A stretch of 64,000 nt of DNA. It comes from an uncultured Tateyamaria sp. Its GTDB lineage: Bacteria > Pseudomonadota > Alphaproteobacteria > Rhodobacterales > Rhodobacteraceae. The notes beneath the pieces were generated by a model, which searched no databases, had not been told where the DNA came from, and saw nothing but the letters and a program-made list of their open reading frames with translations. Every line of letters starts with the position of its first letter. Position 1 is the stretch's first letter. The stretch lies in NCBI GenBank assembly GCA_947501275.1, contig CANMVD010000009.1, positions 9,925-73,924 on the forward strand. Direction: 5' to 3'. The position numbers were made by a program, and so were the translations under genes. This document shows positions 1 to 64,000 of this stretch, in pieces.

Positions 1-88
1 TCGTGAAAACCGCCGCCAACAAGACGGCGAGATACTTGCGAAACTTGGGCTCGTCTGCGGTGGAGCTGGTACTGTCCGGTCCGGTCAT
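1..88 (-). CDS. 5' fragment of a membrane-anchored protein downstream of the MBOAT gene (possible AlgJ/DltD/SGNH-like partner); runs off the window
   Basis: ATG at 88 on the minus strand reads MTGPDSTSSTADEPKFRKYLAVLLAAVFT with no stop before base 1; starts 12 nt after the MBOAT stop; hydrophobic stretch begins. Partner identity inferred from context only. Confidence 0.5.
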   Translation of the reverse strand, partial: MTGPDSTSSTADEPKFRKYLAVLLAAVFT

Positions 89-100
89 GGGGGGCGCCTT

Positions 101-1660
101 TCAGAACTGGAAATACAGGAATTCGCTGATGGTGCTGGCATAGATCAGCGACAGTGCGAACGTCACGATGGCCAGGCAGGCATGGATTGGACGGGGGGCC
201 CATTGCAGAACGCGCAACCGTGGCGGTGGCACGTGCTTGTAAATGCGTTGATGGGTGTCATCACCTGACAGGAAGATCTGCGCCGTATTGGGCAGTGCAA
301 AGGCAAGCACAACAGCGATCCCAATGACCGGCACACCTTGCAGCGCCCACTCTCCGATACCCATTACGCTGTCATGCGCATAGATCAGACCAACCTTGGG
401 AACGATATTGCCCAGCTCAGCGGCGTAACCCGTTGGAATCGTAAAGCCGCCAATACCCAGCATGGCCCCCACAATTTCGAGCGCGCCCTGCAAAGTGGTT
501 GCGCGAAAAAAGACCCAGCTGAACACGACTGCAAAGAATGTCAGCACCCAGCCGCCGCACAACAACACCGTTTTTCCGACTCGGCTTTGGATGGGTGCGG
601 TCAGGCGGCGCAGAGCGTGATTAATGATCAAGTAGATCCCGTGCAACGCACCCCATACAATAAAGCCAAACCCAGCGCCATGCCACAAACCACCCAGCAG
701 CATCGTTAGCAGCAGGTTGATGTAACGGCGCGACGGTCCTCTGCGGTTGCCCCCCAATGGGATGTAAAGGTAATCGCGCAGGAACTGTGAAAGCGTGATG
801 TGCCAGCGCCGCCAAAATTCGATGATCGACCACGCTTTGTATGGCGAAAAGAAGTTGATCGGCAGGCGGATGCCAAACAGCAGGGCAAGGCCGATGGCCA
901 TGTCGGAATAGCCTGAGAAATCGAAGTATATCTGGAAGGTGTAGGCAATCGCGGCGCCCCATGCCTCGATCGATGACACATCAGCGCCCATATCTGCCGC
1001 CGCAAAGATTGGGCTCGCAAATGGCGCAAGGTTGTCCGCCAGAACAACCTTTTTGAACAGACCCGCAATAAAGATGCTCAACCCCAGTGCAAAATCACGC
1101 GCACGCGGGCCGGAGGACGCAAAAAACTGGGGCATCATATCACGGTGATGCACAATGGGACCCGCGATGAGTTGTGGGAAGAAGCTGACAAAAAGTGCGT
1201 AGTTCACCAGAGTGTAGCGATCAGATTTGCCCTGCCTGACGTCCACCAAGTAGGCGATCTGTTGAAAGGTGAAAAACGAGATCCCGATCGGTAGGATTAC
1301 CCCCAACGGCGTGATTGCCGCGCCGCTGATAGCGCCAAGGTTTTCGAGGAAAAAGTCGGCATATTTGAAGAAACCCAGCAACGCCAGATTACCCGCAATC
1401 CCAATAACCATCCAGCTTCGCGCGCTGTTCGGATGATCTGCTTCGGCGTTGGCAGCAATACGGCGACCCAACCAGAAATTTGCGACGACAGAGAGCAAAA
1501 TCAGCGGCACAAACCGAATATCCCACCACGCATAAAAGCCAAATGAGGACAGGGCCAGTACGGCATTGCTCCAGCCCGGCAGAATGCGCCGTGTTGCTGC
1601 ATGCAACAGCCAAACTGCTGGCAGAAAGGCGAACATGAAGACATAGGAGTTAAACAGCAT
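101..1660 (-). CDS. MBOAT family O-acyltransferase (AlgI/DltB-like)
   Basis: 519 aa polytopic protein; MLFNS start, LPIGISFFTFQ, FFPQLIAGPI, YFDFSGYSDMA, FWRRWHITLS, GLWHGA (catalytic His). Confidence 0.95.
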   Translation of the reverse strand: MLFNSYVFMFAFLPAVWLLHAATRRILPGWSNAVLALSSFGFYAWWDIRFVPLILLSVVANFWLGRRIAANAEADHPNSARSWMVIGIAGNLALLGFFKYADFFLENLGAISGAAITPLGVILPIGISFFTFQQIAYLVDVRQGKSDRYTLVNYALFVSFFPQLIAGPIVHHRDMMPQFFASSGPRARDFALGLSIFIAGLFKKVVLADNLAPFASPIFAAADMGADVSSIEAWGAAIAYTFQIYFDFSGYSDMAIGLALLFGIRLPINFFSPYKAWSIIEFWRRWHITLSQFLRDYLYIPLGGNRRGPSRRYINLLLTMLLGGLWHGAGFGFIVWGALHGIYLIINHALRRLTAPIQSRVGKTVLLCGGWVLTFFAVVFSWVFFRATTLQGALEIVGAMLGIGGFTIPTGYAAELGNIVPKVGLIYAHDSVMGIGEWALQGVPVIGIAVVLAFALPNTAQIFLSGDDTHQRIYKHVPPPRLRVLQWAPRPIHACLAIVTFALSLIYASTISEFLYFQF

Positions 1661-1952
1661 CGGTTGGCCTTGGGGAATTTGGTGAGGAAATCAATTTTGC
1701 TTCGATGCTGGAAATCTGTACGGACAGCCAATTTCGTATAGCAGACGCGGGCGTGTCGCAACGAATTCTCCGTTGCCGGGCCGATTGGCTAGGTCGCGTG
1801 CCTTGTTGGTCCTGTCTTCTGGCGTAACGTGGCCGTCGCATTTAGCGGCGCGCTTTTCTCATTGAAACAACGAGGCCTGCACATGCACTTCGAGAAGTTG
1901 TGCATTTCGATCAGTAGCAACCGCACCGGGACATGGGTCAATCAAACCGGGT

Positions 1953-1985
1953 AAAAAAAGGGCCCCGCAAAGCGGAGCCCGTTTT
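1953..1985 (-). terminator. Rho-independent terminator of the beta-oxidation operon
   Basis: Minus strand GGGCTCCGC-TTT-GCGGGGCCC followed by T7, just after the stop at 2003. Confidence 0.85.
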
Positions 1986-2002
1986 CGTCAGTTGTTCCGA
2001 GT

Positions 2003-4201
2003 TCAGGCTGCTGCGGCGTCTTTGGGGCCGAAGCGTCCGTAGAAGGTTTGGCCTTTTTCGGCCATTTCGCGCAGCAAGGCGGGGCATTTGAAACGCGCGC
2101 CATATTGCGCTTCCAATTGGTCGCACCGTTCGGCGGCGTAGGGTGCGCCGATAATGTCGAGCCATGACAACGGCCCACCAGACCATGGCGCAAAGCCCCA
2201 GCCCAAAATCGCGCCCACGTCGCCTTCGCGGATGTCCATCAGCACGCCTTCTTCCAGCGCACGGACCGCTTCGAGGACTTGCGAGAACAACAAACGGTGC
2301 TGGACTTCGACGACCTCGGGTTGTTCGTCCATCAACGGGTACTTGTCGTGCACGCCACGCCAGATGCCCTGGCGTTTGCCCTTGTCGTCATAGTCATAAA
2401 AGCCGGCATTGGCTTTGCGGCCCATGCGCCCTTCGGCTTCGAGCCAGAAGATCAGATCGTCCGATGGGCTGTCGGGATAGTCGTCACCCATCGCCGCCTT
2501 GGTGGCGCGGGCAATCTTGGCGCCCAGATCAATGGCCGTCTCGTCTGTCAGTTGCAGCGGACCCAATGGCATGCCGACCAGTTTGGCGGCGTTTTCGATC
2601 AGGGCGGGTTCTACCCCTTCGGTGACCATGCGCGTGCCTTCGTTGATGTAGGGGATGATGCAGCGGTTGGCATAGAAGAACCGTGCATCGTTGACCACAA
2701 TCGGTGTTTTGCGGATCTGGCGGACATAATCGAGCGCCTTGGCCACCGCCCGATCGCCGGTGTTGGCGCCTTTGATGATCTCGACCAACAGCATTTTCTC
2801 GACGGGCGAGAAAAAGTGGATACCGATGAACTGATCCTGATTTTTGGAGGCCTTGGCCAATTCAGAGATTGGCAAGGTCGAGGTGTTGGAGGCAAAGATG
2901 CAATCGTCAGGAATGATCGCTTCGACCTTTTGCGTGATCTCGGCCTTGACCTTGGGGTCTTCGAACACGGCTTCGATGATCAGATCGCAACCTTTCAGAG
3001 CGTCCAGATCAGGCGTCGCTGTAATGCGGGCCATCAATGCGTCGCCCTTTTCCTGCGTGGTCTTGCCGCGTTTAATGCCGCCTTCAACATATTTGGCGGT
3101 GTAAGCCTTGCCCTTGTCCGCGCTTTCCTGATCGCGGTCGATCAGCACAACTTCGATCCCGGCCTGAGCAGAAACGAGTGCAATCCCAGCCCCCATCAGA
3201 CCCGCGCCGAGCACGCCAAGTTTCTTGACCCGTTGATCCGCGACACCGTCCGGGCGCACTGCGCCTTTCTCCAGTGCTTCCTTGTTCAGGAAGAGAGAGC
3301 GGATCATCGCCCCGGAAGAGGGGTTCATAAGTACGTTGGTGAACCAGCGTGCCTCGATCTTGAGGGCAGTATCGAACGGCACCAAGGCGCCTTCATAGAC
3401 AGCCGACAGTAGGGCCTTGGCGGCGGGGTAGACGCCTTGGGTCTTGCCGTTGACCATGGCTGCAGCACCCACAAATGTCATGAAGCCAGCAGGGTGGTAG
3501 GGGGCACCGCCGGGCATTTTGTAGCCCTTGGCATCCCATGGTTTGAGGATATCGGCATCAGTCGCCTTGAGCACCCATGCGCGGGCGGCTGCGACGGGAT
3601 CATCAACGACTTCGTCAACCAGTGACCCTACGGCCTTGTCGGGTCCGACCATCTTGCCTTCAAGCAGGAACGGTGACGCAGCCATTGCGCCCAGCTTGCG
3701 CACGAGGCGCGTTGTGCCGCCGGCACCGGGGAAGATACCGACCATGATTTCGGGCAGGCCGACCTTGGCCTTGGGGTTGTTGGCAAGGAAAATGCGGTGC
3801 GTGGCCAAAGGCAGTTCCAGACCAATACCCGCAGCCGTGCCGGGCAGGGCGGCAGCAATTGGTTTGCCGCCCTTGTTGGTTTTGGGGTCCATGCCAGCGC
3901 GCTCGATCTTGCGCAGTAGCCCGTGCATTTTCATGGTGCCTTCGAACAGGCCCTTGGCCGGGTTGTCGCCTGCGTCTTCCTTCATTTTGGCCAGCAGGTT
4001 CAGGTCCATGCCGCCTGCAAATGTATCTTTGCCAGAGGTGATCACGATGCCTTTGACAGCGTCGTCGCCCAAAGCATCGTCCACCAGATCATTGAGGGTC
4101 TCGAGCCCTTCAAAGGACATGACGTTCATGGATTTGTCTGTCACATCCCATGTGATGGTCGCGATGCCGTCTGCATCTTTTTGCATGGTGAAATCGGTCA
4201 T
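2003..4201 (-). CDS. Fatty-acid oxidation complex alpha subunit (enoyl-CoA hydratase/3-hydroxyacyl-CoA dehydrogenase, FadB/FadJ family)
   Basis: 732 aa; crotonase domain (FAGGMDL, GLPE..GIFPGAGGT) plus HAD domain (GVLGAGLMG, EAVFE, SNTS, HFFSP). Confidence 0.95.
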   Translation of the reverse strand: MTDFTMQKDADGIATITWDVTDKSMNVMSFEGLETLNDLVDDALGDDAVKGIVITSGKDTFAGGMDLNLLAKMKEDAGDNPAKGLFEGTMKMHGLLRKIERAGMDPKTNKGGKPIAAALPGTAAGIGLELPLATHRIFLANNPKAKVGLPEIMVGIFPGAGGTTRLVRKLGAMAASPFLLEGKMVGPDKAVGSLVDEVVDDPVAAARAWVLKATDADILKPWDAKGYKMPGGAPYHPAGFMTFVGAAAMVNGKTQGVYPAAKALLSAVYEGALVPFDTALKIEARWFTNVLMNPSSGAMIRSLFLNKEALEKGAVRPDGVADQRVKKLGVLGAGLMGAGIALVSAQAGIEVVLIDRDQESADKGKAYTAKYVEGGIKRGKTTQEKGDALMARITATPDLDALKGCDLIIEAVFEDPKVKAEITQKVEAIIPDDCIFASNTSTLPISELAKASKNQDQFIGIHFFSPVEKMLLVEIIKGANTGDRAVAKALDYVRQIRKTPIVVNDARFFYANRCIIPYINEGTRMVTEGVEPALIENAAKLVGMPLGPLQLTDETAIDLGAKIARATKAAMGDDYPDSPSDDLIFWLEAEGRMGRKANAGFYDYDDKGKRQGIWRGVHDKYPLMDEQPEVVEVQHRLLFSQVLEAVRALEEGVLMDIREGDVGAILGWGFAPWSGGPLSWLDIIGAPYAAERCDQLEAQYGARFKCPALLREMAEKGQTFYGRFGPKDAAAA

Positions 4202-5139
4202 TGGATCTCTCTCTTCGTGGGAAGGGTAGGGGGCATATTTTGCGGTATGTCTTCGATGTCAGCCGGAGAATTGGCTGACCAGTTGAGGTGCCCGATGGCG
4301 CGCATCACGGTTGTGACGCGCCACAGGCCATTTTCACGGCGCAAGGTCATGGAAGCGTCCCAGGGAGGGACAACATGGGCGGACCCACGCAGGATATGCG
4401 TGGCATAGGTGCCGACCATCTGATCGCCATCGATCAACTCGGCCGTCTTGGCCTCGCGTACGATGTCGGTCACGCCATGTGTTTTGAATTCCTGAATGTA
4501 GACATCAAAGTCACGGCGCACGGCGTCTTCGGTTTCGTATGTGTCGACGCCATGGCGCGTGACGAGGTGGCAGGGCAAGCTGAGGCTGCCAAGCCATCCG
4601 TCGATGTCGCCGGACAAAAAGGCAGAGCTAATCCGATCCAGTATGTTCTGGAACAGATGCAGACGCTTGGCCTTTTCACTGACAGGATCATCAGCATGGC
4701 TTTGGCCATGGCTCTGCATGTTTTCCCAGACGGGGCTCAGGGGCCATGACTGGGCACACATTGCCGTTTCAGTGATCGCAACTTTCCAGTCTTCGCCGCC
4801 GCGATAAAGCGACATGCGTGTCAGAAACGGGGCGACATTGAATGGCGCATCAGCATCGATACAGGTCGTATGATAACCGGTGATGTGGCTGTCATTGACC
4901 ATGTGCGCAGTATCGCAAACCCGTGTCAGGCTGCGCACGTTATGGTCACGCAATGTATCTGCATAGGCCATCATGGCTTGCTGTACGTCCTCTTCTGTGC
5001 GGCACAGGGTCGTTCCGTTCACGGCGCGCGCCTCGTAAGGGCATGAGATGCCTTTGGAGAATGCCACCGGATCACGGGAAACGATTGCCGCTGTGAGGCG
5101 GTCAAGCGTGTCCTGATAGATCCGGCGCGCATCGCTCAT
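4198..5139 (-). CDS. Hypothetical protein with two tandem NTF2/SnoaL-like domains
   Basis: 313 aa; internal duplication (YQDTLDRLTAAIVSRD...WKV vs FQNILDRISSAFLSGD...WRV); ATGA overlap with the downstream gene. Fold is inferred. Confidence 0.7.
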   Translation of the reverse strand: MSDARRIYQDTLDRLTAAIVSRDPVAFSKGISCPYEARAVNGTTLCRTEEDVQQAMMAYADTLRDHNVRSLTRVCDTAHMVNDSHITGYHTTCIDADAPFNVAPFLTRMSLYRGGEDWKVAITETAMCAQSWPLSPVWENMQSHGQSHADDPVSEKAKRLHLFQNILDRISSAFLSGDIDGWLGSLSLPCHLVTRHGVDTYETEDAVRRDFDVYIQEFKTHGVTDIVREAKTAELIDGDQMVGTYATHILRGSAHVVPPWDASMTLRRENGLWRVTTVMRAIGHLNWSANSPADIEDIPQNMPPTLPTKREIQ

Positions 5140-5145
5140 GCGAAT

Positions 5146-6357
5146 TTACACCCGTTCGATGATGGTGGCGGCACCCATGCCGGACGCAATGCACAGCGTG
5201 GCAAGGCCAACTTCCTTGTCTGCGCGCTCAAGCTCATCCAGCAACGTGCCGATGATCATTGCGCCTGTCGCGCCCAGCGGGTGCCCCATGGCAATTGATC
5301 CACCATTCACGTTGACCTTGTCGTGGTCCACATCAAAGGCCTGCATAAAGCGCATCACAACAGACGCGAAGGCTTCGTTCACTTCGAACAGATCGATGTC
5401 CTTGATGTCCATCCCGTTGTCGGCAAGGATCTTTTCGGTCACCGGCACGGGGCCTGTCAGCATGATGGTCGGGTCTGTCCCGATCTTGGCGGTGGCGCGA
5501 ATACGCGCGCGTGGCTTGAGGCCCCACTTTTCACCAAATTCCTTGTTTCCGATCAACACGGCCGCAGATCCATCCACGATGCCGGAAGAGTTGCCGGCGT
5601 GGTGGATGTGGTTGATCCGCTCAAGATGCGGGTATTTCATCAACGCGACCTTATCAAAGCCGGGCATGACTTCGCCCATGGCCTGGAAAGCAGGGTTCAG
5701 GCTGCCGAGGCTTTGCATATCGGTCTGAGGACGCATGTATTCGTCATGATCCAGAATGGTCAGGCCGTTTATGTCTTTGATCTCGATCACGGATTTGGCG
5801 AAACGGCCTTCGTCCCACGCTTTTTTGGCACGTTGTTGGCTGGCAACGGCCAGTTGGTCGGCGTCATCACGAGTAAAACCGTATTCTGTTGCGATGATGT
5901 CTGCGCTGATGCCTTGGGGCACAAAATAGGAATCCATGGCGATGCTGGGGTCTGCCGCAATGGCGGCCCCGTCGCTGCCCATGGCCACACGGCCCATCAT
6001 TTCGACGCCACCTGCGATATAGGCGCTGCCTGCACCACCTTTGACTTGGTTCGCGGCCAGATTGACGGCCTCCATGCCAGACGCACAAAAGCGGTTGATC
6101 GCGAGGCCGGGGATACGTTCATCAAGATCCGAGGCCAGAACGGCCGAGCGTGCCAGACAGCCGCCCTGTTCCATGACTTGGGTCACGTTGCCCCAGATCA
6201 CATCCTCGACCGCATGACCGTCAAGATTGTTGCGCTCCTTGATGGCATTCATCGTTTGCGCGCTCAGGCGCAATGCGGTCACTTCGTGCAGGCTGCCATC
6301 TTTGCGGCCCTTGCCACGCGGTGTGCGGATGGCGTCGTAGATATACGCTTCGGTCAT
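5146..6357 (-). CDS. Acetyl-CoA C-acyltransferase (thiolase)
   Basis: 403 aa; NRFCASG, NEAF, GHPLGATG, CIASG motifs. Confidence 0.95.
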   Translation of the reverse strand: MTEAYIYDAIRTPRGKGRKDGSLHEVTALRLSAQTMNAIKERNNLDGHAVEDVIWGNVTQVMEQGGCLARSAVLASDLDERIPGLAINRFCASGMEAVNLAANQVKGGAGSAYIAGGVEMMGRVAMGSDGAAIAADPSIAMDSYFVPQGISADIIATEYGFTRDDADQLAVASQQRAKKAWDEGRFAKSVIEIKDINGLTILDHDEYMRPQTDMQSLGSLNPAFQAMGEVMPGFDKVALMKYPHLERINHIHHAGNSSGIVDGSAAVLIGNKEFGEKWGLKPRARIRATAKIGTDPTIMLTGPVPVTEKILADNGMDIKDIDLFEVNEAFASVVMRFMQAFDVDHDKVNVNGGSIAMGHPLGATGAMIIGTLLDELERADKEVGLATLCIASGMGAATIIERV

Positions 6358-6449
6358 GGTGTTGTCCTTTTTCCGGGGCGGTCGTGTGGTTTCGTTTCAG
6401 TCAAAATGGGGTGGACCGGTCGGTCTAATCAAGAGTGACGTTGCGGCGG

Positions 6450-6465
6450 TTTACGTAAACGTTAG
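6450..6465. promoter_or_regulatory. Candidate LiuR-type (MerR) operator upstream of the thiolase operon
   Basis: TTTACGTAAACGTTAG, an ACGT-N2-ACGT palindrome about 90 nt upstream of the thiolase ATG. Confidence 0.65.
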
Positions 6466-6548
6466 GGGACATCTGTTGTTTCCCAATGCCAGCCGCTGCC
6501 TTGGGCTTGGAGTGTAGACGGTTGCGGCGTGGCCAATCATAGTTTGCT

Positions 6549-6983
6549 TCATGGGCTGCAACTGCATGCATCACAGCCCGAACAAGGGCCGTCGCAGCCG
6601 CCATCACCGGCACATCCGCTGTCGGACCCGGCTGCACGCGTTCTGCCTTTGCCACATGGGAGCGCGTCAACCCCGCAACAGGTGAAGTCACACCAATCAT
6701 ACCAGCGGGACATCCTGCGTTTCCGGTTGGGCTCGTCTGCGTCTGGCTGGTGTGCTGCATGCAGATTTTGCGCCGCTGCCTTACATGCGGCAAACCGTGC
6801 GCGTATATGCGGGACCGCTGCCCACACACCCGCGCTGCGTATCTGCTCCTTGGCAAAACCAGAACAGCCAGGGCCACCATATACAACACGGTAGGCGCAG
6901 CTGAATCCCTTTCGCGGCGACAGATATCGCTGATACACCATGATGCCTGCCAGCGCTCCACTTTGTGCGAGGCGAGACAACAT
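6549..6983 (-). CDS. YidD-like (membrane protein insertion efficiency factor) domain plus Cys-rich C-terminal tail
   Basis: YQRYLSP..GFSC.....PGCS.F..E.I...G....R.RF..C YidD pattern; tail carries 10 Cys. Confidence 0.75.
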   Translation of the reverse strand: MLSRLAQSGALAGIMVYQRYLSPRKGFSCAYRVVYGGPGCSGFAKEQIRSAGVWAAVPHIRARFAACKAAAQNLHAAHQPDADEPNRKRRMSRWYDWCDFTCCGVDALPCGKGRTRAAGSDSGCAGDGGCDGPCSGCDACSCSP

Positions 6984-6986
6984 GGA

Positions 6987-7619
6987 TCAGGCGCGGTCTG
7001 CCGGGGAACCGGGCATAAGGTCATAGGGTGCTTTCCATCCGGGTGTTTCGGAAAGATTGGTCAGCCAACGGTCGATATTGGGCCAGGCCGTGCGATCGAA
7101 ACCGAAAGGCTCTGGGTAGTAAAGATACCCGCAACAGCTGAGATCGGCATTTGTAATCCCGTCCCCGACAATCCAGTCACGCCCATCAAGATGCGCGTTC
7201 AAAACAGCGTAAGCTCCTTTAAGACGGCCTTGATTGAACCCGATCACCTCTTGGGGGCGTTTGTCTTCGGGAAGGAAATTCATCAGGAATCGAGTAACGC
7301 CAGCCATGGAGCTGAGCTTGTGATTGTCCCATAGCACCCAGCGAAGAACCTCATAGCGTGCATCCCCTGCGCCGCCAAACTTGCCGGATTTGTCGCTGAT
7401 GTATTGCTGAATGACGCCGGATTGGCTGAGAGTCGTGTCACCATCAACCAGCAAAGGCGCTTCACCCATCGCGTTCATGGCACGGTACTCTTCGGTGCGT
7501 GCAGCTCCATTGAAAAAATCGACATGGACGGCCTCCCAGTCCAGACCGGACAGTTCCAGCGCCAGGGCCGCTTTGTAAGAGTTTCCGCTTTCGCCAAAGC
7601 AGTGCAATTTGATGGTCAT
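6987..7619 (-). CDS. Glutathione S-transferase family protein
   Basis: Start reassigned to ATG 7619 (MTIKLHCFGESGNSYK); NAMGEAPLL, LSQSGVI, ADLSC motifs. Confidence 0.92.
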   Translation of the reverse strand: MTIKLHCFGESGNSYKAALALELSGLDWEAVHVDFFNGAARTEEYRAMNAMGEAPLLVDGDTTLSQSGVIQQYISDKSGKFGGAGDARYEVLRWVLWDNHKLSSMAGVTRFLMNFLPEDKRPQEVIGFNQGRLKGAYAVLNAHLDGRDWIVGDGITNADLSCCGYLYYPEPFGFDRTAWPNIDRWLTNLSETPGWKAPYDLMPGSPADRA

Positions 7620-7661
7620 GGGGTTGGGCCTTTCCGTAGTCGCGTGTTGATCCGGCAGGAC

Positions 7662-7711
7662 CGGGGGTTTCACACCCCCGGACCCCCGCGAAGTTTATTT
7701 GGCAAGATGAA
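7662..7711 (+). repeat. REP-like extragenic palindrome, copy A
   Basis: GGGGGTTTCACACCCCCGGACCCCCGCGAAGTTTATTTGGCAAGATGAA; hairpin plus a tail shared with the inverted copy at 7878-7911. Confidence 0.75.
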
Positions 7712-7877
7712 TGCGGATCTGTTTACCGGGCATTAAGGTTAATCGTTCCATGCTGGAGGCGCTTGGCAGACTGAAGAGTTGAGCCATGTGCAAGGTGAAG
7801 CCCCAACGCTCCGTTTCGCAGGGTCAATCCCGATTTGAAACCGGGTGGCGGGGTGGATCTTGCGCGCTGATCCCGTC

Positions 7878-7911
7878 TTCATCTTGCCAAGTAAACTTCC
7901 CCCGGAGGGTC
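7878..7911 (-). repeat. REP-like element, copy B (inverted relative to copy A)
   Basis: Reverse complement GAAGTTTACTTGGCAAGATGAA matches 7690-7711 at 21/22 positions. Confidence 0.75.
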
Positions 7912-7941
7912 GATTGGCAAAGCACTCAGCAAATGGACACA

Positions 7942-9099
7942 TTAAAATGCCCTCGCAATCAGCTCTTTCATGATCTCGTTTGTGCCGCCGTAGATCCTTT
8001 GTACACGCGCATCGGTCCACATGCCGCCGATATCGTAGTCTTGGGTAAAGCCGTAACCACCATGCAGTTGCAGGCATTCGTCCAGAACCCACGCCTGGGT
8101 GTCTGTGGTCCAGTATTTGCACATCGCAGCCTTGTCGACGCTCAGCTCTGCGCGCAGGTGTCCGGCCATGCATTCGTCAAAAAAGGCACGGCTGACCATG
8201 GTTCTGGTCTTGGCTTCGGCCAGTTTGAAGCGGGTGTTCTGGAACTGCATGATTGGTCCGCCAAAGGCTTCGCGTTCCTTGCAGTAGGCAATCGTGCGGC
8301 TCACAGCGCCTTCCATCGCGCCAACGGCGGCGCAGGCGATGATCATCCGCTCTTGAGGCAGTTGCTGCATCAGCTGGTAAAAGCCTTGGCCTTCCTCCCC
8401 GCCCAAGATGTTTTCAGGGGCGATGTTGACGTTGTCGAAGAACAATTCGGACGTGTCTGACGCGTGCATCCCGATTTTGTCGAGGTTGCGCCCGCGTTCA
8501 AATCCGTCCGCCGCATCGGTTTCCAGCACCACCAGAGACACGCCCTTGGACCCAAGATCCGGGTCCGTTTTGGCGGCAACAATGATCAGATTGGCATGTT
8601 GACCGTTTGTGATGAAGGTTTTGGAACCCGTCAATTTGTACGCATTGCCGTCTTTGATGGCTCGCGTCTTTATCGCTTGCACATCTGACCCGGTCGAGGG
8701 TTCCGTCATGGCCAGAGCGCCGACCAACTCTCCGGTGCACAGCTTGGGCAGCCAACGGGTCTTTTGATCTTCGGTCCCGTAGGCCAGCACGTAATGTGCC
8801 ACGATGCCGGAATGGATGCCGTGCCCCCAACTGGCCAGATTGGCCCGGGCGGCTTCGATCAGGATTGCGGCCTCGTGCCCGAAATCGCCGCCAGCCCCGC
8901 CGTATTCTTCTGGAATGGAGGGGCAGAGCAGGCCCAGCTCCCCCGCTTGGGTCCAGGTCGAACGATCCATTTCGCCCTGTTTGCGCCAGCGTTCAAAATG
9001 CGGTGCCCATTCGTTTGTGATGAATTGTGCCGTCATGTCGGCGATCATCTGATGTTCTTCGGTCATCCATGTGGAGGACCCGGCAGCAATGTCTTTCAT
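7942..9099 (-). CDS. Acyl-CoA dehydrogenase family protein (long-chain-type)
   Basis: 385 aa; [44 protein letters not shown]. Confidence 0.95.
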
Positions 9100-9124
9100 G
9101 TCTCTCCTCCCCAGAAGACGTGTA

Positions 9125-9337
9125 TCAGCGTTTGCGCGCCTCCAACTCGGAATTGAAAAGCCGCAAGCGCGCCGTCAGATTCTCCTCGTTCATCACAGAG
9201 TCGAAGTTTTCGAAAAGAAAGGACAGTGCTTCGCCCTCATCAAGTCCCGCATTGGCGGCAAACCGCTTGAGGTTGCGATAGCCATCTTCAGTCATGGCGA
9301 CAGGAAAGCGGCGGGTCAGGCGAAAACGTTTGGGCAT
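9125..9337 (-). CDS. Small hypothetical protein, possibly ribbon-helix-helix-like
   Basis: 70 aa from ATG 9337: [45 protein letters not shown]; strand-helix-helix pattern inferred. Confidence 0.6.
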
Positions 9338-9338
9338 G

Positions 9339-9548
9339 TCATATCCGCTGTTTGATCTGGTGGCTGAGGACGCTGAGCGCCAGAGCGATACCCGCATATA
9401 TCAGGTAGGGCAGCACCAGTCCTTTGAAATCGGGCGGGCCACCTTGGGCAAGTGCGTCGCTGGCCACGAGCCCGTAGGCCGCGCGGACCAAAAGCGCAAT
9501 AAAGGCGATCCCACTGACAACGCTGACAAATCCGAGCAGAGATTTCAA
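9339..9548 (-). CDS. Small two-TM membrane protein
   Basis: 69 aa, two hydrophobic segments, TTG start with GAGG upstream; stop abuts the next ATG. Confidence 0.55.
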   Translation of the reverse strand: MKSLLGFVSVVSGIAFIALLVRAAYGLVASDALAQGGPPDFKGLVLPYLIYAGIALALSVLSHQIKQRI

Positions 9549-9566
9549 GTGGAGCCTCGCAGAATA

Positions 9567-9588
9567 GGGCGGGCCGTGTGGCCCGCCC
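9567..9588. terminator. GC-rich hairpin after the acyl-CoA dehydrogenase stop
   Basis: GGGCGGGCC-GTGT-GGCCCGCCC perfect 9-bp stem; no clear U tract. Confidence 0.5.
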
Positions 9589-9595
9589 CATGATC

Positions 9596-11377
9596 TTAGA
9601 AGTTTGCTGCGTCCAACGCCATAACCGTGTCTCCGCCAGACTGAATGCGTGTCAGGTGGAGCGCGGTGGCGGGCAATTGCCGCGCCATGTAGTAGCGCCC
9701 GGTCGCCAGTTTGGTTTCGTGGAAATCGGGATCCGATGTGCCATTGGCCAGCGCTGCACGCGACGCCTTACCCATACGCGCCCACATCAGACCAAGGCAG
9801 ACATGTCCAAACATGTGCATGAAGTCATAGGAACCCGACAGTGCATGGTTGGGATTGCTCATCCCGTTTTGCATGAAGTACATGCCGGCGGCTTGCAGAT
9901 CCTTGGAGGCTGCTTTGAGCGGTTCCAGGAATTCGGCGTCATAGGCCTCGTCTTGCCCTGCGTTTTCCTTGATGAAGGTTTTGACAAGCTCAAAGAACGC
10001 CATCACGTGCTTACCACCGTCCTGAGCCAGTTTGCGCCCGACAAGATCCAGCGCTTGCACACCGTTGGCACCTTCGTAGATCATCGCGATCCGTGCATCG
10101 CGGGTATATTGCGACATGCCCCATTCTTCGATGTAACCATGCCCGCCATAGACCTGTTGAGCCTTGATGGTGTTGTCATAGCCCACATCCGTCAGGAAAC
10201 CTTTGATGATCGGCGTCAACAGCGACACGATTCCGTCGGCGTCCTTGTCGCCGGAGCGGTGCGCGGCGTCGATCATCGTTGCGCCCCACAGAATGAACGC
10301 GCGCGCGCCTTCTGCAAAAGACTTTTGGTCCATGAGCGAGCGACGGATATCTGGGTGTACGATCAGCGGATCGGCTGGGCCGTCCGGGTTTTTCACGCCC
10401 GTAACGTCGCGCCCTTGCAGACGGTCCTTGGCGTAATCCAGCGCGTTTTGATAGGCGACTTCGGCTTGGGACAGGCCCTGCATACCCACACCCAGACGGG
10501 CCTCGTTCATCATGGTGAACATGGCGCGCATGCCTTTGTGCTCTTCGCCGATCAGATAGCCCACAGCGTCGTCATAGTTCATCACGCAAGTTGAGTTGCC
10601 GTGAATGCCCATCTTCTCTTCGATGTTGCCGACGGCGACGCCGTTGCGCGCGCCCAAGGATCCATCTTCGTTCACGAGGAACTTGGGAACGATAAACAGC
10701 GACACACCTTTGATACCTTCGGGGCCGCCGTTGATCTTGGCCAGCACGAGGTGGATGATGTTGTCGGCCATGTCGTGCTCACCGGCAGAGATAAAGATTT
10801 TCTGCCCGGAGATCTTGAAGGTGCCGTCGTCTTGCGGCTCGGCCTTGGTGCGCATCAGACCCAGATCCGTACCACAATGCGGTTCAGTCAGGTTCATGGT
10901 GCCCGTCCATTCGCACGACACCATTTTTGGCAGGTAGGTCTCTTTCTGCTCTTGGGAGCCGTGCGCCAAGATCGCGGAGGCTGCACCATGCGTCAGGCCT
11001 TGATACATCGTGAAGGCCATGTTGGCAGAGCTGAACATCTCGCCCACGGCAGTGCCGATGACATATGGCATGTTCTGGCCGCCAAATTCTTCGGGCATAT
11101 CGAGACCGGGCCAGCCGCCTTCTTTGACCTGCTCAAACGCATCCTTGAAACCGGTTGGCGTGTAAACGACACCGTTTTCAAGGCGGCACCCTTCCTTGTC
11201 ACCCGTGACGTTGAGCGGTGCGAGGACTTCGGATGTCAGTTTGCCGGCCTCTTCGAGGATGGCGGAGGTGAAGTCGGCTTCGAGTTCGTCATAGCCGGGA
11301 ATGTCGCTGCCAGTGACGTTCAACACGTCGTGCAGGATGAATTGCATGTCCTTGGTGGGGGGCGTGTAGCTGGGCAT
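9596..11377 (-). CDS. Acyl-CoA dehydrogenase, ~590-aa type with C-terminal extension
   Basis: 593 aa; MPSYTPP start, [45 protein letters not shown]. Confidence 0.95.
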
Positions 11378-11470
11378 ATTTTCTCTCCCTTGGATACAGC
11401 GGCGCGCAAGGTGGCGGCCATGGTCTTGATATCAGATGCCGTTTGCACGGCGGTGGTGTTACTCGAATAG

Positions 11471-11884
11471 TTACTCAGCGGCCTTTTGCGGTGTGTTCAT
11501 GGAAGCAAGCATTTTCTCGCCCCACTTCAGTTGCGCTTTGAGGTCGTTGATGGCTTCGGTCAGTTCATCGCGTTGGCTGACCATGTCAGCGAGGCGGTCG
11601 CGCGCGATGTCATACGTGCGTGCCAGTTGGGTCTGTTGTTGGTCACCCATGTGATACAGGTCGAGAAGCTGGCGGATCTCTTCAAGACTGAATCCAAAGC
11701 GTTTGCCACGCAGGATCAGTTTGAGGCGCGCCCGGTCCCGTTTGGTGAAAAGGCGCTTTTGTCCTTCACGGATCGGAAACAACAATTCCTTGGCTTCATA
11801 AAAGCGCAACGTGCGCGGTGTGACATCGTACGTGTCGCACATTTCTCTGATCGTTAAAGTTCTCTCGGTCATCGGATCTCTCAC
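11471..11884 (-). CDS. MerR family transcriptional regulator (LiuR-like), copy 1
   Basis: LTIREMCDTYDVTPRTLRFYE HTH; RLKLILRGKRFGFSLEEI; coiled-coil C-terminus. Confidence 0.92.
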   Translation of the reverse strand: MRDPMTERTLTIREMCDTYDVTPRTLRFYEAKELLFPIREGQKRLFTKRDRARLKLILRGKRFGFSLEEIRQLLDLYHMGDQQQTQLARTYDIARDRLADMVSQRDELTEAINDLKAQLKWGEKMLASMNTPQKAAE

Positions 11885-11938
11885 ATATCGTGCTGCGATC
11901 AGGACATGGCCATGTGTCGGATTCGATGCAATGGGGAC

Positions 11939-11954
11939 ATGACGTTGACGTAAG
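11939..11954. promoter_or_regulatory. Candidate LiuR-type operator upstream of MerR copy 1
   Basis: ATGACGTTGACGTAAG (ACGT-N2-ACGT), immediately followed by a second ACGT pair GTACGTTACGTCAC. Confidence 0.6.
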
Positions 11955-12088
11955 GTGTACGTTACGTCACTTCGCCTTGTGGCTCAATTTAGCAAGCAAG
12001 CAGACGATCAGAACTTCGCTCAGGACGCGTGTCGGTCAAGGCGCGACGTTGATTTTTCAGCGGTGATCAGGGACGCGTGTTAACGGCC

Positions 12089-12883
12089 CTATGGCAACAA
12101 GTCTTCATTGACGCCGTAGGAAAGCACCGTTTCTCTCCATGCCTCTTGGCTGTTCAATTCGGCTATTGAAGATTGCAGGAACGTCGCGAGGTCGTCCATG
12201 TCCGAAGGGACAAGAATGTAACGCTGATAGCGCGAGTGTGGTTTGTCCGAAAAGTGCACTTCATCCAGAAGACCTAGCGATCTGACATAATAGGTCGCCG
12301 CCGAATGGGCGACAATTGCCACAGACCCGCGCCCGCTGGCGACAAATCGCACCAAAGCGTCTTCGGAACTCACGTCAACACGTTCCAGATCGCCGTTGTC
12401 AATCATGTCGTCGACACCGGGATAGCGGTGGCCACTGATCCCCACGAGTGTTGTGCCACGCAAAGACTCGGCGCCAGTGTACCGAAAGGAGACCTCTACC
12501 GGTGAAATAACGTCGTTTCGGTCGCTGATCACAGGGGCTGTCCAATGGAACCTCGTTTTGTTCTGATCTCCGAACCAGGCGGGATTTGCCCACAACACGA
12601 TACCGGACTGCCCTGCATCCATACGGGCGTTCAACCGCTCGCGCGGCATCACAAGCACGTTGAACGTATAGGCGCCGCCGGACATTTCAGTCAGCTTGTC
12701 AGCAAGGTCAAAGCTCAGGCCTTCGCGGCTGTCCCCATCCACCACATAGGGTGGGAAGTTGTGATACACCCAGACGTCAACGTCTTCTGCGGATGCTTTG
12801 GAGTGCATCAACAGGCCTGCGACCAGGGCGGAAAGAGCGACTTTGATACTCGTTACCCAAAACTTTTCTATGCGACAGAAAAT
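12089..12883 (-). CDS. Orphan periplasmic substrate-binding protein (family 3-like)
   Basis: NFPPY, PRERL, GISGHRY, GRGSVAI motifs. Track start is TTG 12811, but the signal peptide continues upstream; ATT at 12883 with a GGAGG RBS is the proposed start. Confidence 0.75.
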   Translation of the reverse strand: MFCRIEKFWVTSIKVALSALVAGLLMHSKASAEDVDVWVYHNFPPYVVDGDSREGLSFDLADKLTEMSGGAYTFNVLVMPRERLNARMDAGQSGIVLWANPAWFGDQNKTRFHWTAPVISDRNDVISPVEVSFRYTGAESLRGTTLVGISGHRYPGVDDMIDNGDLERVDVSSEDALVRFVASGRGSVAIVAHSAATYYVRSLGLLDEVHFSDKPHSRYQRYILVPSDMDDLATFLQSSIAELNSQEAWRETVLSYGVNEDLLP

Positions 12884-13172
12884 GAAAGCGCCCTCCGGGG
12901 CTACGCTGGATTTATCAGTTGTGTTTTAGTTTTTCGCTCAACTTTTGCGCGAGTGACCCCTTAAAGTAAACCTCAAATACCACCACTGACCCAAAGATTT
13001 CATGAAGAACAGCAAGTTCTTGTGGGTGGAAAAGATAAAATGTCTTTGCAAATTTGTGTCGAGCACTCTCCAACCAACACGACGAAAACGCGGAAAGTTT
13101 CGCGTGCTGCAAACAATAAGAAAACGCTGCTGTCGCAAACACTGCAACCGTGTGCCCAAGTCGGACGTCGTA

Positions 13173-13559
13173 TCAGTCAGAAGCGCTTTTGCTGTTCAAT
13201 TCGGTCGCAACGCTGTCGCGCAGACCCTGCAACTCCGCGCGGGCCTCTTCAAGCTGGGCGCGTTGTTCGTCCAATTCCTTCAGTTGCCCATCGGCCAGTT
13301 CAACCCAAGCACGCATCTGCGCTTCGTTGCCTTCGTGCTCGTAGATCATAAGCCATTGACGAATATCTTCGAGTTGGAAGCCAAACTTGCGTCCCCGCAG
13401 GATCAGCTTCATGCGTGCACATTCCCGCGCACCGTAAAAGCGGGAACGGCCTTCGCGATCGGGCTGCAGCAGCTCGATATATTCATAATAGCGCAACGTG
13501 CGGGGCGTTACGTCGAACTCCGCGCACATCTGCTTAAAGCTCAAGCGGTCGTCTGCCAT
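13173..13559 (-). CDS. MerR family transcriptional regulator (LiuR-like), copy 2
   Basis: LSFKQMCAEFDVTPRTLRYYE; RMKLILRGRKFGFQLEDI; paralog of 11471-11884. Confidence 0.92.
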   Translation of the reverse strand: MADDRLSFKQMCAEFDVTPRTLRYYEYIELLQPDREGRSRFYGARECARMKLILRGRKFGFQLEDIRQWLMIYEHEGNEAQMRAWVELADGQLKELDEQRAQLEEARAELQGLRDSVATELNSKSASD

Positions 13560-13675
13560 GGCTCTCTCTCACTCCCTTTATTCAGCCTATGCGGGACTTT
13601 GGCGCGGTGCAACAGGTCCTTGCCCGTTGGGTCCTTGCAACCCATAAACGTGATCAACAACTTGCCGAGGCCTTC

Positions 13676-14098
13676 ATGAGCGACAAGACGAAATTCGCAC
13701 GCCAGTTTATCGAGGCGATCCCGCATTCGCGCGATCTGGGGATGGTGCTGGAGGAGATCGAAGAAGGTGTTGCGACAATTTCAATGCCTTACGATCAACG
13801 CCTGATCGGAGATCCGGAGACAGGGGTGATCAGTGGCGGAGCTGTGTCAGCCTTGATGGATACGTGCTGTGGGGCGGCAGTCATCAGCCATCCGGCCAAT
13901 GGCGGAGCCACGGCGACGCTGGATTTGCGCATTGATTATATGCGCGCAGCGACCCCCGGGCAGAGTTTGGTTACCACCGCGACATGCTACCATGTCACTC
14001 GCTCGGTTGCCTTTGTACGCGCAACCGCGTGGGACGATGATCGTGACAATCCTGTCGCCTCGGCCACGGGCGCGTTTACGGTGGAGGGCAAGCGGTGA
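13676..14098 (+). CDS. PaaI family (hotdog) thioesterase
   Basis: ATG 13676 after GAGG; ISGGAVSALMDTCCG, ATLDLRIDYMR. Confidence 0.88.
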   Translation: MSDKTKFARQFIEAIPHSRDLGMVLEEIEEGVATISMPYDQRLIGDPETGVISGGAVSALMDTCCGAAVISHPANGGATATLDLRIDYMRAATPGQSLVTTATCYHVTRSVAFVRATAWDDDRDNPVASATGAFTVEGKR

Positions 14099-14592
14099 AA
14101 CGTCCTGAACCTGTGCAGGTGATCAAGCAACGCCGAGACGCAGCATTGGCAGCTTTGGTTGGCGGTGTGCCCTACATCCAATACCTGGATTTGCGGTTTG
14201 ATCGTCGTGGAGATGAGCTGACCGGCGTGTTGCCGTACAATGACAAACTGATTGGCAATCCGATGCTGCCGGCCTTGCATGGCGGGGTCACCGCTGCGTT
14301 TCTGGAATTGACGGCCGTTGTCACTTTGAGTTGGGCGTATCTGTGGGAGGATATCGAAAGCGGCGCATTGGAAATTGATCCAAGCGTGGCAATGCCGCGC
14401 CTGCCCAAAACCGTGGACTTCACGGTTGACTACCTGCGTTCGGGATTGCCGCGAGACGCGTATGCGCGCGCGCGCATTAACCGTTCGGGGCGCCGATACG
14501 CATCCGTACATGTCGAGGCGTGGCAGGATCACCGCAGCAAGCTGTTTGCGCAGGGCACGGGGCATTTCGTAATGCCTCAGGCACGCACGTGA
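14095..14592 (+). CDS. PaaI family (hotdog) thioesterase
   Basis: LHGGVTAAFLE, KTVDFTVDYLR, RSGRR; GTGA overlap with the previous gene. Confidence 0.88.
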   Translation: MKRPEPVQVIKQRRDAALAALVGGVPYIQYLDLRFDRRGDELTGVLPYNDKLIGNPMLPALHGGVTAAFLELTAVVTLSWAYLWEDIESGALEIDPSVAMPRLPKTVDFTVDYLRSGLPRDAYARARINRSGRRYASVHVEAWQDHRSKLFAQGTGHFVMPQART

Positions 14593-14602
14593 GCCCGCGC
14601 TG

Positions 14603-15943
14603 ATGGAGGCGGTCGCTCCCTCAACGCCACCTGCGCCGTTGACCCATCGGCGGGTGCTGAAAATTGCGCTGCCCATCGTGTTGTCAAATGCGACGGTGCC
14701 GCTGCTTGGAGCGGTAGATGTCGGCGTGGTTGGGCAAATGGGCGAAGCCGCGCCCATTGCGGCTGTCGGGATCGGAGCGATCCTTTTGACCACGGTGTAC
14801 TGGATCTTTGGGTTTTTGCGCATGGGGACGGTTGGCCTTGTGGGGCAAGCCGCCGGAGCCGGGGATGATGACGAGGTCACAGCATGGCTAACCCGCGCGT
14901 TGATCGTTGCGGGCATATCCGGGTGCACTCTGATTGTGCTGCAATGGCCGATTTTTCGTTTCGGCCTGTGGACCTTCACCGCCAGTGACGAGGCCGAAGC
15001 GTTGGCCATGACCTATCTGATGATCCGCATCTGGAGCGCCCCTGCAGCCATTGCTGTCTATGCGCTGACGGGGTGGCTAGTCGCAATGGAACGCACCGGA
15101 GGCGTATTCTGGGTACAGTTGCTGATGAATGGCCTCAACATATGCCTCAGCTTTGTTTTTGTGGTTGGGCTGGGATGGGGGGTGGCAGGCGTTGCACTTG
15201 CCACGGTCATTGCCGAGGTCGTGGGCGCGGCCTTGGGCCTTTGGTTCTGTTGGGGCGCCTTTGCACGGCCCGCTTGGCGGGATTGGGCCCGGATCTTTGA
15301 GCGGACGAAGTTGGTGCGCATGGCGCTGTTGAACACGGATATCTTGCTGCGTTCGGCCATGCTGATGGTCATCTTTTACAGCTTCGTGATGTATGGATCG
15401 CGTTTTGGAGATGAGACGCTGGCCGCCAACGAAGTGCTCATCCAGTTCATGTACATCACCGCCTATGCCATGGATGGCTTTGCCTTTGCGGCTGAGACGC
15501 TGATTGCGCGCGCTTTTGGACGGAACGATCCTGGGCGCGTGCGCCGGTCCGCCGTTTTGACCGGTCTATGGGGGTTGGTCACATGCGTGGCCATGGCGGG
15601 TGCATTCCTGTTGGCGGGGCCGTGGTTGATTGACCTCATGGCCAAGGACGTCGGCGTGCAGAGCGCGGCGCGAGAGTATTTATGGTGGATGATTGCGGCC
15701 CCCTTGGTCGGCTGCGCCGCGTGGATGCTCGATGGAATATTTATTGGCGCGGCGCGTGGACGGGACATGCGCAACATGATGGCCATCTCGTTTCTGTGCT
15801 ACTGGGTGGCGATCTGGATTCTGGTGCCGGTGATGGGAAACCACGGCCTTTGGGCTGCTTTGCTTGTATCATTTGTCGTACGAGGCGTGACATTGGGTGC
15901 GCGCTATCCGGCGCTGGAGCGCGCCGCCTTGGGTCGAACTTGA
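14603..15943 (+). CDS. MATE family efflux transporter (DinF-like)
   Basis: 446 aa, ~12 TM; IALPIVLSN..VPLLG.VD..VVG, FLRMGT.G, DGIFIGA. Confidence 0.92.
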   Translation: MEAVAPSTPPAPLTHRRVLKIALPIVLSNATVPLLGAVDVGVVGQMGEAAPIAAVGIGAILLTTVYWIFGFLRMGTVGLVGQAAGAGDDDEVTAWLTRALIVAGISGCTLIVLQWPIFRFGLWTFTASDEAEALAMTYLMIRIWSAPAAIAVYALTGWLVAMERTGGVFWVQLLMNGLNICLSFVFVVGLGWGVAGVALATVIAEVVGAALGLWFCWGAFARPAWRDWARIFERTKLVRMALLNTDILLRSAMLMVIFYSFVMYGSRFGDETLAANEVLIQFMYITAYAMDGFAFAAETLIARAFGRNDPGRVRRSAVLTGLWGLVTCVAMAGAFLLAGPWLIDLMAKDVGVQSAAREYLWWMIAAPLVGCAAWMLDGIFIGAARGRDMRNMMAISFLCYWVAIWILVPVMGNHGLWAALLVSFVVRGVTLGARYPALERAALGRT

Positions 15944-15959
15944 TGATGTGATGTGGATT

Positions 15960-16023
15960 TGGGGGGCTCTGCCCCCTGAGCCCCTGCGGGTCTCATCCCC
16001 CGTGGTGTTTTACGTCAGAAGAA
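15960..16023 (+). repeat. REP-like element, copy C
   Basis: TGGGGGGCTCTGCCCCC-[hairpin]-CCCCCGTGGTGTTTTACGTCAGAAGAA between convergent genes; flanks shared with 46975-47030. Confidence 0.8.
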
Positions 16024-16032
16024 ACGGGGACG

Positions 16033-17076
16033 TCAGAGCCAGCTTTGTGTGTCTGTTCCGACGGCGTGTGCCACGCTGCCAAATCCATCCGCTTTGAGCA
16101 ATGCGTCGAGCTCCCGCGCGATTTCGGCCGCGAGGCTGAGGCCGCCGTAGACAAGGCCGGTATAGAGTTGCACCGCAGATGCGCCGGCCTTGATCTTGGC
16201 GTAGGCCTGTGCCCCGCTGGCGATGCCGCCGACGCCGATCAGGGGGATGTCGGTCAGGCTGCGCAATTTTGCCAGAACGCGGGTGGATTTTTCAAACAGC
16301 GGTGCCCCGGACAACCCGCCTTTTTCACCTGCATTTGCGCTGCGCAACCCGTCGCGGTCGAGTGTTGTGTTTGTCGCAATGATCGCGCTGATCCGCGCGT
16401 CTTGTGCCACTTTGACAATGTCGGCGAGGTCTTGGTCCGTGAGGTCCGGTGCAATTTTGAGAAACACGGGGGTTTGCCCTCGCACCTGCATCACACCGTC
16501 CAGCAGGGCGGCAAGCGCCATGGGGCCTTGCAGGTCCCGCAATTTTTCCGTGTTTGGGCTGGAGACATTGACCGTCGCAAAATCGATATGCGCACGACAC
16601 TGCTGCAGTACGCGGGCAAAGTCTTCGGCCTTGTTGGCGCTGTCCTTGTTGGCTCCGAGGTTGAGGCCCACGGGTACGCCTTTGCCTCGCTTGGCAAGTC
16701 GCGTGTTGATCGCCTCCATCCCGTCATTGTTAAAGCCAAAGCGGTTGATGGCGGCATTGTCTTCGGTCAGGCGGAACAGCCGTGGTTTTGGGTTGCCGGG
16801 TTGGGGCAGGGGCGTGGCGGCACCAACCTCGAGCCAGCCAAACCCGGCGCGCGACAGGGGCGCGATGGCGGTTGCGTTTTTGTCAAACCCAGCTGCCAGC
16901 CCGACCGGGTTGGGCATGTCGATCCCGGCGATGTTGGCACGCAGACGCGGGCTTGTGACCGGGCCGGGCAACGCGGCCAATGGCGTGTGCAGCACCTTCA
17001 GCGCAAGTCCGTGTGCGGTTTCAGGATCCATGCGGCGCAGGGCCTTGGTGCCGATCCGTTCCAGCATCTGTTTCAT
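16033..17076 (-). CDS. pyrD: Quinone-dependent dihydroorotate dehydrogenase
   Basis: Start reassigned to 17076; [42 protein letters not shown]. Confidence 0.95.
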
Positions 17077-17501
17077 GCGAATGTGCCGCCCTGTGATGTG
17101 GGTGCACAGCGGATCAAGCGCGAGGTTTTGACTGCGGCCTGACGGTGCACGACCGCGCGCTGGTACGCAGGGTCCGCGACCATCGCCAAAAAGGCATGTG
17201 CGCTCGGGTAGCGCGCAACAAAGACGGCATCCCATGTCTCTTCTGTCGGGCCGATCAGCACCGCCTCGAACCCGCCGCGCCACAGGATGCTGCCCCCGAC
17301 CTTTGCCAGCACCGGACCGGAGTGTTTGCCGTAAAGGGCGTAGGCCTCGGCCCCGGTCAGCCCGTCGCGCGCAAGGTCGTGATCACCAGGGTAGTTGGCC
17401 AGATCACGGAATGCGACAAGGTTCAGCATCTCGATCGGCTGGTCGCGCGGCAGATCCTTGAAAGCGTCGAACTGGGCGCGGGTGGGGTCAACATGGCTCA
17501 T
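17073..17501 (-). CDS. DUF1330-like dimeric alpha/beta-barrel protein
   Basis: [39 protein letters not shown] pattern; ATGA overlap with pyrD. Confidence 0.75.
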
Positions 17502-17843
17502 TCAGAAACCTGCCCCTGCCGGAAATTCGTGTGTGCCGTCCTTGAGTGGCAAGGGCTGTGCCCAGTGCACGTCCGCAATGCGCATCTCGCGGTATAGGTG
17601 GGGAAAGAGGGCATCCCCACGCGACACTTCCCACTTGAGATCGTCCCCTAAGGTATCGGCCTCAACGGCGATCAGGAACAGATCGTTTTGACCGGCAAAG
17701 TGCTTGGCCGCGGTTTCGCCCGCCTGTTCTGCGGTGGAGAAATGGACATAGCCATCCGCGATATCGATGGGGGCGCCCCGAGTCGTGCCGTTTGTGCGCA
17801 ATTCGGCCCATTCGTGGGCATGGAAAATCTTGTATATCAGCAT
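17502..17843 (-). CDS. DUF952 family protein
   Basis: MLIYKI, D..DGYVHFST..Q, LKWE.SRG..LFPHLY. Confidence 0.88.
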   Translation of the reverse strand: MLIYKIFHAHEWAELRTNGTTRGAPIDIADGYVHFSTAEQAGETAAKHFAGQNDLFLIAVEADTLGDDLKWEVSRGDALFPHLYREMRIADVHWAQPLPLKDGTHEFPAGAGF

Positions 17844-17984
17844 GTGCGCTGTGATGGCGAACGCCCAAGGCTTGGTCAAGTGCGTGTTGTCATGCTGTCG
17901 TTGCATGCTTGACGTAGGAACGGCTTTGACTCCGATCCCGGATTGTTGTCACGTACTTGTCATACTCAACATGGGAGACCTCAG

Positions 17985-19544
17985 ATGACCCGATTTTTGA
18001 TGGGCGCAGGCGTGCTGGCCATGAGTGCCGGAATGGCATCCGCCGAATATACACTGCACATTTTGCACACCAACGACATGCACAGTCGTATCGAATCGAT
18101 CAACAAATACGATTCGACCTGCAACGCCGAAGGCGAGGCCGAGGGCAAATGCTTTGGCGGCGTTGCGCGTGTGAAAACGGCGCTGGACACGAAAAAAGCC
18201 GCCCTTGGCAATCAGAACGTCATCACTCTGGATGCGGGTGACCCGTTCCAGGGTTCGTTGTTCTACACGACATACAAAGGGGCCGCCGAAGCGGAGTTCA
18301 TGGAGCAGATGGGCTATGATGCCATGGCCGTCGGCAACCACGAATTTGATGACGGACCGCAGGGTTTGTCCGATTTCGCCGACAAGGTCACGTTTCCGGT
18401 GATCTCGGGCAACCTCGACCTGTCGGGAGAGGCCTTGCTTGCTGGCAAGATCGACAACCATGTTGTGCTGGACGTGGGTGGTAAGAAGATCGGTGTGATC
18501 TCGGCCCTCGCGACAGACACGGTCGAAACATCAAGCCCCGGCGAAAACATCGTCTTCCAAGACGAGATCGAAGCGCTGGCACAGGATGCAGCAACACTTG
18601 AGGCGGAAGGCGTCGATATCATCATCGCGCTCAACCATGTCGGTTTGAACAAAGACCTTGATGTTGCGGCCGCCGTCCCGGCCATTGATGTTGTCATTGG
18701 TGGGCACAGCCACACGCTGATGTCCAATGACGACGAAGGGACGCCGGCCTATCCTACGATGGTAGATGGAACTCCGGTGGCGCAGGCCTACGCCTACACC
18801 AAGTATCTTGGCCACCTGACCGTCACATTTGATGACGATGGCAATGTGACGGCCGCCTCGGGTGATCCGATTGTGCTTGATGCATCGGTGACTCCGAATG
18901 CGGCATTCCTTGAGCGGATCGCGGAAATGGGCGCGCCGATTGAGGAAATGAAGACCCGTGTAGTGGCTGAATCGGCTGACATCATCGAAGGTGGGCGGGA
19001 TGTTTGCCGCGCGATGGAATGCCCCATGGGGTCATTGATTGCAGATGCCATGCTGGACCGCGTGAAAGATCAAGGTATCCAGATTGCAATCCAGAACGGT
19101 GGCGGCATTCGTGCATCCATTGATCAGGGCCCGGTCACGATGGGTGAAGTGCTGACGGTTCTGCCGTTCCAAAACACGCTGTCTACGTTCGAAGTGTCCG
19201 GTGCGACGATCATTGCTGCGCTTGAAAACGGTGTCGGCCAGATCGAAGATGGCGCGGGGCGTTTCCCGCAGGTTGCCGGCATGAGCTATGCCTTTGATGC
19301 GGCCAAGGAACCCGGCGCGCGTGTCAGCGACGTTATGGTGGGTGGTGCGCCGATCGACTCCGACAAGATCTATGGCGTTGTGTCCAACAACTATGTGCGC
19401 AACGGCGGTGATGGCTATGCCATGTTCAAGGAAGCGGCGAATGCGTACGACTTCGGTCCTGACCTTGCCGACGTGACAGCAGAATATTTGGCCGAAAAAG
19501 GCCCGTTCACGCCTTACACAGACGGCCGTATCACAGCCAAGTAA
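17985..19544 (+). CDS. Periplasmic 5'-nucleotidase/UDP-sugar hydrolase (UshA family)
   Basis: Signal peptide; ILHTNDMHS, LDAGD, GNHEFD, IGGHSH, NGGGIR, LPF.N. Confidence 0.95.
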   Translation: MTRFLMGAGVLAMSAGMASAEYTLHILHTNDMHSRIESINKYDSTCNAEGEAEGKCFGGVARVKTALDTKKAALGNQNVITLDAGDPFQGSLFYTTYKGAAEAEFMEQMGYDAMAVGNHEFDDGPQGLSDFADKVTFPVISGNLDLSGEALLAGKIDNHVVLDVGGKKIGVISALATDTVETSSPGENIVFQDEIEALAQDAATLEAEGVDIIIALNHVGLNKDLDVAAAVPAIDVVIGGHSHTLMSNDDEGTPAYPTMVDGTPVAQAYAYTKYLGHLTVTFDDDGNVTAASGDPIVLDASVTPNAAFLERIAEMGAPIEEMKTRVVAESADIIEGGRDVCRAMECPMGSLIADAMLDRVKDQGIQIAIQNGGGIRASIDQGPVTMGEVLTVLPFQNTLSTFEVSGATIIAALENGVGQIEDGAGRFPQVAGMSYAFDAAKEPGARVSDVMVGGAPIDSDKIYGVVSNNYVRNGGDGYAMFKEAANAYDFGPDLADVTAEYLAEKGPFTPYTDGRITAK

Positions 19545-19607
19545 GGCGTCCAGCAAGATCGGATCGGCGCGCCATGCGGTGCGCCTTTCCCAATCGCGTT
19601 TCAAAGA

Positions 19608-19640
19608 GGGAGTGTAGCTTGTCGCTGCGCTCCTTTTTTG
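19608..19640 (+). terminator. Rho-independent terminator
   Basis: GGAGTGTAGC-TTGTC-GCTGCGCTCC (with G-U pairs) followed by T6. Confidence 0.7.
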
Positions 19641-19723
19641 TTGGATGCGTTTGCGCGCAAAATGCCGGTTCAAGATGCGCCTTACCTTTACCCTTGGCCG
19701 CGCGCTGGGCTAGCGTTGTGGGC

Positions 19724-20410
19724 ATGTGTGGACGATTTGCAGTAACCCTACCCAGCGATGCCATGGCGCAGCTTTTTGCGGCGTCCCCCGCCAACGATCT
19801 GCCGGATGTCCCGAACTACAATGTCTGTCCAACCAATGCGGTTCACGTGGTCACGTCGCAGGAAGGCACAAGGCGCTTGGGCGCAATGCGGTGGGGGTTC
19901 ATTCCCCATTGGTACAAAAAGCCCAATGACGGCCCGTTGCTCATCAATGCCCGTGCCGAAACAATTGCAGAAAAACCTGCCTTTCGCGCTGCTTGTCGGG
20001 AACGACGCGCGATTTTGGTCGCCAGCGGATTTTATGAATGGACACGCGACGCAGAAACACGCTTGCCATGGTACATTACGCGCACAGATGCAGCGCCATT
20101 GGCTTTCGCAGCCATCTGGCAGGAGTGGCAGTCCAAAGATGCGCCGAACGAGATACAGCGGACCGTCGCGATTGTAACCACTGCCGCCAATGCCAGCATG
20201 TCCGCCATACATCATCGCATGCCGGTGATTGTTGAACCGGACGATGTTGCGATGTGGCTGGGCGAAGAAGGTAAAGGGGCCGCACGCCTTATGCATGCCG
20301 CCCCCGAAGATGCTTTACGCTGGCATCGCGTGGCCACAACGGTGAATTCCAACCGGGCGTCCGGTCCGGAGCTGATCGAAGTCTTGGACGACGATCCCGC
20401 GTTGCGCTGA
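19724..20410 (+). CDS. SOS response-associated peptidase (SRAP/YedK/HMCES)
   Basis: MCGRF N-terminus (Cys2), INARAET, GFYEW, IHHRMPVI. Confidence 0.93.
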   Translation: MCGRFAVTLPSDAMAQLFAASPANDLPDVPNYNVCPTNAVHVVTSQEGTRRLGAMRWGFIPHWYKKPNDGPLLINARAETIAEKPAFRAACRERRAILVASGFYEWTRDAETRLPWYITRTDAAPLAFAAIWQEWQSKDAPNEIQRTVAIVTTAANASMSAIHHRMPVIVEPDDVAMWLGEEGKGAARLMHAAPEDALRWHRVATTVNSNRASGPELIEVLDDDPALR

Positions 20411-20439
20411 ACAGACGCTGTGCCGTGCGTGGCCCGTGA

Positions 20440-20787
20440 TCAGTTCACGGGGCCTGAAGCAAAGCTCATGTTGCCGGACACGATGAATTCACCGTTGTCG
20501 TCAATCTGGTCTGCATCGTAGAACGTCTTTTGGACTGTGTTGTCGATGACCATTGTTACTTCGGCATCCACAGCAATGGGGCCAAGCGCCCAGCTGTCGT
20601 TCTTGGCGATGATGTTATGCGTCGATCCGGACGCATTGATAAAGCGGACTGTATCCCCGGCATCCATGTACGTGATTTTTGGGAAATAGGCGTCAGGCAG
20701 GATCAGAACAACATGTTCATCCGCCTGAGCGGCGGTCGCCAACGACAATGCAGCCGTGGTCAGTCCAACGAAAATCGCGCGCTTCAT
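20440..20787 (-). CDS. Secreted cupredoxin-like protein lacking the type-1 Cu cysteine
   Basis: Signal peptide (AAQA); YFP......GDTVRFIN.....HNI plastocyanin-like N-half; no Cys in the protein. Confidence 0.65.
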   Translation of the reverse strand: MKRAIFVGLTTAALSLATAAQADEHVVLILPDAYFPKITYMDAGDTVRFINASGSTHNIIAKNDSWALGPIAVDAEVTMVIDNTVQKTFYDADQIDDNGEFIVSGNMSFASGPVN

Positions 20788-21014
20788 GGCAGCACTCCTT
20801 CTATTGCGGCCCCACCCGTCAAACAGAATCAACTCATGTTTCTATGATCTGAAATTGGGGCTGAAATGGGGCAAGGATGAGGCAGCCTTTGGGCGGTTGC
20901 TTCGCTTTGGCCTGCGTGGCACACCAGAGTGCGAGTGGTGCGCGCAGCCGCCTCATGGTTATGGCGCTCCAAAACATCTACACCTGTCGCGACGCCAAAA
21001 CGGGGAGAGAATCC

Positions 21015-22238
21015 ATGAATGTCGAACCCAAGATTCTGAAAGCCAAGGACGCCCCGGACCTCGGGACCTTTGACTGGGCTGACCCCTTCCGATTGTCTGA
21101 CCAACTGTCCGAAGACGAGCGCATGATCCAATCGTCTGCGGCGGCCTATGCCGCTGAAAAGCTGGCACCGCGTGTGGTTGATGCGTTTGCTCAGGAGACC
21201 ACCGACCCGGACATCTTTGCGGAAATGGGAGAGATGGGCCTGCTTGGTGTGACGTTGCCCGAGGAATATGGCGGGCTTGGCGGCTCTTATGTGTCGTATG
21301 GTCTGGTTGCGCGCGAAGTGGAGCGTGTCGACAGCGGATACCGCTCGATGATGTCGGTGCAGTCCAGCCTGGTGATCTACCCTATCTATGCTTATGGGTC
21401 CGAAGCACAGCGGCAAAAGTACCTGCCTAAACTCGCGTCTGGCGAATGGATCGGCTGTTTTGGTTTGACGGAACCGGATGCAGGGTCTGACCCGGCGGGT
21501 ATGAAGACTACGGCCAGGAAGACGGATGAAGGGTATGTGCTGAACGGCGCAAAAATGTGGATTTCGAACGCCCCGATCGCCGATGTGTTTGTGATCTGGG
21601 CCAAGTCGGATGCGCATGGCGGCAAAATCCGGGGTTTTGTTCTTGAAAAAGGTATGGCGGGACTCAGCGCGCCAAAAATCGAAAACAAGATGTCTTTGCG
21701 GGCTTCGATCACAGGTGAAATCGTGATGAAGGACGTGGTAGTCTCAGAGGATGCACTGCTGCCAAATGTACAGGGTCTCAAAGGACCCTTTGGCTGTTTG
21801 AACAGGGCGCGGTACGGCATTTCATGGGGTGCAATGGGTGCGGCAGAGTTCTGCTGGCACGCGGCACGCCAGTACGGTCTGGATCGCAAGCAATTCGGCA
21901 AGCCGCTCGCTGGCACACAACTGTTCCAAAAGAAACTCGCGGACATGCAGACAGAAATTGCTCTGGGATTGCAGGCATCGCTTCAGGTGGGACGCCTGAT
22001 GGATCGCGCCGAAGCCGCGCCCGAGATGATCTCTATTGTGAAGCGCAACAATTGCGGCAAGGCGCTCGAAATTGCACGCCATGCACGTGACATGCACGGC
22101 GGCAATGGAATCTCGGGTGAATTCCAGGTGATCCGTCACATGATGAACCTCGAAACCGTAAACACATACGAGGGAACGCATGACGTTCACGCCCTGATTC
22201 TCGGACGTGCTCAAACCGGGCTGCAGGCATTTTTCTGA
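21015..22238 (+). CDS. gcdH: Glutaryl-CoA dehydrogenase-type acyl-CoA dehydrogenase
   Basis: [53 protein letters not shown]. Confidence 0.88.
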
Positions 22239-22370
22239 TTTCGCGATGGGCATGTGCCCGGGCTCGTCTCTGCCCGGGCGCCAATCCGACAGTCCTGTCT
22301 TCCGCTCACTAGATGTACCAACTGCCTGAAATTATGCCTTTTTATCGGGCTATTCTTGTATCTGGGAGTG

Positions 22371-22392
22371 TTTTTGCACACGTGTGCAAAAA
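22371..22392. promoter_or_regulatory. Candidate LacI-family operator of the ABC/SnoaL island
   Basis: Perfect 22-bp palindrome TTTTTGCACACGTGTGCAAAAA with central CG, 54 nt upstream of the ATPase ATG. Confidence 0.8.
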
Positions 22393-22446
22393 TTCCTTGC
22401 GCGACTCGCGATGCTGGTCTTACGCTGAGTTAACCAAGGGGGCACC

Positions 22447-23493
22447 ATGGCAGAAATCCAACTTCGCAATATCAACAAACGCTGGGGCAGCTTTGTTGGC
22501 GTTGACAGTTTTGACCTGACCATTGCGGATCAGGAATTCCTTGTTTTGCTCGGACCGTCGGGCTGCGGCAAGACGACGACAATGCGCATGATTGCAGGAC
22601 TTGAAGACGCCACCGAGGGCGACATCATGATTGATGGCAAGCGCGTCAATGATCTCGACCCCAAGGATCGTGATGTGGCCATGGTGTTTCAATCCTACGG
22701 CCTTTACCCCCACATGAACGTCTACGAAAACATCCGCTTTCCGCTGAAGGTGCGCAAAGTGGATGCGGCCAGCCACGATGAGAAAGTGCGCCGTGCCTCG
22801 GCCATGGTCGAGCTTGACGATTTCCTTCATCGCAAACCGGCCGAGTTGTCGGGCGGCCAACGCCAGCGCGTTGCTTTGGCGCGCGCCATTGTGCGTGAAC
22901 CAAACGTGTTTCTGATGGACGAACCCCTGTCCAATCTTGACGCCAAATTGCGTGTATCGACCCGCGCCCAGATCAAGAACCTGAGCCACGAGCTGAAGGT
23001 GACGACTGTCTACGTGACCCACGACCAGATCGAGGCCATGACGCTTGCCGACCGCGTTGTCGTGATGAAACAGGGTAAGGTGCAGCAAGTTGGCACGCCA
23101 ACGGACATCTACGACCGCCCGGCCAATACGTTTGTGGCCAGCTTTATTGGTTCTCCGGCCATGAACCTGATGGAAGGGTCCGTTTCCGGCGGGACATTTA
23201 CGGGCGACAATGTTTCGATCGAAGGGCTTTCCGTACCGGACGGCCCAGCGACGGTGGGCTTTCGGGCCGAAGACGCGACGTTGGCCGAAAGTGACGGTCA
23301 GATCAGCGCGCCCATCTACACAATCGAGCTGCTGGGGGATGCCACCATGCTGACGGTGCGCGCGGGCGGACAGCTGGTGTCGGTAAAGGCCCACAAGGAA
23401 TTCCGAGCCAACATCGGCGATATGGTGTCCTTCTCTATTCCGGCGGGCATTTGCCACGCCTTTGATACCTCGTCTGGCGAACGGCTGGATTGA
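22447..23493 (+). CDS. CUT1 (MalK/UgpC-like) ABC transporter ATP-binding protein
   Basis: GPSGCGKT, LSGGQRQR, MDEP, VTHDQ.EAM, C-terminal TOBE-like region. Confidence 0.95.
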   Translation: MAEIQLRNINKRWGSFVGVDSFDLTIADQEFLVLLGPSGCGKTTTMRMIAGLEDATEGDIMIDGKRVNDLDPKDRDVAMVFQSYGLYPHMNVYENIRFPLKVRKVDAASHDEKVRRASAMVELDDFLHRKPAELSGGQRQRVALARAIVREPNVFLMDEPLSNLDAKLRVSTRAQIKNLSHELKVTTVYVTHDQIEAMTLADRVVVMKQGKVQQVGTPTDIYDRPANTFVASFIGSPAMNLMEGSVSGGTFTGDNVSIEGLSVPDGPATVGFRAEDATLAESDGQISAPIYTIELLGDATMLTVRAGGQLVSVKAHKEFRANIGDMVSFSIPAGICHAFDTSSGERLD

Positions 23494-23592
23494 GGCAACG
23501 GCGCGCGATCGGGGGCACTCATCGCGCACTGCAAAACCGCCAGTGCAGGCTTGCAAGATGCACTGGCTCATAACGCAACAGGGAGTTTGCAT

Positions 23593-24825
23593 ATGTATCT
23601 GAAGAAACTGGCACTGGCGGGCGCGGTCTCGCTCTCGGGCATGTTGATGAGCACGGGCGCATACGCGGCCTGCGCATATGAAAACACGGTGCCGCTGAAA
23701 TCGCTGAGCGCGGGTTTTGAAGCGTGGAAAGCTGTCACAGACGCGATGGCGGAGTGCGGCAACTTTGAAGCAGAGCTGGATCAGGAATTCCGCACGAAGC
23801 AGCCCGCTGCTTTTGCGGCAAACCCGTCGCTGTATCAGATTGGCGGCGTGTCCAACGGCACAATCACACCTTTGCTGAACGCAGGCACCATCCGTCCGCT
23901 GGATGATCTGGTCGCCAAATACGGTCAGAACCTTGCGCCCAACCAACTGATCCGCGTGGATGGCAAGATCATGGCCGTGGCCATGATGGTGAACACGCAG
24001 CACCTGATGTATCGCGAAGACATCTTCAACGACCTCGGCATCGAGACACCCACATCCTGGGATGAAGTCTTTGCCGCCGCCGAAAAGATCAAGGCAGCCG
24101 GTGTGGTGGACTACGCGATTGGCGCGACAATGAAGTCGGGTTGGAACCTCGCGCAGGAATTCGTGAACATGTATCCCGGCTTTGGCGGTCAGTTCTTCAA
24201 TGGCGACAACACGACAGCTGTGAATTCTGACGCTGGTATCAAGGCGTTGGAAACAATGGCGAAAACACTGCCATACGCTGATCCAGAAGTGCTGGTCAGC
24301 GATTCCACCTACGTGCAGCAGCAGTTCCAGCAGGGCAAGATTGCCATGTCGAACCTGTGGGCAAGCCGTGGCGGTGCCATGAACGATGCCAACGAAAGCT
24401 CGGTTGTGGGCAAGGTCAAAATGGCCGCTGCACCAGTGGCCATGGAAGGTGGCGCACCAGCGACCACGCTGTGGTGGGATGGTGTCGTGATTGCCGCCAA
24501 CATCTCGGATGAAGAGGCAGATGCCGCGTTCCGACTGGTGATGGAAGGCATGGACGAAGAGATGGTCAAGGCCAACAACGAAGCCGCGATCTGGCTGGTG
24601 GGTGGCTATGAGCCGGGTCCATTGGCTGCCGGAGCAATTGCCACCGCGACAGCGACGCCTGCGGCTCCGCCTTATCCTTCGACCACGCAAATGGGTCTGT
24701 TGCACACCTCGCTGGGCAACGAACTGCCAGCCTTCCTGACGGGTGAACGCGATGCGGCGGCGACGCTTGTGGCCATCGAGGAAAGCTACACCACTGCCGC
24801 CAAGGAAGCCGGCATTCTGGAATAA
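23593..24825 (+). CDS. CUT1 ABC transporter substrate-binding protein
   Basis: Signal peptide (AYA); LMYREDIF..LGIETPTSWDE SBP_bac_1-like motif. Confidence 0.9.
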   Translation: MYLKKLALAGAVSLSGMLMSTGAYAACAYENTVPLKSLSAGFEAWKAVTDAMAECGNFEAELDQEFRTKQPAAFAANPSLYQIGGVSNGTITPLLNAGTIRPLDDLVAKYGQNLAPNQLIRVDGKIMAVAMMVNTQHLMYREDIFNDLGIETPTSWDEVFAAAEKIKAAGVVDYAIGATMKSGWNLAQEFVNMYPGFGGQFFNGDNTTAVNSDAGIKALETMAKTLPYADPEVLVSDSTYVQQQFQQGKIAMSNLWASRGGAMNDANESSVVGKVKMAAAPVAMEGGAPATTLWWDGVVIAANISDEEADAAFRLVMEGMDEEMVKANNEAAIWLVGGYEPGPLAAGAIATATATPAAPPYPSTTQMGLLHTSLGNELPAFLTGERDAAATLVAIEESYTTAAKEAGILE

Positions 24826-24833
24826 GAGAAAAT

Positions 24834-24867
24834 GCGGTTGGCCGGGGTTAACGTCTCGGCCAACCGC
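24834..24867 (+). other. Intra-operon stem-loop after the SBP gene
   Basis: GCGGTTGGCCGGGG-TTAACG-TCTCGGCCAACCGC; no U tract; typical position for stabilising SBP mRNA. Confidence 0.6.
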
Positions 24868-25090
24868 CCACAGTCGGGGGACCAATGGCACAGGAATTAG
24901 ATCATAGCGATGTGGGCGGTGGCTTTGCTGGATGCGCGGTGGACGCGCATCTTGCTGAACACCCCGGCACGAAGTCCTGCGTGATCAAGACGAGGTCAGA
25001 TGACACTGACAGCAGGCCACCCGCGGCAGCGCCAATTGTCGGCAGGCAGATCGGCAGCCAAAGGGCCGACGTGACACAAAGGAAAGCGGC

Positions 25091-26119
25091 ATGAAATTCA
25101 AGACGTTCTTCTGGTTCGTGGCTCCGTCCTTGTTCATGATGATCCTGTTCATCGCGGCGCCGCTGATTTCAGTTTTCATCCAGTCCTTTCAAATCACGCA
25201 GCCGGTCATGCAGCAGATCGAGGTTGAGACCTGTACGCCCGGTTTCCTGACCCAGACCTGCACAACCGAACTGAAAACCGTTCCGGTGATTGATGAGGCC
25301 ACTGGAAAGACCCAGACCACAACGGCTTGGGTCGGCCTAGAAAGCTATCGCAACGTGCTGCAAATGGACAAGGTATGGGCCGCGATCGGCTCGGGCCAGT
25401 TCCGTGACATCCTGCAAATCGATTTCTGGAAAGCGTTGCGCTTTACCTTGACGTTCACGTTGTTGACCCTGCCGTTGGTGGTGGGTGTCGGCCTTGCCAT
25501 CGCGCTGGCCGTGAACAATGCGGCCAAGTCGCTGCGCGGCCCTGTGATTTTCATCTCGCTTTTGCCTTTCATTATCACGCCGGTGATCGGGTCGTTGTCG
25601 ATCTATTGGCTGTTTGTGGGTGACGGCATTCTGACCACTACGCTTGAACGCTGGACCGGGCAGGATATCGCCATGTTCGCACAAAGCTGGACCATCGAAT
25701 TACTGATGTATTTTTACCGGGTCTGGCACGTGGCGCCCTTTGCCTTTGTGATTTTCTATGCCGGGCTGCAAACAGTGAATATGGATACGCTGGAAAGCGC
25801 CATTATCGATGGGGCATCCCGCTTTGAGCGGTTGCGCTACGTGATCGTGCCGCACCTGATGCCGTTGATCGTGTTCATTGCGCTGATCCACTTGATGGAT
25901 TGCTACCGCGTGTTCGAAGAAATCATTGGCTTCCGCTCTGAAGCGCACGTGATTTCCCTGCAATGGCTGACCTTTGATTTCCTCACACCGGATGATGCGG
26001 GCAACCGGGCGATCAGCCGCGCCTCTGCAAGCGCCATGCTGACCATGATCGGGATCGTGATCCTGTTGATCCTGCCACTGCGCCGCACATGGCGTGACCA
26101 TAAGGGAGGGGCGCACTGA
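25091..26119 (+). CDS. CUT1 ABC transporter permease (MalF-like)
   Basis: FVIFYAGLQ...TLESAIIDGASRFERLRYVIVPHL (EAA loop). Confidence 0.92.
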   Translation: MKFKTFFWFVAPSLFMMILFIAAPLISVFIQSFQITQPVMQQIEVETCTPGFLTQTCTTELKTVPVIDEATGKTQTTTAWVGLESYRNVLQMDKVWAAIGSGQFRDILQIDFWKALRFTLTFTLLTLPLVVGVGLAIALAVNNAAKSLRGPVIFISLLPFIITPVIGSLSIYWLFVGDGILTTTLERWTGQDIAMFAQSWTIELLMYFYRVWHVAPFAFVIFYAGLQTVNMDTLESAIIDGASRFERLRYVIVPHLMPLIVFIALIHLMDCYRVFEEIIGFRSEAHVISLQWLTFDFLTPDDAGNRAISRASASAMLTMIGIVILLILPLRRTWRDHKGGAH

Positions 26120-27273
26120 TGTCCTCGAAAGCCACTGCGCAGCCGCTGTCGCTGAAGATCGCCTCTGGTGCATTCCTCGCCTTCTGGTGTGTGCTTGCTG
26201 CCTTTCCAATCTTCTGGATTGCGGTGATGAGCGTCAAATCCCCGCGCGACGCCTTTGCGGCAAGCGCGTGGGACGTGATCACCGGCCCAGTGACCCAGGC
26301 TGCCGGCAATGGACTGTCCGTTCTGGATATCGTGATTGGCTTGGCCTTCTTGGTCTATGCTGTTCGCTGGGCCTTTACCGGCCTGCCCAAGCTGATTGCC
26401 CACTTGTCCCCGCCAGCGTGGATCGTGCTTGGCTGGCTGGTTGGTGCGGCTGTCTATGCGGTCGTTTTCGTGCTGCTGTTCTTTGGGCTGTTGCCGATCA
26501 TCCTTGGGGCCGTCAACGCGATTGCGGGACCTTTGGGCACGCCGATCCTCGGGTTGACGACGGAACACTATGTGGCCGTGTGGGGCGAAAACGCATTTTA
26601 CGAAAACTTCATCAACTCGATGATCGTGACGGCGGGCGTTGTCACCGTGTCGCTGACGGTGGGTACATTGGCGGGCTACGGGCTGGCGCGTTCTGGGTCA
26701 AACCTTGCGTTCTGGCTGTTGATCCTCGCGCTGATCTTTCGCGCGCTGCCGCATTCGGTTTTGGTGGCTGGCTACTTGCCATGGTTCATCAACTCTGCGG
26801 AAATCCTGCGGCCCATTTTTGGCGAGCTTTCCCCGACGCTTTATGGTCAGCCATGGGCGGTGATCGCCGTTCTTGTGGCCATCAACCAACCCTTCACCAT
26901 CTGGATGCTGCGTTCGTTCTTCCAGAACATTCCGTCCGAACTGGACGAGGCTGCGCGGGTTGACGGGTGCAGCCACTTTCAGGCGTTCCGCCGGGTGATT
27001 ATGCCGGTCATGTGGCCGGGGGTTATCACGACGGGTCTGTTCAGCTTTTTGTTGGGCTATAACGACTTCCTCGTCACATCCTTGCTGCTGGATGCCCAAA
27101 ACCAAACGATGGTGCCGGCAATTGCGGGCTACTTTAACCGCGAAACCACAACCACGGATCAGGTCGAAGCGGTGGCCGCGGCTGTGTCCATCACGGCGCC
27201 ATTGTTCCTGCTTGTCATGGTCTTTCAACGTCAGATCGTGAGCGGGTTGACTGCAGGGGCGGTCAAGGGCTGA
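26119..27273 (+). CDS. CUT1 ABC transporter permease (MalG-like, with extra TM insertion)
   Basis: FFQNIP.ELDEAARVDGCS EAA loop; 384 aa with an additional hydrophobic hairpin near the N-terminus. Confidence 0.92.
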   Translation: MSSKATAQPLSLKIASGAFLAFWCVLAAFPIFWIAVMSVKSPRDAFAASAWDVITGPVTQAAGNGLSVLDIVIGLAFLVYAVRWAFTGLPKLIAHLSPPAWIVLGWLVGAAVYAVVFVLLFFGLLPIILGAVNAIAGPLGTPILGLTTEHYVAVWGENAFYENFINSMIVTAGVVTVSLTVGTLAGYGLARSGSNLAFWLLILALIFRALPHSVLVAGYLPWFINSAEILRPIFGELSPTLYGQPWAVIAVLVAINQPFTIWMLRSFFQNIPSELDEAARVDGCSHFQAFRRVIMPVMWPGVITTGLFSFLLGYNDFLVTSLLLDAQNQTMVPAIAGYFNRETTTTDQVEAVAAAVSITAPLFLLVMVFQRQIVSGLTAGAVKG

Positions 27274-27344
27274 TGAGCAGTGCATCGCGATCTGGCCGGA
27301 TGCAACGGCACCCGGCGCTCAACCGAATGCCCCGGGATTTCATC

Positions 27345-27375
27345 TGCAATACGTCGATCTCTTCAACGTATTGCA
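27345..27375. other. Intergenic inverted repeat before the first SnoaL gene
   Basis: TGCAATACGT-N11-ACGTATTGCA perfect 10-bp arms. Confidence 0.55.
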
Positions 27376-27404
27376 CACTCAAAGATGAATGAAAGGATGA
27401 TCCC

Positions 27405-27935
27405 ATGAAAGGATCTCGCCCCGAGCAAGCGGTGCTGACCCGCGACACGGACATGAGCAAAACGGATGCGACCCGCGCTGTGATTGAAGGTATGGTGGAC
27501 GGTCTCAATGACCACCGGATCGACGACATTGGCCAGTTCTTTGCACAGAGCTTTCGCTGGATGGGCAATACAGGGTGCGGCACCAAGACCGGCTTGCAGG
27601 AGTTTCAGGACAACTGGCAGCGTCCGTTTCAGGCGGCCTTTTCCGACAAGGTTTGCGTGGACGAGGCCCGTCTGTTCATGGGCGAATGGGCTGCGGCCTT
27701 TGGGCGACAGGAGGCCACGCACTCGGGCACCTTCATGGGGGTCGCCCCGACCGGCAAGCGGATCGAGATCCGCTATATGGATTTTTGGAAAGTCGAGGAA
27801 GATCGCATCACGGATAACTACGTGATGGTCGATTTCCCGCATGTATTGGCGCAGCTGGGGGTGGATGTATTCGACGGCGAGGGTTGGGAAGCTTTTGATC
27901 GCGGCGACAAGACCCCGCCGCGCCCGGATCAATGA
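27405..27935 (+). CDS. SnoaL/ester-cyclase-like protein (single NTF2 domain)
   Basis: ATHSGTFMGVAPTGKRIEIRYMDFWKV..DRI.DN.V.VD; AAAGGA RBS before ATG 27405 (alternative ATG 27453). Confidence 0.85.
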   Translation: MKGSRPEQAVLTRDTDMSKTDATRAVIEGMVDGLNDHRIDDIGQFFAQSFRWMGNTGCGTKTGLQEFQDNWQRPFQAAFSDKVCVDEARLFMGEWAAAFGRQEATHSGTFMGVAPTGKRIEIRYMDFWKVEEDRITDNYVMVDFPHVLAQLGVDVFDGEGWEAFDRGDKTPPRPDQ

Positions 27936-27943
27936 GGTAAGTC

Positions 27944-29272
27944 ATGACAATTGAGTATCTGAAGACGGCCAAGTCCGAGGCGGAACGCGCCGAAGATGAC
28001 GCCAAAGTGCGTTCAGCCGTCGAAGCGACGCTTGGCGATATCGAGGCGCGCGGAGATGAGGCCGTACGAGAATTGTCCGAAAAGTTCGACAATTACAGCC
28101 CGGACTCGTTCCGGCTGAGTATCGCGGAAATCGAGGCTCTGATTGCGGAGCTTTCCCCGCGTGAACTGGAGGATATCAAGTTCGCCCAACAGCAAGTGCG
28201 CGACTTTGCTCAGGCGCAACGAGAGTCGATGCTGGATATCGAGGTCGAGACGATGCCCGGTGTGATCCTTGGCCATAAAAACATCCCGGTTCAATCCGTG
28301 GGCTGTTACGTGCCCGGCGGCAAGTTCCCGATGGTGGCCTCGGCCCACATGTCGGTGGCTACGGCTTCGGTGGCAGGTGTGCCACGCATCATCGCCTGCA
28401 CACCACCTTGGCAGGGCAAACCCAATGCGGCGGTGATTGCGGCGATGCATCTGGGTGGCGCCCACGAGATTTACGTGATGGGGGGTATTCAGGCAGTGGG
28501 TGCGATGGCCATCGGGACCGAGACGATTGAACCCGTGCACATGCTTGTTGGACCGGGCAACGCCTTTGTCGCAGAAGCAAAGCGCCAGCTTTTTGGACGC
28601 GTCGGCATAGATCTGTTTGCCGGTCCCACCGAAACCATGGTGATTGCGGACGAAACCGTGGACGGAGAGATGTGTGCAACCGATCTGCTGGGACAGGCCG
28701 AGCATGGCTACAACTCACCCGCTGTTCTGCTGACCAATTCACGCAAACTGGCTGAGGAGACATTGGCAGAGATTGACCGGATTCTGACCATTTTACCGAC
28801 GGCCGATACCGCATCGAAGTCGTGGGAAGATTATGGTGAGGTCATTCTGTGCGACACCTACGACGAGATGTTGAAGGTGGCCGATGATGTCGCCAGCGAG
28901 CATGTGCAGGTGATGACGGATCGTGACGACTGGTTCTTGGAACATATGACCTGCTATGGGGCTCTGTTCCTTGGGCCGCGCACGAATGTCGCCAATGGCG
29001 ACAAGGTGATCGGCACCAACCACACTCTGCCCACCAAAAAGGCAGGGCGTTACACTGGTGGTTTGTGGGTTGGCAAGTACCTCAAGACGCACTCGTATCA
29101 GAAGGTCCTGACAGACGAAGCCGCCGCCGAGATCGGAGCCTATGGGTCGCGTTTGTGCATGCTCGAGGGGTTCGTGGGCCATGCAGAGCAATGCAATCTG
29201 CGGGTGCGCCGCTATGGCGGCGTAAATGTGCCCTATGGCACGGGTGCGCCTGCACGGGATGCTGCGGAATAG
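27944..29272 (+). CDS. Histidinol dehydrogenase-superfamily NAD/Zn dehydrogenase, HpsN-like paralog of unknown substrate
   Basis: [54 protein letters not shown]; no his operon context. Confidence 0.88.
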
Positions 29273-29323
29273 GGGCTTTGCTCCTCGGCTGCGCCTCACC
29301 CCAGGATTTTTTGAACAGAGAAA
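29272..29323 (+). repeat. REP-like element, copy D (divergent)
   Basis: GGGGCTTTGCTCC-[GGCTGCGCC hairpin]-ACCCCAGGATTTTTTGAACAGAGAAA; same layout as copies C and E. Confidence 0.55.
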
Positions 29324-29332
29324 CCAGACGTC

Positions 29333-30343
29333 GTGAGTATCGAAATCAATCAACGTAACAAGACCGTCGCGTTGGATCTGTGGGCTACGCTGGATTCTGA
29401 CCCCGCCGCCGCCCTGCCCATGCTTGATCATGTGATCCATTGGCAAGGTCCGGAGCCGATTGGGGTTCAGAAGTCTGGGGCTGACATTGTCGGCGCGCTG
29501 TTTGCGCCGCTGCGTGCGGCTATCCCGGATTTGACGCGTGAAACCCATATCTTCATGGGCGGGCAGTCGGATGCCGAAGAAGACGGGCGGGGCGATGGCC
29601 ATTGGTGGGTTGCTGGAACAGGCTATTTCACAGGGCGCGCGACCTCTGAAGCCTTCGGCATACCTGTAACTGATCACGATTTGCGTATCCGATGGGGTGA
29701 GTTTTTACGCTTTGACGCGGATGGCAACATCACCCATGCGCAAACGATCTGGGACTTTGTCGACTGGTTTGACCAGATCGGACATCCCGTTTTGCCGCGT
29801 CCACGGGGCGCGATGCATGTCTACCCGGCACCGACGGGCTACGATGGTGTGTTGGCTGGCCCTCAGGCGCAGGTTGAGACCATCGATACGCGCGCATTCG
29901 GGCGAGACTTTATCTTTGACGGTCTGAACAGCTTTGATGAGACGGATCTGTCCAGCATGGGGATGGCCAAGTTCTTTCACCCCAATCTCAAGTGGTACGG
30001 TCCCGGCGGGATCGGGGCCTGTCTGTCGCTGTCGGAGTTCGAAACATACCATCAACAGCCGTGGCTGGTTGCCTTTCCGGATCGCAAGGTCATGCATTTG
30101 GAAAGCCTGTTCGCGGAAGGACGGATGCTGGCGGCATCTGGGCCCAAAGGTGTGGTTGGTCATCATAAGGGTGTTTATCTGGGCCACGCGGCCACCGGTG
30201 CGGCAATCGAATTTTCCGGCCTTGATTTTTGGTTGCGTGATGGTGGCCAGTTCACTGAAAACTGGGTTTTTGTCGATATGATCCATTTGTTTGCCCAGAT
30301 CGGGGTGGACCTGTTTGCCCGATTGAAGAAAGCCGACGCATGA
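29333..30343 (+). CDS. Two-domain SnoaL/ester-cyclase-like protein A
   Basis: GTG start; two NTF2-type repeats; FHPNLKWYGPGGIG, GLDFWLR....ENWVFVD. Confidence 0.82.
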   Translation: MSIEINQRNKTVALDLWATLDSDPAAALPMLDHVIHWQGPEPIGVQKSGADIVGALFAPLRAAIPDLTRETHIFMGGQSDAEEDGRGDGHWWVAGTGYFTGRATSEAFGIPVTDHDLRIRWGEFLRFDADGNITHAQTIWDFVDWFDQIGHPVLPRPRGAMHVYPAPTGYDGVLAGPQAQVETIDTRAFGRDFIFDGLNSFDETDLSSMGMAKFFHPNLKWYGPGGIGACLSLSEFETYHQQPWLVAFPDRKVMHLESLFAEGRMLAASGPKGVVGHHKGVYLGHAATGAAIEFSGLDFWLRDGGQFTENWVFVDMIHLFAQIGVDLFARLKKADA

Positions 30344-31389
30344 GTGACGTGCATTCCACCCACAAGGACCTGATCGCCCCGGTGCGCGCGGCCATGTATG
30401 ACTTTGACCTTGCGGCCCTGCGCGATGCGCTGCACGCAGTATGCGCGCCCGATGTCGTCTTTCACCTTGCCTTTCCATTTGAGACGATCAGGGGGGTCGA
30501 AGCCTATGTCGAGCAGGTGTATGCCCCGCTTTTGGCGGCCCTGCCGGATTTGGAACGCCGCGATCACATCGTGATGGCCGGACCCACGCCGGAAGGCGCG
30601 GATTGGGTCGGGTGCGGGGGTTATTACACGGGCACATTCTTTGCCCCGTGGCTGGATATCCCGCCGACGGGCCATATCGTGCATATGCGCCATCACGAGT
30701 TTTACCGCTTTGAGGCTGGCAAGATTAGCGAAATGCAGGCGCTTTGGGATATTCCCGAGGTGATGATACAGGCGGGGGCGTGGCCATTGGCGCCATCGCT
30801 TGGGCGGGAATGGCATGTGCCGGGACCGGCGAGTAGTGATGGTCTGGTGCCCGGGCCGTACGATGCGGATGCAGGGCAGGCCACGTGTCAGCACATCATC
30901 GATATGCTGGAGCATATGAAGCGCCATCCCTCCCAAGGTGGGCCGGAGGTCATGGAAATGGATCGTTTCTGGCATCCAAAGATGATGTGGTACGGCCCCT
31001 CGGGCATCGGCTCCGGGCGCGGCATCAAAGGCTTTCGGGACTGGCACCAGATTCCGTTTCTGAACGCGATGCCGGACAGAGGCCAATACGTGGACGAGAT
31101 CAACTATCACTTCTTTGGGGATCGCGGGTATGCTGCAGTGACGGGATGGCCCAACATGTACCAGACGGTGACGCATGGTGGCTGGTTGGGACTGCCTCCA
31201 ACGGACAAGAAGATCGCCATGCGCAGTCTCGATTTCTGGAGGCTGGAGCACGGGCTGATAAGGGAGAACTGGGTGTTGGTGGACTTGCTGCACATGTATG
31301 ATCAGATTGGTGTGGATGTGCTGGCGCGCATGCGTGAATTCAACAAGGCGCGCGTCGGATTTGATGTCGAGACGGGGCGTGCGCAATGA
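30340..31389 (+). CDS. Two-domain SnoaL/ester-cyclase-like protein B
   Basis: WLDIPPTG, WHPKMMWYGPSGIG, SLDFWRL....ENWVLVD; paralog of the previous gene; ATGA overlaps. Confidence 0.82.
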   Translation: MSDVHSTHKDLIAPVRAAMYDFDLAALRDALHAVCAPDVVFHLAFPFETIRGVEAYVEQVYAPLLAALPDLERRDHIVMAGPTPEGADWVGCGGYYTGTFFAPWLDIPPTGHIVHMRHHEFYRFEAGKISEMQALWDIPEVMIQAGAWPLAPSLGREWHVPGPASSDGLVPGPYDADAGQATCQHIIDMLEHMKRHPSQGGPEVMEMDRFWHPKMMWYGPSGIGSGRGIKGFRDWHQIPFLNAMPDRGQYVDEINYHFFGDRGYAAVTGWPNMYQTVTHGGWLGLPPTDKKIAMRSLDFWRLEHGLIRENWVLVDLLHMYDQIGVDVLARMREFNKARVGFDVETGRAQ

Positions 31390-32147
31390 CCGAGTTGCCA
31401 CGCACCCCGCCATTGGATCTGAGTGGCAAGCGCGCTTTGGTGACAGGTGCATCATCCGGTATCGGGTTGGGATGTGCTGTGGCGTTGGCAGAGGCGGGGG
31501 CCCATGTGGTCTGTGCCGCGCGTCGACCGGATGTGCTGGCGGATGTCGTTGCGGCCATGCAGGCAGAAGGCTGGAGCGCAGAAGCATTGCCTCTGGATCA
31601 AACGGATCTTGAGGCCGTGAAAGCTGCCCTTGGGCAACCCTACGATGTGGTGCTGAATTCCGCAGGCCTCGCCCGCCATGCCCCTGCAATTGAAACGACG
31701 CCCGAAGATTTTGACGCGGTGGTGAACATCAACCTGCGCAGCGCCTTTTTCCTGTCCTCCTATGCGGCCAAGGCCCTGATGGATGCGGGCAAACCGGGCT
31801 CCATCATCCACATATCGTCCCAGATGGGGCATGTGGGGGGCATAGATCGCTCGGTTTACTGCGCCACGAAACATGGAGTCGAGGGGATGGTCAAAAGCAT
31901 GGCCATCGAATGGGGCAAAGCGGGCATTCGCATCAACACGATTTGCCCGACTTTCATTCGCACGGCTTTGACAAAAGTCACCTTTGACAACCCGGAACGC
32001 TATGCGTGGATCATGGACAAGATCAAGTTACCGCGCGTAGGCGAGGTCAGCGACATCATGGGGGCTGTCCAGTTCCTTGCGTCGGATGCATCCGCCATGG
32101 TGACGGGTACCCATATCCTGATCGACGGAGGCTGGACAGCGGACTGA
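31386..32147 (+). CDS. Short-chain dehydrogenase/reductase (classical SDR)
   Basis: TGASSGIG, NSAG, ISSQMG, YCATK, IDGG. Confidence 0.93.
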   Translation: MTELPRTPPLDLSGKRALVTGASSGIGLGCAVALAEAGAHVVCAARRPDVLADVVAAMQAEGWSAEALPLDQTDLEAVKAALGQPYDVVLNSAGLARHAPAIETTPEDFDAVVNINLRSAFFLSSYAAKALMDAGKPGSIIHISSQMGHVGGIDRSVYCATKHGVEGMVKSMAIEWGKAGIRINTICPTFIRTALTKVTFDNPERYAWIMDKIKLPRVGEVSDIMGAVQFLASDASAMVTGTHILIDGGWTAD

Positions 32148-33166
32148 TGGACAGACCTGTGACGGCATTGGATGTGGCACAAAAAGCGGGCGTATCGCGC
32201 TCGGCGGTGAGCCGTGTGTTTACGCCCGGCGCATCCGTGTCCAAGCGCACCGCGGAAAAGGTGCGTTGCGCGGCTGATGCGTTGGGCTATCGGCCCAATG
32301 TCTTGGCCAGATCGCTGATTACGGGGCGCAGCCGGATCATCGGCCTTGTGGTCGCCTACCTAGAAAATCAGTTCTACCCCGAAGCCATTGAACGGCTCAG
32401 CCGGCACTTGCAGGAGCGCGGCTATCACGTGCTGGTCTTCATGGCGTCCAACTCGGGTGAAGAGGCCGACGAAGTGATGGAAGAACTGCTCGACTACCAG
32501 GTCGACGGAATTATTGCGGCCAGTGTGGGGATGTCCAATGACCTGACGCGACGCTGCGAAGCCGCTGGCATCCCGATTGTGCTGTTCAACCGTGCACAGG
32601 ATGATGACCGTCTGTCTTCGGTCACGTCCGACAATTATCACGGGGGCCGCAAGCTGGCGGAGTTTCTTGTGGCAGGCGGACACAAACGCGTGGCCCATAT
32701 CGCCGGTTGGGAGGGGGCCTCTACCCAGCGGGACCGCGAAGCCGGTTTTGTTGCAGGATTGGCGGCGGCAGGGCAAACCCTCGCCGCGCGCGGCGTCAGT
32801 GATTTCGATTTTGAGCGGGCCAAAACAATCGCCCGCGAGATGTTCAGCTCTGACACTTATCCCGATGCCGTGTTTTGCGCCAACGACCACATGGCCTTTG
32901 CCGTCATGGATGTGCTGCGGTTCGAGTTGGGCCTGCGAGTGCCCGACGACGTGTCCGTTGTGGGCTATGACGATGTCACGCTGGCAGCATGGCCCAGCTA
33001 TGATTTGACGACGGTGCGCCAGCCTGCGGGGCAAATGGCGCGCGCGACGGTCGATATTCTGATGGATCGCTTGGCCGATCCCGAGACCAAACCCCGCCGG
33101 GTTGCGCTTGATGGACCTTTGATCCTGCGTCGCTCGGCCCGCATTCCAGAAGGTTGGACCACATGA
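32147..33166 (+). CDS. LacI family transcriptional regulator
   Basis: VTALDVAQKAGVSRSAVSRV HTH, YRPNVLARSL, PDAVFCAND, VSVVGYDD; TGATG overlap with the SDR. Confidence 0.95.
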   Translation: MDRPVTALDVAQKAGVSRSAVSRVFTPGASVSKRTAEKVRCAADALGYRPNVLARSLITGRSRIIGLVVAYLENQFYPEAIERLSRHLQERGYHVLVFMASNSGEEADEVMEELLDYQVDGIIAASVGMSNDLTRRCEAAGIPIVLFNRAQDDDRLSSVTSDNYHGGRKLAEFLVAGGHKRVAHIAGWEGASTQRDREAGFVAGLAAAGQTLAARGVSDFDFERAKTIAREMFSSDTYPDAVFCANDHMAFAVMDVLRFELGLRVPDDVSVVGYDDVTLAAWPSYDLTTVRQPAGQMARATVDILMDRLADPETKPRRVALDGPLILRRSARIPEGWTT

Positions 33167-34146
33167 AGGGCTTTTCGAACCGTTTTGCCGATTTCCCGGA
33201 CTACATCATCGGCATCACCAAGGAGATCTGGGAGGATCGCGGCATCGCGACTCTGCACCATTACTACAGTCCCGACATTGTGGTGCGTTCTCCTGCAAGC
33301 GTGGTGATTGGCAATCAGAAAGTCATTGGCGCCACCATGGCGACACTGGCCGAATTCCCTGATCGCACGTTGCTGGGCGAGGATGTGATCTGGTCCGGCA
33401 CACCGGAAGAGGGGATGTTGTCCTCGCACCGCATCCTGTCCACTGCGACCCACATGGCCGATGGCATGTACGGCAAAGCGTCAGGCAAGAAGCTGCAATA
33501 CCGCATCATTGCGGATTGTCACGCCATTAACGACCAGATCAATGACGAGTGGCTGATCCGCGACCAGACAGCAATCGTGAACCAGATCGGGTGGGAGGCC
33601 AAAGCCTTTGCCGCCGATTTGATCGAACGCGAAGGCGGGATGGACAAGGCGGTCATGCCGCTGACCCCGGCGACCGATCAGCCCGGCCCCTACAAGGGGC
33701 GTGGCAATGACAACGCCTGGGGCCAGAAATACGCAGATGTCCTGACGCGCATCATGGGCGCGGACATGGCTGTCATCCCGAGTGAATATGACCGCGCGAT
33801 CCAGTCCGAATATCCCGGTGGCGCAACCGGGCACGGCACCGCGCCTGTGGATCAGTTCTGGATGGGGCTGCGGGCGTCCTTCCCCGATGCCACGTTCTCC
33901 ATAGATCACCAGATCGGGCGCGACGACCCGACGATGCCGCCACGCGCGGCGATCCGCTGGGCGATGCACGGCAAGCATGATGGATGGGGCTACTTCGGCG
34001 CACCCACTGGGGCCGAAGTCTACGTGTTGGGGATTTCCCATGCCGAGTTTGGCTCGCTTGGGGTTGCCCAACCCAAAATCCGGCGTGAGTTTACACTGTT
34101 TGACGAAACGGCGATCTGGAAGCAGATCCTTCTGCAAACCGGATAG
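33163..34146 (+). CDS. Two-domain SnoaL/ester-cyclase-like protein C
   Basis: EIWEDR.....YYSPDIV, AEFPDR, EWLIRD; second repeat RASFPDA..., HGKHDGWGYFGAPTG; ATGA overlap with LacI. Confidence 0.78.
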   Translation: MKGFSNRFADFPDYIIGITKEIWEDRGIATLHHYYSPDIVVRSPASVVIGNQKVIGATMATLAEFPDRTLLGEDVIWSGTPEEGMLSSHRILSTATHMADGMYGKASGKKLQYRIIADCHAINDQINDEWLIRDQTAIVNQIGWEAKAFAADLIEREGGMDKAVMPLTPATDQPGPYKGRGNDNAWGQKYADVLTRIMGADMAVIPSEYDRAIQSEYPGGATGHGTAPVDQFWMGLRASFPDATFSIDHQIGRDDPTMPPRAAIRWAMHGKHDGWGYFGAPTGAEVYVLGISHAEFGSLGVAQPKIRREFTLFDETAIWKQILLQTG

Positions 34147-34231
34147 ACCATCGATGCGCTTGTTTCCCGGCCTTGCAGTTCTCACCTTTGTGTTGCCCGC
34201 CACGCGTGCGGGCGGCGAAAGGGAATAATCC

Positions 34232-34846
34232 ATGCAACGCTATGACGAACTGATGTTTACCGACGCTGTCAAAGCCTTTCAGGAGGTTGAAGGCGTGGCA
34301 GACAAATACGCGGCAACCTACGGCGCACGCGCCCATGCGCTGACTGAGGACGAGGTCGGATTTGTGACCAGCCGGACATCGTTCTATATGGCCACGGTGT
34401 CCGAAACCGGATGGCCCTACATTCAGCACCGCGGTGGGCCGGCGGGCTTTTTAAACGTGTTGGACGATCACACGCTCGCCTTTGCCGACTATCGCGGCAA
34501 CAAGCAGCATATCACCCAAGGAAATCTGGTCAGCGATGACCGCGTGTCGGTGTTCTTGATGGATTATCCTCGCAAGGCGCGCATGAAGCTACAGGGGCGC
34601 GCGACGTTTCAGCAGGCGACAGATGCGCCTGAACTGGCGAACCGCCTCGCGGTCAAAGGGCAGGGCCGGGTCGAACGGGTTGTGACCATCGCCCTTGAGG
34701 CGTTCGACTGGAACTGCCCGCAATACATCACGCCGCGCTTTGAAAGTGCCGAGATCGCGCAACTGGTTGGCCCCGAGATGGACAGACTGACTGCCCGTAT
34801 CGCGGAATTGGAAGCCGAGATTGCCGCGCTGAAAGGGCAGGGATGA
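34232..34846 (+). CDS. Pyridoxamine 5'-phosphate oxidase-like FMN-binding protein
   Basis: FYMATVSETGWPYIQHRGGPAGFL, ADYRGNKQ.IT.GN, FDWNCPQYITPR. Confidence 0.88.
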   Translation: MQRYDELMFTDAVKAFQEVEGVADKYAATYGARAHALTEDEVGFVTSRTSFYMATVSETGWPYIQHRGGPAGFLNVLDDHTLAFADYRGNKQHITQGNLVSDDRVSVFLMDYPRKARMKLQGRATFQQATDAPELANRLAVKGQGRVERVVTIALEAFDWNCPQYITPRFESAEIAQLVGPEMDRLTARIAELEAEIAALKGQG

Positions 34847-35379
34847 GCGATATCTACGCCGCAGCCGAACGCCTTATGGGGATGCAGGACGCCGATTGGC
34901 GGCGGCATGCAAATCCGCTCAGCGTCTGGACGCGGTTCAGCTGTTTGCCCCTGCTGGCGCTGGCGATTTATGCGCGCGCTTGGGTGGGGTGGGCCGCACT
35001 TCCGCTCTTTGGCGTGGCGGCGGCCTGGACGTGGTACAATCCGCGCGCCTTTTCGCCACCTGCCGACTTTGGCGCATGGGCCTCACGCGCCACATTGGGC
35101 GAGCGGATCTTTCTCGACCGCGCTCGCTACGGCGTGGCACGCCATCACATTCTCGCAGCGCACGTACTGACGGCCCTGTCCGCAGCTGGCATCATTCCGT
35201 TGATTTACGGGCTGATCCTTCTCAACCCGTGGGCGACGTTCACGGGCCTTGTCGCCGTCATTTTGCCCAAGGTCTGGTTCTGTGACCGCATGGTCTGGAT
35301 CCACGCCGAGATGACAGGCACCACACCGGGCGACCCTATGCCCGATCCGATCATGCCACCAGATCTGGCACCGCTATGA
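34843..35379 (+). CDS. Small membrane protein, DUF6653-like
   Basis: WRRHANPLSVWTRF motif recalled for this family; four hydrophobic segments; KVWFCDRMVW. Confidence 0.65.
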   Translation: MSDIYAAAERLMGMQDADWRRHANPLSVWTRFSCLPLLALAIYARAWVGWAALPLFGVAAAWTWYNPRAFSPPADFGAWASRATLGERIFLDRARYGVARHHILAAHVLTALSAAGIIPLIYGLILLNPWATFTGLVAVILPKVWFCDRMVWIHAEMTGTTPGDPMPDPIMPPDLAPL

Positions 35380-35417
35380 CAATTCTTCCTTCTGTAAAGC
35401 TGTTAGGTGGAGTAACG

Positions 35418-35690
35418 ATGCAGTTCTCCTTTAACTATTCTACCTTTCGCGGGTTCTTTGACAGCTTCTCGAAACCCGTGGGCGAGCGCGCCGTTCACGT
35501 TGTGAATGGCAACATCAAAGTGCAACAACGCGGAGAAGGCGACGATGCGCGGTTTTACCTGCGCATCCGCTCTGGCTTTTCCAATTTTCAGTATCAGCGT
35601 ATCGAGTGGGCACAAATGCTCGCCCTTGCCGAAGCCTTGGTCGATATGGCTCAAGACTGCGAAACTCAAGAAAAGGACAACACGACATGA
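35418..35690 (+). CDS. Small hypothetical protein (90 aa)
   Basis: AGGTGGAG RBS, ATG 35418; stop overlaps the cupin ATG (ATGA); no family recognised. Confidence 0.6.
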   Translation: MQFSFNYSTFRGFFDSFSKPVGERAVHVVNGNIKVQQRGEGDDARFYLRIRSGFSNFQYQRIEWAQMLALAEALVDMAQDCETQEKDNTT

Positions 35691-36652
35691 CCCCCGCCGA
35701 GATGGAGCCGCGCATTGTGCGTTACGGCGATCTGATGCCCTGCAAGACCGCCTTTATCGATGCCCACACGCCGGGGTCCGACCAAAAGGAGAATTTTACC
35801 ATCATCGGGGGTGGGGTCTCGGAATCGGCGGACCAGCATGTCCATATTTCGATCCCGCACGGGTTTAACATCGGGGCGGCCGGGCAACCGCCCAAGTGCC
35901 GAAACTCCCTGCACTCCCACCGCACGGCAGAGGTGTTTTTTGTCTTGTCGGGGCGTTGGCGGTTTTTCTGGGGGCGCTACGGTGATGCAGGTGAGGTCGT
36001 GCTGGAAGAAGGCGACATCATCAACATCCCCACAGGGATCTTTCGCGGCTTTGAAAATATCGGAACAGAGTACGGGATGATCATGGCGATCCTTGGAGGC
36101 GATGATGCCGGGGGCGGCGTCATTTGGGCCCCGCAAGTGATCGAGGATGCGGCGGATCACGGGCTGGTGCTGGGCGAGAACGGACAGCTTTATGACACCA
36201 AGGCCGGGGCAACCTTGCCCGACGGGGTCGCGCCGATGCCCGTGCTCAGCGAAGACGAGCTCAAGCACTACCCGGAGATGACACCGGGCGAGGTTGTTGG
36301 CATGGGGGTGCGCCGCTACTGGGATATGGTTGCGCTGGCCAAGGACACGCCCTGCAAGGTGATTGGCGAGACCGGGATCATCCGTGACAAACCGGGTTTC
36401 GAGGTTGATCTGATCACCCGCAGTTCCGCCACGCACGACATGCACCAGCACGACCGTCCGTCGGTTCTGATGCCCATGCGCGGCCATTGGCGCGTGAGTT
36501 GGGAGGGGGGCAGCACGACCCTTGCCCCCGGCGACACGATGAGCGTGCCGGAAAACATGCCCCACAGCGCCGTTCCGTCGATGACGGGACCGGCATCGCT
36601 CTATCATGTCGTCGGTACGGACGATCCTGCAGGGCCCACATGGCAAGGCTGA
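35687..36652 (+). CDS. Bicupin protein
   Basis: Cupin 1 HSHRTAEVFFVLSG...GDIINIPTG; cupin 2 HQH...GDTMSVPENMPH. Confidence 0.85.
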   Translation: MTPAEMEPRIVRYGDLMPCKTAFIDAHTPGSDQKENFTIIGGGVSESADQHVHISIPHGFNIGAAGQPPKCRNSLHSHRTAEVFFVLSGRWRFFWGRYGDAGEVVLEEGDIINIPTGIFRGFENIGTEYGMIMAILGGDDAGGGVIWAPQVIEDAADHGLVLGENGQLYDTKAGATLPDGVAPMPVLSEDELKHYPEMTPGEVVGMGVRRYWDMVALAKDTPCKVIGETGIIRDKPGFEVDLITRSSATHDMHQHDRPSVLMPMRGHWRVSWEGGSTTLAPGDTMSVPENMPHSAVPSMTGPASLYHVVGTDDPAGPTWQG

Positions 36653-37569
36653 TTGCATGTGTTCTGGGCCTTTGGGTTTGCGCTGTGCACGCGCAGGCGC
36701 AGGTCTGGCAGGCGCAAACCGTGGATGGCGGGCATTTTGTCTTTCACATCGCGCGCGCGGGGGTGGCCGTAGACTTTGTCTGCCTTGCACCCTCCCTGCA
36801 GCGACGCCCTGCCGTAGACGTCGAGCAGCACGAGATCAGGCCCATGGCGCCCGGCATGACCCGGCTTGAGATCGGGACCGAGCGCGTGCCTGTTGGCAAT
36901 GACGTGATCCGCAATGACGTTGTTTTGTGGGCGGATCAGACGGGGTACCGGCTGCCGACCATCACGTTCAACGAACTCGATGGCGTTTGGCAGGTGGATA
37001 TCTCGGCCACGGATCCGATGTGGACCGGCTTGGTGCAGGCAAGCACGGTGATACTCGCGCCCGGTCAGGCGCAGGCCTGGCAATTGCCTGTGGCCGGGTT
37101 GGCTGGTGCGGTGACGCAGGTCCAAAGCGACTGCGCACAGGCGTGGTCGGCCGCGCAAGCCGCACCAGCGCCTGCGCAAGGTATCGTGACCATTCCGCCA
37201 GAAGTTGGCGCGCGCGTCAGTCAGGGGTGTGGCGCGCAGACGCCGCTGCCGGGCGCAGCGGTGCAGGCTGGCGACCTTGACCGCGATGGCACGCCAGACT
37301 TTGTGGTGAACTGGGGAGAGATCAGATGCCCCGGTGCCAATGCGCGCCCTTTCTGCGGGGCTGCCAATTGCAGTCAGATGGTGTTCCTGTCTTCGCGCCG
37401 TTTTCTGGACCCTGTCGACTTTTTGGGCACCTCTCTCACGATCGTGCCACACCACAGCGGTGCGCTGGCCCTCAGGATGACGGGTTCCTTTTCTCTGTGC
37501 GGCGCACAAGGAGAAAACTGTGCCAACCCATTGGTGTGGGATGGTGCTTCATTCGTTGAACGGCCATAA
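36640..37569 (+). CDS. Secreted hypothetical protein with DxDxDG Ca-binding-like loop and Cys pairs
   Basis: Signal peptide (AQA), Ala/Pro linker, GDLDRDGTPD, FCGAANC. Confidence 0.7.
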   Translation: MARLIACVLGLWVCAVHAQAQVWQAQTVDGGHFVFHIARAGVAVDFVCLAPSLQRRPAVDVEQHEIRPMAPGMTRLEIGTERVPVGNDVIRNDVVLWADQTGYRLPTITFNELDGVWQVDISATDPMWTGLVQASTVILAPGQAQAWQLPVAGLAGAVTQVQSDCAQAWSAAQAAPAPAQGIVTIPPEVGARVSQGCGAQTPLPGAAVQAGDLDRDGTPDFVVNWGEIRCPGANARPFCGAANCSQMVFLSSRRFLDPVDFLGTSLTIVPHHSGALALRMTGSFSLCGAQGENCANPLVWDGASFVERP

Positions 37570-37598
37570 AGCCGGTAACAGAACCGTGAGGTATTGAT

Positions 37599-38720
37599 AT
37601 GGTTTTAACGACACATGCGGGCAGCCTGCCACGCACGCAAGAGATCGTCGATTTCATTTTTGCGCGTGAGCGTGGCGAGGACTACGATCCGGCCGCCTTT
37701 GACGCCGCCATGACGGCGGCGGTCGATGTGACGGTTGCCAAACAGGTGGCCGCAGGTGTCGGCATTGTCAGTGATGGCGAGACGTCCAAGATCAGCTATG
37801 CCACCTATGTCAAGGATCGCTACACCGGCTTTTCTGGCGACAGCCCCCGCAATGCTCCCGCCGACCTCAAGAAATTCCCCAGTTTCCTCAAGCGCCTTGC
37901 AGACGATGGTGGCACCCCGCAATATGCACGCCCCATGTGCACGGGGCCCGTGAAAAGCCGTGGGCAGGGCGAGTTGGGAAAGGACATCGCCAATCTCAAG
38001 GCTGCCATGGCCAAACACGGGGCCGAGCGGGGCTTTATGAATGCCGCCTCACCGGGTGTGATTTCGTTGTTTTTGCAAAACGACTACTATCCCACGCGCG
38101 AGGCTTATCTGGCCGCGCTGGCTGATGCGATGAAGGAAGAATACGAAACCATCGTGGCGGCGGGTCTGGATCTGCAACTTGACTGCCCCGACCTCGCGCT
38201 CAGCCGTCACATGCTGTTTGCAGATCTCAGCGATGCCGAATTCCTGAAAATCGCAGACGCGCATGTGGAAGCGATGAATTATGCGTTGTCGGATGTGCCT
38301 GCCGAGAAAGTTCGTGTGCACATCTGCTGGGGCAACTACGAGGGGCCGCATGTCTGTGATATCGACATGGACACGGTGTTTCCGACGCTGATGGCAACCA
38401 AGGCGCGCTACATGCTGTTTGAAACGTCCAACCCCCGCCACGCCCATGAATGGACCGTGTTCCGCGACCGGCGCAGCGAAATCCCTGACGACAAGGTGCT
38501 GGTGCCGGGGGTCGTCGACACAACCACGAATTTTGTCGAGCACCCCGAAGTTGTGCGCCAACGGATCGATCGGTTCACAGACATCGTGGGCGAGGATCGG
38601 GTGATTGCGGGCAGCGACTGCGGCTTTGGCACCTTTGCGGGCTTTGGGGCCGTCGATCCTGACATTGCCTATGCCAAACTTCAGGTGATGGCCGAAGGTG
38701 CCGCATTGGCCAAAGGATAA
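37599..38720 (+). CDS. Cobalamin-independent methionine synthase II-like (single-barrel MetE/UROD superfamily) Zn enzyme
   Basis: TTHAGSLPR, SDGE, LQLDCP, HICWGNY (HxC), DCGFGT (third Zn ligand); 373 aa, so no N-terminal folate-binding barrel. Confidence 0.88.
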   Translation: MVLTTHAGSLPRTQEIVDFIFARERGEDYDPAAFDAAMTAAVDVTVAKQVAAGVGIVSDGETSKISYATYVKDRYTGFSGDSPRNAPADLKKFPSFLKRLADDGGTPQYARPMCTGPVKSRGQGELGKDIANLKAAMAKHGAERGFMNAASPGVISLFLQNDYYPTREAYLAALADAMKEEYETIVAAGLDLQLDCPDLALSRHMLFADLSDAEFLKIADAHVEAMNYALSDVPAEKVRVHICWGNYEGPHVCDIDMDTVFPTLMATKARYMLFETSNPRHAHEWTVFRDRRSEIPDDKVLVPGVVDTTTNFVEHPEVVRQRIDRFTDIVGEDRVIAGSDCGFGTFAGFGAVDPDIAYAKLQVMAEGAALAKG

Positions 38721-38725
38721 GCGCG

Positions 38726-39418
38726 ATGGACAACGCCCTGCACGATCTGTTGGCCTCGGTCGACACGCCAACTGTGTGCAACGCCATCGAGGTGGCCCAA
38801 GGAAAACGCGGCTTTAACGGGTTTACGCGCGGCACAATGCTGGCCTCGGATCCGGGTGGCGTGATGGTCGGCTATGCCCGCACGGCACGCATACGGGCTG
38901 TCGCTCCGCCAACCGAAGCGCCCGAGGTGATCAAGGCGCGGCGCATGGCCTATTACCGCTACATGTCCGAAGGTTCTCGACCCGCGGTATGTGTGGTGCA
39001 GGACCTTGATGTACCTGCCGCAATCGGGGCGTATTGGGGTGAGGTGAACACCAATATACACAAGGCATTCGGGCTTGCGGGTACTCTGACGGACGGAGTG
39101 ATGCGGGATCTCGGGGATGTGGCCGAAGGCTATCCGGTTGTCGCGGGATCAATTGGGCCCAGCCACGGATATGTGCACGTGATTGACTACGATCTGCCGG
39201 TGCGGATCCACGGGCTCGATATCCGGCCGGGCGATCTGGTCCATGCGGACCGTCACGGCGCAGTTGTGGTGCCACCGGATGTGATCGACACGCTGGCGGC
39301 TGCCATTGCAACGCTCATGCAATCTGAAAAGATCGTGTTTGACGCGGTAAAGGACAAGCGTATCTCGTTTGAGGATTTCGAGGTGGCTTGGGCCGCGTTT
39401 GAGGCCGCGCGCACGTGA
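38726..39418 (+). CDS. RraA/HMG aldolase-like family protein
   Basis: DTPTVCNA, AYWGEV, TDGVMRD, PGDLVHADRHGAVVVP. Confidence 0.85.
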   Translation: MDNALHDLLASVDTPTVCNAIEVAQGKRGFNGFTRGTMLASDPGGVMVGYARTARIRAVAPPTEAPEVIKARRMAYYRYMSEGSRPAVCVVQDLDVPAAIGAYWGEVNTNIHKAFGLAGTLTDGVMRDLGDVAEGYPVVAGSIGPSHGYVHVIDYDLPVRIHGLDIRPGDLVHADRHGAVVVPPDVIDTLAAAIATLMQSEKIVFDAVKDKRISFEDFEVAWAAFEAART

Positions 39419-39936
39419 TCCGGGCCTTGATCTGTGCCGTGTTCACATGCATCGGGGCAGCGCAGGCGCAGGAGGCCAGAATGGAATTGCAGGCAGACTG
39501 GGAATATGTGGCCGACAAGGTCATGGGTGGCGTGTCACGCGGTCAGATGCGTCGGGAAGCCGTCGATGGGCGCGAAGCTGCACGTCTCACGGGCACTGTA
39601 TCATTGGACAATGATGGCGGATTTATCCAAATGGCTTTTGACCTTGGACCGTTGGATGTGTCGGCCTGGACCGGGATCGAGATCGACGTGATTGGCAACG
39701 GCGAACGCTACGACATGCGTTTGCGCACCCAGGATCTGACCCGGCCATGGCAATCCTACCGAACTGAGTTCGTCGCCCCGCAGCGTTGGAATACTATCCA
39801 ACTGCCATTTTCGGAGTTCGAGGCTCATCGTACCGAGGCACCGCTTGCCCTTGATCGCCTGCGACGCATCGGTGTTCTCGCCATTGGCCGTGTGTTTGAC
39901 GCTGATGTCTCGGTGGCTGCCATCCGTCTTTATTGA
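39415..39936 (+). CDS. CIA30/NDUFAF1-like (CBM11-like fold) protein with signal peptide
   Basis: VADKVMGGVSRG, VSLDNDGGF, PWQSYR.EF; GTGA overlap with the RraA gene. Confidence 0.85.
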   Translation: MIRALICAVFTCIGAAQAQEARMELQADWEYVADKVMGGVSRGQMRREAVDGREAARLTGTVSLDNDGGFIQMAFDLGPLDVSAWTGIEIDVIGNGERYDMRLRTQDLTRPWQSYRTEFVAPQRWNTIQLPFSEFEAHRTEAPLALDRLRRIGVLAIGRVFDADVSVAAIRLY

Positions 39937-40164
39937 ACGCGCGATTCGATCTGTCTACGGCAGTTTGATTGCCCGTCAAATGACCACACTGGCTGCGCGG
40001 ACCGTCAAATTTCAGTGAAATGGACAACCTGCGGTAAACAATACGTGCCAATTCAGGTGACTTCCCCAATTGCGCATGTGTAAAGTCTGGATATTTAATG
40101 AATGTCATTTTGTGGCAATTTCACCCCTTGAGGGGCCTGGTCGAAATTTAGGGGAAACTTCGAC

Positions 40165-41058
40165 ATGAGCATTGAGCGCGGGATCTTGATGGCCGATGTG
40201 TCGGGCAGCACACCGCTATATCGCCGCTATGGAGACACAGAAGCCAGTCGCCTTGTGTTTGAATGCGTCGAGGAAATGCAACGCATTGCCACGAGACTGG
40301 GCGGCGATTTTGTGCGCTCCAAGGGGGACGACGTGCTGTGCCTTTTTGAATCCCCAGATCAGGCTGTGATCGCGGCCAAGGAAATACTGGATCACGGGGC
40401 GCATGGGGCCGTATCCGTCCATGCCGGGTTGCATTGGGGTACCGTCCTGTGGCGCGGCAATGAGTTGTTTGGCGATGCGGTCAATGTTGCAGCGCGCCTG
40501 TCGAGCCAAGCCAAGGAAAACGAGGTTTTGATCAGCAAGTCGCTGGTGAAAAGGGTGTCGCCCGAAGGTTCCTCTGACTTGCGATCCATGGGCGAGATCA
40601 CATTGCGTGGCACAGATGTGCCAACCGAAATCTTTGCGCTGATGGCGGCAGACGGCGATGATCACGGCGTCACGAAAATGACCGTGCAGCCAACTATTTT
40701 CAACGTCCAGCAAAAGGAAAAAGCCGCGAAAACGGCTGTCCACCTGACGCATGGCGGATGGGTCGGTACGATCCCGGAAGGCGGCGCGGTAAAGGTCGGG
40801 CGTTCGCCGCAATGCGATCTTGTGATGCCGCAGGCGTGGGTGTCACGCGAACATGGGGTGATTTCGGTCCGTGGGGGCATTGTCGAATTCAAGGACAGCA
40901 GCTCGGCCGGTAGCACGCTGACCATCGGAAACAGCCCCGAAATCTACATTCGCCGTCAAACGGTTGCGCTGAACGGCAACGGTGTGATCGAATTGGGCAG
41001 CACTGCAACCGGAGATACGCTGCCGCGCATTACTTTCGCTGTGATGCAGGTCAGCTAG
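40165..41058 (+). CDS. Class III nucleotide cyclase with C-terminal FHA domain
   Basis: ADVSGST, KGDD, FGDAVNVAARL; FHA KVGRS..CDL....WVSREHG. Confidence 0.9.
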   Translation: MSIERGILMADVSGSTPLYRRYGDTEASRLVFECVEEMQRIATRLGGDFVRSKGDDVLCLFESPDQAVIAAKEILDHGAHGAVSVHAGLHWGTVLWRGNELFGDAVNVAARLSSQAKENEVLISKSLVKRVSPEGSSDLRSMGEITLRGTDVPTEIFALMAADGDDHGVTKMTVQPTIFNVQQKEKAAKTAVHLTHGGWVGTIPEGGAVKVGRSPQCDLVMPQAWVSREHGVISVRGGIVEFKDSSSAGSTLTIGNSPEIYIRRQTVALNGNGVIELGSTATGDTLPRITFAVMQVS

Positions 41059-41070
41059 GGTTTCACGCCT

Positions 41071-42303
41071 TCAATTTCTGGGGGCTGGCGCGCCGCCTTC
41101 AAAGGCGTTGCCCTCGACATAGTCACACGGCTCTTCGCGCATCTCCAGATGCAGGCCAGTTCCCGTGTAAGGGTGCGCACGCGCCAGATCTTCGTCCACT
41201 TCGATGCCTAAACCGGGCGCTTCGGGCGGTCGTATGAACCCGTTTTCGACGCGGATACTGCCTTTGATCAGCTGATCATGGAACGGCGTCTCGATGGTTT
41301 CACACATCAGCAAATTGGGGATGGACGTGGCCAGATGGATGTTGGCTGCCCACTCGATAGGTCCTGCATAAAGGTGCGGCGCCATCTGGGCATTGTAGAC
41401 TTCGGCCAGCGCGGCGACCTTCTTCATCTCCCAAATGCCACCCGCACGCCCGAGGGCAGGCTGCAGGATTGTAGCTGCGCCGCTGCGCAGGACAGGCGCG
41501 AATTCTGACTTGGTGGTCAGGCGTTCCCCGGTCGCGACGGGGATGCGCACGGCGCGGGCAACCTTGGCCATTTCCTCAACCGCATCCGGGGGGATCGGCT
41601 CTTCGAACCACAGCGGCGAGAACGGCTCCAATGCCTGCCCAAGCCGAATGGCCCCAGCTGTGGTGAACTGTCCGTGCGTGCCAAACAACAGGTCCGCAGA
41701 GCCTCCGACAGCGTCGCGGATGGCTTTGCAAAACGCCACGGACATCGCGATGTCCCGCATGCCCGGCATATGCCCACCGCGCAACGTGTATGGCCCAGCG
41801 GGGTCGAATTTCAAGGCCGTGTAGCCGCGCGCAACGCAATCCACGGCGGCTTCGGCGGCCATCTCGGGCGACGTCCAGAAATCCGCCAGTGAATGCTGGG
41901 GCAGGGGGTAGAGGTAGGTATAGGCCCGGATTCGGTCATTCATGCGTCCGCCGAGCAGAGCCCATACGGGCCTGTTGCGCGCTTTGCCCAAGATGTCCCA
42001 GCAGGCGATCTCGAGACCCGAAAACGCCCCCATAACGCTGAGGTCAGGGCGTTGCGTGAAACCCGAAGAATAGGCACGGCGGAACATCAACTCGATGTCT
42101 TCCGGGCTCTGACCCTGCATGTGCCGCGCAAAAACGTCCTCGATCACCGCCTGCATCGCAGTTGGCCCGACAGAGGCCGCGTAGCACTCGCCCCACCCGA
42201 CAATCCCGTCATCGGTGGTCAGTTTGACCAAAATCCAATAGCGCCCGCCCCAACCGGGTGCAGGGGGTGCGGTGACAATGATCTCAAGATCCTGAAGCTT
42301 CAT
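41071..42303 (-). CDS. Mandelate racemase/muconate lactonizing enzyme (enolase superfamily) protein
   Basis: VGWGE, LSVMGAFSGLEIACWDILGK, KFDP, GTHG, WFEEP, TGERL, APHLY. Confidence 0.92.
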   Translation of the reverse strand: MKLQDLEIIVTAPPAPGWGGRYWILVKLTTDDGIVGWGECYAASVGPTAMQAVIEDVFARHMQGQSPEDIELMFRRAYSSGFTQRPDLSVMGAFSGLEIACWDILGKARNRPVWALLGGRMNDRIRAYTYLYPLPQHSLADFWTSPEMAAEAAVDCVARGYTALKFDPAGPYTLRGGHMPGMRDIAMSVAFCKAIRDAVGGSADLLFGTHGQFTTAGAIRLGQALEPFSPLWFEEPIPPDAVEEMAKVARAVRIPVATGERLTTKSEFAPVLRSGAATILQPALGRAGGIWEMKKVAALAEVYNAQMAPHLYAGPIEWAANIHLATSIPNLLMCETIETPFHDQLIKGSIRVENGFIRPPEAPGLGIEVDEDLARAHPYTGTGLHLEMREEPCDYVEGNAFEGGAPAPRN

Positions 42304-42369
42304 ATGGACAGCCTTTCTTATGGCCGGGCGCGCCGCAAAGATAGCAGCGGGGCAAACGCGGCGCCGAAC

Positions 42370-43461
42370 CTACCGATCAAACATGATGACATTGCGCCGG
42401 GCCTTGCCTGACTTGGTGTCGGCAATCGCCTCGTTGATCTGATCCAGCGACCAGCGCCCAGAAATGAGACTGTCCAATTGCAACCGCCCCTGCAGGTACA
42501 AATCAACCATCCAGGGGATATCCCGCTGGATCACGACGTCGCCCATTTTCGAGCCCACCATGCCCTGACCAATGGAGGCCAGAATTGCCGGTTCGTAACT
42601 GGAATATGCGCCCGAATGGGGAAGACCGACCATGACCACCTTGCCGCCGCGCCCCAGATAGCGTGGGGCCTGATCATAGGCGGGGGTCGCGCCAACAGTG
42701 ACGATCACGGCTTCGGCGCCTTTGCCGCCTAAGGCTTTGTAACTGGCCCGCCATGGCGATTTGGCCGACGCCAATACGCCATGGGTCGCGCCAAAGGCTT
42801 TTGCGTCTTCGAGTTTTTCCTCGGTCATGTCGACGGCCACGATCCGGCGCGCACCTGCAATGCGTGCGCCTTGAATCGCGTTGAGACCAACACCGCCCGC
42901 ACCGATTACCACAACGTCCTGACCGGCGCGCAGGCCCGCTGCATTGACCACAGCGCCAACGCCGGTGATGACCCCGCAGGCAATCAGGCTGGCCGCATCC
43001 ATGGGCATGTCTGACGGGAACTTGACGACTTGGCGCTGGTCCACGACGACCTTTTCGGCAAAGGCACCGCACGCCATGGCCTGATGCAGCTTACCACCGT
43101 CTGCCGTTGTGATGGGCCCCTTGTCACCGTCATAGGGTGTTTCACAGATCGTAGGTTGCCCGCCTGCGCAGGACGGGCATGTGCCGCAGGAACGGATCAG
43201 CGTCACCACAACGCTGTCACCTTCTTCCAGACCGCTCACTCCGTCGCCAACAGCACTGATAATGCCAGCGGCTTCGTGCCCGTAAACAGCGGGCAGACTG
43301 CCCCCCCACGCGCCATCGGCATAGGAGATGTCCGAATGGCAGATCGCGACTGCGGACAGCGTGACCTCGACCTCGCCCGCGTTCGGGTCGCGCAAAAGGA
43401 TGTCTTCCAAAACAAGAGGGCTGCCAAAGTCGTGGCATACGGCGGCTTTGATGGTCTGCAT
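42370..43461 (-). CDS. Zn-dependent alcohol dehydrogenase (MDR)
   Basis: ICHSD, GHEAAG, C..C..C...C, IACGV.TGVGA, GAGGVG. Confidence 0.93.
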   Translation of the reverse strand: MQTIKAAVCHDFGSPLVLEDILLRDPNAGEVEVTLSAVAICHSDISYADGAWGGSLPAVYGHEAAGIISAVGDGVSGLEEGDSVVVTLIRSCGTCPSCAGGQPTICETPYDGDKGPITTADGGKLHQAMACGAFAEKVVVDQRQVVKFPSDMPMDAASLIACGVITGVGAVVNAAGLRAGQDVVVIGAGGVGLNAIQGARIAGARRIVAVDMTEEKLEDAKAFGATHGVLASAKSPWRASYKALGGKGAEAVIVTVGATPAYDQAPRYLGRGGKVVMVGLPHSGAYSSYEPAILASIGQGMVGSKMGDVVIQRDIPWMVDLYLQGRLQLDSLISGRWSLDQINEAIADTKSGKARRNVIMFDR

Positions 43462-43553
43462 ATTTGTCGTCCTTGCGCCACTTGCGCCGTTGGTGATTTT
43501 CACCACTAACGGTGGCGCAGCCCTTAAGCGTCTGCAAGACCATTTCCGACCAA

Positions 43554-44783
43554 TTATGGCGCAGGTTGACTGCTCACCTTAGGAGATGTCCCGATTTTTC
43601 CGCTGCGCAGGAACACAAACAGAGCCAAAGCAATCAATCCTCCCGCCAGAAAGAAGGGTGCACCGGGCAAATATACCGGGGCATTGTCTCCGATGAAGCT
43701 CTTGAAAACATATGACATCATCAATGGCGCTGGAATCATGGCCAACGCCGCAACAGATGTCAGTGCGCCTTGCAATTCCCCTTGGGCGTCGTCGCTTACG
43801 GCTTTGGACATGATGCCTTGCAAAGCCGGGGTTATGACGGCTGGCAGTGCCGCCAATGGCGTCAGGATCAACAACCACGTGCCCGAGCTGACCACGCCGA
43901 TCAGCAAAAAGACGATGATGTCGGCTCCGTGGCCGTAGATGACAGTGCCCCGCTCACCCAGTCGCGTCATGATGGGCCGGATGAGCCCGCCTTGAACGAT
44001 CGCCATGGAGACACCGAACAGCCCCAGTGACCAGCCAACCATGCCCGGAGACCAGTCAAACCGTTCAGCCGTGTAGTAAGACCAGATTGCCGGATAAACA
44101 TTGAATGCGACCTGATACAGGAAAAACACCAACAACAATGGCCCCAGCCCGGGCAATTTGGACAATTGCTGGAACACACCCAGCGGATTGGCGCGACGCC
44201 ACTCGAAAGTGCGGCGGATACGGTCATCCACCGTCTCCTTCAGCACGAAGTATCCAAATACCGCATTGCCCGCGGCAAGCGCCGCGGCCGCATAGAACGG
44301 CGCACGGGTGCCAAATTCGGCCAACACCCCACCCAGAACCGGTCCGAACACAAACCCAAGCCCAAATGCCGCGCCGATCAGACCGAAATTTGCAGCCTTG
44401 TCCTCGGGCTTGGAGATATCCGCCATGTATGCGTTTGCCGTGGACTGGGTGGCTGCCGTAATGCCTCCGACAATCCGCCCCACCAAAAGCAACCAGATGC
44501 TGCCGGCAACGGCCATGACGAGATAGTCCAGCGCAAGCACCACAAGGGATGTGATCAGGATAGGCCGTCGCCCGAAACGATCCGACAGCGCACCGACCAA
44601 CGGACCAAACAGGAACTGCATCGCCGCAAAGGTCGACGACAGGATCGCGCCCCACACCGCAGCCGAGCCGATGCCCAATCCACGTACTTCCTGAATGAGG
44701 TCAGGCATGACAGGAACGATCAATCCGATGCCCATCGCATCGATCATGACCGTGAAAAGAATGAACAGGACGGGCAGTTTCAA
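43554..44783 (-). CDS. MFS transporter, TCR/Tet (DHA1) family
   Basis: IDAMGIGLIVPV.P, GALSDRFGRRP, GFVFGPVLGG. Confidence 0.92.
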   Translation of the reverse strand: MKLPVLFILFTVMIDAMGIGLIVPVMPDLIQEVRGLGIGSAAVWGAILSSTFAAMQFLFGPLVGALSDRFGRRPILITSLVVLALDYLVMAVAGSIWLLLVGRIVGGITAATQSTANAYMADISKPEDKAANFGLIGAAFGLGFVFGPVLGGVLAEFGTRAPFYAAAALAAGNAVFGYFVLKETVDDRIRRTFEWRRANPLGVFQQLSKLPGLGPLLLVFFLYQVAFNVYPAIWSYYTAERFDWSPGMVGWSLGLFGVSMAIVQGGLIRPIMTRLGERGTVIYGHGADIIVFLLIGVVSSGTWLLILTPLAALPAVITPALQGIMSKAVSDDAQGELQGALTSVAALAMIPAPLMMSYVFKSFIGDNAPVYLPGAPFFLAGGLIALALFVFLRSGKIGTSPKVSSQPAP

Positions 44784-46102
44784 AGGCGCGCCACCCTGGT
44801 CGCAAAGGCGCGGGCATCGTCTGGCGCCAGCCCCATTTGCCGTACGGGATCAAACAGGCTCTGTGGCAAATCCGGGTGTGCTGCGGTCGCGACGGCGGCC
44901 AATGTCTGGCCGGATCGCTGCGCCTCGGCAATCAGTGCTTTTGTAGCATCTTGCGCATCCGGACGGGGCATCTTGGCGGCCAAGGCAAAGCTCAACCCTT
45001 CGGCATAAACGCCGCCAAGACCGGCAAAGTGGCGATCTGCTGCGGCTGAATTTGGTGCCCAGGACTGGACAAGAGCATTGGCGATCTCGAGGGCCGCCGC
45101 ACAACACAGCGCGATTTGGGGCAGCACCATCCACTCTGCAAACCACGCAGCCCCGTCGCGTTGATGCTGATGCGTGGCCGAGGCTTGCAGCGTCGCCCGC
45201 AACCCGGTCATGTGATGCCCGAGGGCGGACAGCGCGGATGGGCCGACGGGGTTCTGCTTTTGAGGCATCGTTGAAGAGCCACCAGCGCCGTTCAATATGA
45301 CGTCCTGACATTCCGAACTCGACAAGGCGGTGGCTGATTGTCCCACGCCAGCAAGCGTCGCAACGATGTCAGCCATCCAATCCACAATGCGCAAAATGGG
45401 GCCACGATCCGTGTGCCAACTGCGTTTTGGATCTGTCAGGTTCAGAGCATCCGCCAGCGCAGATCGCGTTTCACGCGCGTGCGGCCCCAAGGCCGATGCT
45501 GTTCCCGCTGCCCCGCTCAACGACACCCACAGCGATCCATCCCGCACTGCCGGAAGCACCTCATATGCGTCCACCAAGGGTTGCCCCCACTGTGCAAGCA
45601 TACCGCCCCAACTGGTCGGCGTGGCCTGCTGGGCATAGGTGCGCGCAACCATCGGTGTTTCTGCATGGGTTTCGGCCTGCCTGCCAAGGCGTTGCAGGAG
45701 TGCGAGCAATAGATCGTGATGCGCCGTCAGTGTCTGGCGCAAACGCAGCATTAGGCCCGTGTCGATGATGTCTTGTGATGTTGCACCCCAATGGGCGTAT
45801 TGCGCATGTTCGGGTGCCTCCATCGCCGCGCGAAAGGCCGCGACCAGACCGGGAACGCTTACGCCGTTTTGGCCTGTGGCTTGTGCCAAACCGGCAGGGT
45901 CAATCTGCACCTCAAGACTTGAGCGATGGATAAAGGCAGCACTGTCAGCCGGAATGATCCCCTGCGCGCCCTGGACCTTGGCCAACGCACCTTCGACGAG
46001 CAACATGGCGCGCACTTCGGCAGTGTCAGACCACAATCGCCCTACGTCGCCCGTTGGAAAAAGCTGGGCAAAAAGCGAGGACGAAAAGACGCTGGCGGCC
46101 AT
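44780..46102 (-). CDS. pcaB: 3-carboxy-cis,cis-muconate cycloisomerase-like lyase (fumarase/aspartase superfamily)
   Basis: HWGATSQD..DT, RTYAQQA.P, GGSSTMPQKQNP signature; adjacent to pcaD. Confidence 0.78.
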   Translation of the reverse strand: MAASVFSSSLFAQLFPTGDVGRLWSDTAEVRAMLLVEGALAKVQGAQGIIPADSAAFIHRSSLEVQIDPAGLAQATGQNGVSVPGLVAAFRAAMEAPEHAQYAHWGATSQDIIDTGLMLRLRQTLTAHHDLLLALLQRLGRQAETHAETPMVARTYAQQATPTSWGGMLAQWGQPLVDAYEVLPAVRDGSLWVSLSGAAGTASALGPHARETRSALADALNLTDPKRSWHTDRGPILRIVDWMADIVATLAGVGQSATALSSSECQDVILNGAGGSSTMPQKQNPVGPSALSALGHHMTGLRATLQASATHQHQRDGAAWFAEWMVLPQIALCCAAALEIANALVQSWAPNSAAADRHFAGLGGVYAEGLSFALAAKMPRPDAQDATKALIAEAQRSGQTLAAVATAAHPDLPQSLFDPVRQMGLAPDDARAFATRVARL

Positions 46103-46105
46103 GAT

Positions 46106-46894
46106 CTATACGTGTCCCGTGGCGTGCATAAAGTCCGACAGGGCCGTTGCAAAATTTTGCGGATTTTCGACACATGGCAAGTGCCCGGCCCCTCGGATCA
46201 GATGGAATTGGCTGCCGGGAACAAGCTCGACCGTCTCGCGCACAAGATCGGGTGGAGTGGACCCGTCCTCGCTGCCCGCAATGCCCAAAGTCGGCAGCCG
46301 CAACGTCGCAGTGGTGGCATAAAAATCCGTCCCTGAGATCGCGGCAGAACACCCTGCATAACCTGCATCTTCCTGTCGCGTCAGCATATTGCGCCACAAT
46401 TCGAGTTCTGGCGCTGCACGGAATTTCGCAGAGAACCACCGCTCCATGACTGCATCAGCAAGACTTTCGATGCCACCGGTTTTCACGGCGGAAATGCGCT
46501 CTGCCCACATTTCCGTGGTGCCGATCTTCGCACCCGTATTGGACAACACCATGGCCCGCATCAGATCAAGGCGCTTCACGGCAAGGCCCTGCGCAATCAT
46601 GCCGCCGATGGACAGGCCAACAAACATCACATCTCGAAAGCCCAGGTGATCCATCAGACGCTCGGTGTCACTCACCAGCGTACCCATCGCATAGGGCGCT
46701 GGTGGACACGTCGACAACCCGTGACCGCGCTTGTCAAACCGCAAGATACGCAATCCCTGCGGCAACAACGGCAGGATCGGATCCCACAGCCGCATATCTG
46801 TCCCAAGCGAGTTCACAAAAACAACCGGCGCCCCGTCTTCGGGCCCATCAATGCGATAATGCAGAGCTACGTCGCCCAGATCGACCATATGCAT
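46106..46894 (-). CDS. pcaD: 3-oxoadipate enol-lactonase
   Basis: NSLGTD..LWD, DKRGHG.S, GLSIGG, ERWF, DGSTPP, GHLPCVE. Confidence 0.85.
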   Translation of the reverse strand: MHMVDLGDVALHYRIDGPEDGAPVVFVNSLGTDMRLWDPILPLLPQGLRILRFDKRGHGLSTCPPAPYAMGTLVSDTERLMDHLGFRDVMFVGLSIGGMIAQGLAVKRLDLMRAMVLSNTGAKIGTTEMWAERISAVKTGGIESLADAVMERWFSAKFRAAPELELWRNMLTRQEDAGYAGCSAAISGTDFYATTATLRLPTLGIAGSEDGSTPPDLVRETVELVPGSQFHLIRGAGHLPCVENPQNFATALSDFMHATGHV

Positions 46895-46974
46895 GAGGAT
46901 GTCCTTTCGTTACCGGTCCACCCGTTTTGACGCGACTTCATACCCACGTGCAAGGCATCACACAGCCAAGAGGC

Positions 46975-47030
46975 TTCTTCTGACCCAAAATACCACGGGG
47001 GAGGCTGAAAGCCGGGGGCAGAGCCCCCCA
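46975..47030 (-). repeat. REP-like element, copy E
   Basis: Reverse complement TGGGGGGCTCTGCCCCC-GGCTTTCAGCCT-CCCCCGTGGTATTTTGGGTCAGAAGAA; near-identical flanks to 15960-16023. Confidence 0.8.
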
Positions 47031-47071
47031 ACCCTTCCAAACAAGTAGCGTGGCGCAGCCGCCTTTGGATC

Positions 47072-48262
47072 TCAGTCCTTCAGCCGCATATGGGCGATGA
47101 TCTGGCCGTGATCCGAGGCCAACTTGTTGTAGGGGGCTTCGGCGTGGCTGCCATCTGTCAGGTGGTCGTTCAACACGCTAAAATAGTCCATCTGCCCGAT
47201 GCTGTCAGGGGAGCCTTCCAAAAAATGACGGGACATGTAGATCTGGTCGATACTCTCGTACACGCCACCAAAGGCGGCCGTATAGACCATGTCCCTTGCC
47301 GACTTGTGTACAAACTGTTTTTCGGCCGAATGCAGTCGCACAGATTCGATGGCTTCGCGGATCTGGGTATCCTCCTCTTCAGTGTACCTATCGCGCGGGG
47401 TTTCGGCATCATGGCGCAACATCCACGCATAGTTCTTGAATGGATGCTCACCGCTGATGATTTCGGAACTGACGGCATGTTCGCCATCGTTGAAATCCCC
47501 CGTGACCATAACGGGATGACCCGCTTCGATTTCTGCTACGATGGCGCGGCGCAACACCCAGGCTTCGGCCATGCGACGCAAGGACGAGCGTAATCCGCCC
47601 AGTGCCCGTCCCACGGGATCGTAGTCTGTCAGATCAATTTCTGGCGGAGCATCTGCGCCTGCGGGTGTCACGAATTCGCCAAGTTTGGATTTCAGATGGC
47701 AGGTGAAAACGGTGACGACATGATCGCCAACAGGTACACGCACCTTGAGGATCGGGCGGCTGAGGCGCGTCAGGGTAAAGCTGCCTCCACCGCCTGCGCC
47801 CATTGGGCCAAAATCGATCTCGACCGGCTCTGAGAGGTCCTGAATGATCTCAGGCTCGTAGACAAATCCGAACCGGGACAGGATTGCCACGCCGGGGCGG
47901 CGCTTGCCCGATGCACCGTCATTGCTGTTGGGAGCAAAGGCCAATGCGGCCTCTGTGTAGGGGCGATACGCCAATTTGCGAAAGATCGCCTTGCGCCGAT
48001 AGCGTTTGTTCGGGCCGGGTATATGCGCCTCGTTTCCAGCAATTCCGTCAGCATCCGCTTCGGCAATGACATGGCGCAGGGCATCTTCCTCGAAAATCTC
48101 CTGAAAGCAGACAATATCTGCATCCATGGTCTGAAGCTGTTCGGCCAGCCAGTCGGATTTCCACGCGTATTCTTCAGGGGTGTAGCTTTGGAACCTGTAA
48201 TACTCCTGATCTGGTCCAATCAGGTTTTTGACGTTGAAACTGGCGATGGTGAAGTTGGTCAT
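47072..48262 (-). CDS. Endonuclease/exonuclease/phosphatase family protein
   Basis: ASFNVKN, ADIVCFQE, HLKSK, GDFND, IDQI, SDHG. Confidence 0.9.
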   Translation of the reverse strand: MTNFTIASFNVKNLIGPDQEYYRFQSYTPEEYAWKSDWLAEQLQTMDADIVCFQEIFEEDALRHVIAEADADGIAGNEAHIPGPNKRYRRKAIFRKLAYRPYTEAALAFAPNSNDGASGKRRPGVAILSRFGFVYEPEIIQDLSEPVEIDFGPMGAGGGGSFTLTRLSRPILKVRVPVGDHVVTVFTCHLKSKLGEFVTPAGADAPPEIDLTDYDPVGRALGGLRSSLRRMAEAWVLRRAIVAEIEAGHPVMVTGDFNDGEHAVSSEIISGEHPFKNYAWMLRHDAETPRDRYTEEEDTQIREAIESVRLHSAEKQFVHKSARDMVYTAAFGGVYESIDQIYMSRHFLEGSPDSIGQMDYFSVLNDHLTDGSHAEAPYNKLASDHGQIIAHMRLKD

Positions 48263-49230
48263 TTTAAAGTGTCCAATGCGCGTGCGAAGATATTAGGGTC
48301 CACGTTGCCGCCGGATATTGTGACAACGACGTGCTCTCCCTCTATTTGGTCCTGACGACACAATGCGGCAGCAAGTGCCACGGCGCCGCCCGGTTCCGCC
48401 ACGACCTTCAGGCGCAGAAAGGCTTGCGCCACAGCCCGCAGCGCTTCGTCTTCGGTGACGGTCAAACCACTGCCACACAGCCTTTTAATGATGGGAAAGG
48501 TGATGTCGCCGGGTTGCGGCGTCAGGATCGCGTCGCAAATGTTGCCGGACGTTGCGTTGTTGCGTTCAATACCACCTGAGCGCAAGGAGCGCGTCATGTC
48601 GTCAAAACCTTCGGGTTCAACAGGACGCACCCGCAATCCCGGCGCTTCGGCCTCCAGAGCAAGTGCGATACCCGATGTCAGCCCGCCACCACCACAGCAC
48701 ACCAGCACGTCAGCTTCTTCGACCCCGACCTCAACGGCTTGTGTTGCGATCTCAAGCCCCGTCGTGCCTTGGCCGGCAATGACGAGCGGCTCATCATAGG
48801 GGCGGATCAGGGTGAGGCCGCGCGTCTTGGCAAGCTGGGCACCAATGTCTTCACGGCTTTCGGTGGCGCGGTCATACAGCACGACCTCGGCACCAAGCGC
48901 CTTGGTGTTGTCGATTTTGAGAATAGGGGCATCGCTTGGCATCACAATGACCGACGGCACCCCGTGCTGTGTTGCGGCATGCGCGACGCCCTGTGCATGA
49001 TTGCCGCTGGAAAAGGCGATGACGCCGCGCGCGCAGACATCACGGTCCAACGCGGAAATTGCAGACCACGCTCCGCGAAATTTGAAGCTGCCGGTGTGCT
49101 GCAAGCATTCTGGCTTGATCCACACCCGACGCCCGGCGACCTCATCCAGAAAGGGTGAGTTCAATAGTGGTGTGCGCCGGGCACGGCCTTTGAGCCGCTG
49201 CGCGGCCGCGCGGATCATATCGATGTTCAT
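48259..49230 (-). CDS. Threonine/serine dehydratase family (PLP) protein
   Basis: Start reassigned to ATG 49230; TGSFKFRGA, SSGNHAQ, GGGGL, EPGGA, SGGN. Confidence 0.92.
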   Translation of the reverse strand: MNIDMIRAAAQRLKGRARRTPLLNSPFLDEVAGRRVWIKPECLQHTGSFKFRGAWSAISALDRDVCARGVIAFSSGNHAQGVAHAATQHGVPSVIVMPSDAPILKIDNTKALGAEVVLYDRATESREDIGAQLAKTRGLTLIRPYDEPLVIAGQGTTGLEIATQAVEVGVEEADVLVCCGGGGLTSGIALALEAEAPGLRVRPVEPEGFDDMTRSLRSGGIERNNATSGNICDAILTPQPGDITFPIIKRLCGSGLTVTEDEALRAVAQAFLRLKVVAEPGGAVALAAALCRQDQIEGEHVVVTISGGNVDPNIFARALDTLK

Positions 49231-50045
49231 TGCATTGCCTTTATCCAGGAATTCAGGGCGGCCAAGGCTTCGGGTTCGTCCAGAAACGGTACATGCCCCC
49301 GGTCCGGAACCTCTGCATAGATCATATCGGGGCGGCGCTCCTGCATTTTCCGGGCTGTCGCTGCGGTCAGCAAGTCGGATCCTGCACCGCGGATCAGGCA
49401 GAGGGGTTTGTGTGCAAAGCCGTTCAGCAAGGGCCATAGGTCAGGGACAGATCCGCCCGCTGCTACAGCGTCGCGCAATTTGGGATCGTAGGTGATGCTG
49501 AGGCCCGTGTCGGTCTGTTTGAAATGTGTGCGCGCTTCGTTCAACCACCGCTCCGGTGTGACGTTGTCAAAGCCCTGCAAGACGTGGGCGAGGGCCGCGG
49601 CAGCCTCTTCATGTGTTTGGGCCAGCGGGTTGATCCCAAGATAGGCCACGATGGTGGACAGGGCAGCTGTGTTGATCTCAAAACCGATGTCGTTAAGCGC
49701 CGCTCCGAGCAGGCGATCGGGGGTTGCCGCCGCCATGGCCATGGCCACCAGTCCGCCCCGCGACGTGCCAAGGACAGCCGTGGCGCTGATAGACAGATGA
49801 TCCAGCAATTCCATGACGTCCCGTGTTTCGACCGGCACACTGTAACGCGCCCACTGCGGGTCCCAATCAGATTGGCCGCGTCCGCGATAGTCCATCGTGA
49901 TGATCCGCGCGTTCGGTAGATGGGGGATCACGTACTGAAAATCCGCCCCCGTGCGGGTCAGACCTGCAAGGCACAATATGGGTAGACCGTCGCCTTGGTC
50001 GGTATAGTACAGCGACAGCCCGTCAGAAGTGGAGAACTTTGGCAT
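49227..50045 (-). CDS. Alpha/beta fold hydrolase
   Basis: DYRGRGQS, GTSRGG nucleophile elbow, GHVP. Confidence 0.9.
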   Translation of the reverse strand: MPKFSTSDGLSLYYTDQGDGLPILCLAGLTRTGADFQYVIPHLPNARIITMDYRGRGQSDWDPQWARYSVPVETRDVMELLDHLSISATAVLGTSRGGLVAMAMAAATPDRLLGAALNDIGFEINTAALSTIVAYLGINPLAQTHEEAAAALAHVLQGFDNVTPERWLNEARTHFKQTDTGLSITYDPKLRDAVAAGGSVPDLWPLLNGFAHKPLCLIRGAGSDLLTAATARKMQERRPDMIYAEVPDRGHVPFLDEPEALAALNSWIKAMQ

Positions 50046-50057
50046 CAGATCCCGACC

Positions 50058-50744
50058 TCAGAGTCCGGCCAGCGAGGGGATGCCCGTCAGATCATGCATC
50101 GTGTGGGCCGGCACCCAAGGCAAGCGGTCCACAGGTTCGCCTGCGCGGTTGACCCATGCGGTTGTGAACCCATACCCCGTGGCCGCAGCGGCATCCCATC
50201 CGTTGGACGACACAAACAGCACCTCGTCCTTGGCGCAGCCAAACCGCTGCCCCACAAGATCATAGACCCGCGCGTCAGGTTTGAAGATCCCTACGCTTTG
50301 CACAGACAGGCTGTCGTCGAGCACATCACCGATCCCGGCAGAGTCGACCGCACCTGCCAGCATATCGGGGGAGCCGTTGGACAGAATGGCAGTGTTGAGC
50401 CCGGCATCCTTGAGCGCGCGCAACATGGCCGGTACTTCCGGGTAGGCCTGCAATTCCCAATAAAGCGCCAAAAGCCGTTCCCGTAGGGCAGGGTTGTTGC
50501 TCTGTCCTGCCTTTTCGAGTGCCCAATCCAACCCGTTTTGGGTCACTTGCCAGAAATCGGTATGCGCGCCGGTCACAGCGCGCAGCCAGGAATACTGCAA
50601 CTGTTTTAGCCGCCAGTGTTCTGCAAGTATCGGCCAGGTGTCTTTGATTGCTGCAAAGTCCGGTTCGGATGCTGCCTGTCGCGCTGCTGCAGCCACATCA
50701 AAAAGTGTGCCATAGGCATCGAAAATACAGGTGGTGATGGGCAT
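50058..50744 (-). CDS. Haloacid dehalogenase type II (HAD superfamily)
   Basis: FDAYGTLFD, WRLKQLQYSW, LSNG, FKPD, VSSNGWD. Confidence 0.92.
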   Translation of the reverse strand: MPITTCIFDAYGTLFDVAAAARQAASEPDFAAIKDTWPILAEHWRLKQLQYSWLRAVTGAHTDFWQVTQNGLDWALEKAGQSNNPALRERLLALYWELQAYPEVPAMLRALKDAGLNTAILSNGSPDMLAGAVDSAGIGDVLDDSLSVQSVGIFKPDARVYDLVGQRFGCAKDEVLFVSSNGWDAAAATGYGFTTAWVNRAGEPVDRLPWVPAHTMHDLTGIPSLAGL

Positions 50745-50875
50745 ATGTCTCTCCCTTTTTGGGAGAGAGTGGCACGCAGACGCCGCAGCGAAAAGGGGGC
50801 AGGTGGGGTTTACCCGCTTTGCGTGGGTGTGCAGTGTGACGTGGCGCCGAAGATCGCGGCGCGAAACATGGAAAG

Positions 50876-51319
50876 ATGACTGATATGAGCGTGATCAAAG
50901 ACGGCGACACCGTACGGATCCACTATACCGGAACTTTGCTGGATGGCAGTGTCTTTGACAGCTCAGACGGGCGCGACCCACTGGAATTTGTGGTTGGATC
51001 CGGTCAGATCATCCCGGGTCTCGATGCCGCGATGGCCGGCATGGCGCAGGGAGAGAAGAAATCTGTGCCCGTACCATGTGCCGATGCCTATGGACCGATC
51101 AACCCGGCCATGCGTCAAGGTGTTCCACGCGAGGCGATCCCGGCCGATATACCGCTGGAAGTGGGATTGCAGTTGCAAATGCAGACCCCGGAAGGCCACC
51201 CGATGCAGGTAATGGTTGTGGAGGTTGGTGAAGAGGAAGTGATGCTGGATGCCAATCACCCGCTGGCGGGCAAAGATCTGACGTTTGACATTGAAGTGGT
51301 ATCGTTTGATCCGAGCTGA
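50876..51319 (+). CDS. FKBP-type peptidyl-prolyl isomerase (SlyD-like, no His-rich tail)
   Basis: HYTGTL.DG.VFDSS, GSGQIIPG, DANHPLAGKDLTF. Confidence 0.92.
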   Translation: MTDMSVIKDGDTVRIHYTGTLLDGSVFDSSDGRDPLEFVVGSGQIIPGLDAAMAGMAQGEKKSVPVPCADAYGPINPAMRQGVPREAIPADIPLEVGLQLQMQTPEGHPMQVMVVEVGEEEVMLDANHPLAGKDLTFDIEVVSFDPS

Positions 51320-51378
51320 CGCCTGGTCGGACGCTGTTTGGCTGCGCCAAATGCGCCCCGCCCGCCGTCCCTTGCGCG

Positions 51379-51771
51379 CTAACCGCCCGGGTTCAGACGT
51401 CTGAGTTTTGCACTAACCGCATCGGCTTGTGTCTGGGTGTCGTGGCTCGGGGCCTTTGCTCCATTGCCGGGCAGGCTTCCGCCCCGTCGCACGGGGACGG
51501 TGCTGGTTGGCATTTTGCGCACCGCCTTGTCTGCAGGCTGTCCCAGGAGTGTGGTTTCGTTTTGCGCCTTGTCTGGTGTGTTCAGGTACACCACGATATT
51601 CGAGACCGCTTCGGGATGTGTGCGCAGCAACAGCATCAACCCGACGCCTGTCAGCGAAAACAACAGCCGCGATAGCCACTTGGACCGCTTGGTGCGGGCG
51701 GCCCGTCGTTCCAGTCGCCGCTCAAGGCGTTGCGCTTTGTACAGCGCGTCAGTGTCTGCAACTTGCTCCAT
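51379..51771 (-). CDS. Hypothetical single-TM protein
   Basis: ATG 51771; basic N-terminus, one hydrophobic helix, low-complexity tail. Confidence 0.55.
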   Translation of the reverse strand: MEQVADTDALYKAQRLERRLERRAARTKRSKWLSRLLFSLTGVGLMLLLRTHPEAVSNIVVYLNTPDKAQNETTLLGQPADKAVRKMPTSTVPVRRGGSLPGNGAKAPSHDTQTQADAVSAKLRRLNPGG

Positions 51772-51809
51772 AGCCGCGATATAGCGGCGCAGGATGGCAA
51801 TTGTTGGAC

Positions 51810-52601
51810 CTAGAGGTGATCGGGTTGCGGCATTCCAAGCACGTGATAGCCACCATCCACGCGCACAACTTCGCCCGTTGTGCACGCCCCGGCATCCGAG
51901 CACAGATAGACGGCGGTGCCGCCCACAGCCTCGAGCGTGGCATTGTTGCGCATTGGTGCGTTTTCTTGCGTGTGTTTGAACGTCTTGCGAGCGCCGCCTA
52001 TGGCAGCACCTGCAAGCGTCTTCATTGGCCCGGGTGAGATCGCGTTGACGCGAATCCCTTCGGGACCAAGGTCATTCGCAAGATAGCGTGTGGCGGATTC
52101 CAGTGCCGCCTTGGCCACGCCCATCACGTTGTAGTTTGGCACAACGCGGTTGGATCCCTGATAGGTCATGGTCAGCAAGGTTCCACCGTTTTCGAGCATC
52201 ATTGGATGCGCGCGGCGGGCACATTCGATGAAGGAATAGACAGATATATCCATCGAATTCTTGAAGTTCGCGCGTGTTGTGTTCAGGAAACGGCCGGTCA
52301 GTTCGGACTTGTCCGAATAGGCCACCGCATGAACCAGAAAATCGATGGTGGGCCAGCGCGCCGCCAATGCCTCAAACCCTGCATCCAGCGAGGTATCGTC
52401 GGTAACGTCCATGTCCACCATGAAATCGGACCCGACGCTCTCGGCCAGAGGCGCCAGCCGTTTGCCGAACGCTTCTCCTTGGTAAGAGAAAGCCAGTTCA
52501 GCGCCCGCATCTGCCATCGCCCTGGCAATGCCCCACGCGATCGAGCGGTCGTTGGCAACCCCCATAACGAGGCCCCGTTTTCCTTTGAGCAAGTCAGACA
52601 T
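51810..52601 (-). CDS. fabI: Enoyl-ACP reductase
   Basis: GVANDRSIAWG, YNVMGVAKAALE, GPMKTLA. Confidence 0.95.
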   Translation of the reverse strand: MSDLLKGKRGLVMGVANDRSIAWGIARAMADAGAELAFSYQGEAFGKRLAPLAESVGSDFMVDMDVTDDTSLDAGFEALAARWPTIDFLVHAVAYSDKSELTGRFLNTTRANFKNSMDISVYSFIECARRAHPMMLENGGTLLTMTYQGSNRVVPNYNVMGVAKAALESATRYLANDLGPEGIRVNAISPGPMKTLAGAAIGGARKTFKHTQENAPMRNNATLEAVGGTAVYLCSDAGACTTGEVVRVDGGYHVLGMPQPDHL

Positions 52602-52609
52602 CTTCTACT

Positions 52610-53839
52610 TTATCCCAGATATTTCGACAGGATCATGGATCCGTTGGTGCCACCAAAGCCGAATGAATTGGTCATCACGCTGTCCAGACCTGCATTTGGC
52701 ACGTATTGCGTCGCGATCTCATCGGCGTTGAAATCGGGATCAAGCGTGTCGACGTTTATCGATGGCGTGATAAAATCATGCTCCAGCATCAACAGACAGA
52801 ACACGGCCTCGAGCGCGCCGGCGGCCCCTTGCGCGTGGCCTGTCATGGATTTGGTCGAACTGACGGGAGGTTGTGTGCGTCCCTCAAAGGCGCGGCGAAC
52901 GGCAGCGATTTCCGGCGCGTCGCCTGCGGGCGTGGACGTACCGTGCGCATTGATATAGCCGACGCTGCGTCCGCTTGGCAGCGTGTCGAGCGCCAGTTTC
53001 ATTGCCAGCTCTGCCCCTTCGCCAGAAGGTGCCACCATGTCGTGCCCATCCGATGTGGCGGCATAGCCAGTGACCTCGGCGTAGATTTTTGCGCCACGGG
53101 CTTTGGCGCGTTCCAGCTCTTCGAGCACCAGAATGCCGCCACCGCCAGAAATTACAAATCCGTCACGATCCGCGTCAAACGCACGGCTCGCCTTGTCGGG
53201 CGTGTCATTGTATTTCGATGACATCGCGCCCATCGCGTCAAAGAGGCACGACAGCGTCCAGTCCAGTTCTTCGGCGCCACCTGCAAACATAACGTCCTGT
53301 TTGCCCAGCATGATCTGCTCGGCGGCATTGCCGATGCAGTGCAGCGATGTCGAACAGGCTGACGTGATGGAATAATTGATCCCCTTGATCTTGTAAGCCG
53401 TCGCCAGATTGGCTGAGATCGTGGAGGACATGCACTTTGGCACGGCAAAGGGCCCGATGCGTTTGGTGGCTTCGGTTTTGAGCACCGTTTGATGTGCCGT
53501 CAACATGGCCGACGTCGAAGGGCCACCCGACCCGGCCACAAGACCGGTGCGTGGATTGACGATATCTGCGTCTTCAAGACCGGAATCGGCAATGGCCTGA
53601 GCCATGGCGATATGCGCATAAGCCGCACCCGGTCCCATGAAGCGCAGCGTGCGCTTGTCCACATGTGCTGCGGTGTCGATATTGATCGTACCCGCGATCT
53701 GGCTGCGAAACCCGTGCTCGGCCATCTCGGGGCTCGCTTCGATACCTGAGCGCCCAGCCTTGAGACTGGCAAGCACTTCTTCGGTGTTGTTCCCGATGGA
53801 TGAGACAATGCCCATCCCTGTCACGACGACTCTTCTCAT
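52610..53839 (-). CDS. fabB: Beta-ketoacyl-ACP synthase I
   Basis: SITSACSTS, AHGTST, KSMTGH, NSFGFGG. Confidence 0.95.
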   Translation of the reverse strand: MRRVVVTGMGIVSSIGNNTEEVLASLKAGRSGIEASPEMAEHGFRSQIAGTINIDTAAHVDKRTLRFMGPGAAYAHIAMAQAIADSGLEDADIVNPRTGLVAGSGGPSTSAMLTAHQTVLKTEATKRIGPFAVPKCMSSTISANLATAYKIKGINYSITSACSTSLHCIGNAAEQIMLGKQDVMFAGGAEELDWTLSCLFDAMGAMSSKYNDTPDKASRAFDADRDGFVISGGGGILVLEELERAKARGAKIYAEVTGYAATSDGHDMVAPSGEGAELAMKLALDTLPSGRSVGYINAHGTSTPAGDAPEIAAVRRAFEGRTQPPVSSTKSMTGHAQGAAGALEAVFCLLMLEHDFITPSINVDTLDPDFNADEIATQYVPNAGLDSVMTNSFGFGGTNGSMILSKYLG

Positions 53840-53903
53840 CCGCAAACCTCTGGTTTGACCCTACGCATGGCGGTTGATCCTTCACGGTCTCTGGTTGGCT
53901 CCC

Positions 53904-53932
53904 ATGTAGGACAGCGGGGCAGGGGCGTGCAA
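53904..53932 (-). promoter_or_regulatory. Candidate sigma70 promoter for fabB-fabI
   Basis: Minus strand TTGCAC-N17-CTACAT upstream of fabB. Confidence 0.5.
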
Positions 53933-53968
53933 GGAGGTAAGACCGCGGCGTCTTTCAAGGGACACGCG

Positions 53969-54784
53969 CTATGTCGCGTCATGGGTCGTCAAAAACTGCG
54001 AGATGACTTGTGTGACTTCGTTTGGCATTTCCAGCGGACTTGTGTGACCGGCCTTTGGAATGATGTTGAGGTTGGCACCTTTGATTGCCTCTTGGGTTGC
54101 GCGGGAGGCGGCCACCGGTGTTGCAATGTCTTCTTCACCGACAATGATTTGCGTTGGCGGTGGAGTATCGAGTGCGGCAAGGCTGTCCAATACCGAGTCG
54201 CGCGTGAAAATGGCTTTGCCAAAGCGGTAAACAGACTTTCTGTCGAGCTTCGAAAGGTACTGCCGCCAGATCGCAACATCCGCGTGTCGTGCCGGGTCAC
54301 TCAGGAAGTGTTTTGCCATCAGGATGGGCATCACCTTTCCCAATAGCGGGCGCGTTCCAATCCACCGGACCGCAAACAGCAACTGATTGTACTGCTTCAA
54401 CTTTGCCGGCTCTTCTGCGTCTGCAGCCGTGTCGATAAGGGTCAGAGTTCTGATCAGGTCCGGTGTGCGCAGTGCAAGGCGCATGCCAACGAAACCGCCC
54501 GTGGACATCCCGGCAAAATGCACGGGCTGCTCGCACAGCTCCCGGATCAACGCGGCTGCATCATCCACCAGGTCGTATATTCCAAACCGTGCATGGCAGG
54601 TTGCGCTTTGACCGTGGCCCCGGTGATCAAAGGCGATGACGCGGTACCGTGTGCTCAGGGCCTTGATCTGGTGATCAAACATGTGGTGGTTCATCAGGAA
54701 ACCGTGCGAAAACACGATCGTTTCCGGACCTGAACCTGTAACGGAGTAGAAAAGGCGCGTCCCGTTTGCGTCGATATATGGCAC
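53969..54784 (-). CDS. Alpha/beta hydrolase inserted between fabA and fabB
   Basis: GTG 54784 after GGGAGA; HGF, DHRGHGQS, GMSTGG, GEED, GHTSP. Confidence 0.88.
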   Translation of the reverse strand: MPYIDANGTRLFYSVTGSGPETIVFSHGFLMNHHMFDHQIKALSTRYRVIAFDHRGHGQSATCHARFGIYDLVDDAAALIRELCEQPVHFAGMSTGGFVGMRLALRTPDLIRTLTLIDTAADAEEPAKLKQYNQLLFAVRWIGTRPLLGKVMPILMAKHFLSDPARHADVAIWRQYLSKLDRKSVYRFGKAIFTRDSVLDSLAALDTPPPTQIIVGEEDIATPVAASRATQEAIKGANLNIIPKAGHTSPLEMPNEVTQVISQFLTTHDAT

Positions 54785-54856
54785 GGTTGCTCTCCCTTTG
54801 GATGGCAGGGTCACCAAAAAACAAGCATCGGGCAAGCGAATTGTCGGGCTGTGGTC

Positions 54857-55366
54857 TCAGCTTTCGCTGAGTGCGACCTTCATGTCTTTGACTTCGTAAA
54901 TCACTTCGCCGTCCGCTTCGACGATGCCATCTGCTACGCCCATGGTCAGGCGGCGGGTCTGAATGGCCTTGGTGAAATCAATTTTATAGGTCAGCATTTT
55001 GCGATCTGGGCGCACCATGCCTTTGAGTTTGACCTCACCCACCCCAAGCGCATAGCCGCGACCCTGCCAGCCACGCCAGCCAAGGTTGAAGCCAGTCAAC
55101 TGCCACAGACCATCAAGGCCCAGACATCCGGGCATGATCGGGTTGCCGGGGAAATGGCAGTCAAAGAACCACAGGTCGGGGGTGATATCGAACTCTGCCA
55201 GTACATGCCCCTTGCCGTGCGCGCCACCATCCCCGGAAATGCCGGTGATGCGGTCCATCATCAGCATCGGTGGCTCGGGCAGCTGCGCGTTGCCGGGCCC
55301 AAACAGTTCGCCACGGGCGCATTTCAGCAGGTCGTCTTTGTCAAAATGCGTAGGGAAATCTGCCAT
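54857..55366 (-). CDS. fabA: 3-hydroxydecanoyl-ACP dehydratase/isomerase
   Basis: [34 protein letters not shown]. Confidence 0.96.
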
Positions 55367-55496
55367 TTCGGCCTCTTATATATAGCGCAAGGGGGGCCGA
55401 AGCCTGGTTAAAGTCCGTCTATCATCGCTGTGTGCGCGGGCGCAAGGGCAGGGCCGTCGCTTGCATCACCTATGAATTTGAGGTCAGGCTAACGCC

Positions 55497-56282
55497 ATGA
55501 AAAACATACTCGACCTCGACCGCTATCCCCTCGATCAACCAGACACGCCAGCCTATGCCGACATGGTGGCTGCGGCGCGCGCGGGATTGGCCGAGGAAGG
55601 GCTGTTCAATTTGGTTGGCCTCATGCGGCCGGGTGCTTTGGCAGAACTGCTTGAGCACATTCACCCGCGTATGGCCACGGAATCGTTCCACCATAGCCGC
55701 TGGCACAACATTTACTTTCAGGACGACGTGGATGGGCTTGCGCTGGATGATCCCGCCCTGAAGAAAGTGGAAACCGCCAACCATACATTGTGCCACGATC
55801 AATTGCGCGGCACTGCGCTGGATCAACTTTACAATTGGCCGCCCTTCATTCGGTTTCTGGAGGCCGTGACCGATCAACCGGAACTTCATGTCATGGATGA
55901 CGCGCTGGCAGGGATCAACGTCTTGGAATATCGGCCCGGAGAAGCCTTGAACTGGCACTTTGATCGCTCGGTCTTCACCACAACGCTTTTGTTGCAGGAA
56001 GCCACGGAAGGTGGGGCATTCGAGTACGCACAGGATTTGCGCAGTGCCGATGATCCCAACCATGCAGGCATTGCGGCCCTGTTGGAGGGCAAGATCGAAC
56101 CCAAGGTGTTGCAGCAAACTGCGGGCACGCTCAACGTGTTTCTGGGGGTGAATACGGCCCACAGAGTGTCACCTGTCGCAGGAGACACAGCGCGCATCGT
56201 TGCCGTTCTGTCGCATTACCCCGACGCGGGGCGTCAATTTACAGCCAAGGAACAAATGGGTTTTTTTGGACGGGTCGCCTGA
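55497..56282 (+). CDS. Fe(II)/2-oxoglutarate-dependent oxygenase
   Basis: LDLDRYP start, WHFD (HxD), GGAFEY, AHRVSPV...R. Confidence 0.82.
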   Translation: MKNILDLDRYPLDQPDTPAYADMVAAARAGLAEEGLFNLVGLMRPGALAELLEHIHPRMATESFHHSRWHNIYFQDDVDGLALDDPALKKVETANHTLCHDQLRGTALDQLYNWPPFIRFLEAVTDQPELHVMDDALAGINVLEYRPGEALNWHFDRSVFTTTLLLQEATEGGAFEYAQDLRSADDPNHAGIAALLEGKIEPKVLQQTAGTLNVFLGVNTAHRVSPVAGDTARIVAVLSHYPDAGRQFTAKEQMGFFGRVA

Positions 56283-56314
56283 TTTTGCAGCGCGGGGATG
56301 CGACTGATTTGCAA

Positions 56315-56343
56315 TTGAAATCTGCGAGAAAGCGCCTTTATAT
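56315..56343 (+). promoter_or_regulatory. Candidate sigma70 promoter of irr
   Basis: TTGAAA-N17-TTATAT ending 6 nt before the ATG at 56350. Confidence 0.5.
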
Positions 56344-56349
56344 AGGACC

Positions 56350-56787
56350 ATGACACAAAACACTTCGATCAACAGCGAGCATCACGTCGTGGGCAGCAAA
56401 TGGCTGGCGACAGCAGGCCTGCGCCCCACGCGTCAACGTGTGACACTGGCAGCTTTGCTGGTCGGTGATGGGCAAAATCGCCATGTGACAGCCGAAAGCC
56501 TGTTTGACGCTGCAAAGGCGGATGGCGAGGCGGTTTCACTGGCTACAGTCTACAATACGCTGCGTGCATTCTGCGATGCCGGTTTGATGCAGGAAGTGAC
56601 GGTCGATGGCTCCAAGAGCTACTTTGACACCAACGTCCACGACCACCCCCACTTCTTTTGGGAAGACGAGGCACGGTTGACGGATGCGCCTTCGGATCAG
56701 TTGGTGATTGCACAGCTTCCAGATGCTCCCGAAGGCGCCGAAATCGCGTCTGTCGATGTGGTGATCCGGCTGCGCCGCAAGGCCTGA
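56350..56787 (+). CDS. irrA: Fur-family iron response regulator Irr
   Basis: GLRPTRQR, RHVTAE, SLATVYNTL, YFDTN..DHPHFF; beside fabA as is usual in Rhodobacterales. Confidence 0.9.
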   Translation: MTQNTSINSEHHVVGSKWLATAGLRPTRQRVTLAALLVGDGQNRHVTAESLFDAAKADGEAVSLATVYNTLRAFCDAGLMQEVTVDGSKSYFDTNVHDHPHFFWEDEARLTDAPSDQLVIAQLPDAPEGAEIASVDVVIRLRRKA

Positions 56788-57563
56788 TGACTTCGGTCAC
56801 ACCAGAGGACGTTGAAGCCTATCAGTCTAACGGCGTCGTTCTGATCCGTGGTCTGTTTGCAGATCATGTCGATGGCTTGCGCGCGGGTGTGGCGCGCAAC
56901 ATGTCCGATCCCGGTCCTTATGCGTCGACAAATGACAAGGCTGGCGAGACGGGACTGTTTTTTGACGATTACTGCAATTGGCAACGGATACCGGAATTCG
57001 AAACAGCCATCCTCGGCTCGGATGTGTCAACTGTCGCGCGGACCTTGATGCAATCGGAACAGGTGCAGGTTTTCCATGATCACGTATTGGTCAAGGAGCC
57101 CGGAACGTCCATGGCAACCCCGTGGCATCAGGATGCGCCGTATTACTTCGTCGAAGGAACGCAGACGATCAGCTTCTGGTCGCCATTGGACCCGGTTCGA
57201 GATGCGACATTGCGCTGTGTGGCAGGATCACATCTGTGGCCAAAGGACGTTGTGCCAACGCGGTGGGTCAGCGAGGCGGCGTTCTTTGAGGGCGACTATG
57301 TACCGGTGCCGGACCCGGAAGCCGAGGCGATGCGCATTGTGGAATTCGAGATGGAACCGGGCGATGCCGTCGCGTTTCATTTCCGGACGCTGCACGGGGC
57401 GCGGGGCAATCACAGCGACACGCGCCGTCGCGCTTTTTCGCTGCGACTGGTGGGGGACGATGCACGCTTTGTGGAACGCCCCGGACCAACCTCACCGCCA
57501 TTTCCCGGCCATGGGATGATGGCTGGGCAAAAGCTGCGCGATGACTGGTTCCCGCGCCTTTAA
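56787..57563 (+). CDS. Phytanoyl-CoA dioxygenase (PhyH) family Fe/2OG protein
   Basis: TGATG overlap with irr; PWHQD, EPGD..AFH..TLHG, RRAFSLR. Confidence 0.9.
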   Translation: MTSVTPEDVEAYQSNGVVLIRGLFADHVDGLRAGVARNMSDPGPYASTNDKAGETGLFFDDYCNWQRIPEFETAILGSDVSTVARTLMQSEQVQVFHDHVLVKEPGTSMATPWHQDAPYYFVEGTQTISFWSPLDPVRDATLRCVAGSHLWPKDVVPTRWVSEAAFFEGDYVPVPDPEAEAMRIVEFEMEPGDAVAFHFRTLHGARGNHSDTRRRAFSLRLVGDDARFVERPGPTSPPFPGHGMMAGQKLRDDWFPRL

Positions 57564-57759
57564 GGCATTTCTGAATCGCCCTGAAAAGCCGAACGTCACT
57601 TGGTGGTGTGAGGTGGTTGATGCCCTCAGAGTTAGGGCGCCCAGCTTGGTCAAACACTGCCATGGAAACGTGTTTCGCTTGGTTATGGGGATGCTGGCGT
57701 TGCAGATAAACGCCTGAGGCTGAGAGCGCACGAGCCTGCAGGATCAGGTTACCTGTTGA

Positions 57760-58626
57760 TCAGAACCACTGCCCGGGTTCCATCAGCCCAAGATCCAGCA
57801 ATTGACGCGAGTGCCATTCAAAGGGGGCCGAGTTGTGCCACTTGAATGTTTCGATGTCATATGTGCTGCCGGGATTCAGCTTGAGCGCCTTGGCCGTACG
57901 GAAGGAACAGATCGCCGAAGTCAGATTGTGGTGCCACTGACAGGCATAGGTGTTGTATTCTTCGTCATTAAACGTGTGATCGTCGCGTAGTTTCAAACCG
58001 GCCTTAGTGCGGAACATGGAAATTCGGTCGATCTTGCGCCGAGCGGTTGGCACGTGTTCTTCGTAGCGCCAGCGCAATCCTCCGTAAAAGTCGAGCTGCC
58101 GTTCCTTTGGATGGCCCTTTTCGTCCGGGCGCGCCAATGCGTAATAACCGGATCGATCCAGGTGGGCACGGTCCAGCGACACGGCGTTCTGATGCGTCCA
58201 CAGATCATCTGAATAAAGATCGACCACATAGGTCAGCATCGCATCCCGACGCTCTTCTGTATGGAATGCCAGCATCTCACCCACGGTTCGCGTCTCGCAA
58301 AACGGGTGGAACAAGTATTCCGCGTTATAACAGTAATACATCCAGGTACCGGCGGGCACGGCCTCGATCAGCGCATTGACGGCCGTTTCGGTCGCGCGAT
58401 CCTGGGACATATCGTAATTGATCCGTACGACATCCTCTTGCAGATCGCGCGCCAGAGTGAAATCCGCAGGCATACAGGCGATGACATGCGCAAAGCCTGC
58501 CTGTTGATGGTGACGAAGGGTTGTGTCCACCTCAACCTCGTCTTCAACAAGGATGAGAGCAACAGGCCCTTTCCGAGGCACCGCGCTTGGGTCCTTTGCA
58601 AAACTGGTCAGACTGTCAAACTGCAT
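57760..58626 (-). CDS. Hypothetical protein resembling GT2/GT-A-fold proteins with an altered DxD
   Basis: LRHHQQAGF..VI, WMYYCYNAEYLFHPF (cf. DADEF); assignment tentative. Confidence 0.55.
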   Translation of the reverse strand: MQFDSLTSFAKDPSAVPRKGPVALILVEDEVEVDTTLRHHQQAGFAHVIACMPADFTLARDLQEDVVRINYDMSQDRATETAVNALIEAVPAGTWMYYCYNAEYLFHPFCETRTVGEMLAFHTEERRDAMLTYVVDLYSDDLWTHQNAVSLDRAHLDRSGYYALARPDEKGHPKERQLDFYGGLRWRYEEHVPTARRKIDRISMFRTKAGLKLRDDHTFNDEEYNTYACQWHHNLTSAICSFRTAKALKLNPGSTYDIETFKWHNSAPFEWHSRQLLDLGLMEPGQWF

Positions 58627-58744
58627 CACGCAACGCCTTTGCACCACTTGATGTATAAATGCGGTTAAACCGTCCTTCATTGCAAGATGTCTGAGCCCCT
58701 GTTAGATCGCGCATCTGATCCCGCGCCAATTCCGGACCCTTGCC

Positions 58745-60067
58745 ATGACCACGCCAAAGAAGCTGTTTATCAAGACCTACGGTTGTCAGATGAACGTCTA
58801 TGACAGCGAACGCATGGCCGAAGCCCTTGGCGGGCAGGGTTATGTTGAGACAAAGACGCCGGATGATGCTGACATGATCCTGCTCAACACTTGTCATATC
58901 CGGGAAAAAGCAGCCGAAAAGGTCTATTCCGAATTGGGCCGCTTCAAAGGATTGAAGGCTGAAAATCCAGATCTGAAGATCGGGGTTGCGGGTTGTGTCG
59001 CGCAGGCCGAAGGCCAAGAGATCATGCGCCGCCAGCCGATGGTTGATCTGGTGGTTGGTCCACAAAGCTATCACAGGCTGCCAGAGATGGAGGCCAAGAC
59101 CCGCGCCGGGGAAAAGGCCCTTGAGACCGACTTCCCCGAAGAAGACAAATTCGAGCGATTGAAGAACCGCCCCAAGGCACAACGTGGGCCGACAGCGTTT
59201 CTGACGGTGCAAGAGGGCTGTGACAAGTTCTGCGCGTTTTGCGTGGTGCCCTACACCCGTGGGGCCGAAGTGAGCCGCCCGGCTGCGCGCATCGTTGACG
59301 AAGCACGCGATCTGGTTGAGCGCGGCGTGCGCGAAATCACGTTGCTGGGGCAAAATGTGAATGCTTATCACGGCGCCGGGCCGGACGGGTCAGACTATAC
59401 ACTGGCCAAGTTGATCTGGGATCTGGACAAGGTGGACGGGCTGGAGCGGATCCGGTTTACAACCTCGCACCCCAACGACATGACCGATGAACTGATCGAG
59501 GCGCACGGCACCTGTTCCAAATTGATGCCATACCTGCATCTGCCGGTACAGTCGGGCAGCGATCGGATTCTCAAGCGCATGAACCGCAGTCACACGGCAG
59601 AAAGCTATCTGCGTCTGATCGAACGCATCCGTGAAGCGCGCCCCGACATCCTGATGTCCGGGGATTTCATCGTTGGCTTCCCCGAGGAAAGCGATGCTGA
59701 TTTTCAGGATACGCTCGATCTGGTCGAAGAGGTGAACTATGGCTACGCGTATTCGTTCAAGTATTCGACGCGGCCCGGCACACCTGCGGCTGAACGGGCC
59801 CAAGTTGATCCCGCTGTGGCGGATGACCGACTGCAACGGCTTCAGGCGCTGATCACCCGCCAGCAGCGGGCAATCCAAGACGGGATGGTTGGGCGCACAG
59901 TCAGTGTTCTGTTTGAAAAGCCGGGGCGCTTGCCCGGGCAAATGGGTGGCAAGAGCGAATACCTGCATGCCGTGCATGTCGCTGACGCTAGGGTTGAACG
60001 AGGCGATATCGCCAAGGTGAGAATCATCGGCGCCGAATCGAACTCGCTTGCGGGAGAACTGCTCTGA
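58745..60067 (+). CDS. miaB: tRNA (N6-isopentenyl adenosine(37)-C2)-methylthiotransferase
   Basis: [29 protein letters not shown] radical-SAM motif, TRAM domain. Confidence 0.97.
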
Positions 60068-60251
60068 CCCACTAAATATTGAGGTTATCCCCAGATTTTC
60101 ATGTGTTCGGCCGTTGTTGGACAACTAAATGTGGGGGAATCGGGTTCACAGGTCCAAAAATATTCCTTAACGTGACGTGAGCGGGTAGCGCGCTTGGTGC
60201 TTTTGCACATGTTCGGTGCTGCTTGGGGGATAGTTACAAAAAAGGACACGA

Positions 60252-60869
60252 GTGGTGGGACTTTCGATTACAAAATCCTTTGGACGGGCTTGTGCCGTTG
60301 CTGCGGCAGGCGCCATCGCCTTGTCGTCTTTGGCCATGACCGCACCGGCTGCTTATGCACAAGAAGGCGGCTTGGGCGGCATTCTGGACCGCGACGCTGC
60401 TCCGGGCGAGCGCGAACCATACATTCCGGGTATCTGGGTCGACCCTGATGGGTGCGAACACTGGGTAATGGATGACGGCTTTGAAGGGTTCATGACCCCT
60501 CACGTGACGCGCCAGGGTATCCCCGTCTGCCAACGCGGAAACACGTGCGGTGTGATGAGCTCGGATCAGTTCTTTGCGACAAACTCATCGAAAATTCACC
60601 GCGCAGGCCAGCAGCGTCTTGAGGAATTCTTCCGCACAGCCGGAGCGACCAGCTACATCATCGCAGGACATACGGACAGCCGCGCATCGGATGAATACAA
60701 CATTCGCCTGTCGCAAAACCGCGCCAACGCGGTTGCCGCTGTCGCGCAGCGTGCCGGGGCTCGTATCGCTGATGTCCGGGCATATGGTGAGCGTCTTCCG
60801 GTTGCCTCCAATCGCACCAAACGTGGGCAGGCCGCAAACCGCCGCGTTGAAATTATCTGCATTCGCTGA
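60252..60869 (+). CDS. OmpA C-terminal-domain protein with an N-terminal GxWxDPxGC domain
   Basis: GHTDS, YN..LSQNRA.AV, YGE..PVASN....G.A.NRRVEI. Confidence 0.92.
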   Translation: MVGLSITKSFGRACAVAAAGAIALSSLAMTAPAAYAQEGGLGGILDRDAAPGEREPYIPGIWVDPDGCEHWVMDDGFEGFMTPHVTRQGIPVCQRGNTCGVMSSDQFFATNSSKIHRAGQQRLEEFFRTAGATSYIIAGHTDSRASDEYNIRLSQNRANAVAAVAQRAGARIADVRAYGERLPVASNRTKRGQAANRRVEIICIR

Positions 60870-60880
60870 GGGGTAAGCCA

Positions 60881-61213
60881 ATGAACATTATCAAGATTTC
60901 AATGGCTTGTGCGCTGATTGCGGGTGTGTCCGCATGTGGCGACATCACTGGCGAAGCTGGCGGCGGTCGGGTCAACACCAACAAGACCATCGACTATGGA
61001 CAGGGCAACCGTGAAAAACCGTTGAGCGAATTGTCAGCAGGTGTATGGATTGACCCCAACGGCTGTGACCACTGGATCATCGATGACGGTATCGAAGGAT
61101 ACCTGTCTCAGCGTCTAGACAAGTTCGGCAAGCCTGTGTGTTCCGGCGTTGGCAATCCCGGTGACATTGTCGGACCGTTCCAAGGCAACCAGACAATCAA
61201 CGATCCAATCTGA
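60881..61213 (+). CDS. Lipoprotein sharing the GxWxDPxGC domain with the adjacent OmpA protein
   Basis: Lipobox VSAC; GVWIDPNGCDHWIIDDGIEGYL...GKPVC. Confidence 0.8.
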   Translation: MNIIKISMACALIAGVSACGDITGEAGGGRVNTNKTIDYGQGNREKPLSELSAGVWIDPNGCDHWIIDDGIEGYLSQRLDKFGKPVCSGVGNPGDIVGPFQGNQTINDPI

Positions 61214-61236
61214 TTTGTTGCACACCCACACACAGT

Positions 61237-61273
61237 GGCCGGAGCGCAGATCGCGCCCCGGCCTTTTTTGTTT
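61237..61273 (+). terminator. Rho-independent terminator
   Basis: GGCCGGAGCGC-AGATC-GCGCCCCGGCC followed by TTTTTTGTTT. Confidence 0.75.
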
Positions 61274-61361
61274 CAATTGTATGAAAACAGGATGCGGGGC
61301 GTTGCACCCGTCCTTTGAACTTGCAACCCTTGGCCAAACACAAGACTCAAAGGAGTAGGTA

Positions 61362-62354
61362 TTGACCCTTGATCAACCGCCCAAAGAAGTGGTTTTGGAA
61401 TTCCCCGACAATCGGCTGCTGATTGATCTGTGTGGCCCTTATGATCAGCATCTCACGGCAGTTGAGACAGCCCTTGATATCCAGATCATCCGGCGTGGCA
61501 ACGTCTTGGCCATCATGGGCGAGGACGAGGCCCAGAAGCGCGGCGCCGATGTGCTTAACTCGCTCTATTTGCGGCTGGAGGCGGGCAAGGATGTCGAACC
61601 TGCTGATGTTGATCGCGAATTGCGCATGGGCGGTGCCGAGGAAGGCACAGGGACCCAAGCGGGCGATCAGTTGGAAATGCCCGTCGGTAACCGGATCGAG
61701 ATCAAGACCCGCAAGAAACTGGTCGAACCTCGCACAGACGCCCAAAAGGCGTACGTGCAGTCGTTGTTCGACAATGAGATGGCTTTTGGCATCGGACCTG
61801 CGGGGACGGGCAAGACCTATCTCGCCGTGGCAGTGGGCGTGTCGATGTTTATCTCGGGCCACGTGGATCGGATCATCCTGTGTCGCCCCGCGGTCGAAGC
61901 TGGCGAGCGGTTGGGCTTTTTGCCCGGCACCCAAGAGGAGAAAGTCGACCCCTACATGCAGCCGCTTTACGACGCGCTGAATGACTTTTTACCGGGCAAG
62001 CAGTTGGCCAAGCTGAAAGAGGAAAAGACGATCGAGATTGCACCGCTTGCCTTTATGCGCGGGCGGACCCTGAGCCGGGCCTTTGTCGTGCTGGACGAAG
62101 CCCAAAACGCGACAACCATGCAGATGAAGATGTTTCTGACACGTTTGGGCGAGGGATCGCGGATGGTGATCACCGGGGATCGCACCCAGATCGATTTGCC
62201 ACGTGGTGTGCCGTCGGGGTTGCAAGATGCTGAGCGTTTGCTGTCCTCGGTGCCCAAGATCAGCTTTAACTATTTCACGTCCAAGGATGTTGTGCGCCAC
62301 CCACTGGTCGCCGCCATCATCGAGGCATATGAGGCCGATCCGCAGGCAGGGTAA
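61362..62354 (+). CDS. phoH: PhoH family protein (YbeZ-like)
   Basis: GPAGTGKT, RPAVEAGE.LGFLPG, APLAFMRGRT, DEAQN, GD..Q.D, VVRH. Confidence 0.95.
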   Translation: MTLDQPPKEVVLEFPDNRLLIDLCGPYDQHLTAVETALDIQIIRRGNVLAIMGEDEAQKRGADVLNSLYLRLEAGKDVEPADVDRELRMGGAEEGTGTQAGDQLEMPVGNRIEIKTRKKLVEPRTDAQKAYVQSLFDNEMAFGIGPAGTGKTYLAVAVGVSMFISGHVDRIILCRPAVEAGERLGFLPGTQEEKVDPYMQPLYDALNDFLPGKQLAKLKEEKTIEIAPLAFMRGRTLSRAFVVLDEAQNATTMQMKMFLTRLGEGSRMVITGDRTQIDLPRGVPSGLQDAERLLSSVPKISFNYFTSKDVVRHPLVAAIIEAYEADPQAG

Positions 62355-62469
62355 AGCAGGTTACGAGTATCCTGACCCGCATGACGCGGCCTGAAATCAA
62401 AGCGTTCAATGCTTCAGGTGACAGGCTCTGTTTCAGGCCGATTCAAAAGCACAACGGGCACAAATGAAA

Positions 62470-62493
62470 ACGGACGCCGCAAAGGGCGTCCGT
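62470..62493 (-). terminator. Terminator of the VPLPA-CTERM gene
   Basis: Minus strand ACGGACGCCC-TTT-GCGGCGTCCGT then TTTCATTT. Confidence 0.7.
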
Positions 62494-62517
62494 CTCAATC
62501 TCATATTGTGAAGACCT

Positions 62518-63291
62518 TTAGGTTTTCTGGCGACGGCGCATCCAACCAAATGCACCCAGCCCAGCCAACATCAGCGGCAGACCTGCGGGCAGTGGAACGG
62601 CACTGGGGTCTACCACAACGTCTTGTGTGATACCCGCATACAGAACGTTGTTTTGCGAGTAGTTGTAGAAGCCGAAAGCGCCATCCGTGAACGCAACGCC
62701 GCCATTGTCCGCTTGGGACCACGACAGCTCTGTTACGCCATCAACCTTCACTTCGATCAGACTGGATGTGAACGTCAGCGAGAACGTGTACTCTTGCGGA
62801 TCGACCCAGCCAGTGGAGCCGAGGTTTGTCGCACGCTGCACTTCGTTCACGGTGCCGATGTGGGCCCAGAAATCATTGGCTGGTGATCCAGTCAGATCGC
62901 CCGTGACATGGCTCAGCGACAGTCCAACAGACGCAGCACCCTGGTCGCGTTGTTTCCAATCGATCAGCCAGAAGTCAGCGTTTGTGCTGTCCATCTCGCC
63001 ATCCTGATATCCCAGAACAAAGCCGACGTAGTCGTCGTCACCGCTGCCCAGCACGTTGATCGTGCCTTGCAGTTCCTGACCTTGATCATTTGCACCGGGG
63101 TCAAAAAAGACAGTTGGCTGGCCGTTTGAGCTTTGCAGGACCGAGTCGTCGCCGCTTTGAACTGTCCAAGTCCCGGCGCCATTGTTCCCGCCGAGCCCGT
63201 TTTCAATCCAGCTAGTCAGGTTGACAGGCGCGGCAAACGCTGCGGCAGGCAATGCCGTCAAAAATGCCGCTGTAATAATTGAACGCATCAT
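62518..63291 (-). CDS. VPLPA-CTERM surface protein with thrombospondin C-terminal (TSP_C)-like domain
   Basis: Signal peptide; DDDYVGFVLGYQD, WKQ, GW.D..Y, FG...YSQ; C-terminal VPLPAG + TM + RRR sorting signal. Confidence 0.88.
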   Translation of the reverse strand: MMRSIITAAFLTALPAAAFAAPVNLTSWIENGLGGNNGAGTWTVQSGDDSVLQSSNGQPTVFFDPGANDQGQELQGTINVLGSGDDDYVGFVLGYQDGEMDSTNADFWLIDWKQRDQGAASVGLSLSHVTGDLTGSPANDFWAHIGTVNEVQRATNLGSTGWVDPQEYTFSLTFTSSLIEVKVDGVTELSWSQADNGGVAFTDGAFGFYNYSQNNVLYAGITQDVVVDPSAVPLPAGLPLMLAGLGAFGWMRRRQKT

Positions 63292-63536
63292 TGTTCAGTC
63301 TCCTAGTACGAATACGTGCCGTAAAATCTGCACTTTGAATGAATGCGTTAATATCTGCGCTGGCGAATGTTTGCCACAAATTTGTCTTGATTCACGCTTA
63401 TTTACTACTTCATGGGGAACTTCTGGAGTGTGGCCACGAAATTGTTTCTCGACAGTCTCCGAATCAGGTGCATCGCTCAGTATTGTTTCGTCTGCTTTGG
63501 GATTACCTATGTCGCCATCTGGGCTATAGCGGGCGC

Positions 63537-64000
63537 ATGATGGATGTCATGATCGAAGATGCGCGCTGGAGCGATGCTGGGCTGGAAGCCATCGTTGCCA
63601 AAGCGGCTGCGGCCATTTCGAACGCGCTGTCGATGCCGCTCGATGAGGCGGAGTGTGCCGTTTTGGCCTGTGATGATGCGCGTATTGCCGTTTTGAACAC
63701 TGAATTTCGTAACAAGCCCGTTCCCACCAACGTGCTCAGTTGGCCCGAAGAAGACCTTGCACCTGAGGAAGACGGTGCCGAGCCGGAACGCCCAACACCA
63801 GATCCTGATGGGGCATTGAGCCTCGGTGATATTGCCATTGCCTATGAAACCTGCGCGCGCGAGGCGTCAGAACAGGGCAAGCCGATGGACCATCACGTGA
63901 CCCATTTGATTGTTCATGGTCTCTTGCACCTGCTGGGTTATGACCATATCCGCAGCGGCGATGCGACGCGGATGGAGGCGTTGGAAGTCAAAATACTTGG
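63537..64000 (+). CDS. ybeY: rRNA maturation RNase YbeY (3' end outside window; absent from the ORF track)
   Basis: Translated by hand from ATG 63537: LNTEFRNK..PTNVLSWP, LGDIAIA, HGLLHLLGYDH. Confidence 0.93.
   Translation, partial: MMDVMIEDARWSDAGLEAIVAKAAAAISNALSMPLDEAECAVLACDDARIAVLNTEFRNKPVPTNVLSWPEEDLAPEEDGAEPERPTPDPDGALSLGDIAIAYETCAREASEQGKPMDHHVTHLIVHGLLHLLGYDHIRSGDATRMEALEVKIL

Follow-up and report, generated by a model that had tools for sequence, protein, structure and literature searches.

A conserved, repressor-controlled uptake and breakdown gene set rich in SnoaL-type proteins in a Tateyamaria genome

Organization of the gene cluster

The window, the whole 64,000-nucleotide stretch of Tateyamaria sp. 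DNA analysed here, contains nineteen co-directional plus-strand ORFs between 22447 and 39936 in the ORF listing, with the following genes and features (coordinates, strand, description and basis):

22371-22392, no strand: putative LacI-type operator, perfect 22-bp palindrome TTTTTGCACACGTGTGCAAAAA (sequence)
22447-23493, +: g01, ABC ATPase, UgpC/MalK type with TOBE (Pfam ABC_tran, TOBE_2, OB_MalK)
23551-24825, +: g02, CUT1-type periplasmic solute-binding protein, SBP (Pfam SBP_bac_1)
24834-24869, +: hairpin with 11-bp perfect stem and no T-run, directly 3' of the SBP gene (sequence)
25091-26119, +: g03, ABC permease 1 (Pfam BPD_transp_1)
26119-27273, +: g04, ABC permease 2 (Pfam BPD_transp_1)
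27405-27935, +: g05, single-domain SnoaL/NTF2 protein (Pfam SnoaL, 64 bits)
27944-29272, +: g06, HisD/HpsN-family dehydrogenase, third type (Pfam Histidinol_dh, 445 bits)
29333-30343, +: g07, tandem SnoaL 'a', extra paralogue (Pfam, two SnoaL stretches)
30340-31389, +: g08, tandem SnoaL 'b', the system's signature gene (Pfam)
31386-32147, +: g09, SDR, KduD/gluconate-5-dehydrogenase-like (Pfam adh_short_C2)
32147-33166, +: g10, LacI-family repressor (Pfam LacI and Peripla_BP_3)
33154-34146, +: g11, tandem SnoaL 'c' (Pfam)
34232-34846, +: g12, PNPOx-type flavoprotein (Pfam)
34843-35379, +: g13, DUF6653 membrane protein (Pfam)
35376-35690, +: g14, 104-aa orphan ORF (ORF listing)
35687-36652, +: g15, bicupin (Pfam Cupin_2, twice)
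36640-37569, +: g16, exported protein, weak FG-GAP match (Pfam)
37599-38720, +: g17, MetE-like Zn enzyme with a single barrel and motifs for homocysteine binding (Pfam Meth_synt_2)
38726-39418, +: g18, RraA-like, putative 4-hydroxy-2-oxoacid aldolase/oxaloacetate decarboxylase (Pfam RraA-like)
39415-39936, +: g19, exported CIA30-domain protein (Pfam CIA30)

The first-pass annotation had described eighteen consecutive plus-strand genes with many short overlaps; the co-directional run stands, the count is nineteen, and nine start/stop overlaps are found in the ORF listing, six of 4 nt (g07/g08, g08/g09, g12/g13, g13/g14, g14/g15, g18/g19), two of 1 nt (g03/g04, g09/g10) and one of 13 nt (g15/g16). 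A tenth overlapping junction, g10/g11, measures 13 nt with the TTG start of the listing and 4 nt with the ATG at 33163. No convincing terminator was seen in the g01-g19 run before the end of g19, and the stem-loop behind the SBP gene is probably an intra-operon hairpin. The SBP likely starts at the Met at 23593, before its signal peptide; its PDB relatives are distant only and all of them are sugar-type SBPs, while the ATPase scores 452 bits against the NCBIfam UgpC subfamily, over the cut-off.

Across 22371-39936, Pfam recovered every domain that had been named, including ABC_tran with TOBE, SBP_bac_1, two BPD_transp_1, SnoaL, Histidinol_dh, adh_short, LacI, PNPOx, two cupin domains, Meth_synt_2, RraA-like and CIA30, and the reported absence of PKS/NRPS, glycosidase, kinase and CoA-ligase domains from the cluster was upheld. 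One single-domain and three two-domain SnoaL proteins give seven such domains by Pfam, and the AF2 model of g08 (pLDDT 89.5) contains two NTF2 domains. The Pfam name, SnoaL-like polyketide cyclase, and the closest folds in structure comparison (IdmH, SnoaL2/AclR, ChaU and Lsd19/MonB) would suit a cluster for biosynthesis or tailoring, its SnoaL-type 'ester cyclases' making a polyketide-like product. We consider the chance of this negligible: the cluster lacks PKS, NRPS, CoA ligase and ACP, it combines an SBP-dependent importer, and thus the uptake direction, with a LacI repressor, its match to NF033407 (SnoaL methyl ester cyclase) reaches 34 bits where the cut-off is 200, and a spread over hundreds of small-genome marine heterotrophs fits such a cluster poorly.

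The operator and the split regulon

The perfect palindrome that had been placed at the cluster head is indeed there, 22 bp long at 22371-22392, with the start of the ATPase gene 55 nt downstream. A whole-genome search found exactly two perfect copies of its 16-nt core, TTGCACACGTGTGCAA (22374-22389), in the 4.6-Mb genome, and the consensus TTGCA[ACT]ACGT[AGT]TGCAA is present in 55/100 related loci, nearly always between the ATPase gene and a divergent SnoaL gene. Judged by its sequence, the palindrome is a conserved LacI-type operator. The second perfect copy heads an unlinked lipoprotein gene and a tandem SnoaL gene, 'p', on a different contig, and the system is therefore a regulon. SnoaL 'p', the fourth tandem-SnoaL gene of this genome's regulon, shares 54-64% identity with its orthologues, the SnoaL genes that elsewhere diverge from the ATPase gene, and with it the whole regulon encodes nine NTF2 domains. 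Our best reading, put at roughly 0.55 together with the pathway scheme below, takes 22371-39936 as the principal operon of a catabolic regulon that LacI represses and that serves a small polar compound. The split regulon and the proposed methyl-transfer role of the MetE-like protein, described below, had both been missed by the first-pass annotation.

A conserved core in hundreds of species

For the conservation counts we took 63 full-length loci of other species and the genes that lie up to 10 kb on either side of their g08 orthologue. Thirteen of the nineteen genes form the conserved core: the ATPase, the SBP, both permeases, the single SnoaL, the HisD-like dehydrogenase, tandem SnoaL 'b' and 'c', the SDR, LacI, the bicupin, the MetE-like and the RraA-like proteins. 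All thirteen occur together in 39/63 loci and at least twelve in 50/63, with orthologues of g01 in 60, g11 in 61, and g05 and g10 in 59 each; g05 lies almost always immediately upstream of the HisD-like gene. The core families stay linked where the gene order is shuffled (loci L086, L090 and L053). At least 588 species genomes carry a g08 orthologue, and within its own family roughly 45 of the 151 genera do. The first-pass annotation had staked its proposal on co-occurrence across genomes, and the genes do co-occur, in hundreds of species; the system is a real repressor-controlled uptake and breakdown gene set of hundreds of mostly marine bacterial species. Our literature search found no publication describing this system or naming its substrate, in agreement with the earlier view of a catabolic, importer-linked system that matches no characterised pathway.

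Median identity is highest for the HisD-like (87%), single SnoaL (84%) and MetE-like (83%) proteins and lower for the SBP (67%, with two subtypes across loci at ~40% and 65-90% identity) and tandem SnoaL 'b' (73%) and 'c' (76%). The enzymes that we assign to the ring core are better conserved than the SBP and the tandem SnoaL proteins, which fits a substrate with a constant core and variable arms.

The remaining genes, g07, g12, g13, g14, g16 and g19, are lineage-specific or orphan and lie outside the core. Orthologues occur in 6/63 loci for g07, 11/63 for g12, 5/63 for g13, 0/63 for g14 and 7/63 for g19, and g16 is a local insert at a place taken by a SAM methyltransferase in 27 other loci. 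The proposal that all eighteen genes serve one pathway does not hold, since the PNPOx protein, the DUF6653 protein, the 104-aa ORF, the secreted protein and the CIA30 protein are not kept with the core. Accessory genes of the relatives include lactonase-like ones (a PcaD-like alpha/beta-hydrolase and a fuconolactonase-like Amidohydro_2 protein) and a GMC oxidoreductase; the alpha/beta-hydrolase of ~38 related loci is absent from the cluster here.

The core might also consist of two modules, with the importer, SnoaL, HisD-like, SDR and LacI genes on one side and, on the other, merely syntenic bicupin, MetE-like and RraA-like genes serving, for example, methionine or keto-acid metabolism. Minimal importer, SnoaL and LacI modules without the downstream genes do exist, variable genes are inserted here between g11 and g15, and the RraA-like gene is found in just 43/63 loci. 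We nevertheless regard this division as unlikely, because the bicupin (57/63) and MetE-like (56/63) genes are widely retained and stay linked to the SnoaL and HisD-like genes in the shuffled loci, a haloarchaeal variant (Halobellus, below) again couples a MetE-like gene to SnoaL genes, and the genes are co-directional with overlapping stops and starts.

The HisD-like dehydrogenase lacks the sulfonate-binding motif

g06 is predicted to be a Zn- and NAD-dependent, four-electron alcohol-to-acid dehydrogenase. Its nearest PDB match is HpsN (8v35, 393 bits, against 252 bits for HisD), its active site aligns with the HpsN/HisD fold, and the GDK motif (Lys353 of CpHpsN) is kept. These features, and an SDR gene close by, speak for a sulfonate pathway akin to DHPS catabolism, the analogy drawn in the first-pass annotation, in which g06 would act as an HpsN on a sulfonated alcohol. 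HpsN is defined by the motif G-R-Y-[AS]-H, whose His126 contacts the sulfonate (PMC11382572). At this position g06 has G-K-F-P-M, without the sulfonate-binding His, and the replacement is invariant in 79/79 orthologues. Pfam found neither a desulfonating enzyme (sulfolactate sulfo-lyase, Xsc or CuyA) nor a sulfite exporter in the cluster, and a separate canonical set of hpsN, SDR and Zn-ADH genes, its HpsN carrying G-G-R-Y-S-H, is present on another contig (C17). The sulfonate pathway is thereby largely refuted and very improbable.

Candidate pathway and substrate

Enzyme roles were assigned from family membership, with scores far under the curated equivalog cut-offs; all NCBIfam matches of the SDR, for example, fall below them. 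In the bicupin, the N-terminal cupin has an invariant H76-x-H78-x3-E82 (2-His-1-Glu) in the alignment, with Arg at the usual fourth-ligand position, and the C-terminal cupin is degenerate. Its structural neighbours (AF2, Foldseek) are O2-dependent, C-C-cleaving bicupins at TM-scores of only about 0.5, and its match to the acireductone dioxygenase profile is weak (E 0.003); lacking the usual fourth His ligand, it could instead be an isomerase or decarboxylase. In g17 the motifs for the Zn ligands (H-x-C and C) are invariant among orthologues, as are GSxPRT and DGE, and all of these align to the solved MetE proteins 1u1h and 3rpd. g18 is a distant match to the HMG/CHA aldolase 3noj and keeps the DGxxRD motif.

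From these families we infer a small polar ring compound bearing a methyl and a hydroxymethyl group as the substrate, and we slightly favour a general scheme of import, NTF2 trimming, oxidation, methyl transfer, ring opening and aldol cleavage. An inducer would free LacI from the operator core, and the substrate would enter through the CUT1-type ABC importer. The NTF2/SnoaL proteins may then perform cofactor-free first steps on a cyclic enone- or enamine-type substrate, which would comprise tautomerisation, dehydration and/or the hydrolytic removal of variable substituents. The HisD-like enzyme would convert -C(OH)-CH2OH to -C(OH)-COOH with the SDR acting on an alcohol or ketone of the ring, the MetE-like enzyme would pass the substrate methyl to homocysteine, yielding methionine, the bicupin would open the ring with O2, and the RraA-like aldolase would split the resulting 4-hydroxy-2-oxo acid into pyruvate and a second keto acid.

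The leading substrate family, put forward tentatively and with considerable doubt, is that of the mycosporine-like amino acids (MAAs), 4-deoxygadusol and gadusol, which are algal sunscreens. These compounds have a methoxy-cyclohexenone ring, a C(OH)CH2OH group and variable amino-acid arms. Their core might be oxidised, demethylated and cleaved to 4-carboxy-4-hydroxy-2-oxoadipate, a substrate of known RraA-family aldolases. Minimal modules of importer, SnoaL and LacI genes, standing alone or with a gene for L-serine ammonia-lyase or sarcosine oxidase as neighbour, speak for this family. Bacteria are reported to convert shinorine and porphyra-334 to mycosporine-glycine and 4-deoxygadusol, a conversion for which no enzyme is known (PMC3083659). 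Against this reading, CUT1 importers and LacI repressors usually handle sugars, about a third of the loci are without the RraA-like gene, and in some soil variants this gene and the MetE-like one are both missing; moreover, we know of no NTF2 enzyme that hydrolyses enaminone or imine C-N bonds and of no precedent for a MetE-like enzyme whose thiolate attacks the methyl ether of an enol or aryl group.

A plasmid of Halobellus limi carries four tandem and one single SnoaL gene linked to a 39%-identical MetE-like protein, whose gene is joined directly to the SnoaL genes. The partner genes encode an aryl O-demethylase of the DesA/LigM type (470 bits), a VOC protein resembling catechol-2,3-dioxygenase (248 bits), a pyruvate aldolase of the HpaI type, an aldehyde dehydrogenase and a hydroxyacid dehydrogenase. 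We read this set as a probable non-orthologous displacement, in which non-homologous analogues support the proposed enzyme roles, although the aromatic-type genes could adjoin the SnoaL genes by chance. The outline of ring opening, alcohol-to-acid oxidation and retro-aldol cleavage given in the first-pass annotation fits both the enzyme families and this variant.

The same pathway logic would apply if the substrate were another methylated, hydroxymethyl-bearing sugar- or cyclitol-like compound or a small methoxylated hydroaromatic or phenolic one, such as an O-methyl inositol, a branched-chain sugar (apiose) or a methyl-gallate-type compound, with the SnoaL proteins working by isomerisation or dehydration and not by C-N hydrolysis. 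A CUT1 importer, LacI and an SDR of the KduD/gluconate-5-dehydrogenase kind typically accompany sugar and sugar-acid routes, the lactonase-like accessory genes and the GMC oxidoreductase suit sugar acids, an enolase-superfamily acid-sugar dehydratase adjoins the cluster in 17/63 loci and in one shuffled MAG locus, and the Halobellus O-demethylase (syringate/3-O-methylgallate type) and extradiol dioxygenase would suit a phenolic. However, the core has no kinase, aldose dehydrogenase, known sugar-acid dehydratase or glycosidase, nine NTF2 domains fit a simple sugar poorly, and a genome search found no DesA/LigM homologue here. The known apiose, inositol and gallate pathways, besides, rely on different enzyme sets. 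Such a substrate is about a one-in-four prospect in our estimate.

Comparison with known systems

The SnoaL proteins share the NTF2/SnoaL fold with the polyether epoxide hydrolases Lsd19 and MonBI-MonBII and with the SnoaL-family cyclases SnoaL, AknH, IdmH, SnoaL2/AclR and ChaU. Lsd19, to our knowledge the sole solved enzyme type with two NTF2/SnoaL domains acting in series, is the best full-length Foldseek match; TM-scores against Lsd19 and SnoaL-family structures are 0.3-0.4 with an rmsd of ~16 A and 12-24% sequence identity, and the domain arrangement is therefore unlike that of Lsd19-type enzymes. The polyketide context of these cyclases has no counterpart at this cluster.

g17 shares the single TIM barrel of the core cobalamin-independent methionine synthases (the MetE C-terminal barrel; MesA-D; 3rpd, 1ypx), and their Zn ligands H-x-C ... 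C and homocysteine motifs GSxPxT/DGE are conserved in it, but its 87 bits, against 406, leave it far under all of the methionine-synthase equivalog cut-offs. Unlike those of the core methionine synthases, its gene belongs to a catabolic operon, which makes an intermediate of the pathway the presumed methyl donor; such methyl transfer by a MetE-like enzyme would be an activity so far undescribed.

HpsN, the (R)-DHPS 3-dehydrogenase of the hpsNOP DHPS genes (8v35, 8wwe; PMC11382572, PMC11131964), is the closest solved relative of g06 and has in common with it the fold, the GDK motif and, as predicted, the Zn/NAD four-electron alcohol-to-acid chemistry, whereas the His126 motif of HpsN is G-K-F-P-M in g06. 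This cluster has no desulfonation gene, and uptake here is of the ABC type, TRAP uptake in DHPS systems being the word of the first-pass annotation only.

The syringate/3-O-methylgallate/gallate and protocatechuate 4,5-cleavage lower pathway follows the logic proposed here: O-methyl groups are removed, an oxygen-rich six-membered ring is opened with O2, the product is hydrolysed or hydrated, and a 4-hydroxy-2-oxo acid is cleaved to pyruvate by an RraA-family aldolase (LigK/GalC). Its enzymes are DesA/LigM O-demethylases, a ring-cleaving dioxygenase, LigI/LigJ-type Amidohydro_2 proteins and the LigK/GalC HMG/CHA aldolase. None has an orthologue here, g18 scoring 32 bits against the TIGR02798 cut-off of 304; the dioxygenase candidate is a bicupin instead of a LigB- or VOC-type enzyme, and the demethylase candidate is MetE-like, with homocysteine rather than tetrahydrofolate as the methyl acceptor. 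CUT1 ABC uptake, LacI control, the nine NTF2 domains and the HisD-type dehydrogenase likewise set this system apart from that route. The Amidohydro_2 and enol-lactonase-like accessory genes of related loci nevertheless recall it, and the Halobellus variant itself has an extradiol dioxygenase next to a genuine gene of the DesA/LigM type.

A conserved catabolic gene cluster

Nineteen co-directional ORFs (g01 to g19), all on the + strand, occupy positions 22447-39936 of the window. The first-pass annotation had described 18 consecutive genes here; the cluster itself was confirmed, with the corrections that it contains 19 ORFs and that these divide into a 13-gene core and six non-conserved genes, and every family assignment made then was matched by Pfam and NCBIfam.

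ORFs of the cluster (window positions, strand, description)
g01, 22447-23493, +, ABC ATPase
g02, 23551-24825, +, solute-binding protein (SBP)
g03, 25091-26119, +, permease
g04, 26119-27273, +, permease
g05, 27405-27935, +, single SnoaL
g06, 27944-29272, +, HisD-like dehydrogenase
g07, 29333-30343, +, tandem SnoaL a
g08, 30340-31389, +, tandem SnoaL b
g09, 31386-32147, +, SDR
g10, 32147-33166, +, LacI
g11, 33154-34146, +, tandem SnoaL c
g12, 34232-34846, +, PNPOx-type flavoprotein
g13, 34843-35379, +, DUF6653 membrane protein
g14, 35376-35690, +, 104-aa ORF
g15, 35687-36652, +, bicupin
g16, 36640-37569, +, exported protein
g17, 37599-38720, +, MetE-like
g18, 38726-39418, +, RraA-like
g19, 39415-39936, +, CIA30

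Start and stop codons overlap at nine junctions (six by 4 nt, two by 1 nt and g15/g16 by 13 nt), and g10/g11 makes a tenth, where the overlap is 13 nt if the listed TTG start is used and 4 nt if translation starts at the ATG of 33163. GC content is uniform over the region. By its domains (SBP_bac_1, two BPD_transp_1 permeases and a MalK/UgpC-type ATPase with TOBE; Pfam, NCBIfam), the importer is of the CUT1 carbohydrate type; a PDB search with the binding protein returned only distant sugar-binding proteins and no informative ligand. Right after the SBP gene, in the 265-nt gap before the permease genes, lies a perfect 11-bp stem-loop without a T-run (24834-24869, GCGGTTGGCCG...CGGCCAACCGC), which may set the SBP:permease ratio.

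The core was defined by tblastn of all window proteins against 20 + 80 loci fetched from other genomes, and consists of g01-g06, g08-g11, g15, g17 and g18. Among 63 full-length loci from other species, centred on the g08 orthologue, 39 carry the complete core within ±10 kb of g08 and 50 carry at least 12 of its genes. The core families stay together even in three loci with scrambled gene order and orientation (L053, L086, L090), which argues for a functional association and against inherited synteny. Homologues of the other ORFs are found in few of the 63 loci (g07 in 6, g12 in 11, g13 in 5, g16 in 1 and g19 in 7). For g14, which overlaps both neighbours by 4 nt and has no Pfam match, the count is 0/63, and this ORF is a gene of very recent origin or else non-coding spacer DNA.

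Some genes of the related loci are missing from this cluster: a PcaD-like alpha/beta-hydrolase gene between g17 and g18 (~38 loci), a SAM methyltransferase gene between g15 and g17, where g16 sits here (~27 loci), a fuconolactonase-like Amidohydro_2 gene beside ‘p’, a divergent fourth tandem SnoaL paralogue (~16 loci), a GMC oxidoreductase gene (~8 loci) and an M19 dipeptidase gene (~4 loci). An unlinked gene elsewhere in the genome (contig C2, 492008-492718) encodes a 236-aa alpha/beta-hydrolase that is 47-59% identical to the hydrolase of the ~38 other loci; it was rejected as a regulon member because no operator lies within reach.

The tandem SnoaL protein g08 is the signature protein of the system, with thousands of homologues annotated merely as ‘ester cyclase’, the nearest of them in Tateyamaria, Roseobacter and Sulfitobacter. 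When one genome per genus of the same family was sampled, 63 of 151 genomes contained a match, ~45 of them with an orthologue of at least 50% identity, and a pattern scan of species-representative genomes found a g08 relative in at least 588 species. The carriers include Roseibium, Oricola, Ahrensia, Cohaesibacter, Geminicoccaceae, Leucothrix, Granulosicoccaceae and one MAG labelled SAR324. The system extends from Rhodobacterales and Hyphomicrobiales as far as gammaproteobacteria and is often carried on plasmids or chromids; a haloarchaeon has a distant variant of it. We conclude that it is a genuine and widespread orphan catabolic regulon, assembled from protein families that are known, but in a combination not described before.

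The flanks are unrelated to the cluster, with an acyl-CoA dehydrogenase gene upstream and, downstream, a nucleotide cyclase-FHA gene followed by a convergent minus-strand set. The nucleotide cyclase-FHA protein, a stand-alone cyclase domain fused to an FHA domain (40165-41058), is kept directly downstream in only 2/63 loci. The minus-strand genes (enolase-type dehydratase, Zn-ADH, MFS, Lyase_1 and hydrolases) lie on the opposite strand and have no operator, and were therefore rejected as part of the operon. The first two (41071-43506) encode an enolase-superfamily acid-sugar dehydratase, galactonate-dehydratase-like with a score below the cut-off, and the Zn-ADH. Since the dehydratase adjoins the cluster in 17/63 related loci, and again in the shuffled MAG locus L086 (54% identity), a functional link is possible.

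A split regulon under probable LacI control

A perfect palindrome, TTTTTGCACACGTGTGCAAAAA, is located at 22371-22392, 55 nt 5' of g01. Its 14-nt and 16-nt cores each have exactly two mismatch-free copies in the 4.6-Mb genome, and the next best 16-mer carries two mismatches. The second perfect copy, TTGCACACGTGTGCAA, is on contig C4 (region C4:133421-134956; locus L106, 7422-8957), ~50 nt ahead of an ORF of 170 aa that has a lipoprotein-like signal and no Pfam match. Behind this ORF comes a 336-aa tandem SnoaL gene, the orthologue of ‘p’, with 54-64% identity between its product and the ‘p’ proteins of other loci. In the majority of other genomes, ‘p’ lies next to the ATPase gene in divergent orientation, and the two share an operator-bearing intergenic region; the consensus TTGCA[ACT]ACGT[AGT]TGCAA is present in 55/100 loci, nearly always in the ATPase-‘p’ intergenic region and frequently twice. 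Roseibium has it ahead of the SnoaL-HisD pair as well. The corresponding position here, the 131-nt gap before g05/g06, contains a 10-bp inverted repeat (TGCAATACGT-N11-ACGTATTGCA, 27344-27374), each arm of which is similar to half an operator plus one additional base, at the place where the Roseibium loci have a true operator.

The regulator g10 combines HTH_LacI with a periplasmic-binding-type effector domain (Pfam), and the palindromes upstream of the regulated genes are conserved and CG-centred. Given the identical operators at both units and the conserved operator position elsewhere, g10, through predicted binding to these sites, is most likely the regulator of two or more transcription units here, with nine NTF2 domains in total. 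The two identical operators of this split regulon offer a direct handle for inducer tests in the Tateyamaria genome.

The HisD-like dehydrogenase and the sulfonate reading

The first-pass annotation proposed a catabolic system with a link to sulfonates, through the resemblance of g06 to HpsN, the dehydrogenase (DHPS-3-dehydrogenase) that acts on 2,3-dihydroxypropane-1-sulfonate (DHPS). g06 has the HisD-type fold with the Zn/NAD active-site residues (Pfam Histidinol_dh, 445 bits; full-length alignment to 8v35), and its nearest solved relatives are indeed HpsN structures (8v35, 393 bits; also 8wwe), with histidinol dehydrogenases scoring lower (252 bits). The two enzymes are told apart by a loop that reads G-R-Y-[AS]-H in HpsN, where His126 binds the sulfonate, and G-S-A-P-L in HisD (PMC11382572). 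The loop of g06 is G-K-F-P-M, invariant in 79 orthologues, and thus lacks the HpsN motif.

The genome contains two further members of the HisD/HpsN family, a HisD-type protein on contig C1 and an HpsN-type protein on the 4.4-kb contig C17. The latter (loop G-G-R-Y-S-H, gene cut by the contig end) is encoded together with an SDR and a Zn-dependent alcohol dehydrogenase (C17:1533-4415), and this group of DHPS genes is hpsN/hpsO/hpsP-like and separate from the cluster. Between 22447 and 39936, Pfam found no domains of hpsO/hpsP or of desulfonating enzymes. With the HpsN motif absent from g06 and an hps locus elsewhere, the sulfonate link was dropped, while the catabolic character of the system was upheld. 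A role of g06 in histidine biosynthesis was rejected as well: its TIGR00069 score (429 bits) exceeds the cut-off of 244, but the C1 paralogue scores higher (530 bits), has the HisD-type loop and the GDY motif, which is GDK in g06, and is the better HisD. Because its motif differs from those of both HpsN and HisD, with other copies present on C1 and C17, g06 is a third type of the HisD/HpsN family, which probably still converts a primary alcohol adjoining a heteroatom-bearing carbon into an acid.

SnoaL, MetE-like, bicupin and RraA-like proteins

The model of g08 (pLDDT 89.5) contains two NTF2 domains. Its best full-length Foldseek matches, the polyether epoxide hydrolases Lsd19 and MonBI-MonBII, likewise have two such domains, but at TM 0.3-0.4 and an rmsd of ~16 Å the mutual arrangement of the domains appears to differ. 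Taken singly, the g08 domains resemble IdmH, SnoaL2/AclR and ChaU (TM ~0.75), generic SnoaL folds that point to no specific function, and a PDB sequence search with the tandem SnoaL proteins gave weak single-domain matches only. Six residues, R117, D137, Q144, H236, G269 and D315, are invariant across the four tandem paralogue groups. The score against the SnoaL methyl ester cyclase model NF033407 is 34 bits, for a cut-off of 200. A polyketide cyclase or biosynthetic reading was rejected, since Pfam found no PKS domains in the cluster and uptake is importer-driven.

g17 (373 aa) is a single-barrel MetE-like protein without the N-terminal folate-binding barrel of full-length MetE. Its invariant residues are the Zn ligands H241, C243 (H-x-C) and C341, G8-S9-L10-P11-R12 (GSLPRT) and D59-G60-E61 (DGE), which align with the corresponding residues of the solved MetE structures 1u1h and 3rpd; in MetE, the GSLPRT and DGE motifs hold homocysteine. 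Its best NCBIfam match (87 bits, cut-off 406) is far below all methionine-synthase cut-offs.

The bicupin g15 is conserved in its N-terminal barrel only, as H76-x-H78-x3-E82 with Arg120 at the usual fourth-ligand position; the metal site of acireductone dioxygenase and of ring-cleaving cupin dioxygenases has 3 His and 1 Glu, or 3 His. Its AF2 model (pLDDT 75) matched generic bicupins in Foldseek at TM ~0.5 (oxalate decarboxylase, 3-hydroxyanthranilate dioxygenase, quercetinase and salicylate dioxygenase). A single-sequence search of the PDB gave no match, and a profile search gave a weak match to acireductone dioxygenase only (4qgl, E 0.003). g18 has the RraA fold (PF03737, 67 bits) and distantly matches the HMG/CHA aldolase 3noj (E 1e-4), keeping the DGxxRD motif as DGVMRD; at 32 bits against TIGR02798 (cut-off 304), it is not an HMG/CHA aldolase orthologue.

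Plasmid and haloarchaeal variants

Parts of the system occur by themselves or with other partners. On a Phaeobacter piscinae plasmid, the SnoaL, importer and LacI part stands alone; on a Vibrio pelagius plasmid it lies next to soxBDAG-purU; and a Vibrio europaeus plasmid carries MFS, tandem NTF2, porin and LacI genes beside an L-serine ammonia-lyase gene. These arrangements suggest that the SnoaL proteins act first and give something useful by themselves. The minimal LacI, ABC and three-SnoaL module of P. piscinae adjoins a gene related to SBP56, a selenium-binding-protein family (L110, 13789-15186) to which methanethiol oxidase belongs. The tandem-NTF2 protein of V. europaeus (L111, 11980-12996) is a different paralogue, 31% identical to g08, which among the matches listed shows 75-98% identity across Vibrio, Psychromonas, Atlantibacter, Serratia, Endozoicomonas, the Fusobacteria Ilyobacter and Cetobacterium, and Clostridia; such unusually high identity across phyla points to recent horizontal spread.

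A plasmid of the haloarchaeon Halobellus limi carries four tandem SnoaL genes (products 36-42% identical to g08), one single SnoaL gene and a MetE-like gene, whose product shares 39% identity with g17 along its full length. Grouped around a divergent IclR regulator gene, they are linked to non-homologous partners. The HisD-like protein has its counterpart in an aldehyde dehydrogenase plus a hydroxyacid dehydrogenase, the bicupin in a catechol-2,3-dioxygenase-like VOC protein and the RraA-like protein in an HpaI-type pyruvate aldolase; a further partner is a GcvT-family protein whose best models are the syringate O-demethylase DesA (470 bits) and the vanillate/3-O-methylgallate O-demethylase LigM (432 bits). 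The pattern resembles non-orthologous displacement, in a single locus where adjacency could be due to chance, and it supports the roles of alcohol-to-acid oxidation, O-demethylation, dioxygenolytic ring cleavage and pyruvate aldolase. No DesA/LigM homologue was found in the Tateyamaria genome, which leaves g17 as the only methyl-handling candidate of the regulon.

A proposed substrate and pathway

Conservation of the unit, the operator with both its copies, the family memberships, the motif states and the co-occurrence were all observed directly, whereas the substrate and every chemical step of its breakdown are inferred. Our tentative proposal, to which we give a probability of roughly 30%, is that bacteria use the regulon to break down mycosporine-like amino acids and gadusol-type sunscreens; it would then be the first genetic system known for this task, with several new enzyme activities. 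Compounds of this type are released in quantity by phytoplankton, cyanobacteria, corals and fungi, and one species, Vibrio harveyi, reportedly hydrolyses mycosporine-like amino acids. Bacteria are reported to convert shinorine and porphyra-334 to mycosporine-glycine and 4-deoxygadusol, with no enzyme assigned to the activity (PMC3083659).

Several properties favor this family of compounds. The identities across loci fit a constant core with variable arms, since the median values of the HisD-like (87%), single SnoaL (84%) and MetE-like (83%) proteins are above those of the tandem SnoaL proteins (73-76%) and the binding protein (67%, in two subtypes). Mycosporine-like amino acids have just such a constant core and variable amino-acid arms; together with 4-deoxygadusol and gadusol, they are small, very polar and methoxy-bearing, and one ring carbon of their core bears both OH and CH2OH, and it is this kind of vicinal pair that HisD/HpsN enzymes chelate.

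In the proposed pathway, the tandem NTF2/SnoaL proteins would strip the amino-acid arms from the cyclohexenimine/cyclohexenone core and/or dehydrate it. The third-type dehydrogenase g06 would oxidize the ring C(OH)CH2OH to a quinate-like acid, g17 would serve as a cofactor-free O-demethylase passing the methoxy group directly to methionine, and g15, as a 2-His-1-Glu dioxygenase, would yield 4-carboxy-4-hydroxy-2-oxoadipate for the RraA-type aldolase g18. This product is a substrate of RraA-family aldolases. Two routes can be drawn. On the first, the CH2OH would be oxidized, the methyl group removed and the reductone ring that results cut between C2 and C3 to give 4-carboxy-4-hydroxy-2-oxoadipate. 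On the second, 4-deoxygadusol would be dehydrated to the aromatic 3,5-dihydroxy-4-methoxybenzyl alcohol, which oxidation and demethylation would turn into gallate; this aromatizing route fits the aromatic-type partners in Halobellus.

Significance and relation to known systems

A large share of the carbon released by phytoplankton passes through roseobacters and their relatives, many of whose transporter-linked operons have no assigned substrate. The identity of the substrate would give a function to large, misnamed annotation groups (‘ester cyclase’, ‘histidinol dehydrogenase’, ‘methionine synthase’) and reveal a further way for dissolved organic carbon, nitrogen and methyl groups to be taken into bacterial metabolism. 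If it is a mycosporine or gadusol, the regulon would explain the reported, enzymatically unexplained bacterial turnover of UV sunscreens and be a source of enzymes with new chemistry. The breadth of the system and the testable chance of new enzyme chemistry are the grounds for interest in it.

We found no paper describing the cluster in the searchable full-text literature. The regulon is a member of neither of its closest counterparts: in pathway logic, it comes nearest to the lower pathway of syringate, 3-O-methylgallate and gallate, and the nearest single enzyme, to g06, is HpsN.

Follow-up and report, generated by a model that had tools for sequence, protein, structure and literature searches.

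A HisD-like clade separate from HisD and HpsN, with a probable role in the catabolism of an imported metabolite by marine Alphaproteobacteria

To our knowledge, only two activities have been established for the HisD fold, namely the oxidation of histidinol and the oxidation of DHPS or cysteinolate. DHPS is taken up by TRAP or MFS transporters, and stereo-inversion of the HpsO/HpsP kind depends on HpsP, an MDR enzyme, as the second dehydrogenase. RpHpsN also oxidises histidinol, though 691-fold less efficiently, and DHPS is in turn accepted by HisD. The general base of E. coli HisD is His327. The HpsN motif G-R-Y-A/S-H was defined with the structure of CpHpsN, in which His126 binds the sulfonate and the resting-state Zn, and K353 forms a hydrogen bond to the sulfonate at the site where HisD has a tyrosine (PMC11382572). 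Lee et al. (2024) used hpsO and hpsP neighbours as a criterion and discarded HpsN homologues without such neighbours. Ocean metagenome and metatranscriptome surveys count 'hpsN' by bit-score cut-offs, e.g. 167 bits. The searchable literature covers HisD and HpsN only, and we found no description in it of the clade or the operon reported here.

We analysed a window of 64,000 nt from an uncultured Tateyamaria sp. An intact ORF on its plus strand (27944-29272) starts with ATG, is preceded by a Shine-Dalgarno sequence (GAGG) 6 nt 5' of the start and encodes a protein of 442 aa. The protein gave a full-length match to Pfam PF00815 with 445 bits, covering 406 of the 411 profile positions between 4 and 410, and scored 428.9 bits against TIGR00069, above the cut-off of this NCBI hisD model (243.8 bits). 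Its nearest solved structures were those of HpsN (393 and 382 bits, ~47% identity), the best HisD structure reaching 252 bits; identity to HisD was 35-40%. The gene belongs to the HisD family of NAD+/Zn dehydrogenases, and we took the fold as fixed because a crystal structure exists at 47% identity. In public records, orthologues are labelled either histidinol dehydrogenase (NCBI/UniRef) or sulfopropanediol dehydrogenase (JGI/KEGG-style).

The preliminary description of this gene had listed retained Zn and catalytic motifs (QAEH, EH, D, EG..GH), the tripeptide GDK and a substrate loop, and we found each of them at aligned positions. Two of the four Zn ligands are in the conserved Q251-A-E-H254 (28694-28705); the others are the Asp of G352-D353-K354 (28997-29005) and H413 of E408-G-F410-V411-G-H413 (EGFVGH; 29165-29182), the ligand given to the partner subunit. 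The catalytic pair is E319-H320 (28898-28903). All these motifs are on the plus strand, as is the loop. Q251, H254, D353, H413, E319 and H320 align with CpHpsN Q248, H251, D352, H411, E318 and H319, and the Zn ligands and the Glu-His pair were kept in 22-23 of the 23 target-clade rows examined in the alignment.

The substrate loop, P124-G-G-K127-F128-P129-M130-V131-A-S133 (28313-28342; motif definition from PMC11382572), departs from that of HpsN, reading G-K-F-P-M in place of G-R-Y-A/S-H. K127, F128 and P129 occupy the sites of HpsN R123, Y124 and A(S)125, and M130 occupies that of the HpsN-defining His126. Met, Leu or Ile filled this last site in each of the 42 target-clade rows, whereas the 24 HpsN rows all had His. 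The GDK lysine, K354, corresponds to Lys353 of HpsN and was kept in 22 of 23 clade rows examined; every HisD-type row (46/46) had GDY or GDF instead. The clade can be described by G-[KR]-[YF]-P-[MLI] plus GDK. Further changes from HpsN affect the pocket: F410 and V411 stand at the sites of M408 and E409, S355 is replaced by I, and S374 by W.

In a tree of 119 rows, 42 fell into the target clade (SH-aLRT 95) and 24 into that of HpsN (SH-aLRT 99). A careful tree of 55 rows supported the target clade at 100/95 (UFBoot/SH-aLRT), the HpsN clade at 100/99 and the two joined at 100/99, and set the GDY HisD sequences apart at 99/91. The orthologues form a clade of their own, sister to HpsN and far from true HisD. 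The proposal that the gene is of a third type, distinct from HisD and from typical HpsN, is supported by the phylogeny with HisD and HpsN references, which leaves the target outside both, and also by the diagnostic motif, the gene context and the paralogues in the same genome. Elsewhere in that genome (contig C1), a canonical HisD with the loop PGGLASYPSS and GDY scores higher than the HisD-like protein (554.6 bits) and falls inside the GDY group. The genome also has two canonical HpsN genes (loop PGGRYSHIAS, GDK) that adjoin SDR and Zn-ADH genes, forming two hpsN-hpsO-hpsP sets; crystallised CpHpsN has PAGRYAHIAS and GDK. The sequences of these references agree with what the preliminary description had given as typical of HisD (GDY) and HpsN (GDK with PGGRYSHIAS or PAGRYAHIAS).

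Identity within the family was bimodal, with orthologues at 65-90%, then a gap, and paralogues at 45-49%; at least 38 genomes carried both types. Orthologues occurred in ~80 of the 151 genera of the family and in 37 of the 308 genera of the class; they were also present in named Roseobacter-group genera, among them Ruegeria, Leisingera and Epibacterium.

The gene lies among plus-strand genes whose conservation we counted in 63 loci of close orthologues. At the head is a CUT1-type ABC importer (22447-27273), consisting of an ATPase (22447-23493; 57/63 loci), a solute-binding protein (23551-24825) with weak resemblance to many CUT1 sugar binders and no specific match, and two permeases (25091-26119 and 26119-27273). 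A single-domain SnoaL/NTF2 gene (27405-27935; 52/63) directly precedes the HisD-like gene, with a gap of 8 nt between its stop and the start of the latter. Downstream are two tandem-NTF2 (double SnoaL) genes (29333-31389), of which 30340-31389 is kept in 55/63 loci and 29333-30343 is a lineage-specific extra copy (8/63). They are followed by a KduD/HpsO-like short-chain dehydrogenase (SDR; 31386-32147; 58/63), a LacI-family regulator (32147-33166; 62/63) whose ATG shares 1 nt with the stop codon of the SDR, and a third tandem-NTF2 protein (type C; 33154-34146; 62/63). A bicupin of 322 aa from a conserved ATG (35684-36652; 59/63), a single-barrel MetE-like (PF01717) protein with an H-x-C...C zinc motif (37599-38720; 50/63) and an RraA-like protein of the aldolase/decarboxylase family (38726-39418; 44/63) complete the set. 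Upstream of the importer, a perfect 22-bp palindrome, TTTTTGCACACGTGTGCAAAAA (22371-22392), is likely to be a LacI operator, and a half-site, TTGCACAC (27371-27378), lies ahead of the SnoaL and HisD-like genes. Operon signals comprised the Shine-Dalgarno sequence, the 8-nt and overlapping junctions and the upstream palindrome, and no terminator was found 3' of the HisD-like gene.

The SDR was the most constant partner and also adjoins many relatives of 55-68% identity. It matched KduD with 173 bits and HpsO with 139.5 bits and was 37% identical to the genome's own HpsO-like SDR. It had been proposed to pair with the dehydrogenase as a stereo-inverting partner in the manner of HpsO and HpsP. 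The pairing holds, but the stereo-inverting role is not supported because the cluster has no HpsP-type gene, and we rejected it on that ground. Neither his genes nor genes for HpsP or a sulfolyase were present in the cluster or the conserved neighbourhood; specifically, hpsP, suyAB, xsc, cuyA and slcD were absent from the cluster, as was any PF00107/PF08240 (MDR Zn-ADH) gene. Of the two neighbours used to recognise HpsN, the SDR is therefore present and the MDR enzyme is not.

The other partners offered no clue as to the substrate. The N-terminal cupin of the bicupin has invariant H77/H79/E83, and no invariant metal ligands were found in the C-terminal one. The bicupin had zero matches among PDB sequences, and its AF2 model (pLDDT 81.9) matched generic bicupins only (TM ~0.5), among them MncA, quercetinase, oxalate decarboxylase, salicylate/gentisate dioxygenase and vicilins. 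Structure matches of the MetE-like and RraA-like proteins were distant or uncharacterised. A metagenomic relative with 55% identity retains the LacI regulator, the tandem SnoaL genes (type C included) and the SDR. Distant clade members (57-72% identity) had heterogeneous neighbourhoods (NitT/TauT-type ABC and TRAP transporters, a ThDP enzyme, a DMGDH-like gene, hydantoinases) that indicate no single compound. Because these contexts vary, the clade may have more than one substrate.

The annotation 'sulfopropanediol 3-dehydrogenase' would make the protein an HpsN isozyme acting on DHPS, L-cysteinolate or another C3 sulfonate. HpsN does provide the closest structures, the sulfonate-contacting lysine is retained (K353 to K354), the adjacent SDR is HpsO-like, one relative with 72% identity adjoins a NitT/TauT-type ABC system, and some sources use the HpsN name. 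We nevertheless consider this reading unlikely and rejected it on the absence of His126, in place of which the clade has Met, Leu or Ile throughout, on the lack of a sulfolyase and on the canonical copies in the same genome. The importer, moreover, is a sugar-type CUT1 ABC system and not a TRAP or MFS transporter as for DHPS. Cysteinolate or DHPS is an unlikely substrate because the sulfonate-binding His is absent, but the retained Lys354 could allow the enzyme to accept an anionic substrate, and in principle this might even be a sulfonate. The name used by NCBI and UniRef implies a second, redundant histidinol dehydrogenase, in agreement with the TIGR00069 score and the complete catalytic and Zn residues. 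We hold this to be highly improbable, and motif, tree and context led us to reject it: the GDY tyrosine is missing, the HisD-type rows branch apart, and the gene sits inside a LacI/ABC operon of catabolic type with no his genes nearby, in a genome with a higher-scoring canonical HisD. Neither database name is supported for the clade. Weak histidinol or DHPS activity is possible because HisD-family enzymes are promiscuous.

A different kind of explanation is that the operon is biosynthetic or modifying, e.g. for polyketide-like or cyclitol tailoring with SnoaL-type cyclases, and that the dehydrogenase installs a carboxylate on the product. SnoaL/NTF2 proteins are classically biosynthetic cyclases, and several of the partners have no catabolic precedent. 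PKS, NRPS, terpene and sugar-phosphate cyclase genes are, however, absent from the cluster; a binding-protein-dependent importer at the head and a LacI repressor are typical of catabolic loci; and the cluster is shared by hundreds of genomes from ordinary marine heterotrophs. We regard a biosynthetic role as quite improbable.

The analysis establishes the fold, the residues, the clade, its distribution and the gene context; the activity, the catabolic direction and the substrate class we infer. We favour, with a probability of roughly 0.72, a functional Zn2+/NAD+ dehydrogenase, neither HisD nor HpsN, that acts on an imported non-sulfonate metabolite in a LacI-repressed operon. It is best inferred to be a primary-alcohol oxidising enzyme of new specificity, as the preliminary description had suggested, and it most likely oxidises a -CH(OH/NH2)-CH2OH terminus in a four-electron reaction. 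The enzyme would be a homodimer using the HisD/HpsN mechanism, in which the alcohol carbon beside a Zn-bound 2-OH or 2-NH2 would be oxidised in two NAD+-dependent steps, first to the aldehyde and then, as its hydrate, to the carboxylate. His320 and Glu319 would serve as base and partner, and the Zn ligands would be Gln251, His254 and Asp353 together with His413 from the other subunit. The clade, widespread and presumably old, shares the Tyr-to-Lys change (GDK) with HpsN and would have kept the ancestral, HisD-like Pro-Leu/Met loop; its pocket is predicted to be more hydrophobic (M130, I356, F410, V411, W375). The substrate may be the imported small polar metabolite itself or an early pathway intermediate. 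The KduD/HpsO-type SDR probably acts on the adjacent secondary hydroxyl, and the product may be processed further by the NTF2-fold enzymes, the bicupin and the MetE-like and RraA-like proteins.

One specific pathway, which we consider doubtful, is the bacterial degradation of algal C7-cyclitol sunscreens (mycosporine-like amino acids, 4-deoxygadusol or gadusol). By chemical reasoning, the HisD-like enzyme would turn the ring C(OH)-CH2OH into C(OH)-COOH. The tertiary OH and beta-enolate oxygen of 4-deoxygadusol would form a six-membered Zn chelate equal to that of the 2-OH and a sulfonate oxygen of DHPS. The NTF2 enzymes would take off imine-linked amino acids. O-demethylation, perhaps by the MetE-like protein, would yield a reductone, and its dioxygenolytic cleavage between C2 and C3, perhaps by the bicupin, would give a seven-carbon product that would be exactly 4-carboxy-4-hydroxy-2-oxoadipate. 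RraA-family CHA aldolases act on this compound and convert it to pyruvate and oxaloacetate. No catabolic genes for mycosporine-like amino acids or gadusol have been reported in the searchable literature.

If the favoured reading of a non-sulfonate dehydrogenase is correct, the clade would represent a third specificity of the HisD fold. Roughly half of the genera in the Roseobacter group, and numerous other marine Alphaproteobacteria, possess a member of the clade, which is systematically mislabelled as one or other of the two known enzymes. Target-clade members score ~390 bits against HpsN and would pass the cut-offs of 'hpsN' surveys, so that the potential for DHPS oxidation would be overestimated there. 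The enzyme offers a tractable way into a conserved, probably catabolic operon: it is soluble, NADH gives an easy read-out, and a homologue that shares 47% identity has been crystallised. The operon could lead to an unrecognised carbon currency between phytoplankton and bacteria. The natural His126-to-Met/Leu contrast provides a clean test of how HpsN gained sulfonate specificity.

Taken against the known systems, the target is closest to its sister clade HpsN (EC 1.1.1.308; CpHpsN, PDB 8V35; RpHpsN, PDB 8WWE), with which it has in common the PF00815 fold at ~47% identity, the Glu-His pair, all four Zn ligands (Gln, His, Asp, His'), the GDK lysine and a KduD-type SDR neighbour. Unlike HpsN, it has a G-K-F-P-M loop and hence no His126 for the sulfonate or the resting Zn, and a more hydrophobic pocket at HpsN positions 355, 374, 408 and 409. 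It has no HpsP or sulfolyase partner, its importer is a sugar-type ABC system instead of TRAP or MFS, and its genome also encodes genuine HpsN. With HisD (EC 1.1.1.23; E. coli, 1KAE; Medicago, 5VLD) it shares the fold and, as proposed here, the four-electron Zn/NAD+ mechanism, and its loop retains Pro followed by Leu/Met (cf. G-R-Y-P-L and G-S-A-P-L of HisD). It differs from HisD in having GDK and not GDY, in its identity of 35-40%, in its separate clade and in its lack of his-gene context. The hpsNOP-type DHPS loci of Roseobacteraceae and Cupriavidus likewise unite a regulator, a transporter, a HisD-family dehydrogenase and an SDR in one inducible catabolic unit; the target locus, in contrast, lacks a desulfonation enzyme and has a wholly different set of partners, in which seven NTF2 domains are joined by a bicupin and by MetE-like and RraA-like proteins.

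The HisD-like gene (window 27944-29272, + strand; hereafter the target) opens with ATG and reads through 442 codons without interruption. It lies 8 nt past the stop codon of a SnoaL-like gene and has a GAGG Shine-Dalgarno sequence 6 nt upstream. A terminator-like hairpin was looked for 3' of the gene and none was found. The protein matched Pfam model PF00815 from end to end (445 bits) and passed the NCBI hisD model TIGR00069 (428.9 bits; cut-off 243.8), which explains the public name 'histidinol dehydrogenase' of its orthologues; the JGI label for some of them is 'sulfopropanediol 3-dehydrogenase'. All motifs quoted in the preliminary description were located in the protein, namely QAEH (Q251, H254), the Glu-His pair (E319-H320), GDK (D353-K354), EGFVGH (E408 to H413) and the loop P124-GGKFPMVA-S133.

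The names carried by near-identical proteins point to a Tateyamaria-like organism of the Roseobacter group. Using PF00815, we searched the window's own assembly and found three kinds of HisD-family gene. The first, on contig C1 (554.6 bits), has the loop PGGLASYPSS and GDY; the second is the target, with its 445 bits; the third, on contig C17 (a 4.4-kb collapsed repeat; 415 bits), has PGGRYSHIAS and GDK and is followed by an SDR and then a Zn-ADH gene, which is the order hpsN-hpsO-hpsP. The 5' ends of hpsN on C17 run onto two contig ends (C5 and C6) with differing N-termini and upstream genes, so that there are two hpsN copies, that on C6 adjoining a TRAP permease gene (DctM). They probably belong to two near-identical hpsNOP copies (contigs and loci C17/L003, C5/L005 and C6/L004) that were collapsed during assembly. 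Since the genome already carries canonical HisD and canonical HpsN genes, both distinct from the target, the target is a third kind, as the preliminary description had proposed.

We then built a tree of 119 rows from 50%-identity cluster representatives drawn from a library of 1.8 billion proteins, the orthologues of 40 genera, 20 HpsN-type paralogues of the family, the three types present in the window's own genome and the crystallised reference CpHpsN. The target clade comprised 42 rows (SH-aLRT 95) and the His126-bearing HpsN clade 24 rows (SH-aLRT 99); the two were sisters with a support of 99, and the GDY HisDs stood apart. In a careful analysis of 55 rows, the target clade had a UFBoot/SH-aLRT support of 100/95; HpsN and the two clades together each had 100/99, and the HisD split had 99/91. 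In both trees the target lies in a clade of its own, outside HisD and HpsN. Loop motif and clade membership coincided exactly in the 119-row tree: G-[KR]-[YF]-P-[MLI] occurred in 42/42 rows of the target clade, all with GDK except for one GDR, and G-R-[YF]-x-H with GDK in 24/24 HpsN rows.

A fourth HisD-family type, ~46% identical to the target, has the loop G-R-F-P-[LI] and SDK in place of GDK/GDY; in the tree it belongs neither to the target clade nor to the HpsN clade. It was seen at locus L189 (G026:C1:3382054-3383280), as the second ORF of locus L159, as protein P0157 and also in genomes G103, G117 and G064. In other genera its gene is often found within a few kb of the target operon; it is absent from the window's own genome.

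In a family survey of 151 genomes, one per genus, orthologues with 65-90% identity were found in ~80 genera. Identities were bimodal, with a gap below the orthologues and then paralogues at 45-49%, and at least 38 genomes had both. Across the class, orthologues occurred in 37 of 308 genera from many families. Named hosts include Tateyamaria, Roseobacter, Ruegeria, Shimia, Sulfitobacter, Yoonia, Loktanella, Leisingera, Planktomarina, Roseibium and Cohaesibacter. From the frequent coexistence with HpsN and HisD we infer a non-redundant function of the target.

The genes around the target are co-directional and closely spaced or overlapping. They encode a CUT1 ABC importer, SnoaL, the HisD-like protein, two tandem-SnoaL proteins, an SDR, LacI, a third tandem-SnoaL protein, a PNPOx-like protein, DUF6653, a bicupin, an exported Cys-rich ORF and MetE-like, RraA-like and CIA30-like proteins, in this order. 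Ahead of the importer lies a perfect palindrome of 22 bp, and ahead of the SnoaL/HisD-like pair a half-site. Within the ±10-kb flanks of 63 loci of close orthologues in named genomes, we counted LacI and tandem-SnoaL type C (62/63 each), the bicupin (59), the SDR (58), the ABC ATPase (57), tandem-SnoaL type B (55), SnoaL1 (52), MetE-like (50) and RraA-like (44) genes, the last two counts being probably lowered by the flank limit. PNPOx-like (10/63), CIA30-like (5/63) and DUF6653 (4/63) genes were rarely present and are therefore not part of the core. The same core was found again in other alphaproteobacterial families at identities of ≥75%. At 55-68% identity usually no more than the SDR persisted, in some cases accompanied by LacI, the bicupin or SnoaL, which indicates that the dehydrogenase-SDR pair is the kernel. 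This SDR is of the KduD/gluconate-5-dehydrogenase/HpsO type (KduD 173 bits, HpsO 139.5 bits) and 37% identical to the genome's own HpsO-like SDR; neither an MDR (HpsP-like) gene nor a sulfolyase was found in the target's cluster.

Several loci differed in detail. The tandem-SnoaL gene at 29333-30343 is a lineage-specific extra paralogue of that at 30340-31389, with a close counterpart in 8/63 loci. Between the bicupin and MetE-like genes, window 36487-37569 holds a Cys-rich ORF of 360 aa, which starts like a signal peptide and had no match in Pfam or NCBIfam; with counterparts in just 2/63 orthologous loci, it has the look of an operon insertion. A protein of ~230 aa beginning MTPLVLLPGMMCDARLF is encoded between the MetE-like and RraA-like genes of several other genera (L038 16701-17393; L037 2675-3376; L164 15599-16288; L165 13513-14220; L047 3716-4453) and was judged from its N-terminus to be a putative alpha/beta-hydrolase. 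The gene is missing from the window, where the gap is 5 nt. Some loci add a putative GMC oxidoreductase (L038 7276-8796) or amidase (L047 1690-3057), judged from sequence. The importer occurs in two versions among the orthologous loci: identity to the window's importer stays at 68-85% for the ATPase, and for the binding protein and first permease it is 59-83% in one version and just 37-45% in the other. One enzyme set thus seems to be served by two variants of the transporter, whose substrates are possibly related.

The operon partners gave no decisive clue to the substrate. A model of the bicupin (pLDDT 81.9) matched generic bicupin metalloenzymes only. The N-terminal cupin has an invariant H-x-H-x3-E; H52, H54, H77, H79 and E83 are invariant in this domain, with Arg at the usual last metal-binding His; the C-terminal cupin is without an invariant His. 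The longest bicupin ORF (35606-36652) starts at GTG; orthologues all start at the ATG at 35684 (MTPAEME...).

Distant members of the target clade adjoin a NitT/TauT-type ABC system, TRAP systems, a ThDP enzyme, a DMGDH-like gene, hydantoinases or an aminotransferase with a D-Ser-dehydratase-like gene; given these varied neighbours, the wider clade may cover several related substrates. At two loci, L152 (G174:C6) and L168 (G438:C1), one member (59% identical) lies directly beside an 806-aa gene whose product was judged, by length and N-terminus, to be dimethylglycine/sarcosine-dehydrogenase-like, and the other (80% identical) beside putative hydantoinase A/B-like genes. These contexts might point to other substrates of the clade.

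The solved structures closest to the target were CpHpsN (8V35, 393 bits) and RpHpsN (8WWE, 382 bits), and the highest-scoring HisD structure was 4G07 (252 bits). In CpHpsN, His126 is a Zn ligand of the resting enzyme, and in the product complex the sulfonate receives hydrogen bonds from His126 and Lys353 (PMC11382572). In an alignment numbered after CpHpsN, the target keeps His359, Lys353 (K354 in the target), the catalytic Glu-His pair and every one of the four Zn ligands, but has K127-F128-P129-M130 where HpsN has R123-Y124-A/S125-H126. Clade-specific changes in the pocket region (S355 to I356, M408 to F410, E409 to V411, S374 to W375 and Q107 to H111) make for a more hydrophobic site than HpsN has.

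The target clade is evidently under purifying selection, and because the catalytic apparatus is also complete, HisD/HpsN chemistry is expected. The substrate would be R-CH(X)-CH2OH, where X is OH or NH2; X and a second donor atom would bind the octahedral Zn, and two successive hydride transfers to two NAD+ would yield R-CH(X)-COOH. That Lys354 is kept suggests an oxyanion or strong hydrogen-bond acceptor as the second donor. With His126 lost and hydrophobic residues in its surroundings, a tetrahedral sulfonate is less likely, and R would rather be bulkier or less polar. The CUT1 importer weakly resembles many binders of sugars, polyols and glyceryl glycosides; together with control by LacI, its type suggests that a polar metabolite, neutral or zwitterionic, is imported. 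The SDR next to the target would most likely oxidize a neighbouring secondary hydroxyl on the substrate or product. In an unlikely reading, the conserved gene set would convert 4-deoxygadusol or mycosporine-like amino acids via 4-carboxy-4-hydroxy-2-oxoadipate into pyruvate and oxaloacetate. Carbon count and functional groups match exactly, and the set would supply a CH2OH-to-COOH dehydrogenase, a possible methyl-transfer enzyme, a bicupin that could be a dioxygenase, an RraA-family aldolase and several NTF2 hydrolase/isomerase-type proteins. Given the promiscuity of the family, the target may act weakly on histidinol or DHPS as well, which alone would not upset its assignment.

Literature searches found the target clade and operon described nowhere among the papers searchable. 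We rate the clade as a putative third class of substrate specificity within the HisD fold. Bit-score surveys of hpsN, such as that of the Tara data with its 167-bit cut-off, would capture the target clade too, since it scores ~390 bits against HpsN. G-R-Y-A/S-H in HpsN and G-S-A-P-L in HisD are the distinguishing motifs (PMC11382572); Pro-Leu/Met in the target loop is like that of many genuine HisDs (G-R-Y-P-L). The target clade therefore looks like a combination of an ancestral-type loop with the Tyr-to-Lys change common to HpsN, to which HpsN would later have added Ala/Ser-His. We conclude that the target enzyme would work like HpsN and HisD without the features that define membership of either.

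Follow-up and report, generated by a model that had tools for sequence, protein, structure and literature searches.

What does a protein related to methionine synthase do at the end of an operon with a LacI-type regulator and an ABC importer? The question is raised by three adjacent genes in a 64,000-nucleotide stretch of DNA (hereafter the window, meaning the whole stretch that was analyzed):

37599..38720, + strand: single-barrel MetE-like zinc enzyme P0001, 373 aa; ATG start with GAGG 8 nt upstream
38726..39418, + strand: RraA-fold protein P0002, 230 aa; PF03737 at 66.6 bits, above the gathering cut-off
39415..39936, + strand: exported CIA30-domain protein P0003, 173 aa; GTG start; PF08547 at 92.1 bits against 24

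The first-pass annotation, made from the sequence alone, had described the arrangement of these genes accurately. The MetE-like and RraA-like genes are separated by 5 nt (GCGCG), and the RraA-like gene overlaps the CIA30 gene by 4 nt (GTGA).

The MetE-like protein

P0001 scores 43.5 bits against PF01717 (Meth_synt_2) in a Pfam scan, above the gathering cut-off, and its AlphaFold2 model has a pLDDT of 96. Compared with MetE structures of 720-770 aa, the model fits the C-terminal barrel alone (TM-score 0.77-0.79 by query and about 0.41 by target), so the folate-binding half is absent. A profile alignment (hhalign probability 98.8%) places H241, C243, E275 and C341 on the zinc ligands H641, C643, E665 and C726 of E. 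coli MetE. Together, the alignment and the model confirm what had been noted earlier, a 373-aa MetE-like reading frame with HxC...C zinc ligands and no folate half. P0001 is a 'core' protein of the MetE superfamily, lacking the folate domain, with a single barrel of the zinc/thiol type.

The hhalign profile alignment also matches S9, E61 and D195 to the homocysteine-binding residues S433, E484 and D599 of E. coli MetE, a point absent from the first-pass annotation. The roles of the zinc- and homocysteine-binding residues are those given in PMC7857596. Across 76 family members (35-90% identity), six of the seven functional residues are at least 90% conserved, with S9, E61 and D195 kept in 70, 75 and 75 members, respectively; E275 is kept in 55 and replaced in 21. 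The bacterial orthologues from the gene island described below are 371-379 aa long. From its sequence, P0001 is predicted to be a homocysteine S-alkyl- or methyltransferase and a core gene of that island.

The fold also resembles that of uroporphyrinogen decarboxylases, more weakly (TM-score 0.4-0.5), and this would suit a thiol-free chemistry in which the zinc acts as a Lewis acid, or a decarboxylase-like barrel acts, to decarboxylate, hydrate or isomerize an amino-acid-like intermediate. We think such a reaction quite improbable, and we give the same low credence to its corollary, that the Ser/Glu/Asp triad binds this intermediate instead of homocysteine. Distant homologues at 53% identity or less (P0124, P0129 and P0273) do have diverse catabolic neighbors, among them amidohydrolases, a LigB-type dioxygenase and hydratase/lyases, with RraA absent, and so are of no use in naming a substrate; nor is a methionine-related phenotype known in bacteria. 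However, a zinc site made of His/Cys/Cys and an exchangeable Glu marks the thiol-alkylating zinc enzymes, and the retention of all seven MetE residues over deep divergence is not expected after a change of chemistry.

Comparison with methionine synthase families

Canonical MetE consists of two tandem barrels, about 750 aa in all, the N-terminal one binding methyl-folate polyglutamate, whereas P0001 has one barrel. As a canonical MetE (EC 2.1.1.14; NF003556/PRK05222) it can be rejected, with 20.7 bits against a cut-off of 541. It also falls below the cut-offs of all the curated single-barrel models: 87.5 against 406 bits for PRK04326, 49.6 against 392 for PRK09121 and, among further NCBIfam models, 48.9 against 258 for PRK00957 and 42 against 576 for PRK06233. 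With every curated model failing, P0001 stands apart from the canonical and curated methionine synthases, as the first-pass annotation had it. The zinc-ligand set shared by canonical MetE and the core methionine synthases (His-x-Cys, Glu, Cys) is present in P0001, as are the counterparts of Ser433, Glu484 and Asp599 in the homocysteine site of the core enzymes.

Among these, MesD, which works with MesX as an oxygen-dependent core methionine synthase (Price et al., 2021, PMC7857596), has much in common with P0001. Both have a single MetE-type barrel of similar size with the zinc and homocysteine residues (PMC7857596; PDB 3RPD), and both are found in aerobic bacteria, with a non-folate donor. 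The published criterion for MesD is a score of at least 390 bits to ACIAD3523. P0001 was rejected as a MesD: its identity to an Acinetobacter MesD whose gene adjoins that of MesX is only 24%, at 66 bits. A search of the 99.98%-complete genome with the MesX model (PF08908) found nothing, while this model gave 531 bits on the true MesX of a control plasmid.

Eukaryotic MetE-fusion relatives

The ACP-MetE-FMO and AT-KS-ACP-MetE-FMO proteins of Emiliania huxleyi, and related fusions, share 36-47% identity with P0001 along the full barrel (E-value at most 1e-64), and all seven MetE functional residues are invariant in them. Their architecture is that of 'MetE-fusion', the methionine synthase that works without B12 in Phaeocystis antarctica and other protists; in Phaeocystis it is induced at low B12 in axenic cultures able to grow without the vitamin (Rao et al., 2024, PMC10861871). 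It is also that of the AT-KS-MetE-CzcO 'MetE-like' gene of Schizochytrium, which is repressed both by B12 and by methionine (PMC9734096).

MetE-fusion and P0001 form one sequence family, and the folate-binding barrel is absent in both. They differ in their surroundings: in MetE-fusion the barrel is preceded by a carrier-protein domain and followed by an FAD/NAD(P) oxidoreductase, and KS and AT are frequent additions, whereas P0001 is the barrel alone. Unlike MetE-fusion, P0001 is encoded by a stand-alone gene in a LacI-regulated uptake operon, with no sign of B12 control. In a quick tree, the eukaryotic fusion proteins make up a clade separate from the P0001 group (SH-aLRT 100). In the eukaryotic protein P0204, a MetE-like domain is joined to a cupin with 27% identity to the bicupin of the island (E-value 1e-17), and this fusion gives Rosetta-stone support to a shared pathway of P0001 and the bicupin.

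Organization and conservation of the island

The MetE-like gene closes a conserved operon that contains the LacI gene and the ABC importer. The remaining features on this strand are as follows:

22447..35379, + strand: remainder of the co-directional island, from Pfam scans
35687..36652, + strand: bicupin, with its start at M28 of the reading frame from 35606; Cupin_2 at 54 bits
36640..37569, + strand: exported Cys-rich protein, about 309 aa from an internal Met; translation MARLIACVLGLWVCAVHAQA after residue 51 of the reading frame
39951..39963, + strand: terminator-like hairpin with a T-rich tail, from a pattern scan and a consensus match only

The island opens with genes for an ABC ATPase, a binding protein, two permeases, a SnoaL protein, a HisD-like dehydrogenase and two double-SnoaL proteins, and continues with an SDR, the LacI regulator, a further double-SnoaL, a PNPOx-like protein and DUF6653. 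The importer is of the CUT1 sugar/polyol type; against the PDB its binding protein (23551-24825) matches distant sugar/polyol binders only, which gives no clue to the substrate. The bicupin has an invariant H76-x-H78...E82 motif, and a sequence search of the PDB with it gave no match. As the conserved upstream neighbor, it is likely to be a pathway partner of the MetE-like enzyme. The Cys-rich gene, which matches no Pfam family above cut-off and has homologues (26-47% identical) in near relatives only, is a lineage-restricted insert between the two. Downstream, the hairpin follows the CIA30 gene within a gap of 228 nt, the next gene beginning at 40165, and is the probable 3' end of the operon.

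This gene order is found again in 20 contexts from Rhodobacteraceae and at 80 named loci. Orthologues of P0001 (67-90% identical) lie nearly always 3' of the LacI, double-SnoaL, bicupin and HisD-like genes, in Roseobacters, SAR116, SUP05, Granulosicoccus and Hyphomicrobiales. In the 80 named loci, which span several orders of Alpha- and Gammaproteobacteria, the order is fixed, at 76-89% identity; a double-SnoaL gene lies upstream of the MetE-like gene in 63 of 63 loci and the bicupin in 60 of 63. A generic class I SAM methyltransferase, offering no functional clue, is encoded upstream of the MetE-like gene in some islands.

The first-pass annotation had proposed linkage to the island in other genomes and co-occurrence with the HisD-like gene as checks, and for the MetE-like gene both turned out in its favor. 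The MetE-like gene is present in 68 of 150 Rhodobacteraceae genera, tracking the island, and 64 of these 68 have the HisD-like gene as well (4 have the MetE-like gene alone, 17 the HisD-like gene alone and 65 neither). Some islands are complete except for the MetE-like gene (for example, locus L100), which fits a step that is needed for a methylated form of the substrate only.

Epoxyalkane:coenzyme M transferase (EaCoMT) uses a zinc site of the H-x-C...C type for its thiol chemistry, and the abundance of SnoaL genes invites a comparison. Seven NTF2/SnoaL domains are encoded in the island, epoxides are substrates of some NTF2-fold enzymes, and a Sphingobium homologue 52% identical to P0001 is translationally coupled to a SnoaL_4 protein. 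A zinc-activated thiol (homocysteine, cysteine, glutathione or another) could therefore attack an epoxide or other electrophilic carbon produced by the SnoaL, flavoprotein or bicupin enzymes, giving a thioether adduct. We consider this distinctly improbable. A homocysteine adduct would be a catabolic dead end unless a lyase followed, and none is evident, while the eukaryotic relatives behave as methionine synthases. Plasmid genes named xecA1 are only 23-24% identical to P0001, and the names are automatic rather than those of verified EaCoMT; other plasmid matches in the same band are annotated as methionine synthases, one of them being the true MesD beside MesX.

A spare methionine synthase?

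A second way to read the gene is as a stand-alone backup methionine synthase that rides in the island without a catabolic role and draws on a general donor, either a methyl-corrinoid protein as in MesA-C or an oxygen-dependent donor as in MesD. The conserved catalytic and homocysteine-binding residues and the B12-responsive eukaryotic relatives speak for it, and the characterized core methionine synthases accept methylcobalamin in vitro (PMC7857596).

In Phaeobacter inhibens, a deletion mutant of the 'Mes-like' gene PGA1_c27430 exists. The published deletion primers encode a bicupin motif (AFIDAHT) about 1 kb upstream of the gene and an RraA motif (IGAYWG) about 1 kb downstream. They match fetched island loci with one to two mismatches, on the bicupin and RraA motifs and at the expected distances; there is no exact match among these loci, which exclude the P. 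inhibens genome. PGA1_c27430 is thus very probably the P0001 orthologue, as judged from primer-to-motif matches rather than from the gene sequence.

The papers on this gene (PMC12366255) and on 'core-MetE homologues of cosmopolitan marine bacteria' (PMC12478193) treated it only as a possible spare methionine synthase and left its operon undescribed. Its deletion had no phenotype in a single test, the shortening of the lag phase by DMSP on glucose (PMC12366255), and split-MetH mutants are methionine auxotrophs although the mes-like gene is present (PMC12478193). Methionine synthesis by the mes-like enzyme has therefore never been observed. In favor of a backup role, a bmt mutant of P. inhibens still grows slowly without methionine.

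The genomic setting also argues against a spare synthase. The gene keeps its place behind the bicupin from one class to another, as a mere hitch-hiker would hardly be expected to do, and it follows the island through fewer than half of the genera. MesX, as described above, was not found. No Rfam family reaches its gathering score in the whole 64-kb window, hence there is no B12 or SAM riboswitch there, and the gene lies within a LacI-type operon. The genome encodes the components of a split B12-dependent MetH. The last place in an operon with LacI and an ABC importer, the lack of a riboswitch and the split MetH together point to a catabolic setting rather than a methionine regulon. We regard a backup synthase as improbable.

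The RraA-like and CIA30 genes

In P0002, G105-E106, R127-D128 and E201 are invariant among 42 orthologues. G105, R127 and D128 align to G101, R123 and D124 of the Pseudomonas putida HMG/CHA aldolase (3NOJ), and E201 lies about seven residues past the end of this alignment, where the counterpart of E199 is expected. In the aldolase, Arg123 is essential, Asp124 and Glu199 are metal ligands and Gly101 lies at the pyruvate pocket (PMC5065237). P0002 keeps the RraA fold, the Arg, the metal-binding Asp, the Glu and the Gly of the HMG/CHA aldolase/oxaloacetate decarboxylases (LigK, GalC; 3NOJ). A position at the end of a catabolic operon is typical of catalytic RraA-fold enzymes too, such as the KDGR dehydratase/decarboxylase FlDet (PMC8563752).

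There are also differences. Asp102, a functional residue of the aldolase, is replaced by the invariant Glu106; five invariant His residues that are particular to the family (H112, H147, H151, H173 and H177) are without counterpart in the aldolase; and, unlike LigK-type aldolases, P0002 is not accompanied by genes of a protocatechuate or gallate pathway. Two closer assignments were rejected: a LigK/PcmE-type HMG/CHA aldolase (TIGR02798, 32.1 against 304.5 bits; NF006731, 29.1 against 179) and RraA proper, the RNase E regulator of about 160 aa (E-values of 0.15-0.21 to 1J3L and 3C8O, for a protein of 230 aa). Since the catalytic Arg, Asp and Glu are kept, 2-oxo-acid aldol or decarboxylase chemistry is reasonable, and P0002 is predicted on this basis to be a divalent-metal 2-oxo-acid aldolase/decarboxylase.

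The gene itself is common at the tail of the island but optional. It adjoins the MetE-like gene in 31 of 66 loci, is missing in four congeners and is present in island variants that lack the MetE-like gene; 39 of 41 RraA-positive genomes also carry the HisD-like gene. In most other genera, a 230-aa alpha/beta-hydrolase lies between the MetE-like and RraA-like genes. A scan of nine reading frames from loci with no adjacent RraA-like gene, with one hydrolase as control, found no aldolase. The retro-aldol step of the first-pass annotation is chemically reasonable, but the island can do without the gene.

P0003 begins with MIRALICAVFTCIGAAQA/QE, which, judged by eye, resembles a signal peptide, and against the PDB it gave chance-level matches to HPr-like proteins only. 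The role of CIA30 in the assembly of mitochondrial complex I is inapplicable to an exported bacterial protein. The gene is probably co-transcribed here. In 21 of 25 congeners it lies at the end of the island, although the proteins are only 53-66% identical; in 11 other genera it is distant from the island, and it is found there in 2 of 66 named loci. Nor does it co-occur with the MetE-like gene (23 of 68 genomes with that gene against 18 of 82 without). We therefore reject a functional trio that includes CIA30, as first proposed: placement beside the island is restricted to the genus Tateyamaria, and the gene is a genus-specific neighbor, a periplasmic bystander outside the conserved system.

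Proposed function

The reading that we prefer, although with somewhat less than even confidence, is that P0001 moves a methyl group from the substrate imported by the island onto homocysteine to form methionine, with the RraA-like enzyme acting next to cleave or decarboxylate a 2-oxo-acid product. The Zn(His, Cys, Glu, Cys) site would activate the thiol of L-homocysteine, held by the Ser/Glu/Asp triad, and the thiolate would accept a methyl group, or with lower likelihood some other small alkyl group, from the imported compound or an intermediate derived from it. The products would be methionine and the demethylated carbon skeleton, making P0001 a demethylase that recovers the methyl group in the form of methionine and needs neither folate nor B12. 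The HisD-like dehydrogenase, SDR, SnoaL proteins and bicupin encoded upstream would belong to the same pathway. A late 2-oxo-acid intermediate may be handled by the RraA-like enzyme (with the alpha/beta-hydrolase in most other genera), whose metal-stabilized enolate chemistry could amount to retro-aldol cleavage, decarboxylation or dehydration with decarboxylation. Alongside the observed fold, residues, linkage, distribution and family, we infer homocysteine as the thiol, methyl as the group moved and the island substrate as the donor.

The retained homocysteine triad and the family relationship with MetE-fusion favor methyl transfer over the opening of an epoxide ring. Of the two thiol-dependent steps offered by the first-pass annotation, demethylation by a zinc/thiol barrel is thus favored and ring-opening less so. 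Methionine synthase activity, which had been named as grounds for abandoning that annotation, may be compatible with a catabolic role.

Several considerations count against methyl transfer. The type of importer is unfavorable, since the known uptake systems for onium methyl donors (betaines and sulfonium compounds, for instance) are of families other than CUT1, and the O-methyl ethers of sugars are poor methyl donors to a thiolate. The Ser/Glu/Asp triad might be conserved for structural reasons or for the binding of another amino acid, and E275 is replaced in 21 of the 76 family members. The P. inhibens results described above count against it as well. In its widest form, which we hold to be doubtful, the proposal is that the island is a methyl-harvesting route in which a widespread family of marine bacterial enzymes moves the methyl group of an abundant algal metabolite directly onto homocysteine, using neither folate nor B12, by the same donor chemistry as MetE-fusion. 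The donor could then be a methyl ester, or an onium intermediate, supplied by partner enzymes; in algae this task would fall to the carrier-protein and flavin-monooxygenase domains, in bacteria to the bicupin and the SnoaL enzymes.

Implications

The supply of B12 shapes the productivity of the ocean, and the MetE-fusion of Phaeocystis, Emiliania and dinoflagellates has overturned the idea of a haptophyte requirement for the vitamin. The bacterial members of this family were formerly dismissed as 'questionable' spare methionine synthases. Here, the MetE-like gene is the best-conserved gene of a repressor-controlled uptake operon, at 76-90% identity in two classes of proteobacteria. The genetics are tractable, with the P. 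inhibens mutant in hand and a short list of partner enzymes with which to hunt for the donor and the substrate. Should P0001 indeed couple the removal of a methyl group from an algal compound to the synthesis of methionine, then algal exudates, the bacterial methyl cycle and B12 independence would be connected in a new way. If the donor chemistry is shared, it would explain how MetE-fusion makes methionine when B12 is scarce.

Gene layout at the end of the island

The MetE-like, RraA-like and CIA30 genes lie exactly where the first-pass annotation had placed them. A terminator-like hairpin is found 3' of the CIA30 gene, so the three genes close a long co-directional row. This row, referred to here as the island, runs towards them from an ABC importer through SnoaL, a HisD-like dehydrogenase, two double-SnoaL genes, an SDR, LacI, another double-SnoaL, PNPOx-like, DUF6653, a bicupin and an exported Cys-rich protein.

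Features at the end of the island (window coordinates)
36640-37569: exported Cys-rich protein, ~309 aa, between the bicupin and the MetE-like gene, signal-like MARLIACVLGLWVCAVHAQA
37599-38720, forward: MetE-like gene (P0001, 373 aa), ATG start with GAGG 8 nt upstream, Pfam Meth_synt_2 above gathering score
38726-39418, forward: RraA-like gene, beginning 5 nt past the MetE-like stop, Pfam RraA-like above gathering score
39415-39936, forward: CIA30 gene, GTG start in a 4-nt overlap (GTGA) with the RraA stop, Pfam CIA30 above gathering score

The Cys-rich protein matches no Pfam family, giving only a sub-threshold FG-GAP hint, and its homologues (26-47% identity) are confined to near relatives. 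This protein and CIA30, both exported and fast-evolving, bracket the cytoplasmic MetE/RraA pair here. A nucleotide cyclase-FHA gene (40165-41058), located between CIA30 and a convergent MR/MLE gene, is present in only some congeners; in the others, CIA30 directly adjoins MR/MLE. No riboswitch of any kind was found within the window.

Linkage and distribution

Co-occurrence was assessed in 150 genomes, one per other genus of the family. A MetE-like orthologue, mostly 67-86% identical, is present in 68 of them, and 64 of these also carry the HisD-like gene, which bears out the proposed linkage of the MetE-like gene to the island. Of the four exceptions, two come from assemblies that are only 63% and 66% complete, a third from a fragmented assembly at 92% completeness, and the fourth genome has a 50%-identical paralogue. 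The HisD-like gene occurs in 81 genomes, 17 of them without the MetE-like gene, and 65 genomes have neither. The order HisD - (SnoaL) - SDR - LacI - double-SnoaL - bicupin - MetE is retained in 19 of 20 contexts of 20 kb.

Among species-representative genomes, >500 relatives were found, of which the best 80 (76-89% identical) were used as named loci. These come from Rhodobacterales, SAR116/Puniceispirillum, Hyphomicrobiales and Rhodospirillales among the Alphaproteobacteria, and from SUP05/Thioglobus and Granulosicoccus among the Gammaproteobacteria. At the 63 evaluable loci of the best 80, the genes upstream include double-SnoaL (63), bicupin (60), LacI (58) and HisD-like (58). Such identity across classes points to strong constraint and to the island's lateral spread. 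The whole island is found in SUP05, Candidatus Thioglobus and Granulosicoccus-type MAGs (L157, L171, L155, L169), with MetE-like proteins 77-81% identical to P0001; this suggests recent transfer between classes, subject to possible binning errors in the MAGs. The island is plasmid-borne in Marinovum algicola (pMaD9, L075), where its neighbours are dmdA with other DMSP demethylation genes and a selenium-binding protein of SBP56 type, and in Ruegeria sp. AD91A, where the plasmid is 743 kb long.

The first-pass annotation had treated the last three genes as a functional trio, and CIA30 does not belong in it. CIA30 closes the island in 21 of 25 congeners, at 53-66% identity (82-90% for neighbouring genes), and its orthologues in other genera lie on other contigs or megabases away. 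It is present in 41 of the 150 genomes, 23 with and 18 without the MetE-like gene, and is unassociated with that gene. The RraA-like gene, also in 41 genomes (38 with MetE-like, 39 with HisD-like), is an optional island gene. Downstream of MetE-like in the best 80 loci, a 230-aa alpha/beta-hydrolase, absent in the source genus and its nearest relatives, occurs in 36 of 66 cases, RraA in 31 and CIA30 in two. In four congeners, MetE-like is followed directly by CIA30, with no RraA and with a 200-aa SAM methyltransferase upstream instead. This class I enzyme lies immediately 5' of the MetE-like gene at 8 of 63 evaluable named loci, RraA-less congeners included (among them L073 17382-17984, L085, L086, L093, L094, L110 and L111). 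Variant islands L099-L103 (in genomes G029, G116, G032, G110 and G004) lack MetE-like and keep HisD-like, (SDR), bicupin, hydrolase and RraA-like genes. Because RraA is missing from some congeners and MetE from these RraA-bearing variants, the two are modules of one system and no obligate pair. G032 and G110 carry a full island plus a MetE-less variant; in G037 (C4:278953-281965), an in-frame TGA and overlapping fragments mark a disrupted MetE-like gene beside an intact RraA-like gene.

In the RraA-like protein, G105-E106 and R127-D128 align with G101-D102 and R123-D124 of Pseudomonas putida HMG/CHA aldolase, where Arg123 serves to stabilise the enolate of pyruvate, with Asp124 and Glu199 as metal ligands (PMC5065237). 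E201 falls just beyond the aligned stretch, where the E199 equivalent is expected, and all five residues are invariant in 42 orthologues. The protein falls short of the LigK model (32 bits against 304.5), and the RraA fold is shared by a 2-keto-3-deoxy-aldarate dehydratase/decarboxylase from alginate-using organisms (PMC8563752), so the protein is best described, conservatively, as a predicted metal-dependent 2-oxo-acid enzyme.

The MetE-like protein and its family

In sequence, P0001 is remote from all curated or structurally solved proteins: among NCBIfam methionine-synthase models, the top score is 87.5 bits against a cut-off of 406, and the best PDB sequence matches have E about 1e-3. It is likewise distant (66 bits, 24% identity) from a true MesD whose gene neighbours MesX on a plasmid of Acinetobacter, and MesX was not found in the 99.98%-complete source genome by a model that gives 531 bits on a control. 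An AlphaFold2 model made from 76 family members has very high confidence (pLDDT 96) and fits onto the C-terminal barrel in MetE structures (TM 0.77-0.79), onto MesD 3RPD and 1YPX and, only weakly, onto uroporphyrinogen decarboxylases. In a profile alignment to Escherichia coli MetE taken from MG1655, H241, C243, E275 and C341 correspond to the four zinc ligands, and S9, E61 and D195 to the three homocysteine-holding residues (roles from Price et al., 2021, PMC7857596). Among 76 relatives, some as little as 35% identical, E275 is retained in 55 and each of the other six residues in 70 or more.

The first-pass annotation had preferred a thiol-dependent ring-opening or demethylation, and an EaCoMT-like thiol addition is one rival to methyl transfer; non-thiol chemistry is another. 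The intact homocysteine site and the missing folate-binding domain argue for methyl transfer, which we favour over ring-opening; the class of chemistry originally proposed stands.

The family comprises 915 clusters at E <= 1e-30 in a 50%-identity library, including long eukaryotic fusions (P0204, P0218, P0221, P0238, P0299). Architectures are carrier-domain - MetE-like - flavin oxidoreductase in Emiliania huxleyi, AT - KS - ACP - MetE-like - flavin oxidoreductase, and, in a eukaryotic transcript, MetE-like plus cupin. All seven functional residues are invariant in the fusions. In a quick maximum-likelihood tree, they form one well-supported clade and the island proteins a separate one within the family, E. 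coli MetE being set apart by a very long branch. The carrier-MetE-flavin architecture is that of the Phaeocystis antarctica 'MetE-fusion', which, in the passages of PMC10861871 on this protein, rises at scarce B12 in axenic cultures growing B12-free. The AT-KS-MetE-CzcO gene of Schizochytrium, likened to the family by domain architecture only, is described in part of PMC9734096 as induced without B12 and damped by methionine. The same passages of these two papers make no mention of a MetE-like-cupin fusion. The fused cupin is related to the bicupin of the island (27% identity to its N-terminal cupin, E 1e-17); such a Rosetta-stone link hints that bicupin and MetE-like protein may act together.

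On a Sphingobium sp. RAC03 plasmid (NZ_CP016453.1, 13032-27000; L074), a p-hydroxycinnamoyl-CoA hydratase/lyase precedes a MetE-like gene of 52% identity, which is translationally coupled to the SnoaL_4/NTF2 gene whose start it overlaps. Some 8 kb further downstream, a GcvT-type gene accompanied by metF, purU and folD has as its neighbour a homologue (33% identity) of the island hydrolase. As weak evidence, this context loosely echoes a demethylation link.

Methionine synthesis and a likely orthologue in Phaeobacter inhibens

P0001 is the sole PF01717 protein of the source genome, which also encodes three PF02574 (homocysteine-methyltransferase-domain) proteins, a second pterin-binding protein and, 1.5 kb from one of the PF02574 proteins, a B12-binding cap domain. 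These are parts of a split B12-dependent MetH, matching the layout described for Roseobacters (PMC12478193); the reactivation domain PF02965 is absent from the whole genome.

The 'mes-like' gene PGA1_c27430 of P. inhibens, deleted in a published study (PMC12366255), is very probably the island orthologue, judging by the primers. Translated, the gene-specific part of the upstream primer yields the island bicupin motif AFIDAHT, and the downstream primer is the reverse complement of codons for IGAYWG, an RraA-like motif; in island loci, both sites lie ~1 kb either side of the MetE-like gene, matching the authors' 1-kb flanks. Loss of the gene left DMSP-driven lag shortening on glucose unaffected (PMC12366255), and split MetH mutants are methionine auxotrophs despite the mes-like gene (PMC12478193). 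The rival reading of a hitch-hiking backup methionine synthase has the kinship to B12-sparing synthases in its favour; these data argue against a constitutive housekeeping synthase. They are expected of an enzyme that is repressed, or without donor, when the island substrate is absent. Slow residual growth remains in a bmt mutant of P. inhibens (PMC12366255).

Proposed role

We tentatively regard methyl transfer as the most economical reading, somewhat short of an even chance: homocysteine would receive a methyl group from a non-folate donor supplied by the island's substrate. Beyond the protein's active site, this reading draws on kinship to B12-sparing methionine synthases and on the gene's constant position within an inducible uptake operon. 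Its accessory distribution is in keeping with a step required only when the substrate is in a methylated form. The importer is of sugar/polyol type and the HisD-like enzyme is predicted to oxidise a primary alcohol; neither names a methyl donor. Published accounts that we found treat the gene merely as a possible spare synthase and leave the operon undescribed (PMC12366255, PMC12478193). It is a core MetE-type enzyme recruited into a widespread marine uptake-and-breakdown operon.
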